Below, in pieces: positions 1 through 32,000 of a DNA stretch of 32,000 nt. Position numbers and translations under genes: made by a program. Origin of the DNA: Candidatus Saccharimonadota bacterium (lineage in GTDB: Archaea > Micrarchaeota > Micrarchaeia > Micrarchaeales > Micrarchaeaceae). The notes below the pieces were generated by a model. The model ran no database searches and was not told where the DNA came from. It saw only the letters and a program-made list of their open reading frames with translations. The stretch covers positions 744,854 to 776,853 of the forward strand of contig OY969114.1 in assembly GCA_963698035.1 (NCBI GenBank), given 5' to 3'. Numbering within the stretch: the stretch's first letter is position 1; the number at the start of each line of letters is the position of its first letter.

Positions 1-340
1 CGAGCGTCAGGGGGTCTTCTACCATGAGGTTCTCTGACCTCTTGACTCTGGCTACCTCCCTCACCTCTTCATCAACGGTTAGAAACCTGTGTATTATCCC
101 AATACCCCCGAGCCTCGCCATCGCGATAGCCATGGAGGCCTCTGTCACGACGTCCATATTTGCACTTACTACCGGTATGCCCAGCTCTATCTTTCTCGTT
201 AGGCGGCTCCTGGTGTCGACCATCTTGCGCGTCCTTACATCAGAATACTTCGGGACAAGCAGCACATCGTCAAAGGTCAATGCCGGGCCACTGTGTGCAG
301 CAAAAACTCTCATCTTGGAATTAGTACCCCTCTTTACCAT
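1..340 (-). CDS. guaB: IMP dehydrogenase, N-terminal part (gene continues beyond the window start)
   Basis: Minus-strand translation from the ATG at 338-340 reads [86 protein letters not shown]... This matches the conserved IMPDH N-terminus ([10 protein letters not shown], SANMDxVTE, GGIGIIH). It runs off the window edge, so it is missing from the ORF track. ATG 311-313 is an alternative start. Confidence 0.85.
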
Positions 341-472
341 AGAATCCGTATACTATGGATACGCACACTAATATTTAATCATTGCGCAGATAGGGCGAGC
401 ATAAAGAACCGCACCGGGGCAGGCTAGAAAACCCCAGAAAGCTATAAATATCTGGATAATGTGAGCTTTTTT

Positions 473-760
473 ATGATTGAAATAGCAGCGCAAGATGTAT
501 TGAGGGATGCGCAACATACAGTGTCTCGGGTGGACACTAGTGCCGGAAGCGAGGTTTCTGACAGCCACGCGAGATATTTAGCAAGAATGGCAAATCGCAC
601 TGCCGTTGATAGCAATCCATCTCTATATTTGAGGGCGCAACCTAAAGATATTACAGCAAGGATGGCCAAGTTTAATGGCGATAAAATTATGGTCCTTGCA
701 CTCGGCGCAACTACTTTTGTTCTTACAGAAATCAGTAACTTAGCGCCGCTATTAAGGTAG
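473..760 (+). CDS. hypothetical protein
   Basis: Track ORF 461-760. The ATG at 473 lies 29 nt after the ATAAATATC box at 444-452, which is the leaderless spacing seen at other genes here. The sequence is charged and non-repetitive. The antisense ORF 442-792 looks less protein-like. No motif recognised. Confidence 0.4.
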   Translation: MIEIAAQDVLRDAQHTVSRVDTSAGSEVSDSHARYLARMANRTAVDSNPSLYLRAQPKDITARMAKFNGDKIMVLALGATTFVLTEISNLAPLLR

Positions 761-795
761 TCTAATCTAACTAGGGACAGAGTATGCTCCAATCA

Positions 796-1017
796 TTAGT
801 CTGTGCGCCTGGAAATTCCCGACCTTAATTGGGGCGAAGGCATAAGTGCAGTGCAACAGCCATCACAACCGTGAACACTTCCTTCCCTTCCCATCTGTTT
901 TGGATACCATATGGTATGACCAATACCGTGTTTGCATGTCCATTCTAATCTGCCGTCCTCTCGGTAATTCAATTCTTCTTTTTTATATCCTTTCGCAACT
1001 TGTTCTCTCGTTACCAT
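796..1017 (-). CDS. small Cys/His-rich protein (putative metal-binding), function unknown
   Basis: 73 aa with CKHGIGH and HGCDGCC clusters. A GTGAT Shine-Dalgarno-like motif sits just upstream on the minus strand (aagtgatgaaagtATG). Confidence 0.55.
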   Translation of the reverse strand: MVTREQVAKGYKKEELNYREDGRLEWTCKHGIGHTIWYPKQMGREGSVHGCDGCCTALMPSPQLRSGISRRTD

Positions 1018-1123
1018 ACTTTCATCACTTATGCAAAACTAAGCTTTAAGCCTTAGCCCAAGCCCAGCTGGCTGGATTGCACCAAGCTTTTTATTTGATA
1101 TCATTGTATCATTTCCAGAGAGA

Positions 1124-2401
1124 ATGGCTGATTCAATATCATTGATCAACAACCTTTGGGTGCTGATAGCAGCGCTCCTCGTGTTCATAATGACCATAGC
1201 GGTCGGCTTCCTCGAGATGGGCGAGCTCGGCGAGGAATACCGCAAGAGTCTGCTGAAGTCGGTACTCATAATATGCTCCGCATTGTTCTTCATGGCATTC
1301 GTAGGGTTCAACCTTGCATTTGCGCCTACAATAGGGGGCATAATCGGCAACCCATTATACACCGGGCTTTTCCTTGGAGGATTCAACGGCAATGTTCCGG
1401 GACTATTGGCAGGGGTGTGGTGGTCCATGACCTCGCAGTATTTCGGTTCTGGCCTTGCTTTAGGCAGTTATTTCCTGTTCGAAACGGCGTTTGCCGCGGT
1501 CACGCTCGCCCTTGTGGGGGTTGTCGTGCTGAAGAAGATGAGGCTTAAGGCATTCCTGTTGTATTCGGCAGTGTACTTCATAATAATATGGGCGCTGCCG
1601 GCAGCGTGGATATGGAATCCTACAGGCTGGTTGTACATTATGGGCATGAGGGACTTTGCCGGCGGCTTGGTCGTCCATGGGGCTGCGGGAGCAGCCGGAT
1701 TAGGCATAATGTACCAGATATGGAGGGAGGAGAAGAAAAAGCGCTTCAAGCAGAGCCCACAGGTCCCGATAAAGCTCAATCCAATATGGCTTACCCTTGC
1801 CGTGCTGCTGCTCTGGATCGGCTGGTTTGGCTTCAACCCAGGAAGCGTGCTGGCTTTCAACAACAGTACAATGACGGTAGTACTTACAACCTTCCTTGCT
1901 GCGGCGGCAGCCATGTTCTCAACGCTGATTGTCGGGCGCATAAAAGCAAAGCAATTGCGCCGGCACGAATTACTCCTATGCGTTAATGGCATACTCATGG
2001 GCCTAATAGTGATAACACCGCTGGCCGGGTTTGTCAGCCCGCTGAGCGCCATAATACTCGGCATACTGGCCGGCCCGCTCTTTATATACGCCAACCTCTT
2101 CTTCTCCAGGTCCAAATGGTTCACCGATCCGATAGGGCTCCTTCCAGGGCACCTTGTCGGGGGATTATTCGGGGTGCTGATGATTGCGTTCTTTACCCAA
2201 GCGCCTTTCGCCGTGGCATCCGGCAACGGCACACTCCCGAACGGCATCCTGTTCGGAGGTGGAACCGTGGCGGTGGGGCAGCTCGGGATTGAGGTGTTCG
2301 GGATTGTAGTGGTTATGATAACAGTGTTCTTGCTCTCTTTTGTGACATGCGCGGTCATAGCCACAATCATGAAAGGCATAACAACTGATTACAAGCAGTA
2401 A
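1124..2401 (+). CDS. amt: ammonium transporter (Amt/MEP family)
   Basis: 425 aa polytopic membrane protein with Amt signatures DFAGGLVVHGAAGAAGL and WIGWFGFNPGS. Confidence 0.95.
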   Translation: MADSISLINNLWVLIAALLVFIMTIAVGFLEMGELGEEYRKSLLKSVLIICSALFFMAFVGFNLAFAPTIGGIIGNPLYTGLFLGGFNGNVPGLLAGVWWSMTSQYFGSGLALGSYFLFETAFAAVTLALVGVVVLKKMRLKAFLLYSAVYFIIIWALPAAWIWNPTGWLYIMGMRDFAGGLVVHGAAGAAGLGIMYQIWREEKKKRFKQSPQVPIKLNPIWLTLAVLLLWIGWFGFNPGSVLAFNNSTMTVVLTTFLAAAAAMFSTLIVGRIKAKQLRRHELLLCVNGILMGLIVITPLAGFVSPLSAIILGILAGPLFIYANLFFSRSKWFTDPIGLLPGHLVGGLFGVLMIAFFTQAPFAVASGNGTLPNGILFGGGTVAVGQLGIEVFGIVVVMITVFLLSFVTCAVIATIMKGITTDYKQ

Positions 2402-2563
2402 AGGACGCAACCAAGCCTAGCTAGGGGATAGAAAAACGCACTAGGAGTGGGCTAGAACGCCTCTCCACTTCGAAGTGCACAAGAGCTAGAGAGAAGGGAA
2501 GCGTGGAGTTACAGAGCATGCTAGATGGCCCTAGCCCACTCTTTAACGATCTTCTCCTTTTAA

Positions 2564-2884
2564 TTACCTAAACATATTTGTATCGGCAGTCGTCTTTATC
2601 TCTGGTTGCTTGGGCATAGATGGATCAGCTAATTGTTTTTCTAAATTAACTATATTTTCAGATAAGATTTTGACTAGAGCTTTTGCTGTATTTTTGCTTA
2701 TTATAAATTCGCCGATAGCTTGATGCTTCATTCCATCCACAAAAATGAGTTCTATTTGACATTCTTTCTCGATTTTCCCTTTAGCGTCTTTTGCTGCCTT
2801 CATCCTAATTGCTAAAGCAACGTCATCAGCAAAAATTGGCTTGGTGTCAAAGAAGTTTATGCTTTGTTTTTGTTCATCTACCAT
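2564..2884 (-). CDS. hypothetical protein, DUF3467-like by eye
   Basis: 106 aa. The segment IELIFVDGMKHQAIGEFIISKNTAKALVKILSENIVNLEKQL resembles the DUF3467 family pattern. The gene is AT-rich. Function unknown. Confidence 0.6.
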   Translation of the reverse strand: MVDEQKQSINFFDTKPIFADDVALAIRMKAAKDAKGKIEKECQIELIFVDGMKHQAIGEFIISKNTAKALVKILSENIVNLEKQLADPSMPKQPEIKTTADTNMFR

Positions 2885-3014
2885 AAAATCATCGTAATAT
2901 ATTCATTGGTAAAGTAATAAAAGCGTTGATAAAATGGGCTTAATTATCAAAGCCACGCCCTAAGCCAAGCTCCAGCCTAGGAAAGGAGGGGGAGTGGAGA
3001 GGGCTCTCAGAAAG

Positions 3015-3022
3015 CATATAAG
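3015..3022 (+). promoter_or_regulatory. TATA box (CATATAAG) for the SemiSWEET gene
   Basis: Lies about 29 nt upstream of ATG 3045 (leaderless spacing). The same box and context recur at 10593-10601 upstream of the paralogous pseudogene. Confidence 0.5.
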
Positions 3023-3044
3023 GATTAAGGGTTCAATTTGATGT

Positions 3045-3299
3045 ATGTATTATGTTGAAATACTTGGTTTGATTGCAGGCTTCTTCACCACAATGGCATA
3101 TGCCCCACAAGCGATAAAGGCGCTCAAGACAAAGTCCACGAAGGATCTCTCAATCTTATGGCTTTCGATTGCAGGACTTGGAACCGCATTATGGATTTTC
3201 TATGGATTCTTCATAAGTTCCATTCCCATAATACTGTGGAACGTCGGGTCAGATGTGCTAATCGTGATACTCATAATGCTGAAGCTCAAATACGGCTAA
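3045..3299 (+). CDS. SemiSWEET / PQ-loop sugar transporter (single MtN3 unit)
   Basis: 84 aa with three hydrophobic helices and the PQ-loop motif MAYAPQAIKALKTKSTKDLS. Confidence 0.9.
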   Translation: MYYVEILGLIAGFFTTMAYAPQAIKALKTKSTKDLSILWLSIAGLGTALWIFYGFFISSIPIILWNVGSDVLIVILIMLKLKYG

Positions 3300-3466
3300 T
3301 AGCCTAAGCCCTAGCCCAAGCCCCAAAACTTCATATCCTATACCCTAAGGGTCTACGCGGAGAGTTTTTCCCCCAAAATGTCAGCTCATGACTTTTTTCA
3401 TAAGTTTTACGTGCTATCGGCTGAAGCATCCATTGGTTTTATAATAGTTAAATCAGCAGTTTTTCC

Positions 3467-4198
3467 ATGAAATTATCCTTTGACCCGATTATAAAAGATG
3501 TTTTCTTCTCGATGATGCTTGTTAGAGAGATACTGCTAGGACTTGCTAGTCCGAAATACGGAACTCTTGGACTGTATTATTTTGTAAAATTGAGGAAGGA
3601 TGTTTCATACATAAGAAATGAACTAAAGAAGAACTTTTCAACAACAGATATACTCAGGCGCTCGCACGGTGCAGGTGCGCAGTACAAGGAAATTCTGCTC
3701 TACCTTCTAGTAAGGAAGCTCAGGCCTAGGCTCGCAATTGAAACGGGAGTTGGCCAAGGGGTCTCAACATACTTCATCCTGAGGGCAATGAGGGACAACG
3801 GGTTTGGGAAGCTGATTAGCATAGACCTTCCAAATAGGAACAGTAGAGGTCGCATGAATGTGGATGGTATGATGGAAACCACATACATACCAAAGAACCT
3901 AACCCCGGGCTGGCTTGTTCCAAGAAAGTGGCGGAAGAACTGGAGACTAATTCTTGGGGACTCGAAGAACGTCTTGCCGAACCTAAACTGTGCCCCTAAT
4001 CTATTCTTTCACGACTCCGAGCACTCATATGAGACTATGAAGTTTGAGTATGGGTGGGCTCTCGACCACATGAAAAAGGGGATTATAGCATCCGATGACG
4101 TTGGATGGTCCAGGGCATGGAAGGAATTTCTCAGCAAATACAGAAGCAAAGTGAGGAAGCTCCGCTTTCCTATAATAGGAGTCTCGTTGCTGCGCTGA
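3467..4198 (+). CDS. class I SAM-dependent methyltransferase (Methyltransf_24-like)
   Basis: 243 aa with Rossmann motif I AIETGVGQGVST and a later FFHDSEHSYETM. ATG is 30 nt after the TTTTATAATA box (3437-3446). Confidence 0.75.
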   Translation: MKLSFDPIIKDVFFSMMLVREILLGLASPKYGTLGLYYFVKLRKDVSYIRNELKKNFSTTDILRRSHGAGAQYKEILLYLLVRKLRPRLAIETGVGQGVSTYFILRAMRDNGFGKLISIDLPNRNSRGRMNVDGMMETTYIPKNLTPGWLVPRKWRKNWRLILGDSKNVLPNLNCAPNLFFHDSEHSYETMKFEYGWALDHMKKGIIASDDVGWSRAWKEFLSKYRSKVRKLRFPIIGVSLLR

Positions 4199-4296
4199 GC
4201 ACTCAAAACCCATCAGCCATCCTGAACCTGAGACTCAGAGGCCAGTGTCAAAGCCAAAGAGAAGCTAAGAGTGGGCTGGAAGGGCTCTAGAAATAT

Positions 4297-4305
4297 ATAA
4301 ATATC
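4297..4305 (+). promoter_or_regulatory. BRE/TATA promoter box ATAAATATC
   Basis: Consensus box 61 nt upstream of ATG 4358. A second TATA-like GATATTTAAAA at about 4336 is nearer the start, so which one is used is unclear. Confidence 0.45.
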
Positions 4306-4357
4306 TGAACGAGCGAGATAAAAACAGAGCAATACGATATTTAAAAACGGTGGAAAA

Positions 4358-5350
4358 ATGGTAACAATAGAAGGAAGCAAAACGTTTTACGCGCGTTCGC
4401 CACAGAGGATCAGCATAAGCGGCGGCGGGACCGATCTTTACGGATACGCAAGGTTCTACGGAGGAAATGTTGTGAACATTGCCGTGGACACTTATGCCAG
4501 AGTTATGGTCGAGAGAAATCCCAACCCAGGCGAAGTAAAGGCGATCTATGATAAGACCGAGAGAGTGTCAAAAGCCAAAATGCTTAGGCACGGGCCCACT
4601 GCCGAGGTGCTTCAGATGGCCGGAATAGAGTCAGGCGTTATAGTCAGATACATTGACAGCATTTCAACAGATTCCGGGATCGGCCTCAGAGGAGCGACCC
4701 ACGTTTCCGCGCTTCATGCAGCATACGCTTACGCTGGCAGAAGCATAGAGAAGGAGGAGCTTGCCCAAAAGGCAGTTGATGTCTCTAGAGTTGTAGATTT
4801 GGCGGGCGGGACCCAGGACGAGTACGCGGCCACATTTGGAGGGATAAATCACTGGAAGTCGGTGGGGGATGGGCGAGTGCTTAGAAATCCGATCAACCTG
4901 ACGGGCACAGCCCTCAAAGCCTTCATGGAATGCACAACAGTGTTCTATACTGGCACATTCGGCGATTATTCCATACTAACCGCAGAGATGGCAAGGCTGG
5001 AAAAGCACATAGACGACTTCCACAAGCTCTCGAGCCTTGCAAGACAAACGCCAGAGCCCCTTCTAAAGGGTGACATGGAAGTAGTTGGAGGGATATTGGC
5101 GGAGGACTGGGAGATAAAGCAGTCGCTGGATCCCAGTGTTGCTACGGCGAAGATGAAGCACGTTGACGGGCTTTTAAGGAAGGAGGGCGCGTGGGGCATG
5201 AAGGTCATGGGCCCCGGCAGCGGGGGTACAATAATAGTGATGGCGCCAGAGGAATTGCGTGAAAAGATAATATCTCTGATGGGTTCCGAAGGGCTGGCGC
5301 GCTACAACTTCAAGATTGACAACGAGGGCAGCAAGGTTTGGAGCCTGTAG
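4358..5350 (+). CDS. GHMP-family sugar(-phosphate) kinase, HddA/fucokinase-like
   Basis: 330 aa with RISISGGGTDL, GGTQDEYAATFGG and MGPGSGGTIIVMAP. The usual PxGSGLGSSS loop is divergent (DSGIGLRGATHVS). GGTGG lies 6 nt before the ATG. Confidence 0.85.
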   Translation: MVTIEGSKTFYARSPQRISISGGGTDLYGYARFYGGNVVNIAVDTYARVMVERNPNPGEVKAIYDKTERVSKAKMLRHGPTAEVLQMAGIESGVIVRYIDSISTDSGIGLRGATHVSALHAAYAYAGRSIEKEELAQKAVDVSRVVDLAGGTQDEYAATFGGINHWKSVGDGRVLRNPINLTGTALKAFMECTTVFYTGTFGDYSILTAEMARLEKHIDDFHKLSSLARQTPEPLLKGDMEVVGGILAEDWEIKQSLDPSVATAKMKHVDGLLRKEGAWGMKVMGPGSGGTIIVMAPEELREKIISLMGSEGLARYNFKIDNEGSKVWSL

Positions 5351-5379
5351 GGTTTGCCCGAGCTCCAAGCCTGATAAGC

Positions 5380-5387
5380 ATTATAAG
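5380..5387 (+). promoter_or_regulatory. TATA box (ATTATAAG) for the SET-domain gene
   Basis: 30 nt upstream of ATG 5410. Same box type as at 3015. Confidence 0.45.
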
Positions 5388-5409
5388 GATTGATTGCTTA
5401 CGTGTAATC

Positions 5410-5988
5410 ATGATCGCTGATTTGTTCGATATAAAAGAAACCGGCAGATACGGGAAGGGCATATTTGCAAGGAAGTTTATCCCCAAAGGCACCATTGTTC
5501 ACTTTTTATGCAGAAAATGCGGGACTTGGTCAAAAAAAGAACTGGCCAGATTGCCCAAAGATAAATTAGATTTTGTTATGGAACACGAGTATCCTATGAA
5601 ATATTGTGATGAAAGGCTTTTGTATATCAACCATTCCTGCAATCCGAATATCATGGAGTCTGGCAGGGGGTTTGATATAGTTGTAAAAGAAATTAAAGAG
5701 GGAGAAGAGGCAACGGAAGATTATAGGATATTCAAGGAAGAACTTCATTTTGCAGATGGTTGCAAGTGCGGAGAGCCGAATTGCATGAAAAGAACAACAT
5801 ATACACGCCCACCCCCGCAGAAACTACAAAGATTTTGGGATAAGAAAATAGAAGGCGCGTTGCGATTAATCAACTCAGTAAATCAGCCTTTAAAAATCCA
5901 ATTAGTGAAGGAACATCCGGATTTAAGCCATTTTTTCAATAAGAACGGAAAGCAACCAAAGCTCTTGAATACTGTTAGGGTGCCATGA
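5410..5988 (+). CDS. SET-domain protein (putative protein lysine methyltransferase)
   Basis: Contains GKGIFA, NHSCNPN and EGEEATEDY, plus a Cys-rich post-SET CKCGEPNC. I set the start at ATG 5410 (MIADLFDIKETGRYGKG). The track start at 5338 lies inside the upstream gene and spacer. Confidence 0.85.
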   Translation: MIADLFDIKETGRYGKGIFARKFIPKGTIVHFLCRKCGTWSKKELARLPKDKLDFVMEHEYPMKYCDERLLYINHSCNPNIMESGRGFDIVVKEIKEGEEATEDYRIFKEELHFADGCKCGEPNCMKRTTYTRPPPQKLQRFWDKKIEGALRLINSVNQPLKIQLVKEHPDLSHFFNKNGKQPKLLNTVRVP

Positions 5989-6155
5989 TGCATATTTTAA
6001 AGCGTCATGATCCTTCTCAAAAGGATATAAACAGGCATCTGGAGGATCTTGGCATTAGGCCGCCACCACTAGTGAGAAAAGAGGAGGAGAAGAAGACACA
6101 GCCTCCGCCAACAGCACGGTCACTCACCCAACGCATATTCCGCTATACGAGATAA
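5988..6155 (+). CDS. possible small protein (55 aa), positional evidence only
   Basis: ORF below the track size cutoff: MHILKRHDPSQKDINRHLEDLGIRPPPLVRKEEEKKTQPPPTARSLTQRIFRYTR. Its ATG overlaps the SET-gene stop (ATGATG). Confidence 0.25.
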   Translation: MHILKRHDPSQKDINRHLEDLGIRPPPLVRKEEEKKTQPPPTARSLTQRIFRYTR

Positions 6156-6263
6156 GCCCCCAACTTAATCATTAAATCACAGTGTGAAAAGAGAAGGTAT
6201 TATAGAATTAGACGTGGAAGGGTTGTAAATCATTGATGGATAGACGCTAAAAAAGATGATAAA

Positions 6264-6557
6264 ATGGCAAGGAAAACAAGAAGAAGTTTTTGGGAACATT
6301 TCTCACTACCTCGAATTGTAGGAGCAGTATTTGTACTATTCTCAGTAAATGGGATAATACGAACAGAAACTACCGACTTTATATTACACAGATTAGTTAC
6401 ATCAAGTACATATGCGCATACAATTATTTTACACCTTCTTATATCGGGTTCTGGGGTGTTGGCACTTCTCTCCAACGTCATAATATTGATAATCGGAATA
6501 GTGTTGATAGTATTTGATATGAAATTATTCATACCACATACAAGAAGAGTAAGTTGA
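6264..6557 (+). CDS. small membrane protein, function unknown
   Basis: 97 aa with a basic N-terminus followed by hydrophobic helices (IVGAVFVLFSV, GSGVLALLSNVIILIIGIVLIVF). Preferred over antisense ORF 6230-6532. Confidence 0.45.
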   Translation: MARKTRRSFWEHFSLPRIVGAVFVLFSVNGIIRTETTDFILHRLVTSSTYAHTIILHLLISGSGVLALLSNVIILIIGIVLIVFDMKLFIPHTRRVS

Positions 6558-6561
6558 TTGG

Positions 6562-6756
6562 GTGAAACTGCAAGAATTTATCAGCGCTTGCAATAGATTT
6601 AAAGGTAAGACGATTACACTTAAAAATGGGATCAAACTCCATATGGAGGAAATACCCGAGATAGAGAATAATAGATTTCCTCTCAACTATCCACACATGG
6701 GAAGGAAGAAATGGATAAACATTAAGAATGTTGTTGCAGTTGAAGAATGGAAGTGA
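6562..6756 (+). CDS. hypothetical small protein
   Basis: 64 aa. A GTG start lies 4 nt after the previous stop, which looks operon-like. No motif recognised. Confidence 0.35.
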   Translation: MKLQEFISACNRFKGKTITLKNGIKLHMEEIPEIENNRFPLNYPHMGRKKWINIKNVVAVEEWK

Positions 6757-6811
6757 CGTCCAAATCCCTAGCCCGAGAAGGAAGGAGCGCTCGAGAGACC
6801 TCAAGAAAAGT

Positions 6812-6820
6812 ATAAATATC
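6812..6820 (+). promoter_or_regulatory. BRE/TATA promoter box ATAAATATC (with shared leader module)
   Basis: AAGAAAAGT-ATAAATATC-ATAATAAAGTGAGC..TGTGAGAAA-ATG. The box lies 37 nt before ATG 6849. Its first 22 nt are identical to the copy at 12732. Confidence 0.65.
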
Positions 6821-6848
6821 ATAATAAAGTGAGCATTGCTGTGAGAAA

Positions 6849-7382
6849 ATGGTACGATATAATCAGAGAGCAAAACCAGCGGAAGATCTTGCAAGAGAGG
6901 TTACGGGTGCTCTGGGACATGATCCAATTTCATTACTGCGTATAGAATCTTATCCAGTCAGAATACGCAACGGGATAGAAATCATGATAGAACCGCCTTT
7001 TGAAACACAAGGCAATGTAAGGGACACGGTTCGAAACGCGATGAAAATGGTTGAAGAAGCTATTCGTGTTACAAACGAGGAGTTTAAATCTGGCCCGAAG
7101 GTAAAACTAGCGCGTGTAGAATTTCAAGTGGGTAGAGAGTACGATTCTATGAATGTCCGCGCCTGCTTTGGAAAAGACGATAATAAATTTGATAGGGGAA
7201 CCAAGGACTCCTTACATTATGCGCTTAGCGGGATGGGAGCGACTGAGATAAGTGAGAGTGTAAATTACCAACTGCGAGCGTTTGAGCTTTACTTCTCCAT
7301 GTCAACAATAGGCAAAAAACTCCACCCGCCGCAGATTTCCACAGAAGCTGTAAGGGAAGCAGTACAACGAAAAGACGCTTAG
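6849..7382 (+). CDS. hypothetical protein
   Basis: 177 aa, hydrophilic, no motif recognised. Headed by the shared promoter-leader module. Confidence 0.65.
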   Translation: MVRYNQRAKPAEDLAREVTGALGHDPISLLRIESYPVRIRNGIEIMIEPPFETQGNVRDTVRNAMKMVEEAIRVTNEEFKSGPKVKLARVEFQVGREYDSMNVRACFGKDDNKFDRGTKDSLHYALSGMGATEISESVNYQLRAFELYFSMSTIGKKLHPPQISTEAVREAVQRKDA

Positions 7383-7425
7383 TCTTTCTTCATACTTCGA
7401 GCCCGGGCCCCAGTTCTGCGTGGAA

Positions 7426-7860
7426 TTACTCCGAATAACCGAAAGAAATAGTATTATATTCATCGGTATCATAAACGCAAACGCCCTCTTCGTGCCACAA
7501 AACAAACTCTTTAATCCCAACATCTAGGGACATTTTACTGCAGATTGTGCAGTACGGTTTCCCGGCTCTTGCGGCATTATTATCCTTGTCAAGGCGCATG
7601 AAATATAGTCTAGAGCCCACGATTTTGTCAGGATTATTTCTTAATGCATCCATAATCGCTCTTTGCTCTGCGTGCATGCAGCAAGTTTTGTCCGTAACTT
7701 TTTTATTATATGATTCCTTTGAATATGTGCATCTCCTTTGCTCTTCTTTGTTTTGTGGTGGAGAATTGAACCCCTTTCCGATTATCGCGCCGTCTTTAAT
7801 AATTACAGCGCCGCATTTGTGGCGATTACAAGTAGAGTTTAAGGCGGCCTTGGCTGCCAT
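7426..7860 (-). CDS. CMP/dCMP deaminase family zinc-dependent deaminase
   Basis: 144 aa with CMHAEQRAI (H-A-E motif) and PYCTICSKM (PCxxC motif). Confidence 0.9.
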   Translation of the reverse strand: MAAKAALNSTCNRHKCGAVIIKDGAIIGKGFNSPPQNKEEQRRCTYSKESYNKKVTDKTCCMHAEQRAIMDALRNNPDKIVGSRLYFMRLDKDNNAARAGKPYCTICSKMSLDVGIKEFVLWHEEGVCVYDTDEYNTISFGYSE

Positions 7861-7970
7861 ATTGAGATATACTATTGCGTCTTTTTCCCCTTTCCAGATA
7901 AGTATTGCATAATGCTTATACTATGTAAACGTTTTAATCCTGGTGGTAAAGGCAGTGACGCTGACCCAGA

Positions 7971-8678
7971 TCAAGTCTTTAACTGGCCCAGCAGACCGGA
8001 TACCCATTTGATTATTCCTTCGAAGAAAGTGTATGCGCCGGAGAGAAGCCCTGTCCCGGACGATGGACTTGAGGATACGGCGGGCGTCCCGGTGCTACTT
8101 ATGGTCCCGTTCTCGGCGTACGCATACACTGTGTAATTTGAGCTCTGCGAGCTGTACCCAGGCACAAGCATCTGTATCCCCGTCTGGTTCGTCATCGGCA
8201 CAAGGGTAAGCGGCTGTCCGAATGTTATATTATAGCCCTCTTTCTGGGCTGCGCTTGTAGCCTGTTGCGCTGTGATGAGCTTTGCTGTGCTGTACGGGGC
8301 CACGACCCCGCTGTACGCAAACAGTTTCATGGTTGAGCAGCCCTGCTCCGTGTTGTTGGACAGGACAAAGACCACCGCGGGACTTGCGGTAAGGCCGCTG
8401 GGCCCGGAGAACCTGTAATCAGCATATAAGAGATATGAGCTGCCCGGTGCAGAGTTCTTAGTGTAGTTTATCGCACTGGGAGAGATTATCTGCGCTGTGC
8501 TAAAGCCTGTGAAGTTGTAGTAGCTGTACACCCAACCTATGTTCCCGACAATCCCGACGAGCTTTGCGCCGGAGTAGTTTGCCACCTGCGGCGCGGTGCA
8601 CACAACGCTCTGTGCGCTCACCATCTGCATCGAGAAAACCGCAACGGCCACGAAAATGGCAATTACCTTCAGCGACAT
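7971..8678 (-). CDS. secreted or surface protein, probable glycoprotein, function unknown
   Basis: 235 aa with signal peptide MSLKVIAIFVAVAVFSMQMVSAQS, Ser/Thr/Tyr-rich composition and eight N-x-S/T sequons. A TATA box at 8702-8710 lies about 25-30 nt from the start. Confidence 0.8.
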   Translation of the reverse strand: MSLKVIAIFVAVAVFSMQMVSAQSVVCTAPQVANYSGAKLVGIVGNIGWVYSYYNFTGFSTAQIISPSAINYTKNSAPGSSYLLYADYRFSGPSGLTASPAVVFVLSNNTEQGCSTMKLFAYSGVVAPYSTAKLITAQQATSAAQKEGYNITFGQPLTLVPMTNQTGIQMLVPGYSSQSSNYTVYAYAENGTISSTGTPAVSSSPSSGTGLLSGAYTFFEGIIKWVSGLLGQLKT

Positions 8679-8852
8679 AACTCTGTCTTGACACCCAGAT
8701 TATAAATATCTACGCCCAACTAGAGCTCTGCTCATAAAATATCAAACCTGCTCACAAAGTGCCTTAAAAATTGGACTTTATGAGCAAAGCTCCCAACTAG
8801 CCTAGCCCAAGCCCAGGAGAGCTCTTCTGCTCTCTAAAAGCCTTAAAAAAGC

Positions 8853-8861
8853 TTAAATATC
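8853..8861 (+). promoter_or_regulatory. BRE/TATA promoter box TTAAATATC
   Basis: AAAAAAGC-TTAAATATC, 27 nt upstream of ATG 8880 (leaderless spacing). Confidence 0.6.
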
Positions 8862-8879
8862 TGGGCAATATAATGGTGT

Positions 8880-10073
8880 ATGTACCTTCAAATGGGTCAG
8901 TCTATGGATGCAGTAAAAAGCGCACAAGCCTGCCCCGTCTCCTTGCAAAGCCCGGAGACGGTCCGAGAGCTTTCGAGAGCCTATGATATACCGGCAGTGG
9001 ACTGCACTCTGATTGCACTGAATGCGTGCGGCCTCAGCACGGATATGTCATATCAAAGGGTCCGTTTCAAGCTCTCTTTGCAATCGAACCCCGAGGATGT
9101 TTTCTATTTGGGCATACCTGTGCTGAAAAAGGGCACGCCATTCGTATTGTCTGCCGAAAGAAAACAGCTTCTGTTTGGGGGAGAGGCGATTGGAACCATA
9201 TTAAATGCAGAAAATGACACCTGTGATTCATCGTATTTTAGGCGGAACGACACGGCCCTTACAATAAATACGAATTCGAGAAGCTCCTGCACGGGCTGTG
9301 CATTTTGTGCAACCCACAGGCAAGATGCCACGGACAAAGACCGCCTTTTGGCAGAGGAGCAATTGTCCGCTTACGTGACCGAAGTGTTCTCTGATCCAAA
9401 AAAGATGGGCGCAACCAGGCCGCATTTCCACTCGGCAGCGCCTCTGGTTAGAAAGGAACTTGACTTTTCCGCCCTTGTCCAGCTTGCAATAGTAACAGCG
9501 TGCTTTGATTCAGAAAGTGCCACAGCTGAACATATCAGAATGGTCCACGGCTTTTTCAGGAGGCATGGCTTTAACGGAGAACTTCGTTACATAGGGTGTG
9601 AGGTGATATCTGAACCTGTGCTTAAATCGCTCAAGGAAGAGATCGGTGACCTCGACATATGTCTATCGCTGGAGTGCTTCACCAGGAGAGAAAAACTGCT
9701 GCGAAAGACAAAGTCAAAGCTTACAATTGAGGATGCAGCGCATGTGCTTGGCGTGATGAAAGACCTGGGGATCAAGGGCAGTTTCACTTATATAGTCGGT
9801 CTTGATCCATTAGAAGAGATGGAGCAAGGCTTGAAGGGGCTTGCGCCGGTTGTCAGTGCCTTCCCGACGTTCCAGGTGTTCCAGCCCCACTGGGAGAGCC
9901 AGAGTGCTTTGAGAGCACCGGAAGCAGGTTCGCTGGAGTACTACCTTGAAGCTAGAAAGACCATAGAATCGCTGTATGGCGGCACGGGGTTGCGCCCGAG
10001 GCTTTGGCAAAACTATAGATCCCTCTGGTTCCTGGATTTCGCGGGCGAACATATGCACGACATAAGGGTATGA
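8880..10073 (+). CDS. Fe-S / radical-SAM-like enzyme with non-canonical CX2CX2C motif
   Basis: 397 aa. The core ALTINTNSRSSCTGCAFCATHRQD .. IVTACFDSE .. ICLSLECFTRREKLL .. FTYIVGLDP is laid out like a radical-SAM barrel, but the Cys spacing is CX2CX2C rather than CX3CX2C. The stop overlaps the next start (ATGA). Confidence 0.75.
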   Translation: MYLQMGQSMDAVKSAQACPVSLQSPETVRELSRAYDIPAVDCTLIALNACGLSTDMSYQRVRFKLSLQSNPEDVFYLGIPVLKKGTPFVLSAERKQLLFGGEAIGTILNAENDTCDSSYFRRNDTALTINTNSRSSCTGCAFCATHRQDATDKDRLLAEEQLSAYVTEVFSDPKKMGATRPHFHSAAPLVRKELDFSALVQLAIVTACFDSESATAEHIRMVHGFFRRHGFNGELRYIGCEVISEPVLKSLKEEIGDLDICLSLECFTRREKLLRKTKSKLTIEDAAHVLGVMKDLGIKGSFTYIVGLDPLEEMEQGLKGLAPVVSAFPTFQVFQPHWESQSALRAPEAGSLEYYLEARKTIESLYGGTGLRPRLWQNYRSLWFLDFAGEHMHDIRV

Positions 10074-10540
10074 GCATGGCGCGAAAAACAATTAGTTTCG
10101 ACGCTCCGGGGCTTGTGGCTGCGACTCTTAGGGGTGCTGCAGAGCGCGCCGGGAGGAGGTTTTCAGGCATAGGAATCATAGTGTATAAAGGCAGTAAACT
10201 CGATTACGAATATCACGCAGACCTAAGGCCTAACATTCCGTGCCCAAAGGGCATACGGCTTGGAAGCGCAGTATGCATCGATGAACTATTAAGGATAAGC
10301 GATCGCAGCAACCCCCTGCACGATGGATTTAACCTTTTCAATGGCAAGGGGCGGCTGACCCACGTTGCACAGTACGTCTTTTTCAGGCCGGTCAGAGGAG
10401 CATCTTCACATGACGGCTATGGCACGCGCTATATGACTGCCAAGTATGGTTCATTTGACGATTCCATCCTCATGGCCGGGATAGTGGAGCACGACCGTAA
10501 GTGTTTTATGTTCCAGAACGGCAGAATGATACCCTTGTGA
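10070..10540 (+). CDS. minimal DAC-fold (DisA_N/CdaA-like) protein with substituted catalytic motifs
   Basis: 156 aa. Alignment by eye to diadenylate cyclase domains gives three matches: GIGIIVY; NPLHDGFNLF (compare PLHDGA); and GYGTRYMTAKYGS..ILMAGIVEHDRKCFMFQNGRM (compare GTRHRAA..IVVSEETG.IS..NG). The canonical DGA and RHR motifs read DGF and RYM here. Confidence 0.75.
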   Translation: MSMARKTISFDAPGLVAATLRGAAERAGRRFSGIGIIVYKGSKLDYEYHADLRPNIPCPKGIRLGSAVCIDELLRISDRSNPLHDGFNLFNGKGRLTHVAQYVFFRPVRGASSHDGYGTRYMTAKYGSFDDSILMAGIVEHDRKCFMFQNGRMIPL

Positions 10541-10624
10541 AAATCGAAGAGCGAATGACTTAAGCCCCTTGCCGGGGAAAGAGCCCCGGAAAGGTATATA
10601 GGAATTGCGGGTTCAATCTAATGC

Positions 10625-10878
10625 ATGTATTATTTAGTAATACTCGGTCTGGTCGCTGGATTCTTGACTACAATGGCATATGTTCCGCAAGTGATAAAGG
10701 CGCTCAAGACAAAGTCCATGAAGGATCTCTCAATGCTGTGGCTTTTGACTGCGGAATTCGGGGCATATTATGGGCTTTCTATGGATTTTTCATAAGCTCT
10801 GTTCCTGTAATGCTGTGGAACGCAGTGTCGGACGTGCTTGCCGTAATACTTATAGTACTGAAGCTCAAGTACGGCTGA
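10625..10878 (+). pseudogene. frameshifted SemiSWEET paralogue
   Basis: From ATG 10625 it reads MYYLVILGLVAGFLTTMAYVPQVIKALKTKSMKDLSMLWLL.. and hits TAA at 10793. The conserved C-terminal half (ILWAFYGFFISSVPVMLWNAVSDVLAVILIVLKLKYG) is in the frame of track ORF 10621-10878. Between 10736 and 10784 this copy is 1 nt shorter than the intact copy at 3045-3299. Confidence 0.75.
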
Positions 10879-10902
10879 TAGAGGCTGGGAAAGAATGCGG
10901 AC

Positions 10903-12639
10903 TTACCCGGTTGAGTTCAACCCTGTTACATAGTAGAATCCGTAGGTAATATTCAATGGCCCGTAGGTCGCATTGATTATGCTGTTTAGCGTGAAGGTGT
11001 TCTGCACATATGTGCAGTCATTGTTCGGGGTGTGGCACCAGTAACCCCAGTCCACGACCAGGCAGCTGTATTGCTCCTTGTAGCTCTGGTAGGTCTGCAA
11101 GGATAGGTTCGACATCTGGACGGAGGTGCGGTTGTTTATCATGAATAGCATTGGGACGTCGCTGAAGACAAGGCACTGCGATGGTATTGACTTGCTGTTG
11201 TTGAAGACGAATCCTTCGTAGAACCGAGAGTCGGCGGCATTCTGTATCGCTGATGGCTGCACGCTCAGAATGGGCGAAAGCGCATACAACGGATAGAATA
11301 TCATCGCGACTATGAAGGCGTACGCCACCCCTCTTATTATCTTCCTGCTCCTCTTCTTGCTTCTCAATGACTTTCCTACGAATGAGAGTGATGCGGCATA
11401 CCCGCCAAGTATGCTGACTGGCGCTATCAGGGCGAGCATGTACCTCCAATCCATCCCATATTGAACAGATCCTGCGAAGAAAGAGGCATAGAGAATGAAG
11501 AACGAGCCGAACCAGATGGCAATAGCTGCGAGTTCTTTTCTCTTTCTGAAGAGCAGAGCTCCTACCCCAACTATTGCAAGCCCGGTGTAGATTATCGGTT
11601 GCGGCGTAGAGGGAGTAAATGATTGTCCGCCATAGGCATTCAGCCAGAAGCGTGCATTGGCACAGATATTTGCCTCAATGTTCTGCAGGCCTATAGTTGC
11701 GTTAGTGAAAATATAACCTATATTTGCACTGCAGCTGTAAGGGATATTACCGCTGCCCCAGCCAGACGCCCCATAATTGCCAGTTGTCAGCTGCGAATAG
11801 GAATAGATGGCCTCTGGGATTATCGTGACTGCGAGAATGAGTATCACTAAGAGGAACGCTGGCTTCATGAAGTTCCTCTTGAAGAGCTTGAAGTTCTTTC
11901 TTATTCCATCCTTATCGAGCACAAGGAACATCAGCAATATGACCAGAACATAGAGGAGTGCATCCACCTTCATGTACGTTACAAGTGCAAGGGCGAGCAG
12001 CGCGGCCAACAGTGTGTAAACGCTCTTCCTCTTCACGAATACGAGCATCATGAAGATAGCGACCAGAGAGAAGGTGAACATCGGCATGTCCGACGTGGTC
12101 GGAACCGCCCATATCAGGATTATCGGTGACAGACCCACTATCAGCTCTGAGAAGAGGCCGGCGACAGGATCCTCAAAGAGAACGCTTCCAACAAGGAATG
12201 CCATCAGCACCCCGACCAGTGTTACTACCAGCATCGTGCCGTATACGACAGAGAGATGCACCCCGAAGAGCGCATATCCCATCGCAAATATGAACGGGGT
12301 CCCTACCGGTTCGTGAAATACCTCTCCAGCATAGCATACCAGCGGGGTGCCATAGTTGCATGCCCACGCCTGTCCCATATGGAGCAGGTCGAGCGCACCG
12401 ACCTGGTATAGCACATCGTCAAAGAAGACGAGCTGCGTTGGCTTGACAATCGCCAGCTCTGCAGACAGGAAAATCGCAGCGATCACTACCGCAAGTATGA
12501 GGTGCCTCTTCCTTATCCCGCTCCCTTTCAGGACCTCTCCGAACTGCCTCCTGCCCAGAAAGACCGCCACAATCGTCCCCACGAACGCGACAATAATCCC
12601 TATCGTGAAAATGTATTCGGAGAGCCCTGCGAAGTCCAT
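10903..12639 (-). CDS. GT-C type membrane glycosyltransferase (ArnT/PMT/AglB-like architecture)
   Basis: 578 aa from ATG 12639; the track ORF starts at TTG 12693. It has many TM helices, an acidic loop motif FFDDVLY near the N-terminus, and a sequon-rich C-terminal soluble domain. The family assignment rests on architecture only. Confidence 0.7.
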   Translation of the reverse strand: MDFAGLSEYIFTIGIIVAFVGTIVAVFLGRRQFGEVLKGSGIRKRHLILAVVIAAIFLSAELAIVKPTQLVFFDDVLYQVGALDLLHMGQAWACNYGTPLVCYAGEVFHEPVGTPFIFAMGYALFGVHLSVVYGTMLVVTLVGVLMAFLVGSVLFEDPVAGLFSELIVGLSPIILIWAVPTTSDMPMFTFSLVAIFMMLVFVKRKSVYTLLAALLALALVTYMKVDALLYVLVILLMFLVLDKDGIRKNFKLFKRNFMKPAFLLVILILAVTIIPEAIYSYSQLTTGNYGASGWGSGNIPYSCSANIGYIFTNATIGLQNIEANICANARFWLNAYGGQSFTPSTPQPIIYTGLAIVGVGALLFRKRKELAAIAIWFGSFFILYASFFAGSVQYGMDWRYMLALIAPVSILGGYAASLSFVGKSLRSKKRSRKIIRGVAYAFIVAMIFYPLYALSPILSVQPSAIQNAADSRFYEGFVFNNSKSIPSQCLVFSDVPMLFMINNRTSVQMSNLSLQTYQSYKEQYSCLVVDWGYWCHTPNNDCTYVQNTFTLNSIINATYGPLNITYGFYYVTGLNSTG

Positions 12640-12731
12640 CAAATCTACATAATATATTACGCACAAAACATTAATAAAATTCGTTCCGGCCAAGCCTCAA
12701 GCCCAGAAGAGGAGGAAGGCTCTGAGAAGAC

Positions 12732-12740
12732 ATAAATATC
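12732..12740 (+). promoter_or_regulatory. BRE/TATA promoter box ATAAATATC (with shared leader module)
   Basis: GAGAAGAC-ATAAATATC-ATAATAAAGTGAGG..TGTGATAAT-ATG, 35 nt before ATG 12767. Confidence 0.65.
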
Positions 12741-12766
12741 ATAATAAAGTGAGGTTTTGTGATAAT

Positions 12767-13234
12767 ATGGTAAGCGTATCAAGAGCAAGAGCGATAACAG
12801 AAAGACTGGATAAAGAGCTTTTACATGTGAAAGCAGAATCTGATAGAGAACCGAAAGACGCCGCGCGTAACAGAGAAGAGAAAGAAATACGCATAGTTGA
12901 GCAGAGCGGAATACTAGACGTGCTAACGCCTAAACACATCAGAGTGCTAGAATCTATAGTCACTAGATCCCCAGCAGGAAGTCTGCTGCTAACGGAATTC
13001 TCAGGAGGACTTTACGCCCCGGATATGATGCCCAATGAGGTTGAGAGATGCGCATCTGACCTTTTGGATGCCGGGCTTATTACAATGAAGGAAAGAGGAG
13101 ACGCTGTTAATCCTGACGTAAGTATTACTCATAAAGGGCGCTTGGCCGTTGCTGCGGCGGCACGCTTAGAAGCTTATAAAAAGCTGACTAGGGTAGTTGG
13201 CACATTTGTCTCTAACCGAAGCCAACCTCACTAG
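12767..13234 (+). CDS. putative winged-helix DNA-binding protein
   Basis: 155 aa from ATG 12767; the track start at GTG 12749 lies in the leader. LTPKHIRVLESIV ... DLLDAGLITMKERGDAV..VSITHKGRLA looks like a MarR/ArsR-type wHTH. Confidence 0.6.
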   Translation: MVSVSRARAITERLDKELLHVKAESDREPKDAARNREEKEIRIVEQSGILDVLTPKHIRVLESIVTRSPAGSLLLTEFSGGLYAPDMMPNEVERCASDLLDAGLITMKERGDAVNPDVSITHKGRLAVAAAARLEAYKKLTRVVGTFVSNRSQPH

Positions 13235-13328
13235 GGCTAGGTAGAAAGGATTAACAAATTTGGGGGGAATGCTGGGGCTTCATAGAGCCTCTCTCCGTCT
13301 ATAAACCTTCTAAAAAAGCATAAATATC
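13231..13328 (+). repeat. 98-nt promoter-bearing intergenic repeat, copy 1
   Basis: CTAGGGCTAGGTAGAAAGGATTAACAAATTTGGGGGGAATGCTGGGGCTTCATAGAGCCTCTCTCCGTCTATAAACCTTCTAAAAAAGCATAAATATC. It aligns end to end with 14291-14388 at roughly three-quarters identity by eye. It ends in the TATA box. Confidence 0.75.
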
Positions 13329-13356
13329 ATGATAAATAGAGTCTTTTTGTGATACT

Positions 13357-13728
13357 ATGCCAGCAAATGTTACAGCTAGGGAAAAGGAGGAGTTGAAAAG
13401 TGTTGCATCCCTTCTTTTTATGGGTGGCAGGCCAGAAATAGCGACCCACCTGCTAAGGATAGTCGGAATCGGGTCCCAAGCCGAGATAGCTGGCGTAAAG
13501 GCATTGTTACGCGAGGATATTGATGTTCACGAAGCATCTAGTGCGCTAAACCGGACGGTCGAGATCCTTAAAAACCTAAGGAACGGCAGGGAGACGGAAA
13601 GGGCCAAGTGGGGCAAAATTGACGAAGACCTGCGCCAGGCCATTGAAGAAACCGAAACGTTGGCTGGTGGCGTCAAGACGCTTTCGGACCTCTCTGACGT
13701 TGGAATCGAGTATGTTGTTCCTAGATAA
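13357..13728 (+). CDS. hypothetical protein
   Basis: 123 aa with an ATGCCA (Met-Pro) start 37 nt after ATAAATATC (13320-13328) and the shared leader ..TTTGTGATACT-ATG. No motif recognised. Confidence 0.65.
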   Translation: MPANVTAREKEELKSVASLLFMGGRPEIATHLLRIVGIGSQAEIAGVKALLREDIDVHEASSALNRTVEILKNLRNGRETERAKWGKIDEDLRQAIEETETLAGGVKTLSDLSDVGIEYVVPR

Positions 13729-13740
13729 TAGCGTGCTTTT

Positions 13741-13748
13741 GTGATAAT
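13741..13748 (+). promoter_or_regulatory. Shine-Dalgarno-like GTGATAAT at an internal operon junction
   Basis: Immediately precedes ATG 13749, with no TATA box in the 20-nt gap. GTGAT is complementary to the AUCAC near the 16S rRNA 3' end. Confidence 0.6.
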
Positions 13749-14219
13749 ATGCCAACAAAAAAGGCGAGTAAATCATCTGAACTAAACCTTGAACAGCTTG
13801 ATAGGATAGTCGCGTTGGGACCAAATGCATCAAGGATACAAAAACTTTTTGATGCTGAATTTGCCAAAGCAAAGGCGCGGCTTCCAGAAAGTTCAGAGGA
13901 TGATCTCCGAGTAATAGAGGTGACGATAGAAGAAACAATGAATCTTCGTGTAGACGCAAGAACTGAAGCTAGAAGCGTACTTAAAGGCCTGAAAAGAGTA
14001 GTGACAGGGGAAGAAGATCTGGAACGTATAGACGCCGCTCTATCTCCGCAATTTGCTCAGGAGCATTCTTATGCGTATATAAACACGCTTAACCGCAGAG
14101 TTAGAATGGCATTGTCGGACATAGGTCGCAAGGAGCTGGTAAAGGCGTTGAATCAAATAATAGATAATGTTGCCAAACAATTACCGCATAGTGTTCTTGT
14201 ATTGCCTAAGCAATCTTAG
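13749..14219 (+). CDS. hypothetical protein
   Basis: 156 aa with an ATGCCA start 20 nt after the previous stop (operon with 13357-13728). No motif recognised. Confidence 0.65.
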   Translation: MPTKKASKSSELNLEQLDRIVALGPNASRIQKLFDAEFAKAKARLPESSEDDLRVIEVTIEETMNLRVDARTEARSVLKGLKRVVTGEEDLERIDAALSPQFAQEHSYAYINTLNRRVRMALSDIGRKELVKALNQIIDNVAKQLPHSVLVLPKQS

Positions 14220-14240
14220 TTTTTCTCCGATTCCTTCATT

Positions 14241-14275
14241 AAGCTCAAGCCTCCTAACCAAGCCTAACCTAAGCA
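14241..14275 (+). repeat. AAGCCN-type hexamer tract
   Basis: AAGCTCAAGCCTCCTAACCAAGCCTAACCTAAGCA. It belongs to the C-rich tract family found just after many stop codons. Confidence 0.6.
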
Positions 14276-14290
14276 TCTAAGAGAAACGCA

Positions 14291-14388
14291 CTAGGGCTAG
14301 GGAGAAGGGATTCAAAGATTTGTGGGAGAATGCTAAGGCTCCCTAGAGCCCTCTCCGTCGAGAAGGCTCTAAGAAAAGCTTAAATATC
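14291..14388 (+). repeat. 98-nt promoter-bearing intergenic repeat, copy 2
   Basis: CTAGGGCTAGGGAGAAGGGATTCAAAGATTTGTGGGAGAATGCTAAGGCTCCCTAGAGCCCTCTCCGTCGAGAAGGCTCTAAGAAAAGCTTAAATATC. It contains an internal inverted repeat, AGGGCTAGGGAG / CTCCCTAGAGCCCT. Confidence 0.75.
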
Positions 14389-14453
14389 TGATTCAGCACT
14401 ACTTCTTCTGGGTTATCAGACACACTTGCTTTTCAAAAGATATTTGGGAGAAC

Positions 14454-15476
14454 ATGCTAACGAAAACTGCGCTTCAAGAAGGGTTAACAATAACGAAAGA
14501 TTTTAGAGAAAAGGCCATGACCCACCGAACCAAGGTCGGTGGCGCTATTGAGTCCCACGGGGAGTGGAAGGGCGGCTTCAACATCGAACTTTTAGGTTAT
14601 GAGGGCTATCACGCCCAGGTCACCTCGCTTATAGCTGGCTTAGAAGAAGGTAACAGGGGTGAAGATTTCGGACACTATATTGAAATGTACCAAGACTCTG
14701 TGCTTGCCTTCCAAGGCAAGTTTGAGAAATACCCTATGTGCCCGCTAGATTGTTGGGGTTGGTACCATGCATATGCACCATCAGTAAGAGTAATCGTAGC
14801 AGATACAGCGGGTGATATTTATTATGATCAACCCCTTCAAAAAATATTAGAGTTGCCAGCTGGCGCCGAAGTTTACCCTTCAAAAACACTTCAAGAAGTA
14901 AAACCGCTCCAAAACATGAAGCCGTTAGGAGATAGAACGCCGCTCCAGACCGAGTTTTGGATGAGGCATTCCGAAGACATTGACGCCATAGCAAATGTAG
15001 CATTTGATTATAGAGATAGGAACATAGTATTCGGTGACGGCAAACAAAAATATTTGATTGACGCTGTCGCTTTTGTCATGTGTGATGGAAGGATTCAGGG
15101 TGGATATAGAACAGAAACAATCAACCATAAAGGGTTCACGGCAACAGATACTGGGTGCGTACTTGCATCACGACAAGGCTACCACGGTACCGATTATGAA
15201 ATAATGGCTCCTATTTTACCTCCGTGGGTTAAGGATGATGAGGCAAAAGCGTTTCTTTCAGTAGCAGTAGACTGGAAAAGAGTGTTAGATTTCGCAAATT
15301 CTGGCATGCGGCTTATCGTATTTAATTCTGAAAGAAAACAGATTTTTGATGGTCATTTAGTAGACGTCAATGCGAGCATTGTCGATGCCGGTGCTGTTTA
15401 TGACAGGCTTAGGCTGCTCAGGGGAAGGCTCAACTCGGAGCCGAAGCTTAAAAGCCTGGCTAGAGCCAAAAGCTAA
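14454..15476 (+). CDS. cytidine-deaminase-fold-like protein with non-canonical active-site residues (tentative)
   Basis: 340 aa. KVGGAIESHGEWKGGFNIE..YHAQVTSL..YPMCPLDCWGWY resembles the CDA pattern (VGAA..G.NIEN..[CH]AE..PCxxC), but Q replaces the catalytic E and the Cys spacing is CX3C. The second half (LIDAVAFVMCDGRIQGGYRTE) may be a degenerate second domain. Confidence 0.6.
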   Translation: MLTKTALQEGLTITKDFREKAMTHRTKVGGAIESHGEWKGGFNIELLGYEGYHAQVTSLIAGLEEGNRGEDFGHYIEMYQDSVLAFQGKFEKYPMCPLDCWGWYHAYAPSVRVIVADTAGDIYYDQPLQKILELPAGAEVYPSKTLQEVKPLQNMKPLGDRTPLQTEFWMRHSEDIDAIANVAFDYRDRNIVFGDGKQKYLIDAVAFVMCDGRIQGGYRTETINHKGFTATDTGCVLASRQGYHGTDYEIMAPILPPWVKDDEAKAFLSVAVDWKRVLDFANSGMRLIVFNSERKQIFDGHLVDVNASIVDAGAVYDRLRLLRGRLNSEPKLKSLARAKS

Positions 15477-15490
15477 ATAGAGCCTCACTA

Positions 15491-15540
15491 GGGCTAGAGA
15501 GAAGGGAAGCTAGAGCACCCCTCTAAGGGGCCCCGAGAGC
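15491..15540 (+). repeat. about 50-nt intergenic repeat (GGGCTAGAGAGAAGGG..CTAGAGCACCCCTCTAAGGGGCCC), copy 1
   Basis: GGGCTAGAGAGAAGGGAAGCTAGAGCACCCCTCTAAGGGGCCCCGAGAGC. Near-identical to 20022-20070 and more diverged from 18996-19044. Confidence 0.75.
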
Positions 15541-15583
15541 ATGCTAGAGGGCCCCTAGGCCCTCTCCCAAGGACTAGAAATGC

Positions 15584-15592
15584 ATAAATATC
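15584..15592 (+). promoter_or_regulatory. BRE/TATA promoter box ATAAATATC
   Basis: CTAGAAATGC-ATAAATATC, 30 nt upstream of ATG 15614 (leaderless spacing). Confidence 0.6.
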
Positions 15593-15613
15593 TTATATAA
15601 ACAGTGTAATTCC

Positions 15614-16171
15614 ATGGCGGATACCATAGAATATAATTACAAAGCAGTAAGCCACAAGGAGATGGCAGGATTCTGCAAAACGATGGCCGCAGAGATCAAG
15701 AGGCGCTTTGGCAAGCCTGCATGCATAGCGTTCATAATCCGGGGAGGGATTGTGCCTGGCAGATTGCTCAGCGATTGGCTTGGCTGCAAAGAGCTTATAG
15801 GAATCAGGGCAAGGAAATTCCAAGACATAGGAAAATTCGGCAAAGTCACCATAGACCAATCAAGCGTAGAGCAGATTAAGGCTCTGAATCTACCCGACGA
15901 TGCAACCATATTGCTTGTTGATGACATCAGCGGCACGGGCGAGACTCTCAAATGTGTCAAGGATAGCATCGCTCTAGCCTTCCCAAAGGCGAGGATAGTA
16001 ACGGCTGCTGCCCTTTCCATGCCAGGCACAAAATGCGCACCTGATGTTTTTGCGGACACGGTCAGTGACGACAGCTGGGTTGTATTTGAATACGAGGTTG
16101 CCGAGACTATGCGCAGCTTCGAGGTGCAAAACAACAAAAAAGGATTGGACTGGCTGAAAAAGGCATTCTAA
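15614..16171 (+). CDS. type I phosphoribosyltransferase, purine (hypoxanthine/guanine/xanthine) PRT-like
   Basis: 185 aa with the PRPP-binding loop ILLVDDISGTGETL. Confidence 0.88.
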   Translation: MADTIEYNYKAVSHKEMAGFCKTMAAEIKRRFGKPACIAFIIRGGIVPGRLLSDWLGCKELIGIRARKFQDIGKFGKVTIDQSSVEQIKALNLPDDATILLVDDISGTGETLKCVKDSIALAFPKARIVTAAALSMPGTKCAPDVFADTVSDDSWVVFEYEVAETMRSFEVQNNKKGLDWLKKAF

Positions 16172-16214
16172 AAAGAAAGGATTTATATTTTAACTGGCAA
16201 ATAGTTTTGATTCT

Positions 16215-16730
16215 GTGGGGGTTGAAAATCGCAAATACTCGGTCTATAGCTCAAACGTGATGGGCATCACAAAAGACGGCAGGCAGTACCTGAGGGATGT
16301 TCTCGTGCCCGCACTGAAAAAGCAGGGCAACATAGAAATCCTGGATCCGTGGGAATCTACATTGGCCGTGCGGGAGGAGGACATGCCAAGCAATCCGCCA
16401 TGCATGAGCAACGAGGAAAGAATGAAGATAGGCGTGGAGAACTTTGGCATGATCGACAGGGCCGATTTTATACTTGCTAACCTGGACGGGCGAGACGTTG
16501 ATTCTGGAGTCGGCGCAGAAATAGGATACGCCTATGCAAAAGGCAAGAAGATAATAGGATACTATAGAATTGATCCCGCTGCGTCGGGGTATAATGGACC
16601 CATACCGGAGAACATCCAGATTGAGGCCCCTATAAAACTATCCGGTGGGATAGTGGCAAGGAACCTGGACGACGCCATCAAAAGGCTTCAGGCAATGATA
16701 GAAACTGCCCCAAAGCTAGACAATGGCTAG
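16215..16730 (+). CDS. nucleoside 2-deoxyribosyltransferase / DNPH1-like family protein
   Basis: 171 aa. LANLDGRDVDSGVGAEIGYAYAKGKKIIGY matches the family motif. GTG 16215 lies about 25 nt after a TTTATATT box; ATG 16260 is an alternative start. Confidence 0.82.
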   Translation: MGVENRKYSVYSSNVMGITKDGRQYLRDVLVPALKKQGNIEILDPWESTLAVREEDMPSNPPCMSNEERMKIGVENFGMIDRADFILANLDGRDVDSGVGAEIGYAYAKGKKIIGYYRIDPAASGYNGPIPENIQIEAPIKLSGGIVARNLDDAIKRLQAMIETAPKLDNG

Positions 16731-16734
16731 AGAG
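16707..16734 (+). repeat. 28-nt exact repeat, copy 1 (GCCCCAAAGCTAGACAATGGCTAGAGAG)
   Basis: Identical to 20601-20628. Here it encodes the last residues (APKLDNG) and the stop codon of the 16215-16730 gene. Confidence 0.9.
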
Positions 16735-16745
16735 AAGGGGAGCGG

Positions 16746-17051
16746 TTAGAGTGCTGTAAGAGCTATACCTATGATGAAAAAAACACCAAGAACAACCGCC
16801 ACTGCTATAATTACAATATTCCCTATGAGCAGTTTTTTAGAAAGGTTTGCAAGTTTGGGATCGTCGTCTTTGCAAACGAAGTATACAACTATAGGGCCTA
16901 GTATGTTTAGCAGATAAAGCAGGGAAAAAACCCTCTTCTTGCTTTCTGAGAGCAACACATAGATTATCGCGATTATGGATCCTATACCACCCACTAAGCC
17001 AGCAAGATACCACCAGTTGCTTGCGTCATTCCTGCGGTTCCATTTTGCCAT
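16746..17051 (-). CDS. small membrane protein, function unknown
   Basis: 101 aa with three hydrophobic helices. An ATAAATATA box read on the minus strand (17077-17085) lies about 27 nt from the ATG. Confidence 0.65.
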   Translation of the reverse strand: MAKWNRRNDASNWWYLAGLVGGIGSIIAIIYVLLSESKKRVFSLLYLLNILGPIVVYFVCKDDDPKLANLSKKLLIGNIVIIAVAVVLGVFFIIGIALTAL

Positions 17052-17140
17052 GTATATAATAAATGATTTGGGTTATTATATTTATCTTTATCTCAAACCC
17101 TAGCTAAACCATACCCAAGCCTCAAGCCAAGGAAGCTAGA

Positions 17141-17231
17141 TAAGGGCTGGAGAGAAGAGGAGCGTGTTTCTAAAAGGGAATTCTAGGGCTCCCTAGAGCC
17201 TCCCTCTGCCTCTTAGAAATACTTAAATATC
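17141..17231 (+). repeat. promoter-bearing intergenic repeat, copy 3 (diverged)
   Basis: TAAGGGCTGGAGAGAAGAGGAGCG..GGGAATTCTAGGGCTCCCTAGAGCCTCCCTCTGCCTCTTAGAAATACTTAAATATC. It has the same module order as 13231 and 14291, and the TATA box lies at 17223-17231. Confidence 0.65.
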
Positions 17232-17259
17232 AAGATAAAGTGAGCACTTCTGTGATAGA

Positions 17260-17454
17260 ATGCCAGAAACAATCAAGAGAATTGAGACGAAGACTACATG
17301 GTCCGAAGTCCGTAAACTAGAAGATGGTGGTCGTGATTATCTTTATGGCCTTAAAGGTAGTGATGAACATACGCACACAACCACGAACAGTGATGGAGAT
17401 ATAACACACCGTGATGAACACAGCCCTAACGATACCAAAAAGCTCAAGAGATAA
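17260..17454 (+). CDS. hypothetical small hydrophilic protein
   Basis: 64 aa with an ATGCCA start 37 nt after TTAAATATC and the shared leader AAGATAAAGTGAGC..TGTGATAGA-ATG. Rich in His, Thr and Asp. Confidence 0.5.
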   Translation: MPETIKRIETKTTWSEVRKLEDGGRDYLYGLKGSDEHTHTTTNSDGDITHRDEHSPNDTKKLKR

Positions 17455-17495
17455 GGAGCTATTTTGGGCTCCCTAGAGCCCCAGAAACGCAAGCT

Positions 17496-17504
17496 ATATA
17501 TATC
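17496..17504 (+). promoter_or_regulatory. TATA box (ATATATATC) inside a TA-rich near-palindrome, relBE promoter
   Basis: CTATATATATCTATAGGTATATATATATAAC. It lies 30 nt before ATG 17526. Confidence 0.55.
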
Positions 17505-17525
17505 TATAGGTATATATATATAACT

Positions 17526-17759
17526 ATGGATAGTATAACTACCGTGCAGGTAAAGGTCAGCACAAAAAGAAAGCTGGAACAGCTTAAAATCGCACCTCAA
17601 GAGTCTATGGACTCTGTAATAGAGAGATTGACACATCTTGCCATAGATGAAGAGCCTCTTTCTAAGGAAGAAATCGCGGGCATAAGAAAAAGTCTCAAGG
17701 ACATCGAAAATGGAAGGGTTTACCCAGCAAGCGAGGTCTACAAGAAGCTAGGGATTTAA
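17526..17759 (+). CDS. relB: RelB/ParD-like antitoxin
   Basis: 77 aa with N-terminal VQVKVSTKRKLEQLK and C-terminal EEIAGIRKSLKDIENGRVYPASEVYKKLGI. The stop overlaps the toxin start (TAATG). Confidence 0.8.
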   Translation: MDSITTVQVKVSTKRKLEQLKIAPQESMDSVIERLTHLAIDEEPLSKEEIAGIRKSLKDIENGRVYPASEVYKKLGI

Positions 17760-18016
17760 TGCCGTTCGGCATTTATTATACGGATAGCGCGGCCAAAGAG
17801 CTAGGCAAGTTAAATAAAAGCTTGGCAACAAGAATCAAATCCAAATTAGAAAAGGTAAGCGTCGACCCGACAGCTTTCGTTAAACGTTTGAAGGGTGTTG
17901 ATCTCTATAGTTTACGCGTTGGGGATTATAGGATATTGATGGACATACAAGCTAGTACTGGGAAGATTATAATAACTAAGATTGGGCACAGAAAGAACAT
18001 TTATGAAGGAATCTGA
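17759..18016 (+). CDS. relE: RelE/ParE-superfamily toxin
   Basis: 85 aa with the signature YSLRVGDYRILMDI...IIITKIGHRKNIYE. Confidence 0.9.
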   Translation: MPFGIYYTDSAAKELGKLNKSLATRIKSKLEKVSVDPTAFVKRLKGVDLYSLRVGDYRILMDIQASTGKIIITKIGHRKNIYEGI

Positions 18017-18154
18017 TGGTTTCTTCTTCCCTAGCCCACGCTCAGAGAGCGAGAGGGGAAGGGGCCAGAGAGAAGGGGAGCTATCTTGGGCGCTGCTGGC
18101 GCCTTAGAGTGGGCTAGAGGGCCTGCGAGGCCCTCCTGAACCTTCTAAAAAGAC

Positions 18155-18163
18155 TTATATATC
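18155..18163 (+). promoter_or_regulatory. BRE/TATA promoter box TTATATATC (with shared leader module)
   Basis: CTAAAAAGAC-TTATATATC-TAGAGAAATAGAG..AAGTGATAAT-ATG, 39 nt before ATG 18194. Confidence 0.6.
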
Positions 18164-18193
18164 TAGAGAAATAGAGAAAGTGCAAGTGATAAT

Positions 18194-18382
18194 ATGGAAG
18201 TACAAAAGCCTACGCGTTTGAATAATAGATATACTATCGAGGTCGCGACACCTCTTCTAAGACCTGGGCTGTCTATACACACAGAGGTTTCTGAACGCTA
18301 TGTAGTTCCAGTCACATTGAAGTTAATGAGCATGTTAAGAGAAATTAATGCAACTGAGAACGAGAAAATAGAACAAAAGTGA
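18194..18382 (+). CDS. hypothetical small protein
   Basis: 62 aa behind the shared leader. Its TGA stop is embedded in the GTGATAAT motif that precedes the next gene. Confidence 0.5.
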   Translation: MEVQKPTRLNNRYTIEVATPLLRPGLSIHTEVSERYVVPVTLKLMSMLREINATENEKIEQK

Positions 18383-18386
18383 TAAT
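18379..18386 (+). promoter_or_regulatory. Shine-Dalgarno-like GTGATAAT at an internal operon junction
   Basis: It contains the upstream stop codon (TGA 18380-18382) and directly precedes ATG 18387. Confidence 0.6.
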
Positions 18387-18974
18387 ATGCCAGCGAGATA
18401 TCATCCTGATGAAGAATCAAAAGCACCATCTGAACTTGCAAGGAAAAGCCAAGCAGTGAAGGAGGTTTCGCTAGAGACTTTCATGAAGCACGCATGTGCA
18501 GTGCTTGAGAGCAACGGACATCCTATACTAAGTCCAAACGGTTACAGGGCTTGGGATCATGCTCTTTATGAGCTAAAGGGATCAGCACCAGTTGGCACCG
18601 AGATACCAGACAGTGTAAGGATTCTTAAATGGAGAGAAGACCATAACGAGGTGATCCAGAGCGCTTTTGATATGCTAATAGCAAGATGGACGATCTTTAC
18701 ACCAAATCCGCGCAGCATTGAATATAAATTTAGCATAGACTGGCCGGAAAAGGGTCGATCAGCCCTCAAGGATGCAATGGAAGAACTAGGCCAGATGCCA
18801 GAACCGTACCAAAAAGCTGTAGAGGCACTTGCTGAGAAGCTAGCCTGCAGGGTAAATAGCGTGAAACCCTTAGGTATCTTCAGTATGTTCGCAGAAGTTG
18901 AGCTCACTCCTGTACCACTGCGAAAAATAAGCCAAGATACATCAACGCCTCAATCAGTCAACCAGCCTAGCTAA
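18387..18974 (+). CDS. hypothetical protein
   Basis: 195 aa with an ATGCCA start, coupled to 18194-18382. No motif recognised. Confidence 0.65.
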   Translation: MPARYHPDEESKAPSELARKSQAVKEVSLETFMKHACAVLESNGHPILSPNGYRAWDHALYELKGSAPVGTEIPDSVRILKWREDHNEVIQSAFDMLIARWTIFTPNPRSIEYKFSIDWPEKGRSALKDAMEELGQMPEPYQKAVEALAEKLACRVNSVKPLGIFSMFAEVELTPVPLRKISQDTSTPQSVNQPS

Positions 18975-18995
18975 GTAGCTAAAGAGAAGCGCAAA

Positions 18996-19044
18996 GGGCT
19001 AGAGAGAAGGGGAGATAGAGCACCTCGCTATGGGGCCCCGAGAG
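18996..19044 (+). repeat. about 50-nt intergenic repeat, copy 2 (diverged)
   Basis: GGGCTAGAGAGAAGGGGAGATAGAGCACCTCGCTATGGGGCCCCGAGAG. Confidence 0.65.
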
Positions 19045-19049
19045 TTGGC

Positions 19050-19069
19050 GGGGGGCTAGGGCGGGAGGG
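19050..19069 (+). other. G-quadruplex-type motif
   Basis: GGGGGGCTAGGGCGGGAGGG: four runs of at least three G with loops of 1-4 nt. Confidence 0.5.
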
Positions 19070-19134
19070 CTAAACACCCCAGAGAGGCCGAACATTTATA
19101 CGCTTTACTTGAGAGGGCTAGAATAGGCGATTCT

Positions 19135-19347
19135 ATGCTTAAAATAAGCACATGGAGAAAGCACTTGGACTATGCGACGCTCTTACTAACGCTCATACTA
19201 TTTGAGTTTATTGTTAGCGTGATAATGCTTTTAGTAGGACATCTCACAGGAAACGCATACTTCCGGGGAGTTGGAATCGGGCTTGTAATCGCTTGGGTAA
19301 CGAGCGCCTTAGCCTATTTTATTGTAAGAAAGTCAAAGCAAAGATGA
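19135..19347 (+). CDS. small membrane protein, function unknown
   Basis: 70 aa with two hydrophobic helices and a basic C-terminus. Confidence 0.55.
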   Translation: MLKISTWRKHLDYATLLLTLILFEFIVSVIMLLVGHLTGNAYFRGVGIGLVIAWVTSALAYFIVRKSKQR

Positions 19348-19488
19348 AAGCGTGAAGGTCATCAAGAAACCACGCCATCACAGTTCTTTCAAGCCAAATA
19401 GCTTAAAGCCTTAGCCCAAGCCCCCTCCCAAAGGCCCGAGAGCAGGCGGGAGAGAGAAGGGGGGGAGAAGGCTAGGTCCTGAAAGGCT

Positions 19489-19497
19489 ATAAATACC
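19489..19497 (+). promoter_or_regulatory. BRE/TATA promoter box ATAAATACC
   Basis: GAAAGGCT-ATAAATACC-TTGATTGCGCAACGGCATT-ATG, 28 nt before ATG 19517. The downstream GCGCAACGG is shared with the promoter at 27183. Confidence 0.55.
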
Positions 19498-19516
19498 TTG
19501 ATTGCGCAACGGCATT

Positions 19517-19999
19517 ATGGCCAGTAGAACGCTTAAGAGATATGGACTTGAGAGTGCAGCCAAGATACTTATCGCTGTTGGATTGCTGCTTATTCTTTTA
19601 TCGTGGTTTGTAGGAGCTTATTATTACGGGCTCAGTGGCGAGATCACGCTCTTCATAGCACCCTTCATATTCACCTGCGTCTCAGTAGGGGTCCTTTTGG
19701 TAATCAGATACAGGTACACGTTATTTGAAAAATACCCATATCTTGTAAGTCTTCCCTCATTGTTTTACCATGTTGGAGGACGACAAAATGACACAAGCAA
19801 GCAGAGCATTGCCTTCAGCATGATATACACTGTGCATTCGTTGGTGCTGGCCTTTATAGGTGTCATGTGCCTGCTTATGACATTCACCATAGCTGCCGAA
19901 TATGTACCAACACTATACGTTTATCTGGGAGCGGTGGCGATCCTGATTGCAGCAGTGTTCCTGCAGTATCGGAGGATATACATTAGATTTTCGAAGTGA
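19517..19999 (+). CDS. membrane protein (four predicted helices), function unknown
   Basis: 160 aa from ATG 19517; the track start is TTG 19502. Leaderless spacing from the TATA box. Confidence 0.65.
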   Translation: MASRTLKRYGLESAAKILIAVGLLLILLSWFVGAYYYGLSGEITLFIAPFIFTCVSVGVLLVIRYRYTLFEKYPYLVSLPSLFYHVGGRQNDTSKQSIAFSMIYTVHSLVLAFIGVMCLLMTFTIAAEYVPTLYVYLGAVAILIAAVFLQYRRIYIRFSK

Positions 20000-20021
20000 A
20001 GAGCTTAACAGAACCACACAA

Positions 20022-20070
20022 GGGCTAGAGAGAGGGTGAGCTAGAGCACCCCTCTAAGGGGCCCTAGAGC
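20022..20070 (+). repeat. about 50-nt intergenic repeat, copy 3
   Basis: GGGCTAGAGAGAGGGTGAGCTAGAGCACCCCTCTAAGGGGCCCTAGAGC. Confidence 0.75.
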
Positions 20071-20114
20071 GGGCTAGGCTCCCTTGCCTTCTTCTCACTC
20101 GTCAACCTTCAGAG

Positions 20115-20531
20115 TCAGATCTTTCTTGACATAGTGTTCATTTTCTTTTTAAAACCCATCCTTTCGAACTTCTTGACGTTGAAGTCTTTAGTGTATAATG
20201 TTGCAAGCTTTGCCTTTCCTTTCCACTTCGCGAGAAATATTTTCATCATTTTCTTGCCTATCCCCTTGCCTCTGTATACTTTGACGACAAATTCATCATC
20301 TAATAAGAGGTTTCCGCCCTCGCATTTAGCTAGCAAGCCTCTAGTAAACCCTACGGTCTTGCCATCAACTATTGCTACCATTACGTTGAATTTTGACCTG
20401 CCAATCACTGCTTTAAGCTCATTTTTTGAAATACGGTCCCACCATTCGGGGAATTCCTTATGAGCAATCGTATCAAGCTTAAGCAGTGAATTTACATCGC
20501 TGCTTGCAGCCCATCTAATATTAAGGTTCAT
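20115..20531 (-). CDS. GNAT-family N-acetyltransferase
   Basis: 138 aa from ATG 20531; the track start is TTG 20549. Acetyl-CoA motif A is VVKVYRGKGIGKKMM. Confidence 0.85.
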   Translation of the reverse strand: MNLNIRWAASSDVNSLLKLDTIAHKEFPEWWDRISKNELKAVIGRSKFNVMVAIVDGKTVGFTRGLLAKCEGGNLLLDDEFVVKVYRGKGIGKKMMKIFLAKWKGKAKLATLYTKDFNVKKFERMGFKKKMNTMSRKI

Positions 20532-20547
20532 AGCTAAGCTTCTCAAC

Positions 20548-20607
20548 AAAGCCTTAAAGCCTTTAGCTATCTAGCTAAGCCACTAGCTAAGCTAAGCCAA
20601 GCCCCAA
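20548..20607 (+). repeat. extended AAGCC/TAGCT tract
   Basis: AAAGCCTTAAAGCCTTTAGCTATCTAGCTAAGCCACTAGCTAAGCTAAGCCAAGCCCCAAAG. This is the longest example of the C-rich tract in the window. Confidence 0.6.
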
Positions 20608-20628
20608 AGCTAGACAATGGCTAGAGAG
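20601..20628 (+). repeat. 28-nt exact repeat, copy 2
   Basis: Identical to 16707-16734. Its 3' part overlaps the stop codon and last codons of the minus-strand gene 20621-21448. Confidence 0.9.
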
Positions 20629-21448
20629 GGAAGCTAGACCCCAGCATCTTATAAATCAAGTTCTGCGTCCCATTCACAGGCAGGATTAGGCGCTCAATTT
20701 TTCTTGCTAGCGCAAACGAGCTTACATACATCATGTGCGGAAGTTTTATGCCTTTAAGCTGTTCGTAAGACCGGTGTCCAAAGTTCAATGCTGACAAAAT
20801 TCCTTCTAAATCAGAGTGTGTAATATACTCCTCTTCAAGCTGGTGTAAAGTAAGCCTCCTTTCCCTAAGCCTTCTATAAAGGAGTAATGACGCCATACGC
20901 GGGAATTCCCTGTAATCACAGAAACGCACATCAAAACCTGCGTTCCTGTATTCCTTTTTGGCCGTGATGATGCCGGGCAAATTCTGCGTGCTACCAACGA
21001 TAATCATCTTGCGCCTTAAGATTTCCTCGCTTTTAAGTCTTATGATCGCCGCCCGAAGAAAATTTGAATATCCTCTGCCCCTATATTTCTTGCCTATGAA
21101 AAACGTAGTACTTTCCAGCACCCTTCCGGCATCAGCACCCTTTGCAGTCTTATAATTTAATTGCACCATTCTAGTATAACCTATAGGAGTAGGGCTTTTG
21201 AGATCGGTAAGGATAACAGAATCGCCATTATAAAAAGAATCGGTTAAATCCTTTAGCGAGACCGGGACCAGTTTTTTCTCATCGGCTATCTCTCCATGCA
21301 GCGTTTTTAACATTATAGATATAGTCGGGTTCCTCCTGCTGCAGGAGTAAAGAAAGGGGAAACCTCCCCAAAAAGCAAGCCCATATTTTTGGTTTATATT
21401 CTCTTTTGGAACAGTGAAACCGAATAGTTGCATAGTGGATCGTACCAT
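20621..21448 (-). CDS. GNAT-like acyltransferase-fold protein (tentative)
   Basis: 275 aa. FFIGKKYRGRGYSNFLRAAIIRL resembles GNAT motif A. The start lies 2 nt after the upstream gene's stop. Confidence 0.6.
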   Translation of the reverse strand: MVRSTMQLFGFTVPKENINQKYGLAFWGGFPFLYSCSRRNPTISIMLKTLHGEIADEKKLVPVSLKDLTDSFYNGDSVILTDLKSPTPIGYTRMVQLNYKTAKGADAGRVLESTTFFIGKKYRGRGYSNFLRAAIIRLKSEEILRRKMIIVGSTQNLPGIITAKKEYRNAGFDVRFCDYREFPRMASLLLYRRLRERRLTLHQLEEEYITHSDLEGILSALNFGHRSYEQLKGIKLPHMMYVSSFALARKIERLILPVNGTQNLIYKMLGSSFPL

Positions 21449-21450
21449 GG

Positions 21451-22074
21451 CTACTCTTTAATAGCTATTTTTACCTCATCCGTGACCGCGTCCACCACCT
21501 TATGCAAATTAGCCAGCGTTTCATTTTTGTCCTTCCCCCCAAAAGAATGGTCTGCGCCCTCTATCACTATCAGTTTAGTGCTAGGCAGCAACTTCCTGAA
21601 AATAGCAATATCAAACAGCGGATCAGCCGCACCTATAATGAACACCAGCCTAGCAGTGTTGGATCTTATTTTGGCGATCTCATCGCTTTTGTTGTTGAGT
21701 TCTTCGCTCTTGTAAAGCGGATAGCCCAGGTTTATTACTTTCTTGACCATCAGGGTATCTACGGCTATTGCTGCGGATAGCTTTGCACCGTATGACTTCC
21801 CAACAAGAATCACTTTCTTGCAACCGAGCTCGTCCATGCATCCCCTAATCTCATCAATGTTTGTTTTGGCATCCTTCTCTTTTGAACCATCCACAAAGGA
21901 GAAATTGAACCTCAAAACGCTGCAATACCTTTTTAATTCGCTGAATAGCATCTCTATTAACTCGTTGCTCATGTTGTTGTTTGCGCCGTGGCTCAAGACA
22001 ATTCCGAACTCTGAGCCACGCTTTCTTGATATGTCAGCATCTACATAATGATCCAAAACTTTTATTTTCGCCAC
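21451..22074 (-). CDS. alpha/beta hydrolase (dienelactone-hydrolase-like)
   Basis: 207 aa with the nucleophile elbow VGKSYGAKLS (G-x-S-x-G), and later FIIGAADPLF and IEGADHSF. Confidence 0.85.
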   Translation of the reverse strand: MAKIKVLDHYVDADISRKRGSEFGIVLSHGANNNMSNELIEMLFSELKRYCSVLRFNFSFVDGSKEKDAKTNIDEIRGCMDELGCKKVILVGKSYGAKLSAAIAVDTLMVKKVINLGYPLYKSEELNNKSDEIAKIRSNTARLVFIIGAADPLFDIAIFRKLLPSTKLIVIEGADHSFGGKDKNETLANLHKVVDAVTDEVKIAIKE

Positions 22075-22076
22075 AA

Positions 22077-23363
22077 TTATCCCCTCAACACGCCCGATAT
22101 CCAGTCCTCTTTACGCAAATTTGATCTCCTCACCAGACCCCGCGCCTTTGATTCCAAATGGTTTCCAAGCTGGCCGATCTCATCCAGTACAGTTTCCATA
22201 GGGGTTTCGTGACTCTTTTCGGACCTGATGTATTCTATCTCCACCTGGATTAGTTCATTTCTTTTTTGCGCCTGTGAAAGGTCCACCGATATGTTGTATA
22301 TGAGGCCAGAATTGCTTCTAACATAGCTTAGCCTTTTTATGCGCCTTGAGATGCCAATTGATGGCAGGGAGGTAACATCCAAGACATTATCTCTTACAAC
22401 GCTTCCTTCCACTTTTTCCTCTTTTCTAATCAGCACATTTCCACTAGTGAAAGTTCCTTTGTCTTTTACAATATAGCGCGGCTCCCCGACCCCCATATAC
22501 ATCACTCTTGCAACCGCGCCATCTGGCAAGACCTTATAGTCATTTATTGATTCCAGCGTAGGCGGTTCTCTGCACGCCTCTAAGATCGAATATCCCCCCA
22601 GCTCCCCCTTCGCTATTGACACGTAGAACCTCATAAATGCTTCATGGCTTACGGCATCGAATTTTAGCTCTATCTCTTTTCCCGGTAGTTCGCTGAAACA
22701 ACCTAATTGCCTGAACGTCTCGCGGGGTCTATCGGTAAGGTATAAGGCATTGTACGGCAGATAATGCTTCGAAGGCCCCAATTTGGCGTATTGCTGGGAT
22801 GCCATCTCTGAAAACACTTCATACCCCTCTGGACCTGCATACTTAACTTCTACTACCGCTGGGCTCAAAATGCCTATCCTCTTCGGCATCCCGTCAGCAT
22901 CCACACTGAACAAAGATATATCGGAATCAAGAGACACCCTAACATCTTTTTTAGTAAATATCTGCCTTAAGTATTGAACCGCTACGGTGGGTCTGAAATC
23001 GTATACCCGTATTGGAAACTGAGCATTTAACTTGTCTACCACTTCCTGTGCCGTTCCCTTAAACCTGCGCTTACTTTTATCTTCAAAAGAGGTGTAGCCG
23101 ATGTCTATGAATTTTTCACCTGTGCTTACAAAATTTTCATCTGGCTCTCCGATGTATCTTCGGGTCCTCGCCGCCAATCCCAAAGGCATCGCTCTATCAG
23201 CTGTATCAAAATATACGTTCTGCACCCACGTTCTTGCCTCCGCATTCTCCTCCAATCCCAATCTTCTTGAGCGGTGCAAGAATTCTTCGGCAGGCATATA
23301 AAGTCTTCTTTCCTTGCGCTCAGAAAAAAGCTTATCATTTGGATCTTTTGTTATCTCTATCAA
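22077..23363 (-). CDS. tandem triphosphate-tunnel protein (VTC-like domain + CYTH domain)
   Basis: The N-terminal half has VQNVYFDT, ARTRRY, VRVSLDSD and AVVEVKY (VTC/polyphosphate-polymerase-like). The C-terminal half has EIELKF ... QVEIEY (CYTH ExExK-type). The start is uncertain: I chose TTG 23363, which follows a TATAATATTAA box. ATG 23297 and the track start 23600 are alternatives, and 23600 would overlap the GNAT gene on the other strand. Confidence 0.75.
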   Translation of the reverse strand: MIEITKDPNDKLFSERKERRLYMPAEEFLHRSRRLGLEENAEARTWVQNVYFDTADRAMPLGLAARTRRYIGEPDENFVSTGEKFIDIGYTSFEDKSKRRFKGTAQEVVDKLNAQFPIRVYDFRPTVAVQYLRQIFTKKDVRVSLDSDISLFSVDADGMPKRIGILSPAVVEVKYAGPEGYEVFSEMASQQYAKLGPSKHYLPYNALYLTDRPRETFRQLGCFSELPGKEIELKFDAVSHEAFMRFYVSIAKGELGGYSILEACREPPTLESINDYKVLPDGAVARVMYMGVGEPRYIVKDKGTFTSGNVLIRKEEKVEGSVVRDNVLDVTSLPSIGISRRIKRLSYVRSNSGLIYNISVDLSQAQKRNELIQVEIEYIRSEKSHETPMETVLDEIGQLGNHLESKARGLVRRSNLRKEDWISGVLRG

Positions 23364-23450
23364 GAAATCATCTACCGCCGTAAAGTGATTAATATTATAA
23401 CTCCGTATTAGATATATATCTCTTTTGTAGGGTGGCCAAAGCCCAGAGAT

Positions 23451-23472
23451 CCCCGCACTGGCTGGTGCGGGG
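23451..23472 (+). other. conserved GC stem-loop, copy 1
   Basis: AGAGAT-CCCCGCAC-TGGCTG-GTGCGGGG-CC, with an 8-bp stem. It is homologous to 27135-27156, where two base pairs are changed in a compensatory way. Confidence 0.6.
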
Positions 23473-23532
23473 CCCTTATGAGAACCCAAAAGGAATTTAT
23501 AGGAACTTGAAATAAGACATATTGGTGGAATT

Positions 23533-24012
23533 ATGAAGATTAGACCGTTGCGATACTCTGATGCAAAAGAAGCTGCAAAACTCTTTGAGGAAACGTTCAA
23601 GCAGCTTACGCGTTACTATATTGCCAAGGAACTGAACATCGGACTAAAGAAATATTCCGCTAAAGGTCTGCAAGAGCACATGAAAGAGGGAAAGTATCTG
23701 TTTAGAGTAGCAGAGGATAGAGGTAAGATAGTTGGAGTTGTTGTGTGTGATTTTCCTGTTCAAGGATTGTGCTGGATAGAGTGGCTGGCAGTCAAGAAAA
23801 GCTATCGACGCAGGGGTGTTGGAAGTATGCTAGCCAGAAGCTTGGAGACACCAGTTCAAGGCAAATGGAACAAAATTATGACCAGAAGCAGAATGGGTAA
23901 CAATCCATCAATCAATCTATTCAGCAAGAAACTGGGTTTCACCAAAGTAGCAACTCTTAGAAGACATACACGCAAGAGGAATGCCTATACTTGGGAAAAG
24001 CAAATAAGCTAA
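23533..24012 (+). CDS. GNAT-family N-acetyltransferase
   Basis: 159 aa with motif A LAVKKSYRRRGVGSMLARSL. GGTGG lies 4 nt before the ATG. Confidence 0.9.
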   Translation: MKIRPLRYSDAKEAAKLFEETFKQLTRYYIAKELNIGLKKYSAKGLQEHMKEGKYLFRVAEDRGKIVGVVVCDFPVQGLCWIEWLAVKKSYRRRGVGSMLARSLETPVQGKWNKIMTRSRMGNNPSINLFSKKLGFTKVATLRRHTRKRNAYTWEKQIS

Positions 24013-24251
24013 GCTAAAGCCAAGCCCCAAGCCCAGAGCATAGAGGGCTAGAGAGAAGAGATTTATAGGGGAATGAGCGCCCCTAGGCGCCTTAGAGATG
24101 GCTAGGGGCCCGGGACAGGCTGGCCGGCAATAGTGCAAACGGAGCGGAAGTATTTACCTCGCTGTTTAGGGATACGCATTTTAATTTAAGCAATCCTAAT
24201 GTTACCGCGACGGACAACGTCCGTCCTGTAAGAGAAAAGGTGCGTGCATAA

Positions 24252-25604
24252 ATGGGGAAATTAAAGGGGATGTCGGCTAGAGGCCTTAGAGCCTACAAAT
24301 TTGTCGTGCAGCGTGCGAAAGCATCAAAGAAGCTCAGCAGAAAAGACAAAAGACTGGTGCTCAAGGCGAATAAAATCATTGCCTCTGAAATCCACAGGTT
24401 TGTCATCGATGACCTAAAGGGCATACGTGCTGAGTCTGTCTTGGAGATAGGATGCGGTGATGGAGGTCTGTTAAGGACGCTCTCCAAGCAGAAGGGATTC
24501 GCGAACTCGCGGCTGTTCGGCATAGACAACTCGCCAGAGGAAATAGTAAAGGCAAGGCGTATGTCCAAGGCTGCAAAATCGGTGCATTATAGTGATGGCA
24601 GGAATGACCGGATCCCACATGCAGGCAAATTTGATTTGATATTCACAGTCCTTTCCTTCCATGAGTGGAAAAAAGGGAACGAGAGCATACCATACATACT
24701 CAGCAGGCTCAATAAGAACGGCTCGTTCCTGATTTATGATACGCCTCCAGTAAAGATAAAAAATCCGAAGCCGCGGAGGAAGGCGGGTATCAGATTTAAA
24801 CTGCAGAAGAACAGCGCATTGATTAAGGCTACCTTTGTTGCACCATCCGCTCCTTCGAGTCTCGTCTTCGATAATAGAACATTTGTTAGATATAGTCGCA
24901 AATGGAGCAAATCTAACAATCCTTATCTTGTAAAATTAAAGAAAAAGTACAAACTGGGAAGACTTGCATCAGTAGATAATGACCAGTACAAAACGCTGAA
25001 AAATTGTGTTAGGTGGGTCCACAGCAGATGGGAACACTCGGGTGTAAACGTCCCAAAGAAAAGCGATACGATTTCGATACTTGATGAGGCAAGAAAGGGC
25101 AAGAGATTCAGATGTGTCGAATACTCAATAGTATTGAACGCATGCCTAACGGCGCTTGGCATAAAGTCCAGGACGATTAATATCATGAAAAAGAGCATAG
25201 AGATGAAAAAGCCCTGCGCCGGGCACGTGATAGTTGAGGCGTATTTGAATGATTATGGGAAATGGGTGATGGCTGACGGGCAGTCCGGTTCCATACCGAT
25301 GTTAAAAGGCATTCCGCTTAATGCTGTGGAGTACCAGAAGGCCATAGTCAATAAAGAACCTCTGAAGATCTGGGGGCATGAAAATAAGGCCGGGAAGGCG
25401 TACACTAAGTGGATATTTCCTTACCTTTTCTACTTCCGAATCTGGCTGGATCCAAAGGTCCTAACCCTTGTCCCGTTAGGTGCGAAGAATCCCAGGAAGT
25501 TCGAGGGAGTTCCGTATCCTCCTAGAAATGTTGCCGTGTATACAAACTCTCTAAGAACGTTCTACGCCAAGCCTCCAAGCCCCCAAGCCTGGGCGGGAGG
25601 CTAG
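24252..25604 (+). CDS. fusion protein: class I SAM methyltransferase + transglutaminase-like cysteine protease fold
   Basis: 450 aa. The N-terminal half has VLEIGCGDGGLL, DLIFTVLSFHEW and LNKNGSFLIYD. The C-terminal half has RFRCVEYSIVLNACLTALGIKSR, GHVIVEAY and WVMADGQ, a Cys-His-Asp transglutaminase-core pattern. Confidence 0.8.
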   Translation: MGKLKGMSARGLRAYKFVVQRAKASKKLSRKDKRLVLKANKIIASEIHRFVIDDLKGIRAESVLEIGCGDGGLLRTLSKQKGFANSRLFGIDNSPEEIVKARRMSKAAKSVHYSDGRNDRIPHAGKFDLIFTVLSFHEWKKGNESIPYILSRLNKNGSFLIYDTPPVKIKNPKPRRKAGIRFKLQKNSALIKATFVAPSAPSSLVFDNRTFVRYSRKWSKSNNPYLVKLKKKYKLGRLASVDNDQYKTLKNCVRWVHSRWEHSGVNVPKKSDTISILDEARKGKRFRCVEYSIVLNACLTALGIKSRTINIMKKSIEMKKPCAGHVIVEAYLNDYGKWVMADGQSGSIPMLKGIPLNAVEYQKAIVNKEPLKIWGHENKAGKAYTKWIFPYLFYFRIWLDPKVLTLVPLGAKNPRKFEGVPYPPRNVAVYTNSLRTFYAKPPSPQAWAGG

Positions 25605-25611
25605 GGATGGG
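25591..25611 (+). other. G-quadruplex-type motif
   Basis: GGGCGGGAGGCTAGGGATGGG. It spans the stop codon of the 24252-25604 gene. Confidence 0.45.
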
Positions 25612-25650
25612 CGTGGCTAGGATTTTAAGGGTTTGGAGAGAAGGTAGGTT

Positions 25651-26133
25651 ATGGCTAGGACATTTAGGCAGAGAATTGGAGCATCGCCATCTATAATCAC
25701 GATTATCTATCTATTTGTAACATTTCTGCTTTTCCTGCTTTCCATTTTAATTAATTCTCTGCTCAGACTTCCTACTCTAGAATCGCCGCTCCTTTTTATT
25801 CTAGGCATTGTGCTTATCGTTGTGGGGCTTTCATTTAGATATTCGTCGCTCAAGCGACTACTAACCATAAATAAAAGTATAGAGTGGCGTTACGTTCCAG
25901 GCAAGCTCATTAAAGACGGGGTGTTCAGATATTCCAGGAACCCCACATACCTGGGCATTCTACTAATGTTCCTGGGCGCACTTCTGCTTGTCATCAATTT
26001 ACCCATGCTGATCGTACTTATTATAGCCTTCGCGGTGTTTAACCGTCAAGTATCTTATGAAGAAAAAGTGATAGCCAAGAGGTTCGGCAAAGAGTATTCT
26101 GCGTATAAAAAGAAAACGCGCAGGTGGCTGTAA
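25651..26133 (+). CDS. isoprenylcysteine carboxyl methyltransferase (ICMT/PEMT-like) family membrane protein
   Basis: 160 aa with GVFRYSRNPTYLGILLMFLG and EEKVIAKRFGKEYSAYKKKTRRWL. ATG lies 30 nt after GATTTTAAGG. Confidence 0.85.
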   Translation: MARTFRQRIGASPSIITIIYLFVTFLLFLLSILINSLLRLPTLESPLLFILGIVLIVVGLSFRYSSLKRLLTINKSIEWRYVPGKLIKDGVFRYSRNPTYLGILLMFLGALLLVINLPMLIVLIIAFAVFNRQVSYEEKVIAKRFGKEYSAYKKKTRRWL

Positions 26134-26184
26134 GGATATATTACAGGAATATCTTGGTCTACAAAAAGTTTAAGTTAGGCCCTA

Positions 26185-26217
26185 GGGCGGGAGGCTGGGG
26201 AGGGAGAGGGGCTAGGG
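26185..26217 (+). other. G-quadruplex-type motif
   Basis: GGGCGGGAGGCTGGGGAGGGAGAGGGGCTAGGG: six runs of at least three G. Confidence 0.5.
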
Positions 26218-26284
26218 AAGGCCTGTCTGGCTCTGGAAAGCTAAGGAATAAATCTTCTATTATCATACACTTTAAGCGATACTT

Positions 26285-27061
26285 ATGAGTGTTAGAATTA
26301 TTTCGCTAAATATATGGGGAGGTAGACGCAGAACTGATTTGCTAGATTTTATTGAAAGAAAATCTAAAGATATAGACATATTTTGCTTCCAAGAAGTGCT
26401 GAACAAGAAAGTGAGCAAAGCTATAGAGCGTGAAAAGCTAAAATATTCCGGTGGCAAGTACCATGAAACACCGTACATCTACAAAGATCTATGTCGTGTT
26501 CTAAAAGGCTTCGATAATCGCACATCTAAAAGCACCAACACGGGCGGCGAAAAGCTTGGAATATTTGTAAGGAAGGGGCTTGCCATAAAAAGGTTGCTCG
26601 AAGTGGCTACGGATCCGTATAAGGTCAAGGTATATGATAGAAAGTTCGTGGTTAGGAGCATGATCCAAGTAGCGACCATAGAGAAAGATGGCAAGGAATT
26701 CAATATAATAAACATCCACGGCCTCTGGCAAGGCGGTGGCAAAAAGGATACCCCAGAAAGAATAAAGCAATCGGCCCTGCTAATAAAGCTGATAAACAAA
26801 GTTGATAGAAAAAAGCTTGTGCTTTGTGGCGATTTTAACCTAGAGCCAAATACCAAGAGCATAGGGATGCTTGATGGAATACTAAGGGATTTGATTAAAG
26901 AGAATAATATCAAAACAACAAGGAACAAGCTTTACACTCATATATTGAAAGGTAAATTCGCGGATTACACATTTGTGTCAAAAGACATCAAGGTGAAGAG
27001 GTTCAAGGTGCTGAAGGACATGGTCTCCGACCACATGCCCATGTACATAGAAGCTGAGTAG
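26285..27061 (+). CDS. endonuclease/exonuclease/phosphatase (EEP) family protein
   Basis: 258 aa with SLNIWGG, FCFQEV, NIHGLW, GDFNLEP and SDHMPM. Confidence 0.9.
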   Translation: MSVRIISLNIWGGRRRTDLLDFIERKSKDIDIFCFQEVLNKKVSKAIEREKLKYSGGKYHETPYIYKDLCRVLKGFDNRTSKSTNTGGEKLGIFVRKGLAIKRLLEVATDPYKVKVYDRKFVVRSMIQVATIEKDGKEFNIINIHGLWQGGGKKDTPERIKQSALLIKLINKVDRKKLVLCGDFNLEPNTKSIGMLDGILRDLIKENNIKTTRNKLYTHILKGKFADYTFVSKDIKVKRFKVLKDMVSDHMPMYIEAE

Positions 27062-27134
27062 CCTAGCTAAGCCCTCCAAGCCCCCAGGCCCTAGAGAAGG
27101 GGAGCTATTCTGGGCGCCCTGGAGCTTTAGAGAT

Positions 27135-27156
27135 CCCCACGCTAGCGTGCGTGGGG
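27135..27156 (+). other. conserved GC stem-loop, copy 2
   Basis: AGAGAT-CCCCACGC-TAGCGT-GCGTGGGG-GCC, with an 8-bp stem. Compare 23451-23472. Confidence 0.6.
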
Positions 27157-27182
27157 GCCTTGAGAGAAGCTCTCCCGAAAAC

Positions 27183-27191
27183 ATAAATATC
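27183..27191 (+). promoter_or_regulatory. BRE/TATA promoter box ATAAATATC
   Basis: CCGAAAAC-ATAAATATC-TGAACGCGCAACGGATTTACC-ATG, 30 nt before ATG 27213. Confidence 0.6.
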
Positions 27192-27212
27192 TGAACGCGC
27201 AACGGATTTACC

Positions 27213-27635
27213 ATGGCAAACGTAGTACTCGTATCCTGTGGCAAGCACAAGCTAGATCACAGTGCTAAGGCGGCAGAACTCTATATCGGCCCGCTCTTCA
27301 CTGCAAGTATGCAATATGCGAGAACATTGAATCCAGATAGGATATTCATTCTATCGGCTAAGCACGGGCTGCTCGGGCTTGAAACTGTCATAGAACCCTA
27401 TGATGTTACACTGGACGGTAAGGATGAAGCAGTGCAAAAAGCTTGGGCTAAGAAAGTCTTAGCACGCCTAGCTAGCGAAACAAGCTTGACCGGAGACCGC
27501 TTTACAATCTTAGCCGGAGAGAACTACTACAAATATTTAACCCCTCATCTCCGCACTTGTGAGATTCCGATGCGCGGGCTAACAATCGAGGAACAATTGC
27601 AGTTCCTTAGGGCCAGGTTACGACAGTCAGCTTGA
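27213..27635 (+). CDS. conserved hypothetical protein (possibly DUF6884-like)
   Basis: 140 aa with VLVSCGKHK, IFILSAKHGLL and IEPYD. I recall this pattern from an uncharacterised family but cannot verify the family name. Confidence 0.65.
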   Translation: MANVVLVSCGKHKLDHSAKAAELYIGPLFTASMQYARTLNPDRIFILSAKHGLLGLETVIEPYDVTLDGKDEAVQKAWAKKVLARLASETSLTGDRFTILAGENYYKYLTPHLRTCEIPMRGLTIEEQLQFLRARLRQSA

Positions 27636-27660
27636 GCTCAAGCCTCAAGCCCAAGCCCCA
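27636..27660 (+). repeat. AAGCCN hexamer tract
   Basis: GCTCAAGCCTCAAGCCCAAGCCCCA. It starts directly after the TGA stop at 27633-27635. Confidence 0.6.
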
Positions 27661-27666
27661 GGCCCC

Positions 27667-27704
27667 GGGCCCGGGCGGGAGGGGGAGAGGGAGAGCAGGG
27701 CGGG
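27667..27704 (+). other. G-quadruplex-type motif
   Basis: GGGCCCGGGCGGGAGGGGGAGAGGGAGAGCAGGGCGGG: seven runs of at least three G in 38 nt. Confidence 0.5.
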
Positions 27705-27714
27705 AGGCTAGACC

Positions 27715-27993
27715 CTAGGCACCAGGCTCATAAATATTATCATGATGGTCATAATCCTCTATGATTACGACTTTCCTAGCTTCATCTATAGAATAAGTTA
27801 GTACAAAGCTCTTGTCTATATGGACGGCTCTTATCCCCTGCATAGGTTTATTGAGCGGCTTGAATCTATAAGGATCTTCTAGTATCTGAGCCAGCTTCTT
27901 TCTAATAATCAGTAATTGCATGTGGCTTTTCTTTTCCATCTTCTTGAAGAGCTTTTGTACGTGTTCTCTCATTTCGTAGGTATAGGCTACCAT
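27715..27993 (-). CDS. relE: RelE/YoeB-like toxin (archaeal RelE type)
   Basis: 92 aa. The segment KLAQILEDPYRFKPLNKPMQGIRAVHIDKSFVLTYSIDEARKVVIIEDYDHHDNIY shows the RelE-superfamily pattern. Confidence 0.85.
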   Translation of the reverse strand: MVAYTYEMREHVQKLFKKMEKKSHMQLLIIRKKLAQILEDPYRFKPLNKPMQGIRAVHIDKSFVLTYSIDEARKVVIIEDYDHHDNIYEPGA

Positions 27994-28003
27994 GCCAATC
28001 TAC

Positions 28004-28246
28004 CTACTTGATATTGAACATTCTGTCAAAATCCTTCATGCTGCCTACGCGCACGGTCTTCTCCCTAGCTATCTTCTCGAGTTTCTTTAGGTAAGAGGCC
28101 TTAATCCTAGGCTCAAAAACGAGCGTTTCGTATTCTTTAGCCATCGCATCTATAGCCTGCGACTTGTCCTTTAGACCGTACGAGGCCTTAATTACATTAA
28201 GTATCCTGTTAGCATTATCGCTTATGTCCACTATAGCTTTAACCAT
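28004..28246 (-). CDS. antitoxin partner of RelE (DUF2683-like by eye)
   Basis: 80 aa beginning MVKAIVDISDNANRILNVIKASYGLKDKSQAIDAMAKEYE. It sits 10 nt upstream of the toxin gene. A TATA box read on the minus strand lies at 28276-28286. Confidence 0.8.
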   Translation of the reverse strand: MVKAIVDISDNANRILNVIKASYGLKDKSQAIDAMAKEYETLVFEPRIKASYLKKLEKIAREKTVRVGSMKDFDRMFNIK

Positions 28247-28295
28247 ATTAACACCATATCAATACAGCGCTAATAGATATAAATAGCTTGTGGTA

Positions 28296-28386
28296 GCCAA
28301 GCCCTCCCCTCCGCCAGATCCCTAGCAAGGCCCCGGGAGGCGAGCGAGCCGGGAGGCGAGCGGGGAGAGGGGGAGAGGGGCTCGGG
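28296..28386 (+). repeat. GC-rich spacer repeat family, copy A
   Basis: GCCAAGCCCTCCCCTCCGCCAGATCCCTAGCAAGGCCCCGGGAGGCGAGCGAGCCGGGAGGCGAGCGGGGAGAGGGGGAGAGGGGCTCGGG. It has an internal tandem GGGAGGCGAGCGAGCC and ends in a canonical G4 motif at 28362-28386. Confidence 0.75.
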
Positions 28387-28459
28387 ATGGCCCTGGGAGG
28401 GAGGCTATGGTTAAAGCCTTAAATTCCTTGTTATGGAGAAGTAAGCTAGAAGTGCTCTT

Positions 28460-29326
28460 ATGTATTTACCCATACTAGCTGGCCTTGTTGCTGCGCTATT
28501 TTGGGGGCTATCCGATTATCTTATTACTAAGCCAACAAGAGCTCTTGGGCAGTATAGGACAACAGCTTACGCTATGCTATTTAGTACGATAGTTCTCCTG
28601 CCGTTTCTGTTGCTTACTGGAATCAATCTTCACATTAGCCCATTGGTGTTGTTATTGGCTATTTTGTCATCAATAGGTGCGTTCGTAGGCTTCTTTTTCG
28701 CTTATAGGGCGTACAAGATTGGCGATCTTTCAATTACTGCACCTATAGTTGGCTCCTATCCAGCTATCATAGTCTTGGGCTCTGTGCTAATCCTTGGAGA
28801 CAAGCTAACTCTTGTAGAGATCGCTTCCATAATCACCATAATAGTTGGAATAATACTGGTGTCAACGAGATTGAGCTCATTCAAGCATAAGCGAAAGCTG
28901 GTCGTAGCTGGAGTGGGGAGCGCTTTAATCGCAATGCTATTTCTTGGCACACCTGGTATTTTTGCTGGCGCTTACACTGTAATCATAGGCTTTGTTTTGC
29001 TGAGCCTAATGTGGAGGAGCATAACTAGCGCCAGCGGGTTTATAACCGGACACTTTGCAAAGCAGGACATGCGCCTGCCAGCAAAACGCTATCTGCTACC
29101 CATAATTGGCGCAGGGGTAACAGACGCATTTGCGGTACTAGCATTTTTGTATGCAGTCCAAGTTAAGAGCTCAACGCTTCCAATAATATCTGCTATATCG
29201 GGCTTTGCTGGTGCTGTTACTGTGATATGTGCCTTTATCCTGCTCAAAGAAAGGCCAGAAAAGAACCAGTGGCTTGGCATTACGCTTGCAGTCATAGGTG
29301 TTATTGCTCTCTCTTACTTTGCCTAG
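28460..29326 (+). CDS. EamA/DMT-superfamily transporter
   Basis: 288 aa with ten hydrophobic helices in two EamA-like halves. Confidence 0.88.
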   Translation: MYLPILAGLVAALFWGLSDYLITKPTRALGQYRTTAYAMLFSTIVLLPFLLLTGINLHISPLVLLLAILSSIGAFVGFFFAYRAYKIGDLSITAPIVGSYPAIIVLGSVLILGDKLTLVEIASIITIIVGIILVSTRLSSFKHKRKLVVAGVGSALIAMLFLGTPGIFAGAYTVIIGFVLLSLMWRSITSASGFITGHFAKQDMRLPAKRYLLPIIGAGVTDAFAVLAFLYAVQVKSSTLPIISAISGFAGAVTVICAFILLKERPEKNQWLGITLAVIGVIALSYFA

Positions 29327-29344
29327 CTAAGCCTAGCTTCTAAG

Positions 29345-29395
29345 CCCAAGCCCTCCACCCAGATCCCTAGCAAGCCCTGGAGGGCGGGAGAGAGA
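29345..29395 (+). repeat. GC-rich spacer repeat family, copy B (short)
   Basis: CCCAAGCCCTCCACCCAGATCCCTAGCAAGCCCTGGAGGGCGGGAGAGAGA. It lies between convergent genes and is in the same orientation as copy A. Confidence 0.7.
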
Positions 29396-29398
29396 AAG

Positions 29399-29719
29399 CT
29401 AGGAGAGCTTTAGGTCACTAACACTCTGTATGTCATCGAAATCACTATCATTAGTCGATAGCGGTTCGTCCTTATTTATGCAGATTGCGGCTATAATAAG
29501 ATCTGCCGAGCCTTTCATACGGCCTATTTTCCTTAATTTATTCTGCAACTCTACAGCAAAGTTGAGGTCTCCCGCTTCAGGATAAAATATCTTGCCGTAA
29601 AAATACTTGTACTCCAGAATCATCGGGTACTCTATTACTGTTATTATTGTAGTATTCTCATGAATAGCCTTCCCTTCGGATACCCTTTCAAGCACCAAAT
29701 TGGTGTCAATAACAGTCAT
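29399..29719 (-). CDS. vapC: PIN-domain VapC toxin
   Basis: 106 aa with VIDTNLV, SADLIIAAICI and LSTNDSDFDD, the acidic PIN residues. Confidence 0.85.
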   Translation of the reverse strand: MTVIDTNLVLERVSEGKAIHENTTIITVIEYPMILEYKYFYGKIFYPEAGDLNFAVELQNKLRKIGRMKGSADLIIAAICINKDEPLSTNDSDFDDIQSVSDLKLS

Positions 29720-29732
29720 AAACGAGACACCT

Positions 29733-29891
29733 TTATGCTGGTTGCTTTATTCTAGTAATGAGCCTGTGCTTTTCTTGTTCTCTTAAACTAGCTATCGCTG
29801 CCTTTTCAAATTCCGATATCGATATCTTCTTCTTAAGCCTTTTAATCCCGAGCATCTTTCGCAAGGCTTCGACAGTGCTTGACTTTACCAT
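29733..29891 (-). CDS. vapB: putative VapB-type antitoxin (52 aa, below the track cutoff)
   Basis: Hand translation gives MVKSSTVEALRKMLGIKRLKKKISISEFEKAAIASLREQEKHRLITRIKQPA. It ends 13 nt before the vapC start. On the minus strand it is preceded by TTTATTATATC and a GTGATGCT-ATG motif. Confidence 0.55.
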   Translation of the reverse strand: MVKSSTVEALRKMLGIKRLKKKISISEFEKAAIASLREQEKHRLITRIKQPA

Positions 29892-29945
29892 AGCATCACA
29901 TAATACCTAGCACCTCTAAGATATAATAAACCTAGCTTACTTTTA

Positions 29946-30003
29946 GCCAAAGCCCCGGAGGGCGAGCGAGCCGGGAGGCGAGCGTGGAGAGGGGGGCGTG
30001 GGA
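29946..30003 (+). repeat. GC-rich spacer repeat family, copy C (partial)
   Basis: GCCAAAGCCCCGGAGGGCGAGCGAGCCGGGAGGCGAGCGTGGAGAGGGGGGCGTGGG. It lies between divergent genes and is in the same orientation as copies A, B and D. Confidence 0.7.
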
Positions 30004-30020
30004 AGCGCTCGTTGAAAAGT

Positions 30021-30029
30021 ATATATATC
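30021..30029 (+). promoter_or_regulatory. BRE/TATA promoter box ATATATATC (with leader module)
   Basis: TGAAAAGT-ATATATATC-ATAAAAATGCATAAGCTTTGTTGAT-ATGCCA, 34 nt before ATG 30055. Confidence 0.55.
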
Positions 30030-30054
30030 ATAAAAATGCATAAGCTTTGTTGAT

Positions 30055-30345
30055 ATGCCAACTAGCTCTGTATCAACTATGTGCAGATCGTGGGCTGAGA
30101 GTGATGTAAAGCTACTCATGCGCACATTGAAGGAAGCTCGCTCAGATGGCTTTAGAAGTTCTTCTCCTAACGAGGTGCACACGAAGCTAAACCACTACAT
30201 GGAACCGCTTGCTAGATTATTTGATAAATATAGTACGCCAGCAGATGACAGAGAAGCTGTGAAAGATGCGGTAATTGGAGAACTACAGGCTGGCTATCGA
30301 AGAGAGATTGTAGATAGCGCCAAGCCACGACGCTTCGAATCCTAA
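30055..30345 (+). CDS. hypothetical protein
   Basis: 96 aa with an ATGCCA start behind the leader module. No motif recognised. Confidence 0.55.
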   Translation: MPTSSVSTMCRSWAESDVKLLMRTLKEARSDGFRSSSPNEVHTKLNHYMEPLARLFDKYSTPADDREAVKDAVIGELQAGYRREIVDSAKPRRFES

Positions 30346-30360
30346 CCACGCTAAGCACCA

Positions 30361-30448
30361 AGCCAAGCCCTCCACCAGATACCTAGCAAGGCCCCGGAGG
30401 GAGCCGGGAGGGCGAGCGAGCCTGGAGGGCGAGCGGGGGAGAGGGGCT
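30361..30448 (+). repeat. GC-rich spacer repeat family, copy D
   Basis: AGCCAAGCCCTCCACCAGATACCTAGCAAGGCCCCGGAGGGAGCCGGGAGGGCGAGCGAGCCTGGAGGGCGAGCGGGGGAGAGGGGCT. Confidence 0.75.
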
Positions 30449-30486
30449 ATCACAAAGGCTTTATTTCTATTCCGAGCTATGGAAGT

Positions 30487-30831
30487 ATGAAGCACCTTAA
30501 CCTAGAAGAGATTGTAGAAATGAATAAAGCAGTGGGTGCTACCGGAGCGCTAGTTAATAAGGGTAATCTAGAGTTTGTGCTAGCTAGCATCAAAGATTCA
30601 AAAAATATTGTAAGGTGTGCTGCTGCTATACTGCACGGAATAATAACGCTTCACGCCTTTCTTGATGGAAACAAGCGTACAGCATTCATGGCTATGGTAA
30701 CCTTTCTCAGAATAAATGGCAAGAGCATAAAGATGAGTGAAAAAGAGGCTGAAAGGCTAGTGAGCGACATAGCAATGGATAAGTATAATAAGGATAAAGT
30801 TGAAAATATTATTGAAAAGCTGATAGCATGA
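30487..30831 (+). CDS. doc: Doc (death-on-curing) Fic-fold toxin
   Basis: 114 aa with the Fic/Doc motif HAFLDGNKRTAF. Confidence 0.9.
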   Translation: MKHLNLEEIVEMNKAVGATGALVNKGNLEFVLASIKDSKNIVRCAAAILHGIITLHAFLDGNKRTAFMAMVTFLRINGKSIKMSEKEAERLVSDIAMDKYNKDKVENIIEKLIA

Positions 30832-30944
30832 GAGCGTTCGTAAAGAAGGCGTTTGAAAAAGAGCTAGCAGAATGGAAGGCTCTGATAAAAGCACTAGCTT
30901 CAGAAAGACTAGCGCATGCCATGCAGAAACAGAAGATGAGATAA
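30828..30944 (+). CDS. possible small partner protein of Doc (38 aa)
   Basis: Hand-found ORF MRAFVKKAFEKELAEWKALIKALASERLAHAMQKQKMR. Its ATG overlaps the doc stop (ATGA). Positional evidence only. Confidence 0.35.
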   Translation: MRAFVKKAFEKELAEWKALIKALASERLAHAMQKQKMR

Positions 30945-31017
30945 TACTATTTTTAAGAGCCTAAAGCCCTAAGCCCATAGGAGGCGCCTGGGGGCGCGGG
31001 GGAGGAGAGGGTAGGTA

Positions 31018-31026
31018 ATAAATATC
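31018..31026 (+). promoter_or_regulatory. BRE/TATA promoter box ATAAATATC (with shared leader module)
   Basis: ATAAATATC-TAAATAAAGCTAGAATCGTGTGATAGA-TTG-GCA. It aligns with the 17223 module and places a TTG start at 31054. Confidence 0.6.
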
Positions 31027-31053
31027 TAAATAAAGCTAGAATCGTGTGATAGA

Positions 31054-31401
31054 TTGGCAACTGCTGCTACACCGATGAAAATATCATTCGGCGAGTCTTT
31101 TCATCCTACAATGATATTGGATGGTACGAAAGATACAACAATACGCTTGTCAGTACGTGATCTGAAGGAAGGGAATATCATTGTTCTTGTTGATAGGGAG
31201 GGAAAGGAGTTCGGAAAAGCTACAATAATTAGCGTTAAGATGACAACGCTTGGAAATCTTACAAAAGAAGACATGGAAGGCCATGAAAAATACTCATCGC
31301 AAAAGGAATTGTATAGAACATTTCAAAAGTATTATCCAAATATCAGCGTTGGTGCGGAAACGCCAGCACAGGTAATAAAGTTTAAGCTCATAAAAGCCTA
31401 A
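31054..31401 (+). CDS. ASCH-domain (PUA-like) protein
   Basis: 115 aa with ISFGESFHPTMILDGTKDTTIR ... GNLTKEDMEGHE ... VIKFKLI, a typical ASCH layout. The TTG start at 31054 is supported by the leader alignment; ATG 31075 is the alternative. Confidence 0.8.
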   Translation: MATAATPMKISFGESFHPTMILDGTKDTTIRLSVRDLKEGNIIVLVDREGKEFGKATIISVKMTTLGNLTKEDMEGHEKYSSQKELYRTFQKYYPNISVGAETPAQVIKFKLIKA

Positions 31402-31532
31402 GCCCAGAATATACACCCTATATCTCCCTGAGAGGAGGAGGCGCCTGGGGAGGAGGGCTTTCTGGTTCTGGGAGGAAGGGGGAGTCCTGAGAGGGTGGTA
31501 ATGTTTAAAGCCTTTTATTGAGAAGAGAGGAT

Positions 31533-31910
31533 ATGGCAGAAACATTTATCGTGCGATTCTCGAGCCATGATGCTGATTTAAGAGCCATGGATGCTATGGC
31601 CAGATTAGGCAGAGTACATAGTACAGAGAATGGAGATAATTTCATAAATAGAAGACAGCTTGAAGAGCTTCAGAGGCTTGAAATACCTTATAAGCTCGTG
31701 GGCCCTGCGCCACAAAATCAAACCGTAGAAGCATGGCAGAATGTTATAGATGCTGCATACAGGCATGCAAATAGAGGTAGAATCGGAGAAGCCACTGACT
31801 TGCTTCGAAAAGGTGCGCGCCTTTATCCGGAACACGAGAAAGATTTTACTGATGTGACTGCTCTTATTGTTGGAAATCATTTACGTTCGAAAAGAGGACC
31901 TGGTCATTAA
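31533..31910 (+). CDS. hypothetical protein
   Basis: 125 aa from ATG 31533; the track start is TTG 31518. It lies about 30 nt after TGTTTAAAG. No motif recognised. Confidence 0.55.
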   Translation: MAETFIVRFSSHDADLRAMDAMARLGRVHSTENGDNFINRRQLEELQRLEIPYKLVGPAPQNQTVEAWQNVIDAAYRHANRGRIGEATDLLRKGARLYPEHEKDFTDVTALIVGNHLRSKRGPGH

Positions 31911-31969
31911 CATAATATGATAGATAAAATCTATTTCTATGAATTAAGCCCAAGCTCATGGCCTCCTGA

Positions 31970-31993
31970 GGGAGGGGGATGGGGGCTCTGGGG
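31970..31993 (+). other. G-quadruplex-type motif
   Basis: GGGAGGGGGATGGGGGCTCTGGGG: four G-runs with loops of 1-4 nt, at the window edge. Confidence 0.45.
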
Positions 31994-32000
31994 AGGAGGG

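Follow-up and report, generated by a model that had tools for sequence, protein, structure and literature searches.

What are the GC-rich sequences that separate the genes of the accessory array downstream of guaB in this archaeal genome? The window, that is the whole stretch of 32 kb analysed here, opens with guaB (1-340), the nearest of whose named relatives is from Nitrososphaerota, and continues with about 31 kb of accessory genes, including four toxin-antitoxin pairs, three GNATs, methyltransferases and many ORFans. No recombinase, integrase or transposase gene was found within these 32 kb. The array comprises at least 30 units, each running from promoter to stop codon, parted by co-oriented mosaic spacers. 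An earlier note had described the spacers as an ordered series of a C-rich tract (module i), a purine box (ii), GC stem-loops or G-runs (iii) and a ATAAATATC-type box (iv). We found that they are a previously undescribed, lineage-specific and one-directional GC-rich repeat joined to an ordinary promoter. The reading we favour, at somewhat less than even confidence, is that of a new archaeal family of mosaic spacers whose members mark the limits of units and provide recombination points within a cassette-like array.

Motif content and polarity of the spacers

By counting motifs and hairpins against shuffled sequence, we recovered all the motif classes of the earlier note at or near the positions it gave, and all of them above the controls. 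The purine box GGCTAGAGAGAAGGG had 14 matches with at most three mismatches, all on the + strand (1.25 +/- 1.1 in shuffles), including sites at 2484, 14295, 15492, 16725, 17145, 18063, 18997, 20023, 24046 and 27087. With at most one mismatch, WAGCCNWAGCC was found 25 times (10.7 +/- 3.4 in shuffles) and ATAAATATC 33 times (12.3 +/- 3.6); exact copies of the former lay on the + strand only, as did nine of the ten exact copies of the latter. Short intergenic words were also biased, with a strand ratio of 25:0 for CAAGCC, 48 AAGCC versus 4 GGCTT, and 16 CTAGAG versus 1 CTCTAG. The 5.2 kb of spacer held 16 GC hairpins (stem of at least 5, loop of 3-7) compared with 3.0 +/- 1.5 in shuffles, a five-fold excess, and coding sequence held 0.5 per kb. 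Wherever the modules occur, their order was constant: C tract, purine box or G tract, hairpin, TATA. To say that nearly every spacer is built in this way was too generous, since among the 38 intergenic regions that span 40 nt or more about 25 carry a C or purine/G module by a strict count, and about 30 when degenerate copies are included.

The novel portion of a spacer starts at or in a stop codon with an A/C-rich (A/T)AGCC(N) microsatellite, followed by a purine box GGGCTAGAGAGAAGGG or a G/A minisatellite and then by one to three short GC hairpins. Among the full spacers, all on the + strand like every spacer described below, the one at 2945-3024 (divergent intergenic) has a C tract from 2950, a G tract from 2978, then CTCTCAGAAAGC and ATATAAGG, the latter being the BRE/TATA of a PQ-loop gene. 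At 14241-14388 (family a), a C tract and the purine box at 14295 precede a hairpin GGCTC-CCTA-GAGCC at 14337, a BRE and TTAAATATC; at 15477-15592 (family a; repeat family D6), the purine box at 15492 is followed by hairpins at 15518 and 15547, a BRE and ATAAATATC. Those at 17095-17231 (divergent intergenic; C tract, purine box 17145, hairpin 17187, BRE, TTAAATATC) and 27059-27191 (C tract including the stop codon, purine box 27087, 8-bp hairpin 27135, BRE, ATAAATATC) are also full. Family a further includes 13235-13328 (repeat families D17 and D18), where a purine box overlapping the stop codon precedes a decayed hairpin and BRE/TATA, and 18975-19105, with two purine boxes, a GGCGGGAGGGCTAG repeat and a TATA-like box at 19095. 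It also includes the convergent spacer 20000-20085 (D6), with a purine box at 20023 and a hairpin at 20049 and without the promoter part, which is 86% identical to 15468-15533. The promoter part is likewise absent from the convergent spacer at 2402-2540, which is CTAG-rich and carries a degenerate C tract and a purine box (2484-2498).

Further spacers belong to family b. The convergent region at 27633-27714 is filled by (CAAGCCC)n and then GGGAGA repeats (76% GC), and another convergent spacer, at 29324-29398, has the stop codon within its C tract. The divergent spacer at 28290-28430 (D1 and D11) begins directly beyond a toxin-antitoxin promoter and consists of a C tract, CCAGATCCCTAGCAAGG and a GGCGAGC/GGGGAGA minisatellite; 92% identity to part of it (28326-28373) was found at 29940-30029 (D1), also divergent, which leads into a BRE and ATATATATC. 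At 30346-30470 the 17-nt repeat GAGCGAGCCGGGAGGGC occurs 2.3 times.

Other spacers read as follows. A C tract (AAGCTTTAAGCCTTAGCCCAAGCCCAGC) at 1041-1075, in a divergent region, lies upstream of the Amt promoter, with a TATA-like box near 1090, and the (AGCCCA) x3.8 tract at 3300-3325 starts inside the double stop TAATAG. C tracts are followed by a GAGAGC/GCTCTC hairpin, a BRE and TTAAATATC at 8795-8861, by GAAGAGGAGGAAGG and then CTCTGAGAAGAC plus ATAAATATC in the short spacer at 12690-12740, by a G/A minisatellite (from 19438; tract from 19406), a BRE and ATAAATACC at 19390-19497, and by a hairpin GCGCC-TGGG-GGCGC, a G tract and ATAAATATC at 30958-31026. At 24008-24125 the tract includes the stop codon and precedes the purine box at 24046 and a hairpin GCGCC-CCTA-GGCGC, and at 25560-25650 the 3' end of ORF 24252-25604 reads through a tract of (CCAAGCCT)x3 that gives way to a G-rich stretch. 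The spacer at 18030-18165 combines CTAGCCC, a purine box at 18063, hairpins at 18039, 18089 and 18117, a BRE and TTATATATC; the short one at 17455-17504 has a hairpin GGGCTC-CCTA-GAGCCC and then a TATA box within a (TA)14 run; and at 26175-26262 a G-rich spacer is followed by CTCTGGAAAGC and an AATAAATC promoter.

The unusual features of the spacers reside in modules i to iii, a mosaic that holds its + polarity even near minus-strand genes. No reverse-complement module was found near any of the 15 minus-strand genes, and at 20545-20640 a + oriented C tract and purine-box-like sequence sit between two minus-strand genes, with the CTAG of the spacer giving the stop codon of the gene at 20621-21448(-). 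This spacer holds one copy (20601-20628) of a 28-nt exact repeat (family D8), the other copy of which includes the purine box at 16707-16743 that gives the gene at 16215-16730 its stop codon. In total, about ten genes get their own stop codon from a spacer. Modules i to iii are T-poor (A27 C26 G34 T14 %) and enriched in CTAG, and the claim that spacers are GC-richer than genes holds for them (59% GC versus 45.6% in coding sequence) but only marginally for all intergenic DNA (47.0% versus 45.6%). Stop trinucleotides are in excess in the spacers on both strands (+, 128 versus 80 +/- 7 in shuffles; -, 122 versus 59 +/- 6), and 10 of 27 modules have stop codons in every one of the six frames (2.1 +/- 1.2 in shuffles). 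A run of T5 or longer lies within 100 nt past the stop codon of only 3 of 35 genes. Hairpin-plus-T terminators showed no excess in the window, and the spacers are not to be read as such; the mosaic spacers replace the usual oligo-T terminators there. Whole spacers folded no better than shuffles (mean z -0.3), and their tandem arrays are short and imperfect.

The promoter part

Module iv is an ordinary archaeal BRE/TATA promoter and follows the orientation of its gene. Its layout is CTCT, the BRE AGAAAGC, the TATA box ATAAATATC and a short leader, and most start codons have the BRE/TATA element 27-37 nt upstream. The octamer (A/T)TAAATA(T/C) preceded by a purine-rich AGAAAGC differs in nothing of kind from the archaeal core promoter, apart from an added CTCT or GGCTCT upstream of the BRE. 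From the TATA box through the leader and up to an SD-like motif, about 45 nt are conserved among several genes that are not homologous. Minus-strand genes carry the element in reverse orientation, and the idea that all ATAAATATC boxes point to the + strand whatever the strand of the gene was a misreading: the true polarity is that of modules i to iii. The box at 8702-8710 (- strand), earlier taken as a + oriented case beside a minus-strand gene, was not borne out as one. As read from the sequence, ATAAATAT is nearly self-complementary and stands 24 nt upstream of the ATG at 8678, and it is therefore the TATA box of the minus-strand gene 7971-8678 and no evidence of polarity.

Turnover of units between strains

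Promoter-to-stop units have other neighbours in two related assemblies, each represented by a short contig, and the breakpoints fall in spacers. In one contig from another sample (L011), the unit 31533-31910 is identical and both neighbours are different. The left breakpoint lies in the spacer 31399-31520, where identity starts at about 31480 (GAGAGGGTGGTAATG), just upstream of the promoter. On the other side (31943-32000), the C tract and the first G-rich part move with the unit, and identity is lost near CTCTAGGAA, past the window edge as seen in L010. In a second contig (L185), a YafQ toxin-antitoxin unit and an endonuclease unit are reordered with their orientation kept, amid units missing from the window; the YafQ unit is adjoined there by another spacer family than in the window, and homology in the spacer 26175-26262 starts at the BRE. 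In a 97%-identical strain (L013), we found four indel events, all within spacers. Indels between strains are whole repeat units: L013 has an extra 28-nt submodule of GAGCTAGAGC type after the tract at 1041-1075 and lacks two hexamers (12 nt) of the spacer at 2945-3024. Other archaeal contigs with a homologous toxin-antitoxin unit show gene-level indels yet no such spacers, and unit turnover therefore does not need the spacers.

The suggestion that the spacers are the footprint of a cassette-type process stands as regards the changed neighbours and the breaks in spacers, but canonical attC sites are absent and the window holds no recombinase. Could a platform similar to an integron nevertheless be at work, with the spacer or its core (e.g. 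the GGCT(C)TAGA end beside the BRE) acting as the site of a recombinase encoded elsewhere? Such an enzyme would excise and insert promoter-to-stop units in one orientation, and the polarity of the spacers would be a site polarity, as in attC. Integrons have been reported in Archaea (PMC9668308), and like integron arrays, CALINs (attC clusters without integrase) and the archaeal integrons of Ghaly et al. 2022, this locus is a long array of short accessory units, mostly in one orientation and parted by a polarised repeat. Its cargo is of cassette type, reversed payloads (toxin-antitoxin pairs, which may lie reversed in integron arrays too) are flanked by + spacers, and order and content vary by strain with orientation kept. 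The left unit ends also coincide in four comparisons, at GAAAG or GAGAG just past CTCT(N)(A/G); however, conservation of the BRE explains this agreement equally well. The right-hand breakpoints are ragged, lying 5 nt downstream of the stop codon in one case and about 90 nt in another. Pairs of RYYYAAC...GTTRRRY core sites had 2 matches versus 2.1 by chance, both being strands of one intragenic site, which rejects canonical attC sites; no R''/R' core sites or attC-like fold were seen in the spacers, and whole-spacer folding gave no such signal. Finally, typical integron cassettes differ from the units here, each of which has a promoter to itself. We consider this explanation unlikely.

Origin and possible role of the repeats

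A neutral by-product is slightly less likely again. Under this explanation, low-complexity tracts prone to slippage would have lengthened in the relaxed DNA between the genes of a variable island, gene conversion would have homogenised them, and the promoter alone would be functional. Substitutions relative to L013 amount to 3.4% in spacers versus 4.2% at third codon positions of Amt, and this near-neutral rate argues against strong sequence constraint. Spacer similarity decreases with distance (Spearman -0.33, permutation p<0.0005), which supports local homogenisation. The repeat-unit indels, the short and imperfect arrays and folding at the level of shuffles agree with neutrality as well. 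Slippage, however, does not predict a constant module order and uniform polarity across 31 kb, nor T depletion together with CTAG and stop codon enrichment, the five-fold excess of hairpins, tracts that start exactly at stop codons, or the presence of this module family also in another sample (L185 and L195). Regarding the proposal of a terminator/insulator-plus-promoter unit homogenised by gene conversion, the promoter and the local homogenisation were thus supported, and a terminator or insulator role is one that the spacers may have.

We give the lowest probability of these to REP-like hairpin elements, or IS200/IS605-type ones, that a RAYT or TnpA-type HUH enzyme moves as single-stranded DNA. 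The polarity would then come from insertion into one of the template strands at replication, and not from gene orientation, and the mosaic from repeated nested insertions. GC hairpins are indeed enriched between genes, and polarity is independent of gene strand. Many hairpins lie 0-5 nt past CTAG or CTAA, a feature reminiscent of tagged REPs (PMC3733652). Several share a CCTA loop on unlike stems, a comparison that took hairpins chosen for pairing and whose count is descriptive only; within REP families, by contrast, stems are conserved. Moreover, hairpins are a minor fraction of each spacer, C and purine tracts resemble microsatellites and not palindromes, the window has no RAYT or TnpA gene, and the decay of similarity with distance points to local homogenisation and not to dispersal by transposition. 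Miniature elements with an outward promoter, also proposed earlier, are not supported as transposons (MITEs), since the window has 31 direct repeat families versus 2 chance-like inverted pairs, and therefore no terminal inverted repeats.

The view that nothing equivalent has been described is roughly fair for Archaea, but bacterial BIMEs (REPs), pneumococcal BOX and Neisseria Correia repeats are, with integron arrays, close conceptual relatives. These repeats are likewise intergenic, multi-copy and modular, with short submodules in set order, GC hairpins and module numbers that vary between copies and strains, and they can carry or influence promoters and transcript ends. The spacers differ in their archaeal host, in having no sequence similarity to them, in being mostly microsatellite-like A/C and A/G tracts with little palindrome, and in adjoining stop codons and replacing terminators. 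They are also all co-oriented, whereas REPs alternate in BIMEs, an arrangement rejected here, and Correia ends are inverted.

Returning to the mosaic spacer family as a boundary and recombination element, whose orientation is constant whatever that of the flanking genes, we suggest that the spacers act as directional unit boundaries. aCPSF1/FttA is reported to cut nascent RNA, where it is exposed, at CA or CC (PMC8501993), and the unstructured CA/CC-rich tract after the stop codon might serve factor-dependent 3'-end formation of this type as a site of entry or cleavage. The tracts resemble rut and aCPSF1/FttA sites only by functional analogy, as C-rich, CA/CC-rich and largely unstructured stretches that begin at the point of ribosome release from the mRNA; they span only 20-60 nt with one G per hexamer. 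Reported archaeal termination by aCPSF1 cooperates with U tracts, which the spacers do not have, and this counts against an aCPSF1/FttA reading. The hairpins may stabilise the 3' end, and the all-frame stop codons would cap any ORF joined to a spacer. Since the spacers are dispersed direct repeats, they could serve as crossover points for homologous or microhomology-mediated recombination, which would delete, insert and shuffle whole units of the array while keeping their orientation.

Order and polarity of the spacer modules

The earlier note had described the intergenic spacers as assembled from four classes of module, and motif counts in excess of shuffled controls confirmed that these classes are real and non-random. 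First, the purine box (3 mismatches at most) gave 14 matches, all on the + strand, compared with 1.25 expected. Second, the double AGCC hexamer was matched 25 times, compared with 10.7 expected, its exact copies lying exclusively on the + strand. Third, we found 16 perfect GC hairpins, compared with 3.0 ± 1.5 in shuffles. Intergenic hexamers are very strongly strand-biased (CAAGCC 25:0, AAGCC 48 versus GGCTT 4, CTAGAG 16:1 and GAGAAG 21:3). CTAG is about four-fold denser in spacers, for example those at 15477-15580 and 18030-18150, than in genes (63 occurrences in 5.2 kb of intergenic and 79 in 26.8 kb of coding DNA). As resolved by TRF, the C tracts consist of 6-8-nt units in 2-4 copies and the G tracts of 6-17-nt units.

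When the 38 intergenic regions of 40 nt or more were annotated by fixed rules, the modules, where present, followed the order C tract, purine box or G tract, hairpin and TATA box. That nearly every spacer obeys this plan was too broad a claim: strict modules were found in about 25 of the 38 regions, or about 30 when degenerate copies are counted. Module-free multi-gene stretches are also present within the window, and a contig extending to its right (L010) contains three intergenic regions without modules over the following 1.9 kb. Similarly, the spacers were said to be GC-richer than the genes, which holds for the strictly delimited modules (2.36 kb in total, with 59% GC and 14% T, compared to 45.6% GC in genes) but hardly for intergenic DNA as a whole (47.0% GC). 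The spacers are not assembly artefacts, since independent Logan contigs of run ERR10755947 are 100% identical to the window at 1-11017, ~19954-28373 and 30774-32000, spans of 11 kb, 8.4 kb and 1.2 kb that cover spacers too. The ends of a same-strain Logan contig (L209/L210) at ~19954 and 28373 fall within repeated spacers of the direct repeat families D6 and D1, as expected because these repeats are multi-copy, and short-read assemblies will tend to break up arrays of this kind.

The C tract, purine box/G tract and hairpins hold their + polarity whatever the strands of the flanking genes. In divergent regions (1018, 2885, 8679, 12649, 17052, 28247 and 29892), the C tract begins just past the TATA box of the minus-strand gene, without any + strand gene ending there. 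In convergent regions (2402, 20000, 27636 and 29327), the C and G parts abut the stop codon of the minus-strand gene and the promoter part is missing, and the module at 20545-20640 is + oriented with minus-strand genes on both sides. Reverse-complement modules are absent beside all 15 minus-strand genes of the window. An arrangement of C-rich then G-rich sequence is symmetric under reverse complementation and hence no measure of polarity; the true polarity is the T-poor, A-containing composition of both spacer halves on the + strand. Repeats in the window form 31 direct families versus two chance-like inverted pairs.

The promoter module, by contrast, follows the orientation of the gene it serves, which is known biology. 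In archaeal promoters, an A/T-rich TATA box lies at a fixed short distance 5' of the start, with a purine-rich BRE directly upstream, and transcription begins about 25 nt past the TATA box. In the window, (A/T)TAAATA(T/C), with AGAAA(A)GC just 5' of it, precedes most start codons by 27-37 nt and is an archaeal BRE/TATA promoter; on this basis we call the window archaeal. AGAAA(A)GC precedes the TATA box in the repeat families D3, D5 and D12, and ATAAATATC, with at most 1 mismatch, was matched 33 times compared with 12.3 expected from shuffles. The distance from box to ATG is 27-74 nt in 14 intergenic cases and 27-37 nt in 12 of them; an SD-like GTGATA also precedes several start codons. For minus-strand genes, the box is reversed and located 20-30 nt from the start codon (for instance at 8702, 28279, 17077 and 23411). 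The box at 8702 had been taken for a + oriented copy beside a minus-strand gene, a reading that does not hold: the box serves the minus-strand gene whose ATG, at 8678, is 24 nt away, and it says nothing on polarity because ATAAATAT is almost self-reverse-complementary.

A promoter-leader of ~45 nt, (A/T)TAAATATCAT(A/G)ATAAAGTGAG...TGTGATAnnATG, is common to non-homologous ORFan genes (6801-6851, 12721-12771, 13309-13359, 17212-17262, 18139-18196 and 31007-31056, and 540-600 of the metagenomic locus L195). All-against-all blastp found no mutual similarity among the proteins behind it, several of which begin with Met-Pro (ATGCCA), and its TTTTGTGATAATATG junction also occurs at the internal genes 13749 and 18387. 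A provirus or plasmid origin of these ORFan units was rejected, as they had no PHROGs or NCBIfam matches. A (TA)14 microsatellite (17495-17522) forms the TATA region of an RHH-ParE toxin-antitoxin operon and is possibly a slippage-tunable promoter.

Stop codons and structure of the spacers

Oligo-T is the usual archaeal terminator signal. A run of at least five T in the 100 nt that follow the stop codon was found for only 3 of 35 genes, and hairpin-plus-T sites are not enriched (25 compared with 18.5 ± 4.9 expected), none of them lying in a + strand spacer. Intrinsic terminators of bacterial or archaeal type were therefore rejected. Stop trinucleotides exceed shuffled controls in the modules on both strands (+, 128 versus 80 ± 7; -, 122 versus 59 ± 6), and of 27 modules, 10 have stops in all six reading frames, versus 2.1 ± 1.2 in shuffles. 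The spacer itself supplies the stop codon of about ten genes, including TAATAGCC at 3297, GGCTAG at 16728, a reverse-complement CTA at 20621 and further sites at 24010, 27059, 29324 and 31399. ORF 24252-25604 (methyltransferase/transglutaminase) reads through a C tract, (CCAAGCCT)x3, at its 3' end (25560-25604), so that its C terminus is ...AKPPSPQAWAGG and its stop codon lies within GGCTAGGG; spacer sequence may have replaced its original 3' end. A 28-nt exact direct repeat, GCCCCAAAGCTAGACAATGGCTAGAGAG, occurs at 16707-16734 and 20601-20628. At one site it provides the last eight codons and the stop of a + strand gene, and at the other it holds the stop codon of a minus-strand gene on the opposite strand.

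Across 33 intergenic regions, whole spacers fold no better than shuffles (mean z of -0.31 on the + strand and -0.46 on the - strand), which excludes a special long hairpin formed by pairing the C tract with the G tract. The short hairpins follow the purine box and precede the BRE. In several of them, a CCTA loop caps different stems (GGCTC, GGGCC and GCGCC, and CCCCT in the metagenomic contig L185). Their pair count is descriptive only and was dropped as circular evidence, the instances having been picked for pairing. A known RNA family was rejected, since no spacer matched Rfam 15 at the gathering score or at E up to 1.

Accessory units and their exchange between strains

The curated gene set of the window comprises 52 genes, 37 on the + strand and 15 on the - strand. 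At its left edge, the window contains the 5' part of guaB, which encodes IMP dehydrogenase (IMPDH). The best named relatives of this protein are from Nitrososphaerota (65-67% identity), and a further JGI protein reaches 74%. To the right of guaB, all genes are accessory: Amt, two PQ-loop paralogues, methyltransferases, GHMP kinase, a SET-domain protein, dCMP deaminase, PMT-type glycosyltransferase, PRTase, nucleoside deoxyribosyltransferase, three GNATs, EamA transporter, ICMT, DUF6884, ASCH, endonuclease/phosphatase, four toxin-antitoxin pairs (ParE, YafQ/RelE, PIN and Doc) and many ORFans without match in Pfam, PHROGs or NCBIfam. The four pairs (17526-18016, 27715-28246, 29399-29891 and 30487-30944) are clustered in 13.5 kb, and two of them run opposite to the spacers. 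At 8880-10540, a two-gene unit lies between spacers, in which a 397-aa ORFan overlaps by 4 nt the gene of a 156-aa protein. The DAC match of this protein (DisA-type nucleotide-binding) is weak, its E=0.0024 falling short of the Pfam threshold.

Then, we compared the window with contigs from other assemblies and runs. In L011, from another sequencing run, the gene 31533-31910 is present at 100% identity with both neighbours different. Identity starts at GAGAGGGTGGTAATG, just 5' of the promoter, and is lost gradually within the downstream G tract, around CTCTA(G/A)GAA. In L185, which has spacers of family a (purine box + CTAGAGCACCCCTCTAAGGGGCCC), the YafQ toxin-antitoxin unit (84% identity) and the endonuclease unit (92%) are reordered with their orientation kept and sit among units absent from the window; the spacer family flanking the YafQ unit differs from that in the window. 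Presence, absence or reordering of units between strains was thus seen in these two short contigs only. L195 has a family-a spacer and the promoter-leader between genes unrelated to those of the window. Within the window, the PQ-loop paralogues 3010-3302 and 10589-10881 (the latter split into two ORFs by Logan gene calls) share 79% DNA identity from BRE to stop codon only, and their flanking spacers are unrelated.

Between strains, the spacers themselves change by indels of repeat units. A contig from JGI sample 3300010341 (L013), the sample that also yielded L185, is syntenic with the window at 576-3416 and 97% identical. All four indel events fall in spacers. One involves a 28-nt GAGCTAGAGC-type submodule and another a pair of hexamers of a C tract; the remaining two are of 2 nt (within a G run) and 1 nt. 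Substitutions in spacers (3.4%) are close to those at Amt third codon positions (4.2%). Spacer similarity falls with distance along the window (Spearman -0.33, p<0.0005), family a being concentrated at 13-24 kb and family b (CCAGATCCCTAGCAAGG + GGCGAGC and GGGGAGA repeats) at 27.6-31.5 kb. The C-tract pattern is useless for scanning collections because Lys-Pro coding repeats match it. With the purine box, we found 8 single matches in the genome contig collection, all unrelated, and 31 loci in metagenomes; just two of these loci, L185 and L195, are relatives. The lineage is seldom represented in the collections searched.

More distant toxin-antitoxin comparisons (L012 and L211-L220) do not necessarily involve organismal relatives. 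The nearest named homologue of the toxin is from Micrarchaeales, and a DPANN affiliation of the window organism was set aside because its IMPDH is nearest to Nitrososphaerota; for the same reason, L211-L220 are carriers of a homologous toxin-antitoxin unit rather than relatives, and the absence of modules from them says nothing on the genome of the window. Homologues of the YafQ unit lie beside ArgRS and a tRNA gene (L217 and L219), beside a ribosomal-protein operon (L220) and inside a variable region (L211). From these varied neighbourhoods, we conclude that the unit moves on its own, from TATA box to stop codon. Mapping breakpoints from toxin-antitoxin units at 79-84% identity was rejected because intergenic DNA is unalignable at that distance. 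At L211:10657-11058 and in L212, L213 and L214, four samples show four structural variants between the toxin and bPH genes. The differences are a replacement (454 bp versus 38 bp) and the loss of one small gene by a 371-bp deletion that is filled with CATATG; the junctions are devoid of GC-rich spacers. L012, whose GHMP kinase gene is 84% identical to that of the window, has a 700-nt gene-free stretch upstream of it (433-1130) with some spacer-like sequence (CTAGCCCGCTCCCAACCCCCGCCTAGCTAGCAGGGGG) and possible structure, and a minus-strand tRNA gene directly downstream.

Candidate explanations and proposed role of the spacers

Mosaic intergenic repeats (BIME, BOX and Correia) and integron platforms are essentially bacterial concepts, and an archaeal gene boundary is normally pictured as an oligo-T terminator followed by a BRE/TATA promoter. 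The C tract, purine box/G tract and hairpins are best regarded as polarised intergenic repeats of mosaic structure, a new family in Archaea, with spacers that separate promoter-to-stop units in a co-oriented accessory array and at which units are exchanged. The spacers would act as directional unit boundaries. Departure of the ribosome would expose the CA/CC-rich tract, and cleavage at CA or CC has been reported for aCPSF1/FttA (PMC8501993). The hairpins would serve as 3'-end structures, stops in all frames would cap ORFs joined to a spacer, and the spacers, as dispersed direct repeats, would drive orientation-preserving recombination.

A first live rival is a site-specific cassette system with novel sites and a putative enzyme. 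As in integron arrays, units are present, absent or reordered between strains. The Pfam scan, which covered most window proteins, found no integrase, transposase or recombinase domain. A canonical integron was rejected. In integrons, attC sites carry complementary R'' (RYYYAAC) and R' (GTTRRRY) core sites 50-160 nt apart, a single strand folds into an imperfect hairpin, and an IntI-type tyrosine recombinase adjoins the array. The core-site scan of the window gave two matches, compared with 2.1 ± 2.0 in shuffles, which are the two strands of one intragenic site (24911-25014); no core pair lies in a spacer, and attC-like single-strand folding was not seen in the 33 intergenic regions. We consider it unlikely that the spacers are recombination sites of a new, integron-analogous archaeal gene-capture system, in which strand-polarised sites other than attC and a putative recombinase would assemble self-expressed promoter-to-stop cassettes into a long chromosomal array, the spacers also terminating transcription and translation in every frame.

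Mobilisation as single-strand DNA of the REP/RAYT type is also a live rival. REPs and BIMEs are GC-rich intergenic palindromes in alternating orientation, with a GTAG or CGTC tag and a RAYT gene. Like them, the spacers carry short multi-copy GC palindromes. Unlike in BIMEs, the repeats are all direct, so that BIME-type alternating REPs were rejected, and the recurring tag is CTAG or CTAA; no HUH transposase was found among the window proteins scanned. Neutral microsatellite drift is the third live rival: the tandem units of the tracts and the repeat-unit indels of L013 speak for it, and the fixed module order and uniform polarity speak against it. MITEs have terminal inverted repeats and a target-site duplication, and a MITE or transposon was rejected, since no inverted repeats flank the modules in the window.

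If spacers of this polarised repeat family mark unit boundaries, they would delimit archaeal transcription units in a terminator-free, T-poor manner and would provide a concrete substrate for fast accessory-gene turnover in uncultivated soil and peat archaea. The succession of C tract, purine box, hairpin and BRE/TATA would then also offer a signature for metagenome searches. If a dedicated recombinase exists, this would be a second, independent cassette-capture system.

Follow-up and report, generated by a model that had tools for sequence, protein, structure and literature searches.

A conserved gene pair encoding a minimal diadenylate-cyclase-fold protein and a divergent radical-SAM-like protein with a CX2CX2C loop

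Two overlapping genes and their surroundings

The locus comprises two open reading frames on the same strand of a 32-kb stretch of DNA, which is referred to here as the window. Gene A (8880–10073, + strand) encodes 397 residues and is predicted, from sequence and structural modeling, to be a divergent radical-SAM-like Fe–S enzyme. Gene B (10070–10540, + strand) encodes 156 residues and is likewise predicted to be a minimal diadenylate-cyclase (DAC)-fold protein of the PanS (mDAC) type. The TGA stop codon of A (10071–10073) and the ATG start codon of B (10070–10072) share the tetranucleotide ATGA (10070–10073, + strand), an overlap that is consistent with translational coupling of the two genes. 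B has a second in-frame Met at codon 3 (10076), from which the overlap becomes a 2-nt gap; the genes abut with either start. Calling of the open reading frames reproduced exactly the coordinates, lengths and ATGA overlap given in the preliminary description of this DNA, and every peptide quoted there was located, in A (TINTNSRSSCTGCAFCATH, IVTACFDSE, ICLSLECFTRREKLL and FTYIVGLDP) as well as in B (GIGIIVY, NPLHDGFNLF, GYGTRYMTAKYGS and ILMAGIVEHDRKCFMFQNGRM). About 21–30 nt upstream of the ATG at 8880 lies an AT-rich, TATA-like element, AGCTTAAATA (8850–8859, + strand). This element is a candidate for an archaeal promoter, in which case the A–B transcript would have a short leader or none.

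The pair is flanked by housekeeping or surface genes. Downstream of B, a PQ-loop (SemiSWEET-like) gene is split over two frames, in agreement with its earlier description as a decayed copy. The same description had called the context accessory-looking; this now appears weak, given the nature of the flanking genes and the outcome of a PADLOC search, in which neither A, nor B, nor any of ten flanking genes had a match. Scanning the window from end to end with Rfam detected no riboswitch or other RNA family, and no tRNA was found in it.

Folds and conserved residues of the two proteins

Protein A is organized into an N-terminal α/β domain (residues ~25–121), a (β/α)6 barrel (~126–366) and a C-terminal tail carrying a conserved W-x-N-Y-R-x-L-W motif (376–383). 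In the AF2 model (pLDDT 89.4), the barrel is built from six β–α units and opens with β1 (126–129), a loop (130–158) and α1 (159–171). Directly after β1 lies the putative cluster loop, C137-T-G-C140-A-F-C143 (9288–9308, + strand), whose cysteine codons occupy 9288–9290, 9297–9299 and 9306–9308. C137, G139, C140 and C143 are invariant in the alignment of A homologues (alignment A2), and the loop pattern CxGCxFC, with its CX2CX2C spacing, is present in essentially all of 218 homologues, among which the canonical CX3CX2C spacing is absent. In 200 of 211 homologues, the third Cys follows directly on F, W or Y. A fourth Cys, C208 in a TGCF motif, is near-invariant (203/218); these four are the only invariant or near-invariant cysteines of A in the alignment.

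Database and structural comparisons place A close to the radical SAM superfamily. The match of A itself to Pfam Radical_SAM (PF04055) spans residues 139–311 and falls below threshold (E = 1.3e-3, 19.4 bits; gathering score 29.5), and Radical_SAM is the only Pfam family that recurs among its relatives (12 of 34 members at E ≤ 0.01, best E = 2.9e-7). Foldseek searches with the model returned LipA, SkfB, BlsE, viperin and MqnE as top structures, together with SuiB and CysS. The best match is lipoyl synthase LipA (5exk, 4u0p; identity 14–16%); A matches no NCBIfam LipA model and, unlike LipA, has no N-terminal auxiliary-cluster Cys motif. A profile of the A family found no significant match among PDB sequences. 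The protein database contains at least 129 homologues of A, and the family, which no curated model covers, occurs in genomes of at least 233 species. Many of these homologues are annotated as radical SAM by NCBI. The best named relatives of A suggest that the DNA may come from a DPANN-like archaeon. Overall, A resembles the superfamily in its (β/α)6 partial barrel, in the three-Cys loop after β1 and in the aromatic residue before the last Cys, but differs in the CX2CX2C spacing, an extra N-terminal domain of ~100 aa, the conserved tail and the near-invariant TGCF Cys at a position where many radical-SAM enzymes have a GGE motif. These findings support the assignment of A as a radical-SAM-like barrel enzyme, its [4Fe–4S] cluster and catalysis being predicted from sequence and model. 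They bear out the earlier view of a radical-SAM-like protein with a CX2CX2C triad, through both the Radical_SAM matches of the homologues and the AF2/Foldseek barrel.

The fourth cysteine raises a competing reading, since C208 could complete a fully Cys-ligated cluster unable to bind SAM. A would then be a non-SAM Fe–S TIM barrel, with its cluster on C137, C140, C143 and C208, performing redox or lyase/dehydratase chemistry on a nucleotide substrate that B supplies or binds. The CX2CX2C spacing is ferredoxin-like, searches of a literature library gave no radical-SAM precedent for it, and the sub-threshold Pfam score of the window A and some aldolase-type TIM barrels among the Foldseek matches point the same way as the near-invariance of C208. 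We nevertheless consider this reading quite unlikely: no Pfam family other than Radical_SAM recurs, radical-SAM enzymes rank highest and are most frequent among the structural matches with coherent TM scores, the triad occupies the canonical post-β1 loop and has the canonical aromatic before its last Cys, and the NCBI labels of many homologues agree with a radical-SAM assignment. With its invariant CX2CX2C loop, the A family, found in at least 233 species, offers a clear test case for variation of the radical-SAM cluster motif.

Protein B adopts the DAC fold. The top 50 PDB matches of its AF2 model (pLDDT 83.8) in Foldseek are all DAC domains (DacA, CdaA, DacM and DisA; probability 1.00, TM 0.59–0.66). 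At the sequence level, B alone matches PanS (37jy), the closest relative with a solved structure, with E = 7e-10, and its family profile does so over the full length with E = 8e-23, in support of the DAC-fold assignment that had been made by eye. Scores against the curated models are below threshold, both for Pfam DAC (PF02457; 17.9 bits, gathering score 27, E = 2.4e-3) and for TIGR00159 CdaA (12.7 bits versus a cut-off of 188.8). B shares with the canonical DACs (CdaA/DacA, DisA and CdaM/DacM) the fold, the Asp-Gly of the DGA motif, and the Gly and first Arg of GTRHR. It differs from them in its low identity (15–21%), in reading DGF for DGA and RYM for RHR, and in having no transmembrane, DisA-linker or other appended domain; the lack of membrane and regulatory domains had been correctly recognized. 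The first motif, H84-D85-G86-F87 (10319–10330, + strand), is the PanS-type counterpart of DGA, in which Ala is replaced by Phe. The second, G118-T119-R120 (10421–10429, + strand), corresponds to G-T-R of GTRHR and to G-G-R of PanS, with Y and M at positions 2 and 3 of RHR; close relatives read GTRFR (L121) and GGRFR (L122). F31, H84-D85-G86-F87, G118, R120 and S128 are invariant in the B clade (alignment A1); within the first motif, H, D and G are 100% and F is 94–100% conserved across A-linked and PanS clades alike. B-like sequences amount to roughly 290 representatives.

PanS is the minimal DAC of the Panoptoo/PanDA anti-phage systems (PDB 37jy; bioRxiv 10.64898/2026.08.10.743927, 10.64898/2026.08.10.743972). 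DGF and GGR are present in the PanS enzymes that synthesize 3'3'-cUA or c-di-AMP, and activity is lost when these motifs are mutated; DGF is needed for VcPanS activity, G107 and R108 of RePanS, the equivalents of B G118 and R120, contact the product, and PanS co-purifies with tightly bound product (bioRxiv 10.64898/2026.08.10.743927). Across the minimal-DAC clade, the D, G, G and R are 100% and HDGFH ~94% conserved (bioRxiv 10.64898/2026.08.10.743972); the clade residues in EcPanS numbering are F22, D68, G69, F70, G103, R105, S113 and HDGF. B has the features by which mDACs are recognized, namely a length of ~150 aa (here 156), a DAC domain only, with no regulatory domain, and the conserved residues, and it shares with PanS the F-x-G-x-G, HDGF, Q-Y, G-x-R and G-S motifs. 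Because its invariant residues match those that are essential or 100% conserved in PanS, the catalytic core of B is probably intact and B is predicted to be catalytic. The earlier suggestion that B lacks the essential motifs, and hence might be non-catalytic, is not upheld, as active PanS enzymes use DGF and G-x-R, which are invariant in the B clade: the letters DGF and RYM had been read correctly, but they are best taken as the PanS-type version of the DAC catalytic motifs and not as a degenerate one.

Conserved pairing, domain fusions and a wider cassette

A lies beside B in ~28 distinct loci, which come from DPANN archaea, CPR, Gammaproteobacteria MAGs and Firmicutes-like contigs of gut or fermentation origin. 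Either gene may come first, and the two overlap by up to 8 nt or are at most 19 nt apart; the L121 operon contains a methyltransferase gene besides A and B. In further genomes, B occurs as a fusion to other enzymes, as confirmed by Pfam: to TPP_enzyme_C, the β-subunit of a TPP enzyme (P0145, P0151, L010, L017, L019 and L093), and to a class-I SAM methyltransferase (P0143, L014 and L018). NJ trees of A and B, which carry no support values, have matching subclades. With ~28 loci in unrelated lineages and fusions of B to other cassette enzymes, the adjacency is far beyond chance. The notion that A and B are neighbours by coincidence, or that they are spurious reading frames, could draw on the fact that both score below Pfam gathering thresholds and that neither protein is named in any public source; set against confident AF2 models, hundreds of homologues with invariant motifs, the conserved adjacent loci and the domain fusions, it is effectively refuted. 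The proposed pairing is thus conserved, with B in the DAC fold, A in no well-characterised family, and homologues adjacent in other genomes. Literature searches yielded no account of an operon that joins a DAC gene to a radical-SAM gene, in line with the statement in the preliminary description that none was known, and nothing relevant on a phosphoketolase plus radical-SAM cluster.

Beyond the pair, A is central to a larger, uncharacterised cassette that occurs in at least 233 species, with a TPP enzyme, a methyltransferase, a HAD protein and at times a GGDEF-like gene. Neither this cassette nor the kinship of B with phage-defence synthases figured in the preliminary description. The partners of A include XFP-like or split TPP enzymes and enolase-superfamily, HAD, methyltransferase, HD and PHP proteins. 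Among the genes that flank the cassettes are those for a GT1 glycosyltransferase, a DegT aminotransferase, a carrier protein, adenylation enzymes, BtrH and a nucleoside hydrolase, as well as pyrF. The XFP-like partner (650–720 aa) is shorter than true phosphoketolases (about 790–825 aa) and scores at best 376 bits against the NCBIfam phosphoketolase model, for which the cut-off is 777. A cassettes also occur in gut bacteria and on Clostridium perfringens plasmids. One full cassette is carried by the C. perfringens plasmid pCPCPI53k-r1_2 (KLF52_RS15910–15935), and there is a cluster in Nocardia farcinica (REK76_RS29240–29290). At archaeal A–B loci, the neighbours are housekeeping genes.

Most A cassettes do not contain B, which was present in 8 of the 80 loci of an A-centred genome survey. 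None was found in actinobacterial or C. perfringens loci, even with a broader B-superfamily HMM built on ~120 representatives. Eight actinobacterial A cassettes without B contain instead a small GGDEF-like protein with an intact GGDEV motif, GGDEF being the second nucleotide-cyclase fold, an assignment that rests on a sub-threshold Pfam match (21.8 versus 23.8 bits) and the NCBI product name. A further protein of ~150 aa, 'hyp155', found in 55 B-less actinobacterial loci, was considered as a cryptic B homologue and rejected (hhalign probability 0.06); it looks YdeI/OmdA-like.

The B-linked partners also separate these loci from Panoptoo. PanS, found mainly in Pseudomonadota, is paired with a Cap15-like 2TM-β effector, whereas B, from archaeal, CPR and Firmicutes-like lineages, has a radical-SAM-like enzyme for its partner, to which a methyltransferase or TPP enzyme may be added. 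A home-made S2TM-β HMM, which does detect Cap15_CD_rec proteins beside other B relatives, detected no 2TM-β (Cap15-like, PanE) effector at a distance of up to 7 kb from the pair, either in the window or in the A-linked loci. A B-centred scan of 28 loci gave A in 17, a Cap15-type receptor in 7, and both in none. In an NJ tree, provisional as it has no support values, the A-linked B sequences form one clade, with Y39, P54 and T97 as clade-specific residues; it is apart from RePanS and from Cap15-adjacent and Cap15-fused proteins, and is sister to the PanS proteins that adjoin a Cap15-like effector. B differs from PanS in its fusions to metabolic enzymes, its context outside defence islands and its position in a sister clade. 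No relatives of A or B were found on IMG/VR viral contigs.

A putative two-enzyme module and its possible roles

Taken together, the sequence and model data point to A and B as a co-inherited two-enzyme module of a widespread small-molecule cassette, probably nucleotide- or sugar-phosphate-linked, and not a Panoptoo-type defence system; we regard this overall reading as about evenly balanced between right and wrong. A metabolic rather than a defensive role is favoured because of the cassette partners and flanking genes, the empty PADLOC result, the lack of viral copies and the housekeeping neighbours. In the mechanism that we envisage, whose step order is predicted, B would dimerise and use NTPs in DAC-type chemistry, the ribose 3'-OH attacking an α-phosphate, and its product would be a dinucleotide, cyclic or linear, or else a pathway intermediate that has received a nucleotidyl group. 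A would hold a [4Fe–4S] cluster through the CxGCxFC loop and act on the same nucleotide-linked substrate with radicals derived from SAM. The product would be tailored further in relatives by a UbiE-like methyltransferase, a TPP enzyme (phosphoketolase-like, or split and sulfo/phosphonopyruvate-decarboxylase-like) and a HAD phosphatase. The version in the window consists of A and B only: no other cassette genes were found in the 32 kb, and tblastn located neither the archaeal UbiE-like methyltransferase nor the HAD protein there, so the 'pathway' here amounts to two enzymes. With its two genes, the archaeal version is a minimal system.

A partial analogy is offered by fosfomycin biosynthesis, in which the cytidylyltransferase Fom1, the TPP-dependent phosphonopyruvate decarboxylase Fom2, the radical-SAM methylase Fom3 and a later hydrolase act on one small molecule. 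Its nucleotide-handle logic may be compared with the A–B cassette, which would likewise combine a nucleotidyl-transferring enzyme, a Ppd-family TPP enzyme, a radical-SAM enzyme and a hydrolase. In contrast to fosfomycin clusters, the cassettes showed no PEP mutase, A does not belong to the cobalamin-dependent radical-SAM enzymes, and the nucleotidyltransferase fold of B is that of a DAC.

The presence of B in 8 of 80 A loci indicates that it is not required for the core chemistry of A, and B may instead serve a regulatory, tailoring or self-protection step. Dispensability in most cassettes is what would be expected of a regulator, and fusion to two different enzymes, TPP_C and the methyltransferase, is typical of regulatory domains. 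On these grounds, B could be a regulatory or nucleotide-sensing subunit, or a local generator of a c-di-AMP-type signal, rather than a pathway enzyme, and would bind ATP or a cyclic dinucleotide to steer A and the fused TPP enzyme or methyltransferase; the products of canonical DACs are signals, and PanS keeps its product bound on purification (bioRxiv 10.64898/2026.08.10.743927). We think this unlikely, because D85, G86, G118 and R120, catalytic residues beyond those for binding, are invariant in the A-linked clade, A and its neighbours contain no recognisable c-di-AMP receptor domain, and a small genome has kept the two genes as a unit on their own, which speaks for A and B as direct enzymatic partners.

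The kinship of B with PanS suggests a further arrangement, a Panoptoo/PanDA-like guard, in which a cyclic dinucleotide made constitutively by B would restrain a toxic radical-SAM effector A, for example a viperin-like nucleotide modifier, until phage sponges release it by removing the signal. The nearest characterised relatives of B are PanS synthases that work in this way with PanE. Constitutive synthesis would suit a minimal DAC without a regulatory domain, viperin-family enzymes are among the structural neighbours of A in Foldseek, and Panoptes and Panoptoo together show that modules of such systems are swappable. The genomic data nonetheless make a guard very unlikely: A occurs mostly without B, lies in operons with TPP, methyltransferase, HAD and enolase-family enzymes and near glycosyltransferase, NRPS-like and nucleoside genes, and is linked to a B clade apart from the Cap15-linked PanS in the unsupported NJ tree. 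Moreover, B is fused to TPP_C or a methyltransferase and not to a receptor, PADLOC detected nothing in the pair or its flanks, viral copies are lacking and the archaeal neighbours are housekeeping genes.

Returning to the metabolic module, minimal DACs have been seen as constitutive decoy-signal synthases in phage defence only since August 2026, and a sister clade of PanS is described here with wholly different, conserved partners, namely a radical-SAM-like enzyme, to which gene fusions add a TPP enzyme and a methyltransferase. Should B be active, DAC chemistry would serve to build or tag a small molecule as well as to signal, widening the roles of cyclic-dinucleotide synthases, and new nucleotide metabolites could come to light in the poorly understood DPANN and CPR, in gut bacteria and on C. 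perfringens plasmids. A more specific proposal, which we hold only tentatively and think less probable than its converse, is that PanS-like minimal DACs were recruited from signalling or defence into biosynthesis, with A rewriting the product of B, whether a dinucleotide or a nucleotidylated intermediate, and, in relatives, a methyltransferase or TPP enzyme altering it again; this would give a new class of modified (cyclic di)nucleotides in DPANN, CPR, gut Firmicutes and, with the GGDEF-like substitute, actinomycetes. If this were true, B would be the first enzyme of DAC fold to serve in biosynthesis, and A would define a new radical-SAM subfamily with a non-canonical cluster motif. The apparent exchange of B for a GGDEF-like gene between A cassettes echoes that between Panoptes and Panoptoo, where an mCpol/GGDEF-like synthase is swapped for a DAC synthase; the former takes place in a biosynthetic-looking operon, the latter beside a receptor or effector.

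Architecture of the gene pair and fold of protein A

Protein A (8880–10073, + strand, 397 aa) and protein B (10070–10540, + strand, 156 aa) were both confirmed in the raw sequence and among its six-frame ORFs, together with every peptide string quoted in the preliminary description. The TGA stop of A shares bases with the ATG of B in an ATGA at 10070–10073; codon 3 of B is a second in-frame Met, so that the two genes either share 4 nt or stand 2 nt apart. An AT-rich, TATA-like element read from the sequence (AGCTTAAATA, 8850–8859) is positioned ~21–30 nt upstream of the A start codon and would fit an archaeal leaderless operon. The intergenic region upstream of A (8679–8879) further contains two copies of the 10-mer GCCTTAAAAA (8761–8770 and 8840–8849), two CTGCTCA motifs around 8728–8755, and a TTATAAATA box at 8700–8708, which may represent promoter or regulator sites for A and the divergent gene at 7971–8678 (−).

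Pfam Radical_SAM matches A weakly (residues 139–311, 19.4 bits, below the Pfam threshold), and is the only recurrent Pfam family among 34 A homologues (12/34, best E = 2.9e-7); many A homologues are annotated as "radical SAM protein" by NCBI. The confident AF2 model (pLDDT 89.4) is organized into an N-terminal α/β domain (~25–121), six β-α units (126–366), and a C-terminal tail conserved as W-x-N-Y-R-x-L-W. Its best Foldseek matches are lipoyl synthases (TM-target 0.5–0.57), followed by SkfB, BlsE, viperins, MqnE, SuiB, and CysS; some aldolase barrels also match, but their TM scores are poorer. The cysteine triad, C137-TG-C140-AF-C143, is located in the loop directly after β1, the canonical radical-SAM position. 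Pfam recurrence, predicted structure, fold matches, and triad position together bear out the radical-SAM-like fold first proposed for A. The protein shares fold and cluster-loop position with the superfamily, whereas the canonical motif and a Pfam score above threshold are missing. CX2CX2C is present in essentially all of 218 homologues and canonical CX3CX2C is absent; an aromatic residue precedes the third Cys (200 of 211), and a fourth Cys lies in T-G-C-F after β2 (203 of 218). A literature search gave no precedent for a CX2CX2C radical-SAM motif, and neither a curated NCBIfam model nor any PDB sequence, even when a profile of A was used, covers the family. The best named relatives of A are Aenigmatarchaeota, and the source of the window is probably a DPANN-type archaeon. 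That A is a non-radical Fe-S protein, an option suggested by the unusual spacing and orthogonal to the other alternatives discussed below, appears quite unlikely given its fold and triad position.

Active-site signature of protein B

Pfam DAC scores below threshold against B (17.9 bits, E = 2.4e-3). The single strong PDB sequence match is 37jy, "Panoptoo PanS synthase" (E = 7e-10, residues 25–153); a profile of nine B homologues improves this to E = 8e-23, now along the whole protein. The top 50 PDB structure matches of the AF2 model (pLDDT 83.8) are exclusively DAC domains (TM 0.6–0.66), and the earlier assignment of B to the DAC fold is thereby supported.

PanS was described in August 2026 as the ~150-aa minimal DAC of Panoptoo phage defence; it constitutively makes 3'3'-cUA or c-di-AMP, keeps the Cap15-like S2TM-β effector PanE in check, and has the catalytic motifs DGF and GGR, mutation of which abolishes synthesis, with D71, G72, G107, and R108 touching the product (bioRxiv 10.64898/2026.08.10.743927). 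The companion preprint reports 100% conservation of D, G, G, and R across the minimal-DAC (mDAC) clade, at least 99% for F22, F70, and S113, and ~94% for HDGFH (bioRxiv 10.64898/2026.08.10.743972). In our alignments, F31, H84-D85-G86-F87, G118, R120, and S128 of B show no variation, either within its own family or in the two context classes. In light of the PanS motifs and these invariant residues, the DGF and RYM of B, previously taken as a loss of catalytic motifs, are to be read as a PanS-type active-site signature. Close relatives carry GTRFR or GGRFR at the RYM-equivalent site, and one TPP-fused family member carries GARHR.

Conserved linkage and separation from Panoptoo loci

Searches from B homologues identified three metagenome contigs in which B is followed directly by an A homologue (36–37% identity), in reversed order relative to the window, while searches from A homologues yielded an archaeal MAG (L008) with A then B. 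Among relatives with usable contigs, the two closest (L121 and L122) encode A, B, and a UbiE-like methyltransferase. An A-centred scan with one genome taken per species recovered A in 233 genomes; of the 80 loci retrieved, 8 have a B-like ORF or domain beside A, and all 8 sit on the branches of the A tree closest to the window sequence. A B-centred metagenome scan of 28 loci gave 17 with adjacent A, 7 with a Cap15_CD_rec (PanE-type) neighbour, 4 uninformative, and none with both. In total, A and B are adjacent at ~28 distinct loci, overlapping by as much as 8 nt or separated by up to 19 nt; the pairing is thus conserved in other genomes, and chance adjacency is hardly credible.

In a neighbour-joining tree without support values, all A-linked B sequences form one clade apart from RePanS (a PanS protein) and from Cap15-adjacent and Cap15-fused proteins. 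B subclades mirror A subclades, which is consistent with long co-inheritance. Neither family was found on IMG/VR viral contigs. B agrees with the PanS/mDAC family in sequence and architecture but lacks the Cap15-like partner and the defence context of Panoptoo systems and does not group within the PanS clade; judged from sequence, it is probably PanS-like in enzyme type yet outside Panoptoo. A Panoptoo-like guard with A as effector, which the shared active-site signature might recall, is accordingly given a very low probability beside this separation. Six database proteins (P0165, P0174, P0178, P0185, P0199, and P0201) combine, in one chain, N-terminal 2TM and Cap15_CD_rec (PanE-like) with a C-terminal PanS-like DAC; they would in effect be a one-protein Panoptoo, and such fusions are not mentioned in the available portions of the two preprints.

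The wider cassette and the window neighbourhood

Clustering and annotation of ORFs around A at 87 loci revealed a phosphoketolase-like TPP enzyme (56 loci, scoring far below phosphoketolase cut-offs) or, alternatively, a split TPP enzyme resembling sulfopyruvate/phosphonopyruvate decarboxylase, a class-I SAM methyltransferase (55), a HAD hydrolase (58), an enolase-superfamily protein (51, mainly actinobacteria), and sometimes HD or PHP phosphoesterases. B occurs free-standing, at the C-terminus of a TPP β-subunit (TPP_enzyme_C + DAC; P0145, P0151, L010, L017, L019, L093), or at the N-terminus of a methyltransferase (P0143, L014, L018), all Pfam-verified. B may be an active DAC-type nucleotidyltransferase producing a cyclic or linear dinucleotide, or transferring NMP onto a pathway intermediate, and the nucleotide-linked substrate would be shared with A, acting as a [4Fe-4S]/SAM radical enzyme; in fuller cassettes, methylation, TPP-dependent C2 chemistry, and dephosphorylation would follow. 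Such a DAC-based route to a modified nucleotide metabolite is a tentative possibility. That B is instead a regulator or sensor seems unlikely, considering its invariant catalytic-type residues. The shared core is A plus methyltransferase, to which B and the TPP enzyme are added independently of each other; hence A cannot depend in all lineages on the product of B as its substrate, except if housekeeping cyclases make that product in those that lack B. The folds are already known; what is new is the A–B partnership, which is conserved, and the cassette is as yet uncharacterised; the available portions of both preprints mention no radical-SAM, TPP, or methyltransferase partner.

A small GGDEF-like protein (sub-threshold Pfam match, GGDEV intact) is encoded in the Nocardia farcinica cassette and seven other actinobacterial loci, all without B, and may be a functional counterpart of B built on a different fold, much as Panoptes and Panoptoo differ in having mCpol/GGDEF and DAC, respectively. 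Occurring where B is absent, it may point to an NTP-condensing step that recurs in the pathway without being obligatory. The protein is ~208 aa (L120, 11846–12472; homologues in L025, L026, L031, L036, L041, L050, and L080). The ~150-aa "hyp155", near-universal in the actinobacterial cassette (L005, 10099–10542, and 54 other loci), is conserved and YdeI/OmdA-like, and was rejected as a cryptic B (hhalign probability 0.06).

Cassette flanks look like secondary-metabolite or nucleotide-metabolism genes: EryCIII-like glycosyltransferase, DegT aminotransferase, GrpB, PHP, and carrier protein in gut metagenomes; nucleoside hydrolase, pyrF, and two further radical-SAM genes on the Nocardia farcinica plasmid; and ABC transporters, BtrH-N, adenylate-forming enzymes, ACP, and an adenylation domain on 30 Clostridium perfringens plasmids. 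The latter (NZ_CP075936.1, with the locus at 28.4–47.5 kb, and 29 similar plasmids) are mobilizable, ~70 kb, and carry the A homologue, phosphoketolase-family, PHP, and methyltransferase genes in an NRPS-like cluster without B. Just after A-B-methyltransferase, L121, the closest relative, encodes a 471-aa protein (2639–4054, +) with a C-terminal HAD domain and an unannotated N-terminal half bearing, by eye, a PRTase-like motif, IIFIDDLIKTGAT.

Within the 32-kb window there is no TPP enzyme, HAD, or archaeal UbiE-like methyltransferase copy, so the module is reduced here to A and B, as compared with A, B, and methyltransferase in the closest relatives. Neighbouring genes encode an ammonium transporter, methyltransferase, GHMP kinase, SET-domain protein, dCMP deaminase, signal-peptide-bearing N-x-S/T-rich protein, frameshifted PQ-loop protein, and PMT_2 glycosyltransferase. 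With these housekeeping and surface-type neighbours, and no PADLOC model match for A, B, or ten flanking genes in the window and relatives, the accessory context of the preliminary description is not supported. Nor is its motif-less DAC; its fold assignments and the conserved pairing hold.

The PQ-loop (SemiSWEET-like) gene at 10621–10878 (+) is broken across two frames: PF04193 matches a 56-aa ORF (10625–10795), and the C-terminal TM part continues in the frame of ORF 10621–10878. The split recurs in an independent Logan assembly (L001), and no relative has a PQ-loop gene adjoining the module. G+C is 0.48–0.52 at 8001–13000, including the secreted protein, A, B, and the PMT_2 glycosyltransferase, versus 0.39–0.47 in most of the window, a weak hint of separate origin. 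Scattered around the pair (7426–7860 (−), 15614–16171 (+), 16215–16730 (+), and 22077–23600 (−)) are salvage-type genes (dCMP/cytidine deaminase, phosphoribosyltransferase, nucleoside 2-deoxyribosyltransferase) and a VTC-domain protein; such scattered salvage genes are typical of a reduced, salvage-dependent genome. A 450-aa fusion at 24252–25604 (+) joins a class-I SAM methyltransferase domain to a transglutaminase-like core domain, and the SET-domain protein (5338–5988, +, 216 aa, TTG start) is encoded in an apparently archaeal genome.

Follow-up and report, generated by a model that had tools for sequence, protein, structure and literature searches.

A possible integron-like cassette array with directional boundary repeats in an uncultured, probably micrarchaeal, archaeon

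Results

Layout of the locus

The window, by which we mean the whole 32-kb stretch of DNA analysed here, comes from a small, uncultured soil or peat archaeon, probably of the Micrarchaeota (DPANN). It opens in guaB, identified by the thousands of PF00478 (IMPDH) matches to its reverse-strand translation, and continues as about 30 short gene units in more than 32 kb, including many toxin-antitoxin pairs, with one family of GC-rich repeats between them. A unit consists of one to three genes; it begins ~8-10 nt upstream of its promoter and ends at its stop codon or slightly inside the AAGCC repeats. The spacers follow a common plan: a stop codon, tandem (Y)AAGCC, a variable GC- or G-rich stretch frequently ending in GGCTAG, and an archaeal BRE/TATA promoter, which every unit possesses. 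The first-pass annotation had placed a cassette-like array at 27.6-31.5 kb. An array is indeed present there, but its extent was understated, since a survey of the sequence traces the spacer plan from ~420, beside guaB, to beyond 32000, filling the window. Our best reading is that the boundary repeat is new and that the locus forms the distal portion of a chromosomal array longer than 32 kb and composed of exchangeable gene units. Its features are as follows.

1..370, minus: guaB (IMP dehydrogenase), N-terminal part; housekeeping gene, left flank of the array
384..460, plus: left end of the array, a half spacer with the G-rich arm only, GGGCGAGC..CCGGGGCAGGCTAG, then BRE/TATA module GAAAGCTATAAATATC
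461..27635, plus: upstream part of the array, ~24 units of one to three genes, spacers on the common plan
27636..27714, plus: spacer, convergent junction; (CAAGCCC)n, then a G-rich run ending GGGAGGCTAGACC; TRF; weak profile match at 27643-27681, plus strand
27715..28293, minus: RelE-antitoxin unit, reverse-oriented; own promoter, TATA ~28276-28285, ends ..GCTTGTGG
27715-27993, minus: ParE/RelE-like toxin (Pfam E 6e-5, under Pfam's cutoff)
28004-28246, minus: DUF2683-like antitoxin (ORF and Pfam)
28294..28402, plus: spacer, divergent junction; TAGCCAAGCCCTCCCC arm, core CCAGATCCCTAGCAAGGCCCCGG, (GAGGCGAGCGAGCC)2, then G-rich arm; profile match E 1e-5, plus strand; families D1 and D14; TRF
28409..29326, plus: EamA unit; TATA-like TTAAAGCCTTAAATT and transporter gene
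28460-29326, plus: EamA/DMT transporter (Pfam E 3e-27)
29327..29398, plus: spacer, convergent junction; CTAAGCCTAGCTTCTAAGCCCAAGCCC arm, core CCAGATCCCTAGCAAGCCC, short G arm ending AAGCTAGG; profile match E 1.6e-8, plus strand
29399..29940, minus: PIN unit, reverse-oriented; toxin, 52-aa partner, own promoter
29399-29719, minus: PIN-like toxin (Pfam E 1e-3, weak)
29733-29891, minus: 52-aa partner of the PIN-like toxin (ORF)
29941..30006, plus: truncated spacer, divergent junction; TAGCCAAAGCCCCGG fused directly to (GAGGGCGAGCGAGCC)2 and G arm, C arm and core absent; D1 copy, 92%
30014..30345, plus: 96-aa ORF unit; promoter GAAAAGTATATATATC and ORF; repeat family D10
30055-30345, plus: 96-aa ORF, function unknown (ORF/Pfam search)
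30346..30450, plus: spacer, tandem junction; AAGC/AAGCC repeats, core CCAGATACCTAGCAAGGCCCCGG, (GAGCGAGCCGGGAGGGC)2.3, then GGGGGAGAGGGGCTA; profile match E 4e-5, plus strand; TRF
30455..30944, plus: Fic/Doc unit; promoter, toxin, overlapping 38-aa ORF
30487-30831, plus: Fic/Doc toxin (Pfam E 1e-10)
30828-30944, plus: 38-aa ORF overlapping Fic/Doc (ORF)
30955..31017, plus: spacer, tandem junction; CTAAAGCCCTAAGCCC, then GGAGGCGCCTGGGGGCGCGGGGGAGGAGAGGGTAGG
31013..31401, plus: ASCH unit; promoter GGTAATAAATATC and gene
31075-31401, plus: ASCH-domain protein (Pfam E 1e-10)
31394..31498, plus: spacer, tandem junction; stop codon within GCCTAAGCCC, long G-rich arm ending ..CCTGAGAGGGTGG
31489..31956, plus: exchangeable 125-aa unit, bounds by comparison; GAGAGGGTGG, TATA (TTTAAAGCC), ORF, then TAAGCCCAAGCTC
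31533-31910, plus: 125-aa ORF (ORF)
31940..32000, plus: last spacer, cut by the window end; runs ~45 nt further in contig L002

The half spacer beside guaB lacks the AAGCC arm, and the first unit begins at ~473. Units upstream of 27636 include Amt, two PQ-loop paralogs, methyltransferases, SET, a deaminase, PRTase+NDT, ParE with its antitoxin, GNAT, EEP and DUF6884; repeat finding recovers families D4/D6 (GGGCTAGAGAGAAGGGGAGC...) in this part. The PQ-loop unit is duplicated within the window, with homology confined to the stretch from promoter to stop codon. Between 27.6 and 31.5 kb, ORFs and Pfam bear out the gene units listed at first pass, RelE falling below the cutoff and PIN being weak.

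Structure of the spacers

Boundary repeats measure 40-110 bp. Each C-rich arm starts with tandem (Y)AAGCC, which often overlaps a TAA/TAG stop codon; the G-rich arm is highly variable in length, contains micro-tandem repeats and usually ends in GGCTAG. One sub-family has a conserved asymmetric core, CCCTAGCA(A/G)G(C/G)(C/G)CC. The four repeats reported at first pass are recovered by repeat finding (families D1 and D14) at 28297-28373, 29342-29381, 29948-29995 and 30358-30445, and TRF recovers the shared core CCAGATCCCTAGCAAGG with 12-17-nt tandem units (GCGAGCCGGGAG and similar). The claim that all four share this core is correct for the copies with cores at 28321, 29366 and 30382, but the copy at 29946 has neither C-rich arm nor core. 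Related spacers lie at 27636-27714, 30955-31017, 31394-31498 and 31940-32000+, and at nearly all unit junctions back to ~420. The first-pass annotation understated both the promoter of each unit and the diversity of the spacers, which in the window form at least three sub-families and no single homogeneous site. We count this diversity against a cassette array.

Orientation and symmetry

A fixed orientation of the repeats had been argued from their C-rich to G-rich polarity. That polarity is uninformative, since reverse complementing a unit leaves it unchanged, but the orientation itself is upheld by asymmetric motifs. The core lies on the plus strand at divergent (28321), convergent (29366) and tandem (30382) junctions alike. 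Across the window, tandem AAGCC..AAGCC occurs 11 times on plus and 0 on minus, GAGARRGGG and YWAGCCYHAGCC each have strand counts of 8:0, and GGCTAG stands at 24 vs 9. Two related arrays (10 and 16 kb) carry 18 same-strand repeat copies: the 18 distinct cores of L090 and L091 all share a strand, junctions +-, -+ and -- included, as do 14/14 intergenic copies of the motif in L090. All nhmmer matches likewise fall on one strand. The boundary repeats are direct repeats of one another, with the intervening units in either orientation, and we count this fixed orientation in favor of a cassette array.

The suggestion that each repeat forms a long imperfect hairpin fails. When eight spacers are folded as DNA on both strands, z-scores run from -0.7 to +1.6, on a par with shuffled controls, a single spacer reaching z -2.1; RNAalifold finds 0 consensus pairs in the spacers, and a candidate helix around the core shows no more pairing than its shuffled or shifted controls. 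A folded site receives no thermodynamic or covariation support, which counts against a cassette array. There is a weak dyad signal: complementarity between the arms of one spacer exceeds that of permuted pairs (p ~0.001), and arms flanking one gene unit are at background. The spacer, rather than the gene unit, is the dyad-symmetric entity, a point in favor of a cassette array. G4 motifs are concentrated in the spacers (7 on plus and 3 on minus in the window, 4 and 6 in L090) and absent from backbone loci, and no oligo-T terminators are visible.

Domain searches find no integrase in the window, as first reported. We find no recombinase of any kind in the 32-kb window, in the ~2 kb beyond it (L002) or in 18 kb of related arrays, and we count this against a cassette array. 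The earlier failure to find consistent GTTRRRY/RYYYAAC pairs, the integron core sites, also stands. A canonical integron is ruled out by the missing core sites, the control-level folding, the lack of a recombinase in the 32-kb window and 18 kb of related arrays, and the promoter carried by each unit.

Related contigs

The repeat survey covers the window and comparison contigs, which are short metagenome assemblies, a limit that we count against a cassette array; a genome scan with the repeat as query returns no matches. The first-pass annotation had proposed looking for unit-level variation in relatives, and such variation is found, with units in new contexts and breaks at spacers. L003, from another sample, provides the cleanest case: it matches the 125-aa unit at 100% identity over 469 bp but has a minus-strand 73-aa gene to its left and also differs in sequence past the next spacer. 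Homology breaks at GAGAGGGTGG, and the identity block leaves out most of both flanking spacers. This case fits homologous exchange as well as site-specific exchange, and we count its boundaries against a cassette array. L006/L007 have the order VapB-PIN, RelE-AT, 95 aa, EEP, compared with PEMT, EEP, DUF6884, RelE-AT, EamA in the window. L008 carries a ~90% EamA homologue whose homology begins at the TATA box, with other flanks and a different downstream gene on the plus strand. The RelE-antitoxin unit recurs in three further contexts (87-95% identity), where homology stops at GCTTGTGG and at GGCTAGACC. In L090/L091, which have the same repeat family, RelE-AT alone of 32 genes is >90% identical to the window; a Fic + 39-aa pairing is also present, at 38% aa identity to the window's.

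These comparisons show that related genomes differ at the level of units, with break points at the repeats, and that repeat interiors change rapidly by indels. L090 and L091 differ by the precise presence or absence of a 39-nt arm + core + arm and are otherwise 99.98-100% identical; slippage-type indels separate spacers of arrays otherwise 96-100% identical. No crossover point is definable at the single-nucleotide level, which we count against a cassette array. The variation among units, together with the PQ-loop duplication, counts for a cassette array. So does the discreteness of the locus: it begins beside guaB with its half spacer; in L092 the RelE-AT unit lies right against the rpl7ae operon, whereas a relative has EF-2 immediately upstream of rpl7ae; and the repeat motifs are absent from 17.5 kb of that relative's core genome and from Amt-anchored loci of other Micrarchaeota. 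On the other hand, another sample carries the guaB-proximal 3 kb in collinear order at 96% identity, so the array is not in flux throughout.

Discussion

Weighing these observations, we give roughly even chances to the reading that the region is an integron-like cassette array with a directional boundary repeat and a dedicated recombinase encoded elsewhere. The first-pass comparison with sedentary integrons, possibly as a distinct system, holds to this degree: units are reshuffled, and integron sites and integrase are missing from the window, but the hairpin idea falls.

A smaller though appreciable chance goes to a flexible genomic island in which ordinary homologous recombination does the shuffling, with neither dedicated recombinase nor specific site. 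The conserved intergenic modules (AAGCC tail, G-rich run, consensus promoter) would act as portable homology, and genes would be swapped, deleted and duplicated by gene conversion or RadA-type recombination, both inside the array and with DNA arriving from relatives. The failure to find a recombinase agrees with this, as do homology blocks that stop at varying spacer positions rather than at one nucleotide, the slippage-type indels, and mosaic spacers of several sub-families that share modules, ~50 nt of promoter and leader included (D3/D5). However, the shared stretches are short (mostly <40 nt) and imperfect, hence poor substrates, and such recombination leaves unexplained the constant core orientation around reversed units, the co-variation of arms in one spacer, and the retention of the same repeat despite almost wholly different cargo. 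It is unlikely that the spacers are small non-autonomous mobile repeats of REP/BIME, BOX or MITE type that colonized intergenic regions of an accessory island, their orientation set by strand-specific insertion, e.g. replication-coupled single-strand transposition (IS200/IS605, RAYT), and gene shuffling being a separate process. Their modular structure (A arm, repeated B units, C arm), the 39-nt difference, the ..AAG that always precedes copies, and an orientation uniform over tens of kb, as expected in one replichore, speak for such elements. Yet each unit junction has a single element, operons and 17.5 kb of the relative's core genome have none, the element start often contains a stop codon, no HUH or other transposase is seen, deletion between AAG microhomologies explains the 39-nt indel equally well, and the elements coincide with the break points of unit reshuffling.

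We place very little weight on a casposon- or CRISPR-like mode of growth, in which successive insertions would have entered a duplicated target. Here the unit with its inverted G and C arms would be the inserted element, and the asymmetric core a target-site duplication remade at each insertion, giving direct cores around inserts facing either way. Units of both orientations are indeed enclosed by direct cores, the G and C arms around each unit are inverted repeats, and GGGGGC..GCCCCC termini adjoin the 11-nt TAGCAGGCGCC. In L092, moreover, the RelE-AT unit directly adjoins the rpl7ae operon on its upstream side, where the relative L094 has EF-2, and casposons are known to target the 3' end of the aEF-2 gene. 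But unit-flanking arms show no greater complementarity than random pairs, in contrast to arms within one spacer; the 100%-identical 125-aa unit has a wholly different upstream G arm from one context to another; no Cas1 or casposase is seen; and many window spacers lack the core. Equally improbable, in our judgment, is a purely regulatory, genome-wide intergenic design of the lineage, unrelated to gene mobility, in which the C-rich 3' tail and G-quadruplex-prone run would form a terminator or insulator ahead of a strong consensus promoter. The spacers do sit exactly between stop codon and promoter, and the concentration of G4 motifs and want of oligo-T terminators fit as well, but repeat orientation is independent of the flanking genes (-- and -+ junctions), the design is missing from the guaB upstream region, the rpl7ae region and the relative's core genome, and cargo turns over at the spacers.

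Under the integron-like reading, the boundary repeats would most likely be the substrates for insertion, loss, duplication and reshuffling of units. A recombinase encoded elsewhere would recognize the conserved core and arms and carry this out, and recombination would be site-specific, with a definite crossover position. By analogy, the array would function much like a sedentary chromosomal integron or CALIN, which it resembles in array behavior, although its sites differ and its cassettes carry promoters; the abundant toxin-antitoxin units would stabilize it. The cargo, which we count in favor of this reading, is typical of integron arrays: five toxin-antitoxin units (RelE-AT, the PIN pair, the Doc pair and ParE-AT, plus those in L090), one GNAT, methyltransferases and many genes of unknown function. 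Gene GC ranges from 34% to 55%.

The spacer repeat and the extent of the array

The four GC-rich repeats reported in the first-pass annotation, which had confined the array to 27636-31533, are real, and a repeat search recovers them as two families, D1 and D14. They contain internal tandem units of 12-17 nt (found with TRF), and the copy at 29946 is truncated, its C-rich arm and core being missing. Nearly every unit junction between about 420 and the right-hand end of the window has the same spacer plan. That is, the array is much larger than the stretch first assigned to it.

Repeated elements of the window
28326-28373, 29948-29995 and 30398-30445, + strand: copies of family D1 (repeat search)
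28297-28336, 29342-29381 and 30358-30397, + strand: copies of family D14 (repeat search)
Spacer sub-family 1, core plus GAGGCGAGCGAGCC type: the repeats first reported
Spacer sub-family 2, GGGCTAGAGAGAAGGGGAGC-TAGAGCACCCCTCTAAGGGGCCC type: families D4 and D6, 8 copies
Spacer sub-family 3, plain G-rich types: for example GGGCGGGAGG
6796-6851, 12716-12771, 13304-13359, 17207-17262 and 18139-18195: promoter-plus-leader module
19050, 25591, 26185, 27667, 28362 and 31970, + strand: G-quadruplex motifs in spacers (examples)
19415, 27650 and 29351, - strand: G-quadruplex motifs in spacers (examples)

The spacers share a common order. A stop codon, often lying within TAAGCC or TAGCC, is followed by tandem (Y)AAGCC(C) and then by a stretch rich in GC or in G, often with GGCTAG at its end; next come a BRE/TATA-like motif (A/TTAAATATC) and a short leader with a GTGAT-like motif resembling a Shine-Dalgarno sequence. 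The middle part of the spacer falls into at least three sub-families. The BRE/TATA-like motif (A/TTAAATATC, TTTATATC) stands 25-45 nt ahead of nearly every unit start, reversed units included, and the putative promoters are, by these motifs, of archaeal type.

Three further sequence features accompany the spacers. A promoter-plus-leader module of ~50 nt (GAAAGCWTAAATATC..AAAGTGAGC..TGTGATAnnATG), with 65-85% identity among its copies, lies ahead of unrelated genes and reaches the start codon; several copies also occur in L090, an array contig from another sample, and the module is conserved beyond the needs of a BRE/TATA consensus. The 28-nt exact repeat GCCCCAAAGCTAGACAATGGCTAGAGAG occurs twice, at 16707-16734 and 20601-20628, each time at the contact between a truncated spacer and the 3' end of a unit in reverse orientation. 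Canonical G-quadruplex motifs are found on the + strand in G arms and on the - strand in C arms (an i-motif on the + strand). L090 has ten sites, and the backbone loci L094, L010 and L013 (60 kb) have none.

Orientation of the spacers

The repeats had been said to keep a fixed orientation whatever the orientation of the genes, on the grounds that all of them run from C-rich to G-rich. The claim stands when it is based on asymmetric motifs, and the original argument for it does not. Since C-to-G polarity is unchanged by reverse-complementing a unit, orientation can be demonstrated by asymmetric sequence only; a G-rich stretch before each promoter and a C-rich stretch after each stop codon would by themselves make every junction read from C to G, for any gene orientation.

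The core CCAGAT(C/A)CCTAGCAAGG is found at a divergent junction (28321), at a convergent one (29366) and at a tandem one (30382), each time on the + strand. Over the whole window, AAGCC..AAGCC tandems occur 11 times on the + strand and 0 times on the - strand, YWAGCCYHAGCC and GAGARRGGG are each found in a ratio of 8:0, and GGCTAG is found 24 times as against 9 for its complement. Several copies of the asymmetric motifs sit at -+ junctions (1047, 8802, 12692 and 17117), where, the copies being on the + strand, a tail carried by the gene is not possible.

Gene units and cargo

The toxin-antitoxin, transporter and other small units that had been read from the sequence of 27636-31533 are found in their places by ORF calls and Pfam. 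The matches are strong for EamA, Fic/Doc, ASCH and, upstream, DUF6884, and weak, under the cutoffs, for the RelE/ParE-like toxin, its DUF2683-like antitoxin and the PIN protein; the paired, overlapping layout of these weakly matching genes is a typical toxin-antitoxin arrangement.

About 30 units of 1-3 genes each fill the window. Their cargo includes an ammonium transporter, two PQ-loop paralogs, methyltransferases, a SET domain protein, deaminases, a PRTase together with a nucleoside deoxyribosyltransferase, a ParE with its antitoxin, a GNAT and an EEP nuclease, and many ORFs belong to no family. Gene GC ranges from 34% to 55% across the units.

Variation of units between related arrays

Variation at the level of single units, the comparison proposed with the original description of the array, is present. 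In contigs from other samples (L003, L006/L007, L008, L090/L091 and L092), which are short metagenome assemblies found through exact-protein and 90%-cluster look-ups, cassettes related to those of the window occur in different arrays or in a different order, with boundaries at the spacers.

For example, the unit encoding a 125-aa protein (31489-31956, + strand) shares with L003 a block of 469 bp at 100% identity, which begins at GAGAGGGTGG, immediately 5' of the TATA box, and ends at TAAGCCCAAGCTC, immediately 3' of the stop codon; its left neighbour there is a different minus-strand gene, and the sequence past the next spacer is different as well. The reversed unit of a RelE/ParE-like toxin and its antitoxin (27715-28293, - strand; hereafter RelE-AT) is found in the window in the order PEMT / EEP / DUF6884 / RelE-AT / EamA, and in L006 (ENA) and L007 (JGI) in the order VapB-PIN / RelE-AT, again reversed / 95 aa / EEP. 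Homology with the latter contigs extends from GGGAGGCTAGACC to ..ATAAATAGCTTGTGG, ending at the next AGCC. In L008 there is a homologue of EamA (~90%), whose upstream sequence differs up to the TATA box and whose downstream gene differs.

Two of the contigs, L090 (16.6 kb, JGI) and L091 (10.4 kb, ENA), are themselves arrays of at least 30 small units, carrying two PIN_2/RHH pairs, PemK, Fic with a 39-aa ORF, RelE-AT, SET, TspO, an aldo-keto reductase, PadR and many unknowns. When their 32 genes are compared with the window, identity is high for RelE-AT only (92-95% aa), Doc (38%) and SET (31%) being distant. A spacer of the form AAGCC(T/C)CCCCACCC(C)AG(C/A)(C/T)CCC-TAGCAGGCGCC-GGGGG..., whose G arm measures 0-70 nt, stands at nearly every junction, whether ++, +-, -+ or --, and all 18 distinct copies in the two contigs lie on the same strand.

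Spacers also vary where gene order is kept. L093, from the same JGI sample as L007, is collinear with 576-3416 of the window at 95.8% identity, so that the part of the array near guaB is stable; the two differ by indels of 16-30 nt within spacers. L090 and L091, otherwise 99.98-100% identical, differ by one 39-nt indel (L090:12772-12836 versus L091:4869-4973), the stretch removed being one spacer's C arm, core and short G arm, neither more nor less, with AAG microhomologies on both sides. Both this indel and the 30-nt indel between L093 and the window are compatible with microhomology deletion or slippage. Within the window, a PQ-loop/SWEET-like unit is duplicated (84-85-aa genes at 3045-3299 and 10621-10878, 79% nt identity), and the homology of its copies (2996-3302 and 10576-10881) is confined to the stretch between a point just 5' of the TATA box and the stop codon. 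From these comparisons, together with the duplication, we conclude that the exchangeable unit is the promoter with its gene or genes, and that spacers are separate, fast-evolving entities.

Assembly chimerism alone was rejected as an explanation of the reshuffling. Divergence of the variant contexts is 80-95%, and they are not recombined copies of the window; the JGI and ENA MEGAHIT contigs agree with each other in two comparisons (L006/L007 and L090/L091), where both members of a pair may stem from the same reads.

Borders of the array and distribution of the repeat

The left border is formed by the N-terminal 113 residues of IMP dehydrogenase (guaB; 1-370, - strand). Between the guaB start and the first unit there is just a G-rich half spacer (..CCGGGGCAGGCTAG) followed by a promoter module, and thus the array starts beside a housekeeping gene; no integrase is found at this boundary. 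On the right, L002 extends the window by 1.9 kb, with one further spacer and then a two-gene stretch that is free of spacers.

In L092, RelE-AT abuts an rpl7ae-rps28e-rpl24e-ftsZ backbone with no spacer on that side, the distance to the conserved promoter region of rpl7ae, which lies downstream, being ~60 nt (L092 1519-1748). In L094, a 17.5-kb core-genome region of a relative (84% L7Ae identity), EF-2 lies directly upstream of rpl7ae, with its stop codon where L092 has RelE-AT (L094 6884-7017). Since guaB is the neighbour in the window, arrays or units may therefore occupy different chromosomal sites from one genome to another.

The spacer design is absent from the region upstream of guaB, and the intergenic regions of L094 are ordinary and AT-rich, with none of the repeat motifs in its 17.5 kb. 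There are no copies in the L092 backbone or in L010-L019, loci anchored on Amt (59-74% identity) from Micrarchaeota, Bathyarchaeota and Thermoplasmata MAGs; these loci, having no repeats, give no synteny information. Indirectly, the guaB upstream region, L092, L094 and the Amt loci argue against the repeat being a genome-wide feature.

Wider searches gave little. The spacer pattern GGGCTAGAGAGARGGNRAGNNAGAGCACC has 0 matches in genome contigs and, in metagenome contigs, matches one already known JGI contig only. In viral contigs the core pattern has 0 matches, the generic AAGCC pattern gives unspecific matches only, and a scan with the antitoxin protein gives none. The segment 27600-31600 of the window has no match in a plasmid collection, and a search in relatives for IMPDH homologues marking the left boundary returned nothing above 72% identity. 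A generic detector of C-to-G skew switches gave output too noisy for use.

Folding and symmetry of the spacer arms

It had been suggested that each repeat could fold into a long imperfect hairpin. A secondary-structure check on both strands does not support this, folding being equal to that of shuffled controls: single-stranded DNA folding of eight spacers (16 strands) gave z of -0.7 to +1.6 relative to dinucleotide shuffles for seven of the eight, the one exceptional spacer giving -2.1/-1.7. RNAalifold predicted 0 pairs from 20 aligned copies. A 6-bp helix drawn by hand around the core was discarded, its 64% pairing being equal to that in shuffled and shifted controls. Since no conserved fold was found, conservation in the core sub-family is one of sequence, over about 35-40 nt.

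A residual sign of dyad symmetry is that, within one spacer, the C and G arms are more complementary to each other than in permuted pairings (mean local score 9.1 compared with 8.06 +/- 0.32, p about 0.001, n=20), and the arms flanking the same gene unit are at background. This result makes the spacer the more likely carrier of the symmetry, on the pattern of attC or of a recombinase site whose arms are inverted, and argues against units with terminal inverted repeats of their own.

Comparison with integrons and search for a recombinase

The window had been described as free of an integrase and of consistent GTTRRRY/RYYYAAC sites, and both statements hold. Pfam on ~45 window ORFs, and NCBIfam and PHROGs on 10 unknown ORFs, gave no recombinase family, nor was a recombinase found in L002 or, by Pfam annotation, in L090/L091. 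A regex scan of both strands for the attC criterion (inverse core RYYYAAC and core GTTRRRY, 40-140 nt apart) gave three pairs, all intragenic and 0 in spacers. An IntI-type tyrosine recombinase (PF00589 plus the IntI-specific domain) beside the array is not required of a CALIN.

Three sizeable ORFs of 397, 156 and 340 aa (8880-10540 and 14454-15476) match no family. On visual inspection, the 397-aa ORF contains a CX2CX2C cysteine motif, SSCTGCAFCATH, and that of 340 aa resembles a deaminase; neither of the two looks like a recombinase.

Several known classes of locus were considered and set aside. The spacers are not canonical attC sites, with no core pairs within them and no Rfam match; no Rfam family, CRISPR included, is matched anywhere in the window at the gathering threshold or at E<=1. 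A tRNA-linked island was rejected as the window has no tRNA genes, and a CRISPR array as the repeats are imperfect and 37-110 bp long, the inserts are genes of 0.3-3 kb and CRISPR Rfam matches are absent. As for Xer/pdif modules, the spacer sites are longer and of a single orientation, and there is no match in the plasmid collection.

The closest likeness is to sedentary chromosomal integrons and to CALINs, which are attC arrays that have no integrase, and this includes the archaeal examples of Ghaly et al. 2022. As in these, the array is long and chromosomal, with short (~0.3-1.5 kb), mostly co-oriented units, one direct, imperfectly symmetric site per unit whatever the ORF orientation, and stop codons that often fall within the start of the site. 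The repeat type is kept in the lineage while cargo is almost wholly different; that cargo has many toxin-antitoxin pairs (often reversed), acetyltransferases, methyltransferases and unknowns; and most arrays have no integrase beside them. The spacer family includes at least two direct-orientation sites less than 4 kb apart that separate short ORFs, but not as attC. Unlike integrons, the array has no RYYYAAC/GTTRRRY sites, no IntI and no conserved fold that we could find; its G arms are micro-tandem repeats of highly variable length; and one sub-family has a conserved central sequence, whereas the centre of attC is variable. Integron cassettes are mostly promoterless and depend on a common Pc, whereas here a BRE/TATA-like motif at nearly every unit would give each its own promoter.

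Processes that could build the array

Direct asymmetric repeats, one per unit, with inserts in either orientation (most of them co-oriented), turnover of cargo and core genes as neighbours, together constitute an integron/CALIN-like layout. On account of this layout, we take the most likely process to be recombination at the boundary repeats, carried out by a recombinase whose gene lies elsewhere, a reading in which we place about as much belief as doubt. Reversed units between direct repeats are a simple possibility, because the C and G arms are partly complementary: if the G arm on one side of a unit recombined with the C arm on its other side, the unit would be inverted and the two cores would stay where they are. 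Homologous exchange between conserved modules, not cleanly distinguishable from recombination at the repeats, would account for homology blocks that end at slightly differing places and for spacers that change by slippage, and we consider it rather unlikely as the process at work. Runs of small cargo modules, often toxin-antitoxin, that are bounded by repeated recombination sites and turn up in different contexts in related replicons are also known from tycheposons and pdif modules, where integrative elements accrete in tandem at a single att site. In the tycheposon islands of Prochlorococcus, the repeats are partial tRNA genes with tyrosine recombinases nearby, and the pdif sites of Acinetobacter plasmids are 28 bp long (XerC-spacer-XerD) and alternate in orientation; neither fits a 40-110-bp repeat of C arm, core and G arm in uniform orientation.

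The spacers might instead have arisen as REP/BOX/MITE-like elements with strand-specific insertion, which is possible but less well supported. Such an origin would fit the uniform orientation and the precise 39-nt indel, and the resemblance to REP/BIME (E. coli), BOX (pneumococcal, boxA-(boxB)n-boxC) and Correia (Neisseria) elements is considerable: these too are GC-rich, modular and 40-150 bp long, have two arms of partial complementarity and internal repeats that vary in number, lie between genes, may carry or abut promoters and terminators, and are polymorphic in presence and length. Those elements, however, are dispersed genome-wide in both orientations, whereas the copies here are clustered in an array, one per junction, in one orientation and with gene turnover at the copies; the pattern of one per junction and its coincidence with cargo turnover would be left unexplained, and dispersal is not seen in the L092 backbone, L094 or L010-L019. 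Duplication of a target, as by casposons or in CRISPR arrays, likewise places direct repeats of one orientation between unrelated inserts lying either way round. A CRISPR array has near-identical 23-50-bp repeats at regular spacing, 25-50-bp spacers and cas genes; here the repeats are imperfect and variable in length, the inserts are 0.3-3-kb genes and there are no cas genes. Target duplication is disfavoured by the arm-complementarity test, which goes against units with terminal repeats of their own, and by a G arm that is non-identical beside an identical unit.

Host and novelty

The L7Ae protein of L092 is closest to proteins of Candidatus Micrarchaeaceae and Micrarchaeia (73-81% identity), and the Amt of the window to MAGs labelled Micrarchaeota (70-74%); named IMPDH matches reach ~65% identity only and are taxonomically mixed. 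Taken together, these affinities make a Micrarchaeota (DPANN) host probable.

To our knowledge, integrons are the sole well-understood platform that builds arrays of single-gene cassettes, and archaeal integrons reported to date have canonical attC sites that bacterial IntI1 can recombine. We found no earlier description in the literature of such arrays or of this repeat. The archaeal integron survey of Ghaly et al. 2022 (PMC9668308) was built on canonical attC models, and its main text and supplements, in the portions available, contain no mention of Micrarchaeota or of the core sequence. We read the locus as a cassette array of integron-like kind, in which the sites are different and the cassettes bear promoters; the chance that its machinery is new is substantial. 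More tentatively, and with doubt prevailing, Micrarchaeota might possess a system of cassette capture and shuffling that is mechanistically distinct from integrons, with a 40-110-bp directional site of its own (an AAGCC-repeat C arm, an asymmetric core and a G-quadruplex-prone G arm), promoter-bearing cassettes in either orientation, a recombinase perhaps of a new kind, and an array estimated at 3-4% of a ~1-Mb genome.

If this were true, the same logic built on unrelated sites would mean that cassette platforms have evolved more than once, that genome-reduced, host-dependent DPANN archaea have a dedicated route of accessory-gene turnover, and that a class of such arrays escapes attC-based surveys. 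The repeat is a concrete search key for them.

Further observations

Two ORF calls deserve comment. The + strand ORF at 24-371, opposite guaB, is spurious. The minus-strand ORF at 17343-17636 is probably spurious; the + strand of the surrounding region (17260-17759) holds a 64-aa ORF and a 77-aa antitoxin-like ORF overlapping the ParE start at 17759. The ammonium transporter (1124-2401), with a GC content of 53%, is noticeably above its neighbours; it lies between array spacers, is 70-74% identical to the Amt of other Micrarchaeota MAGs, and keeps its position in L093.
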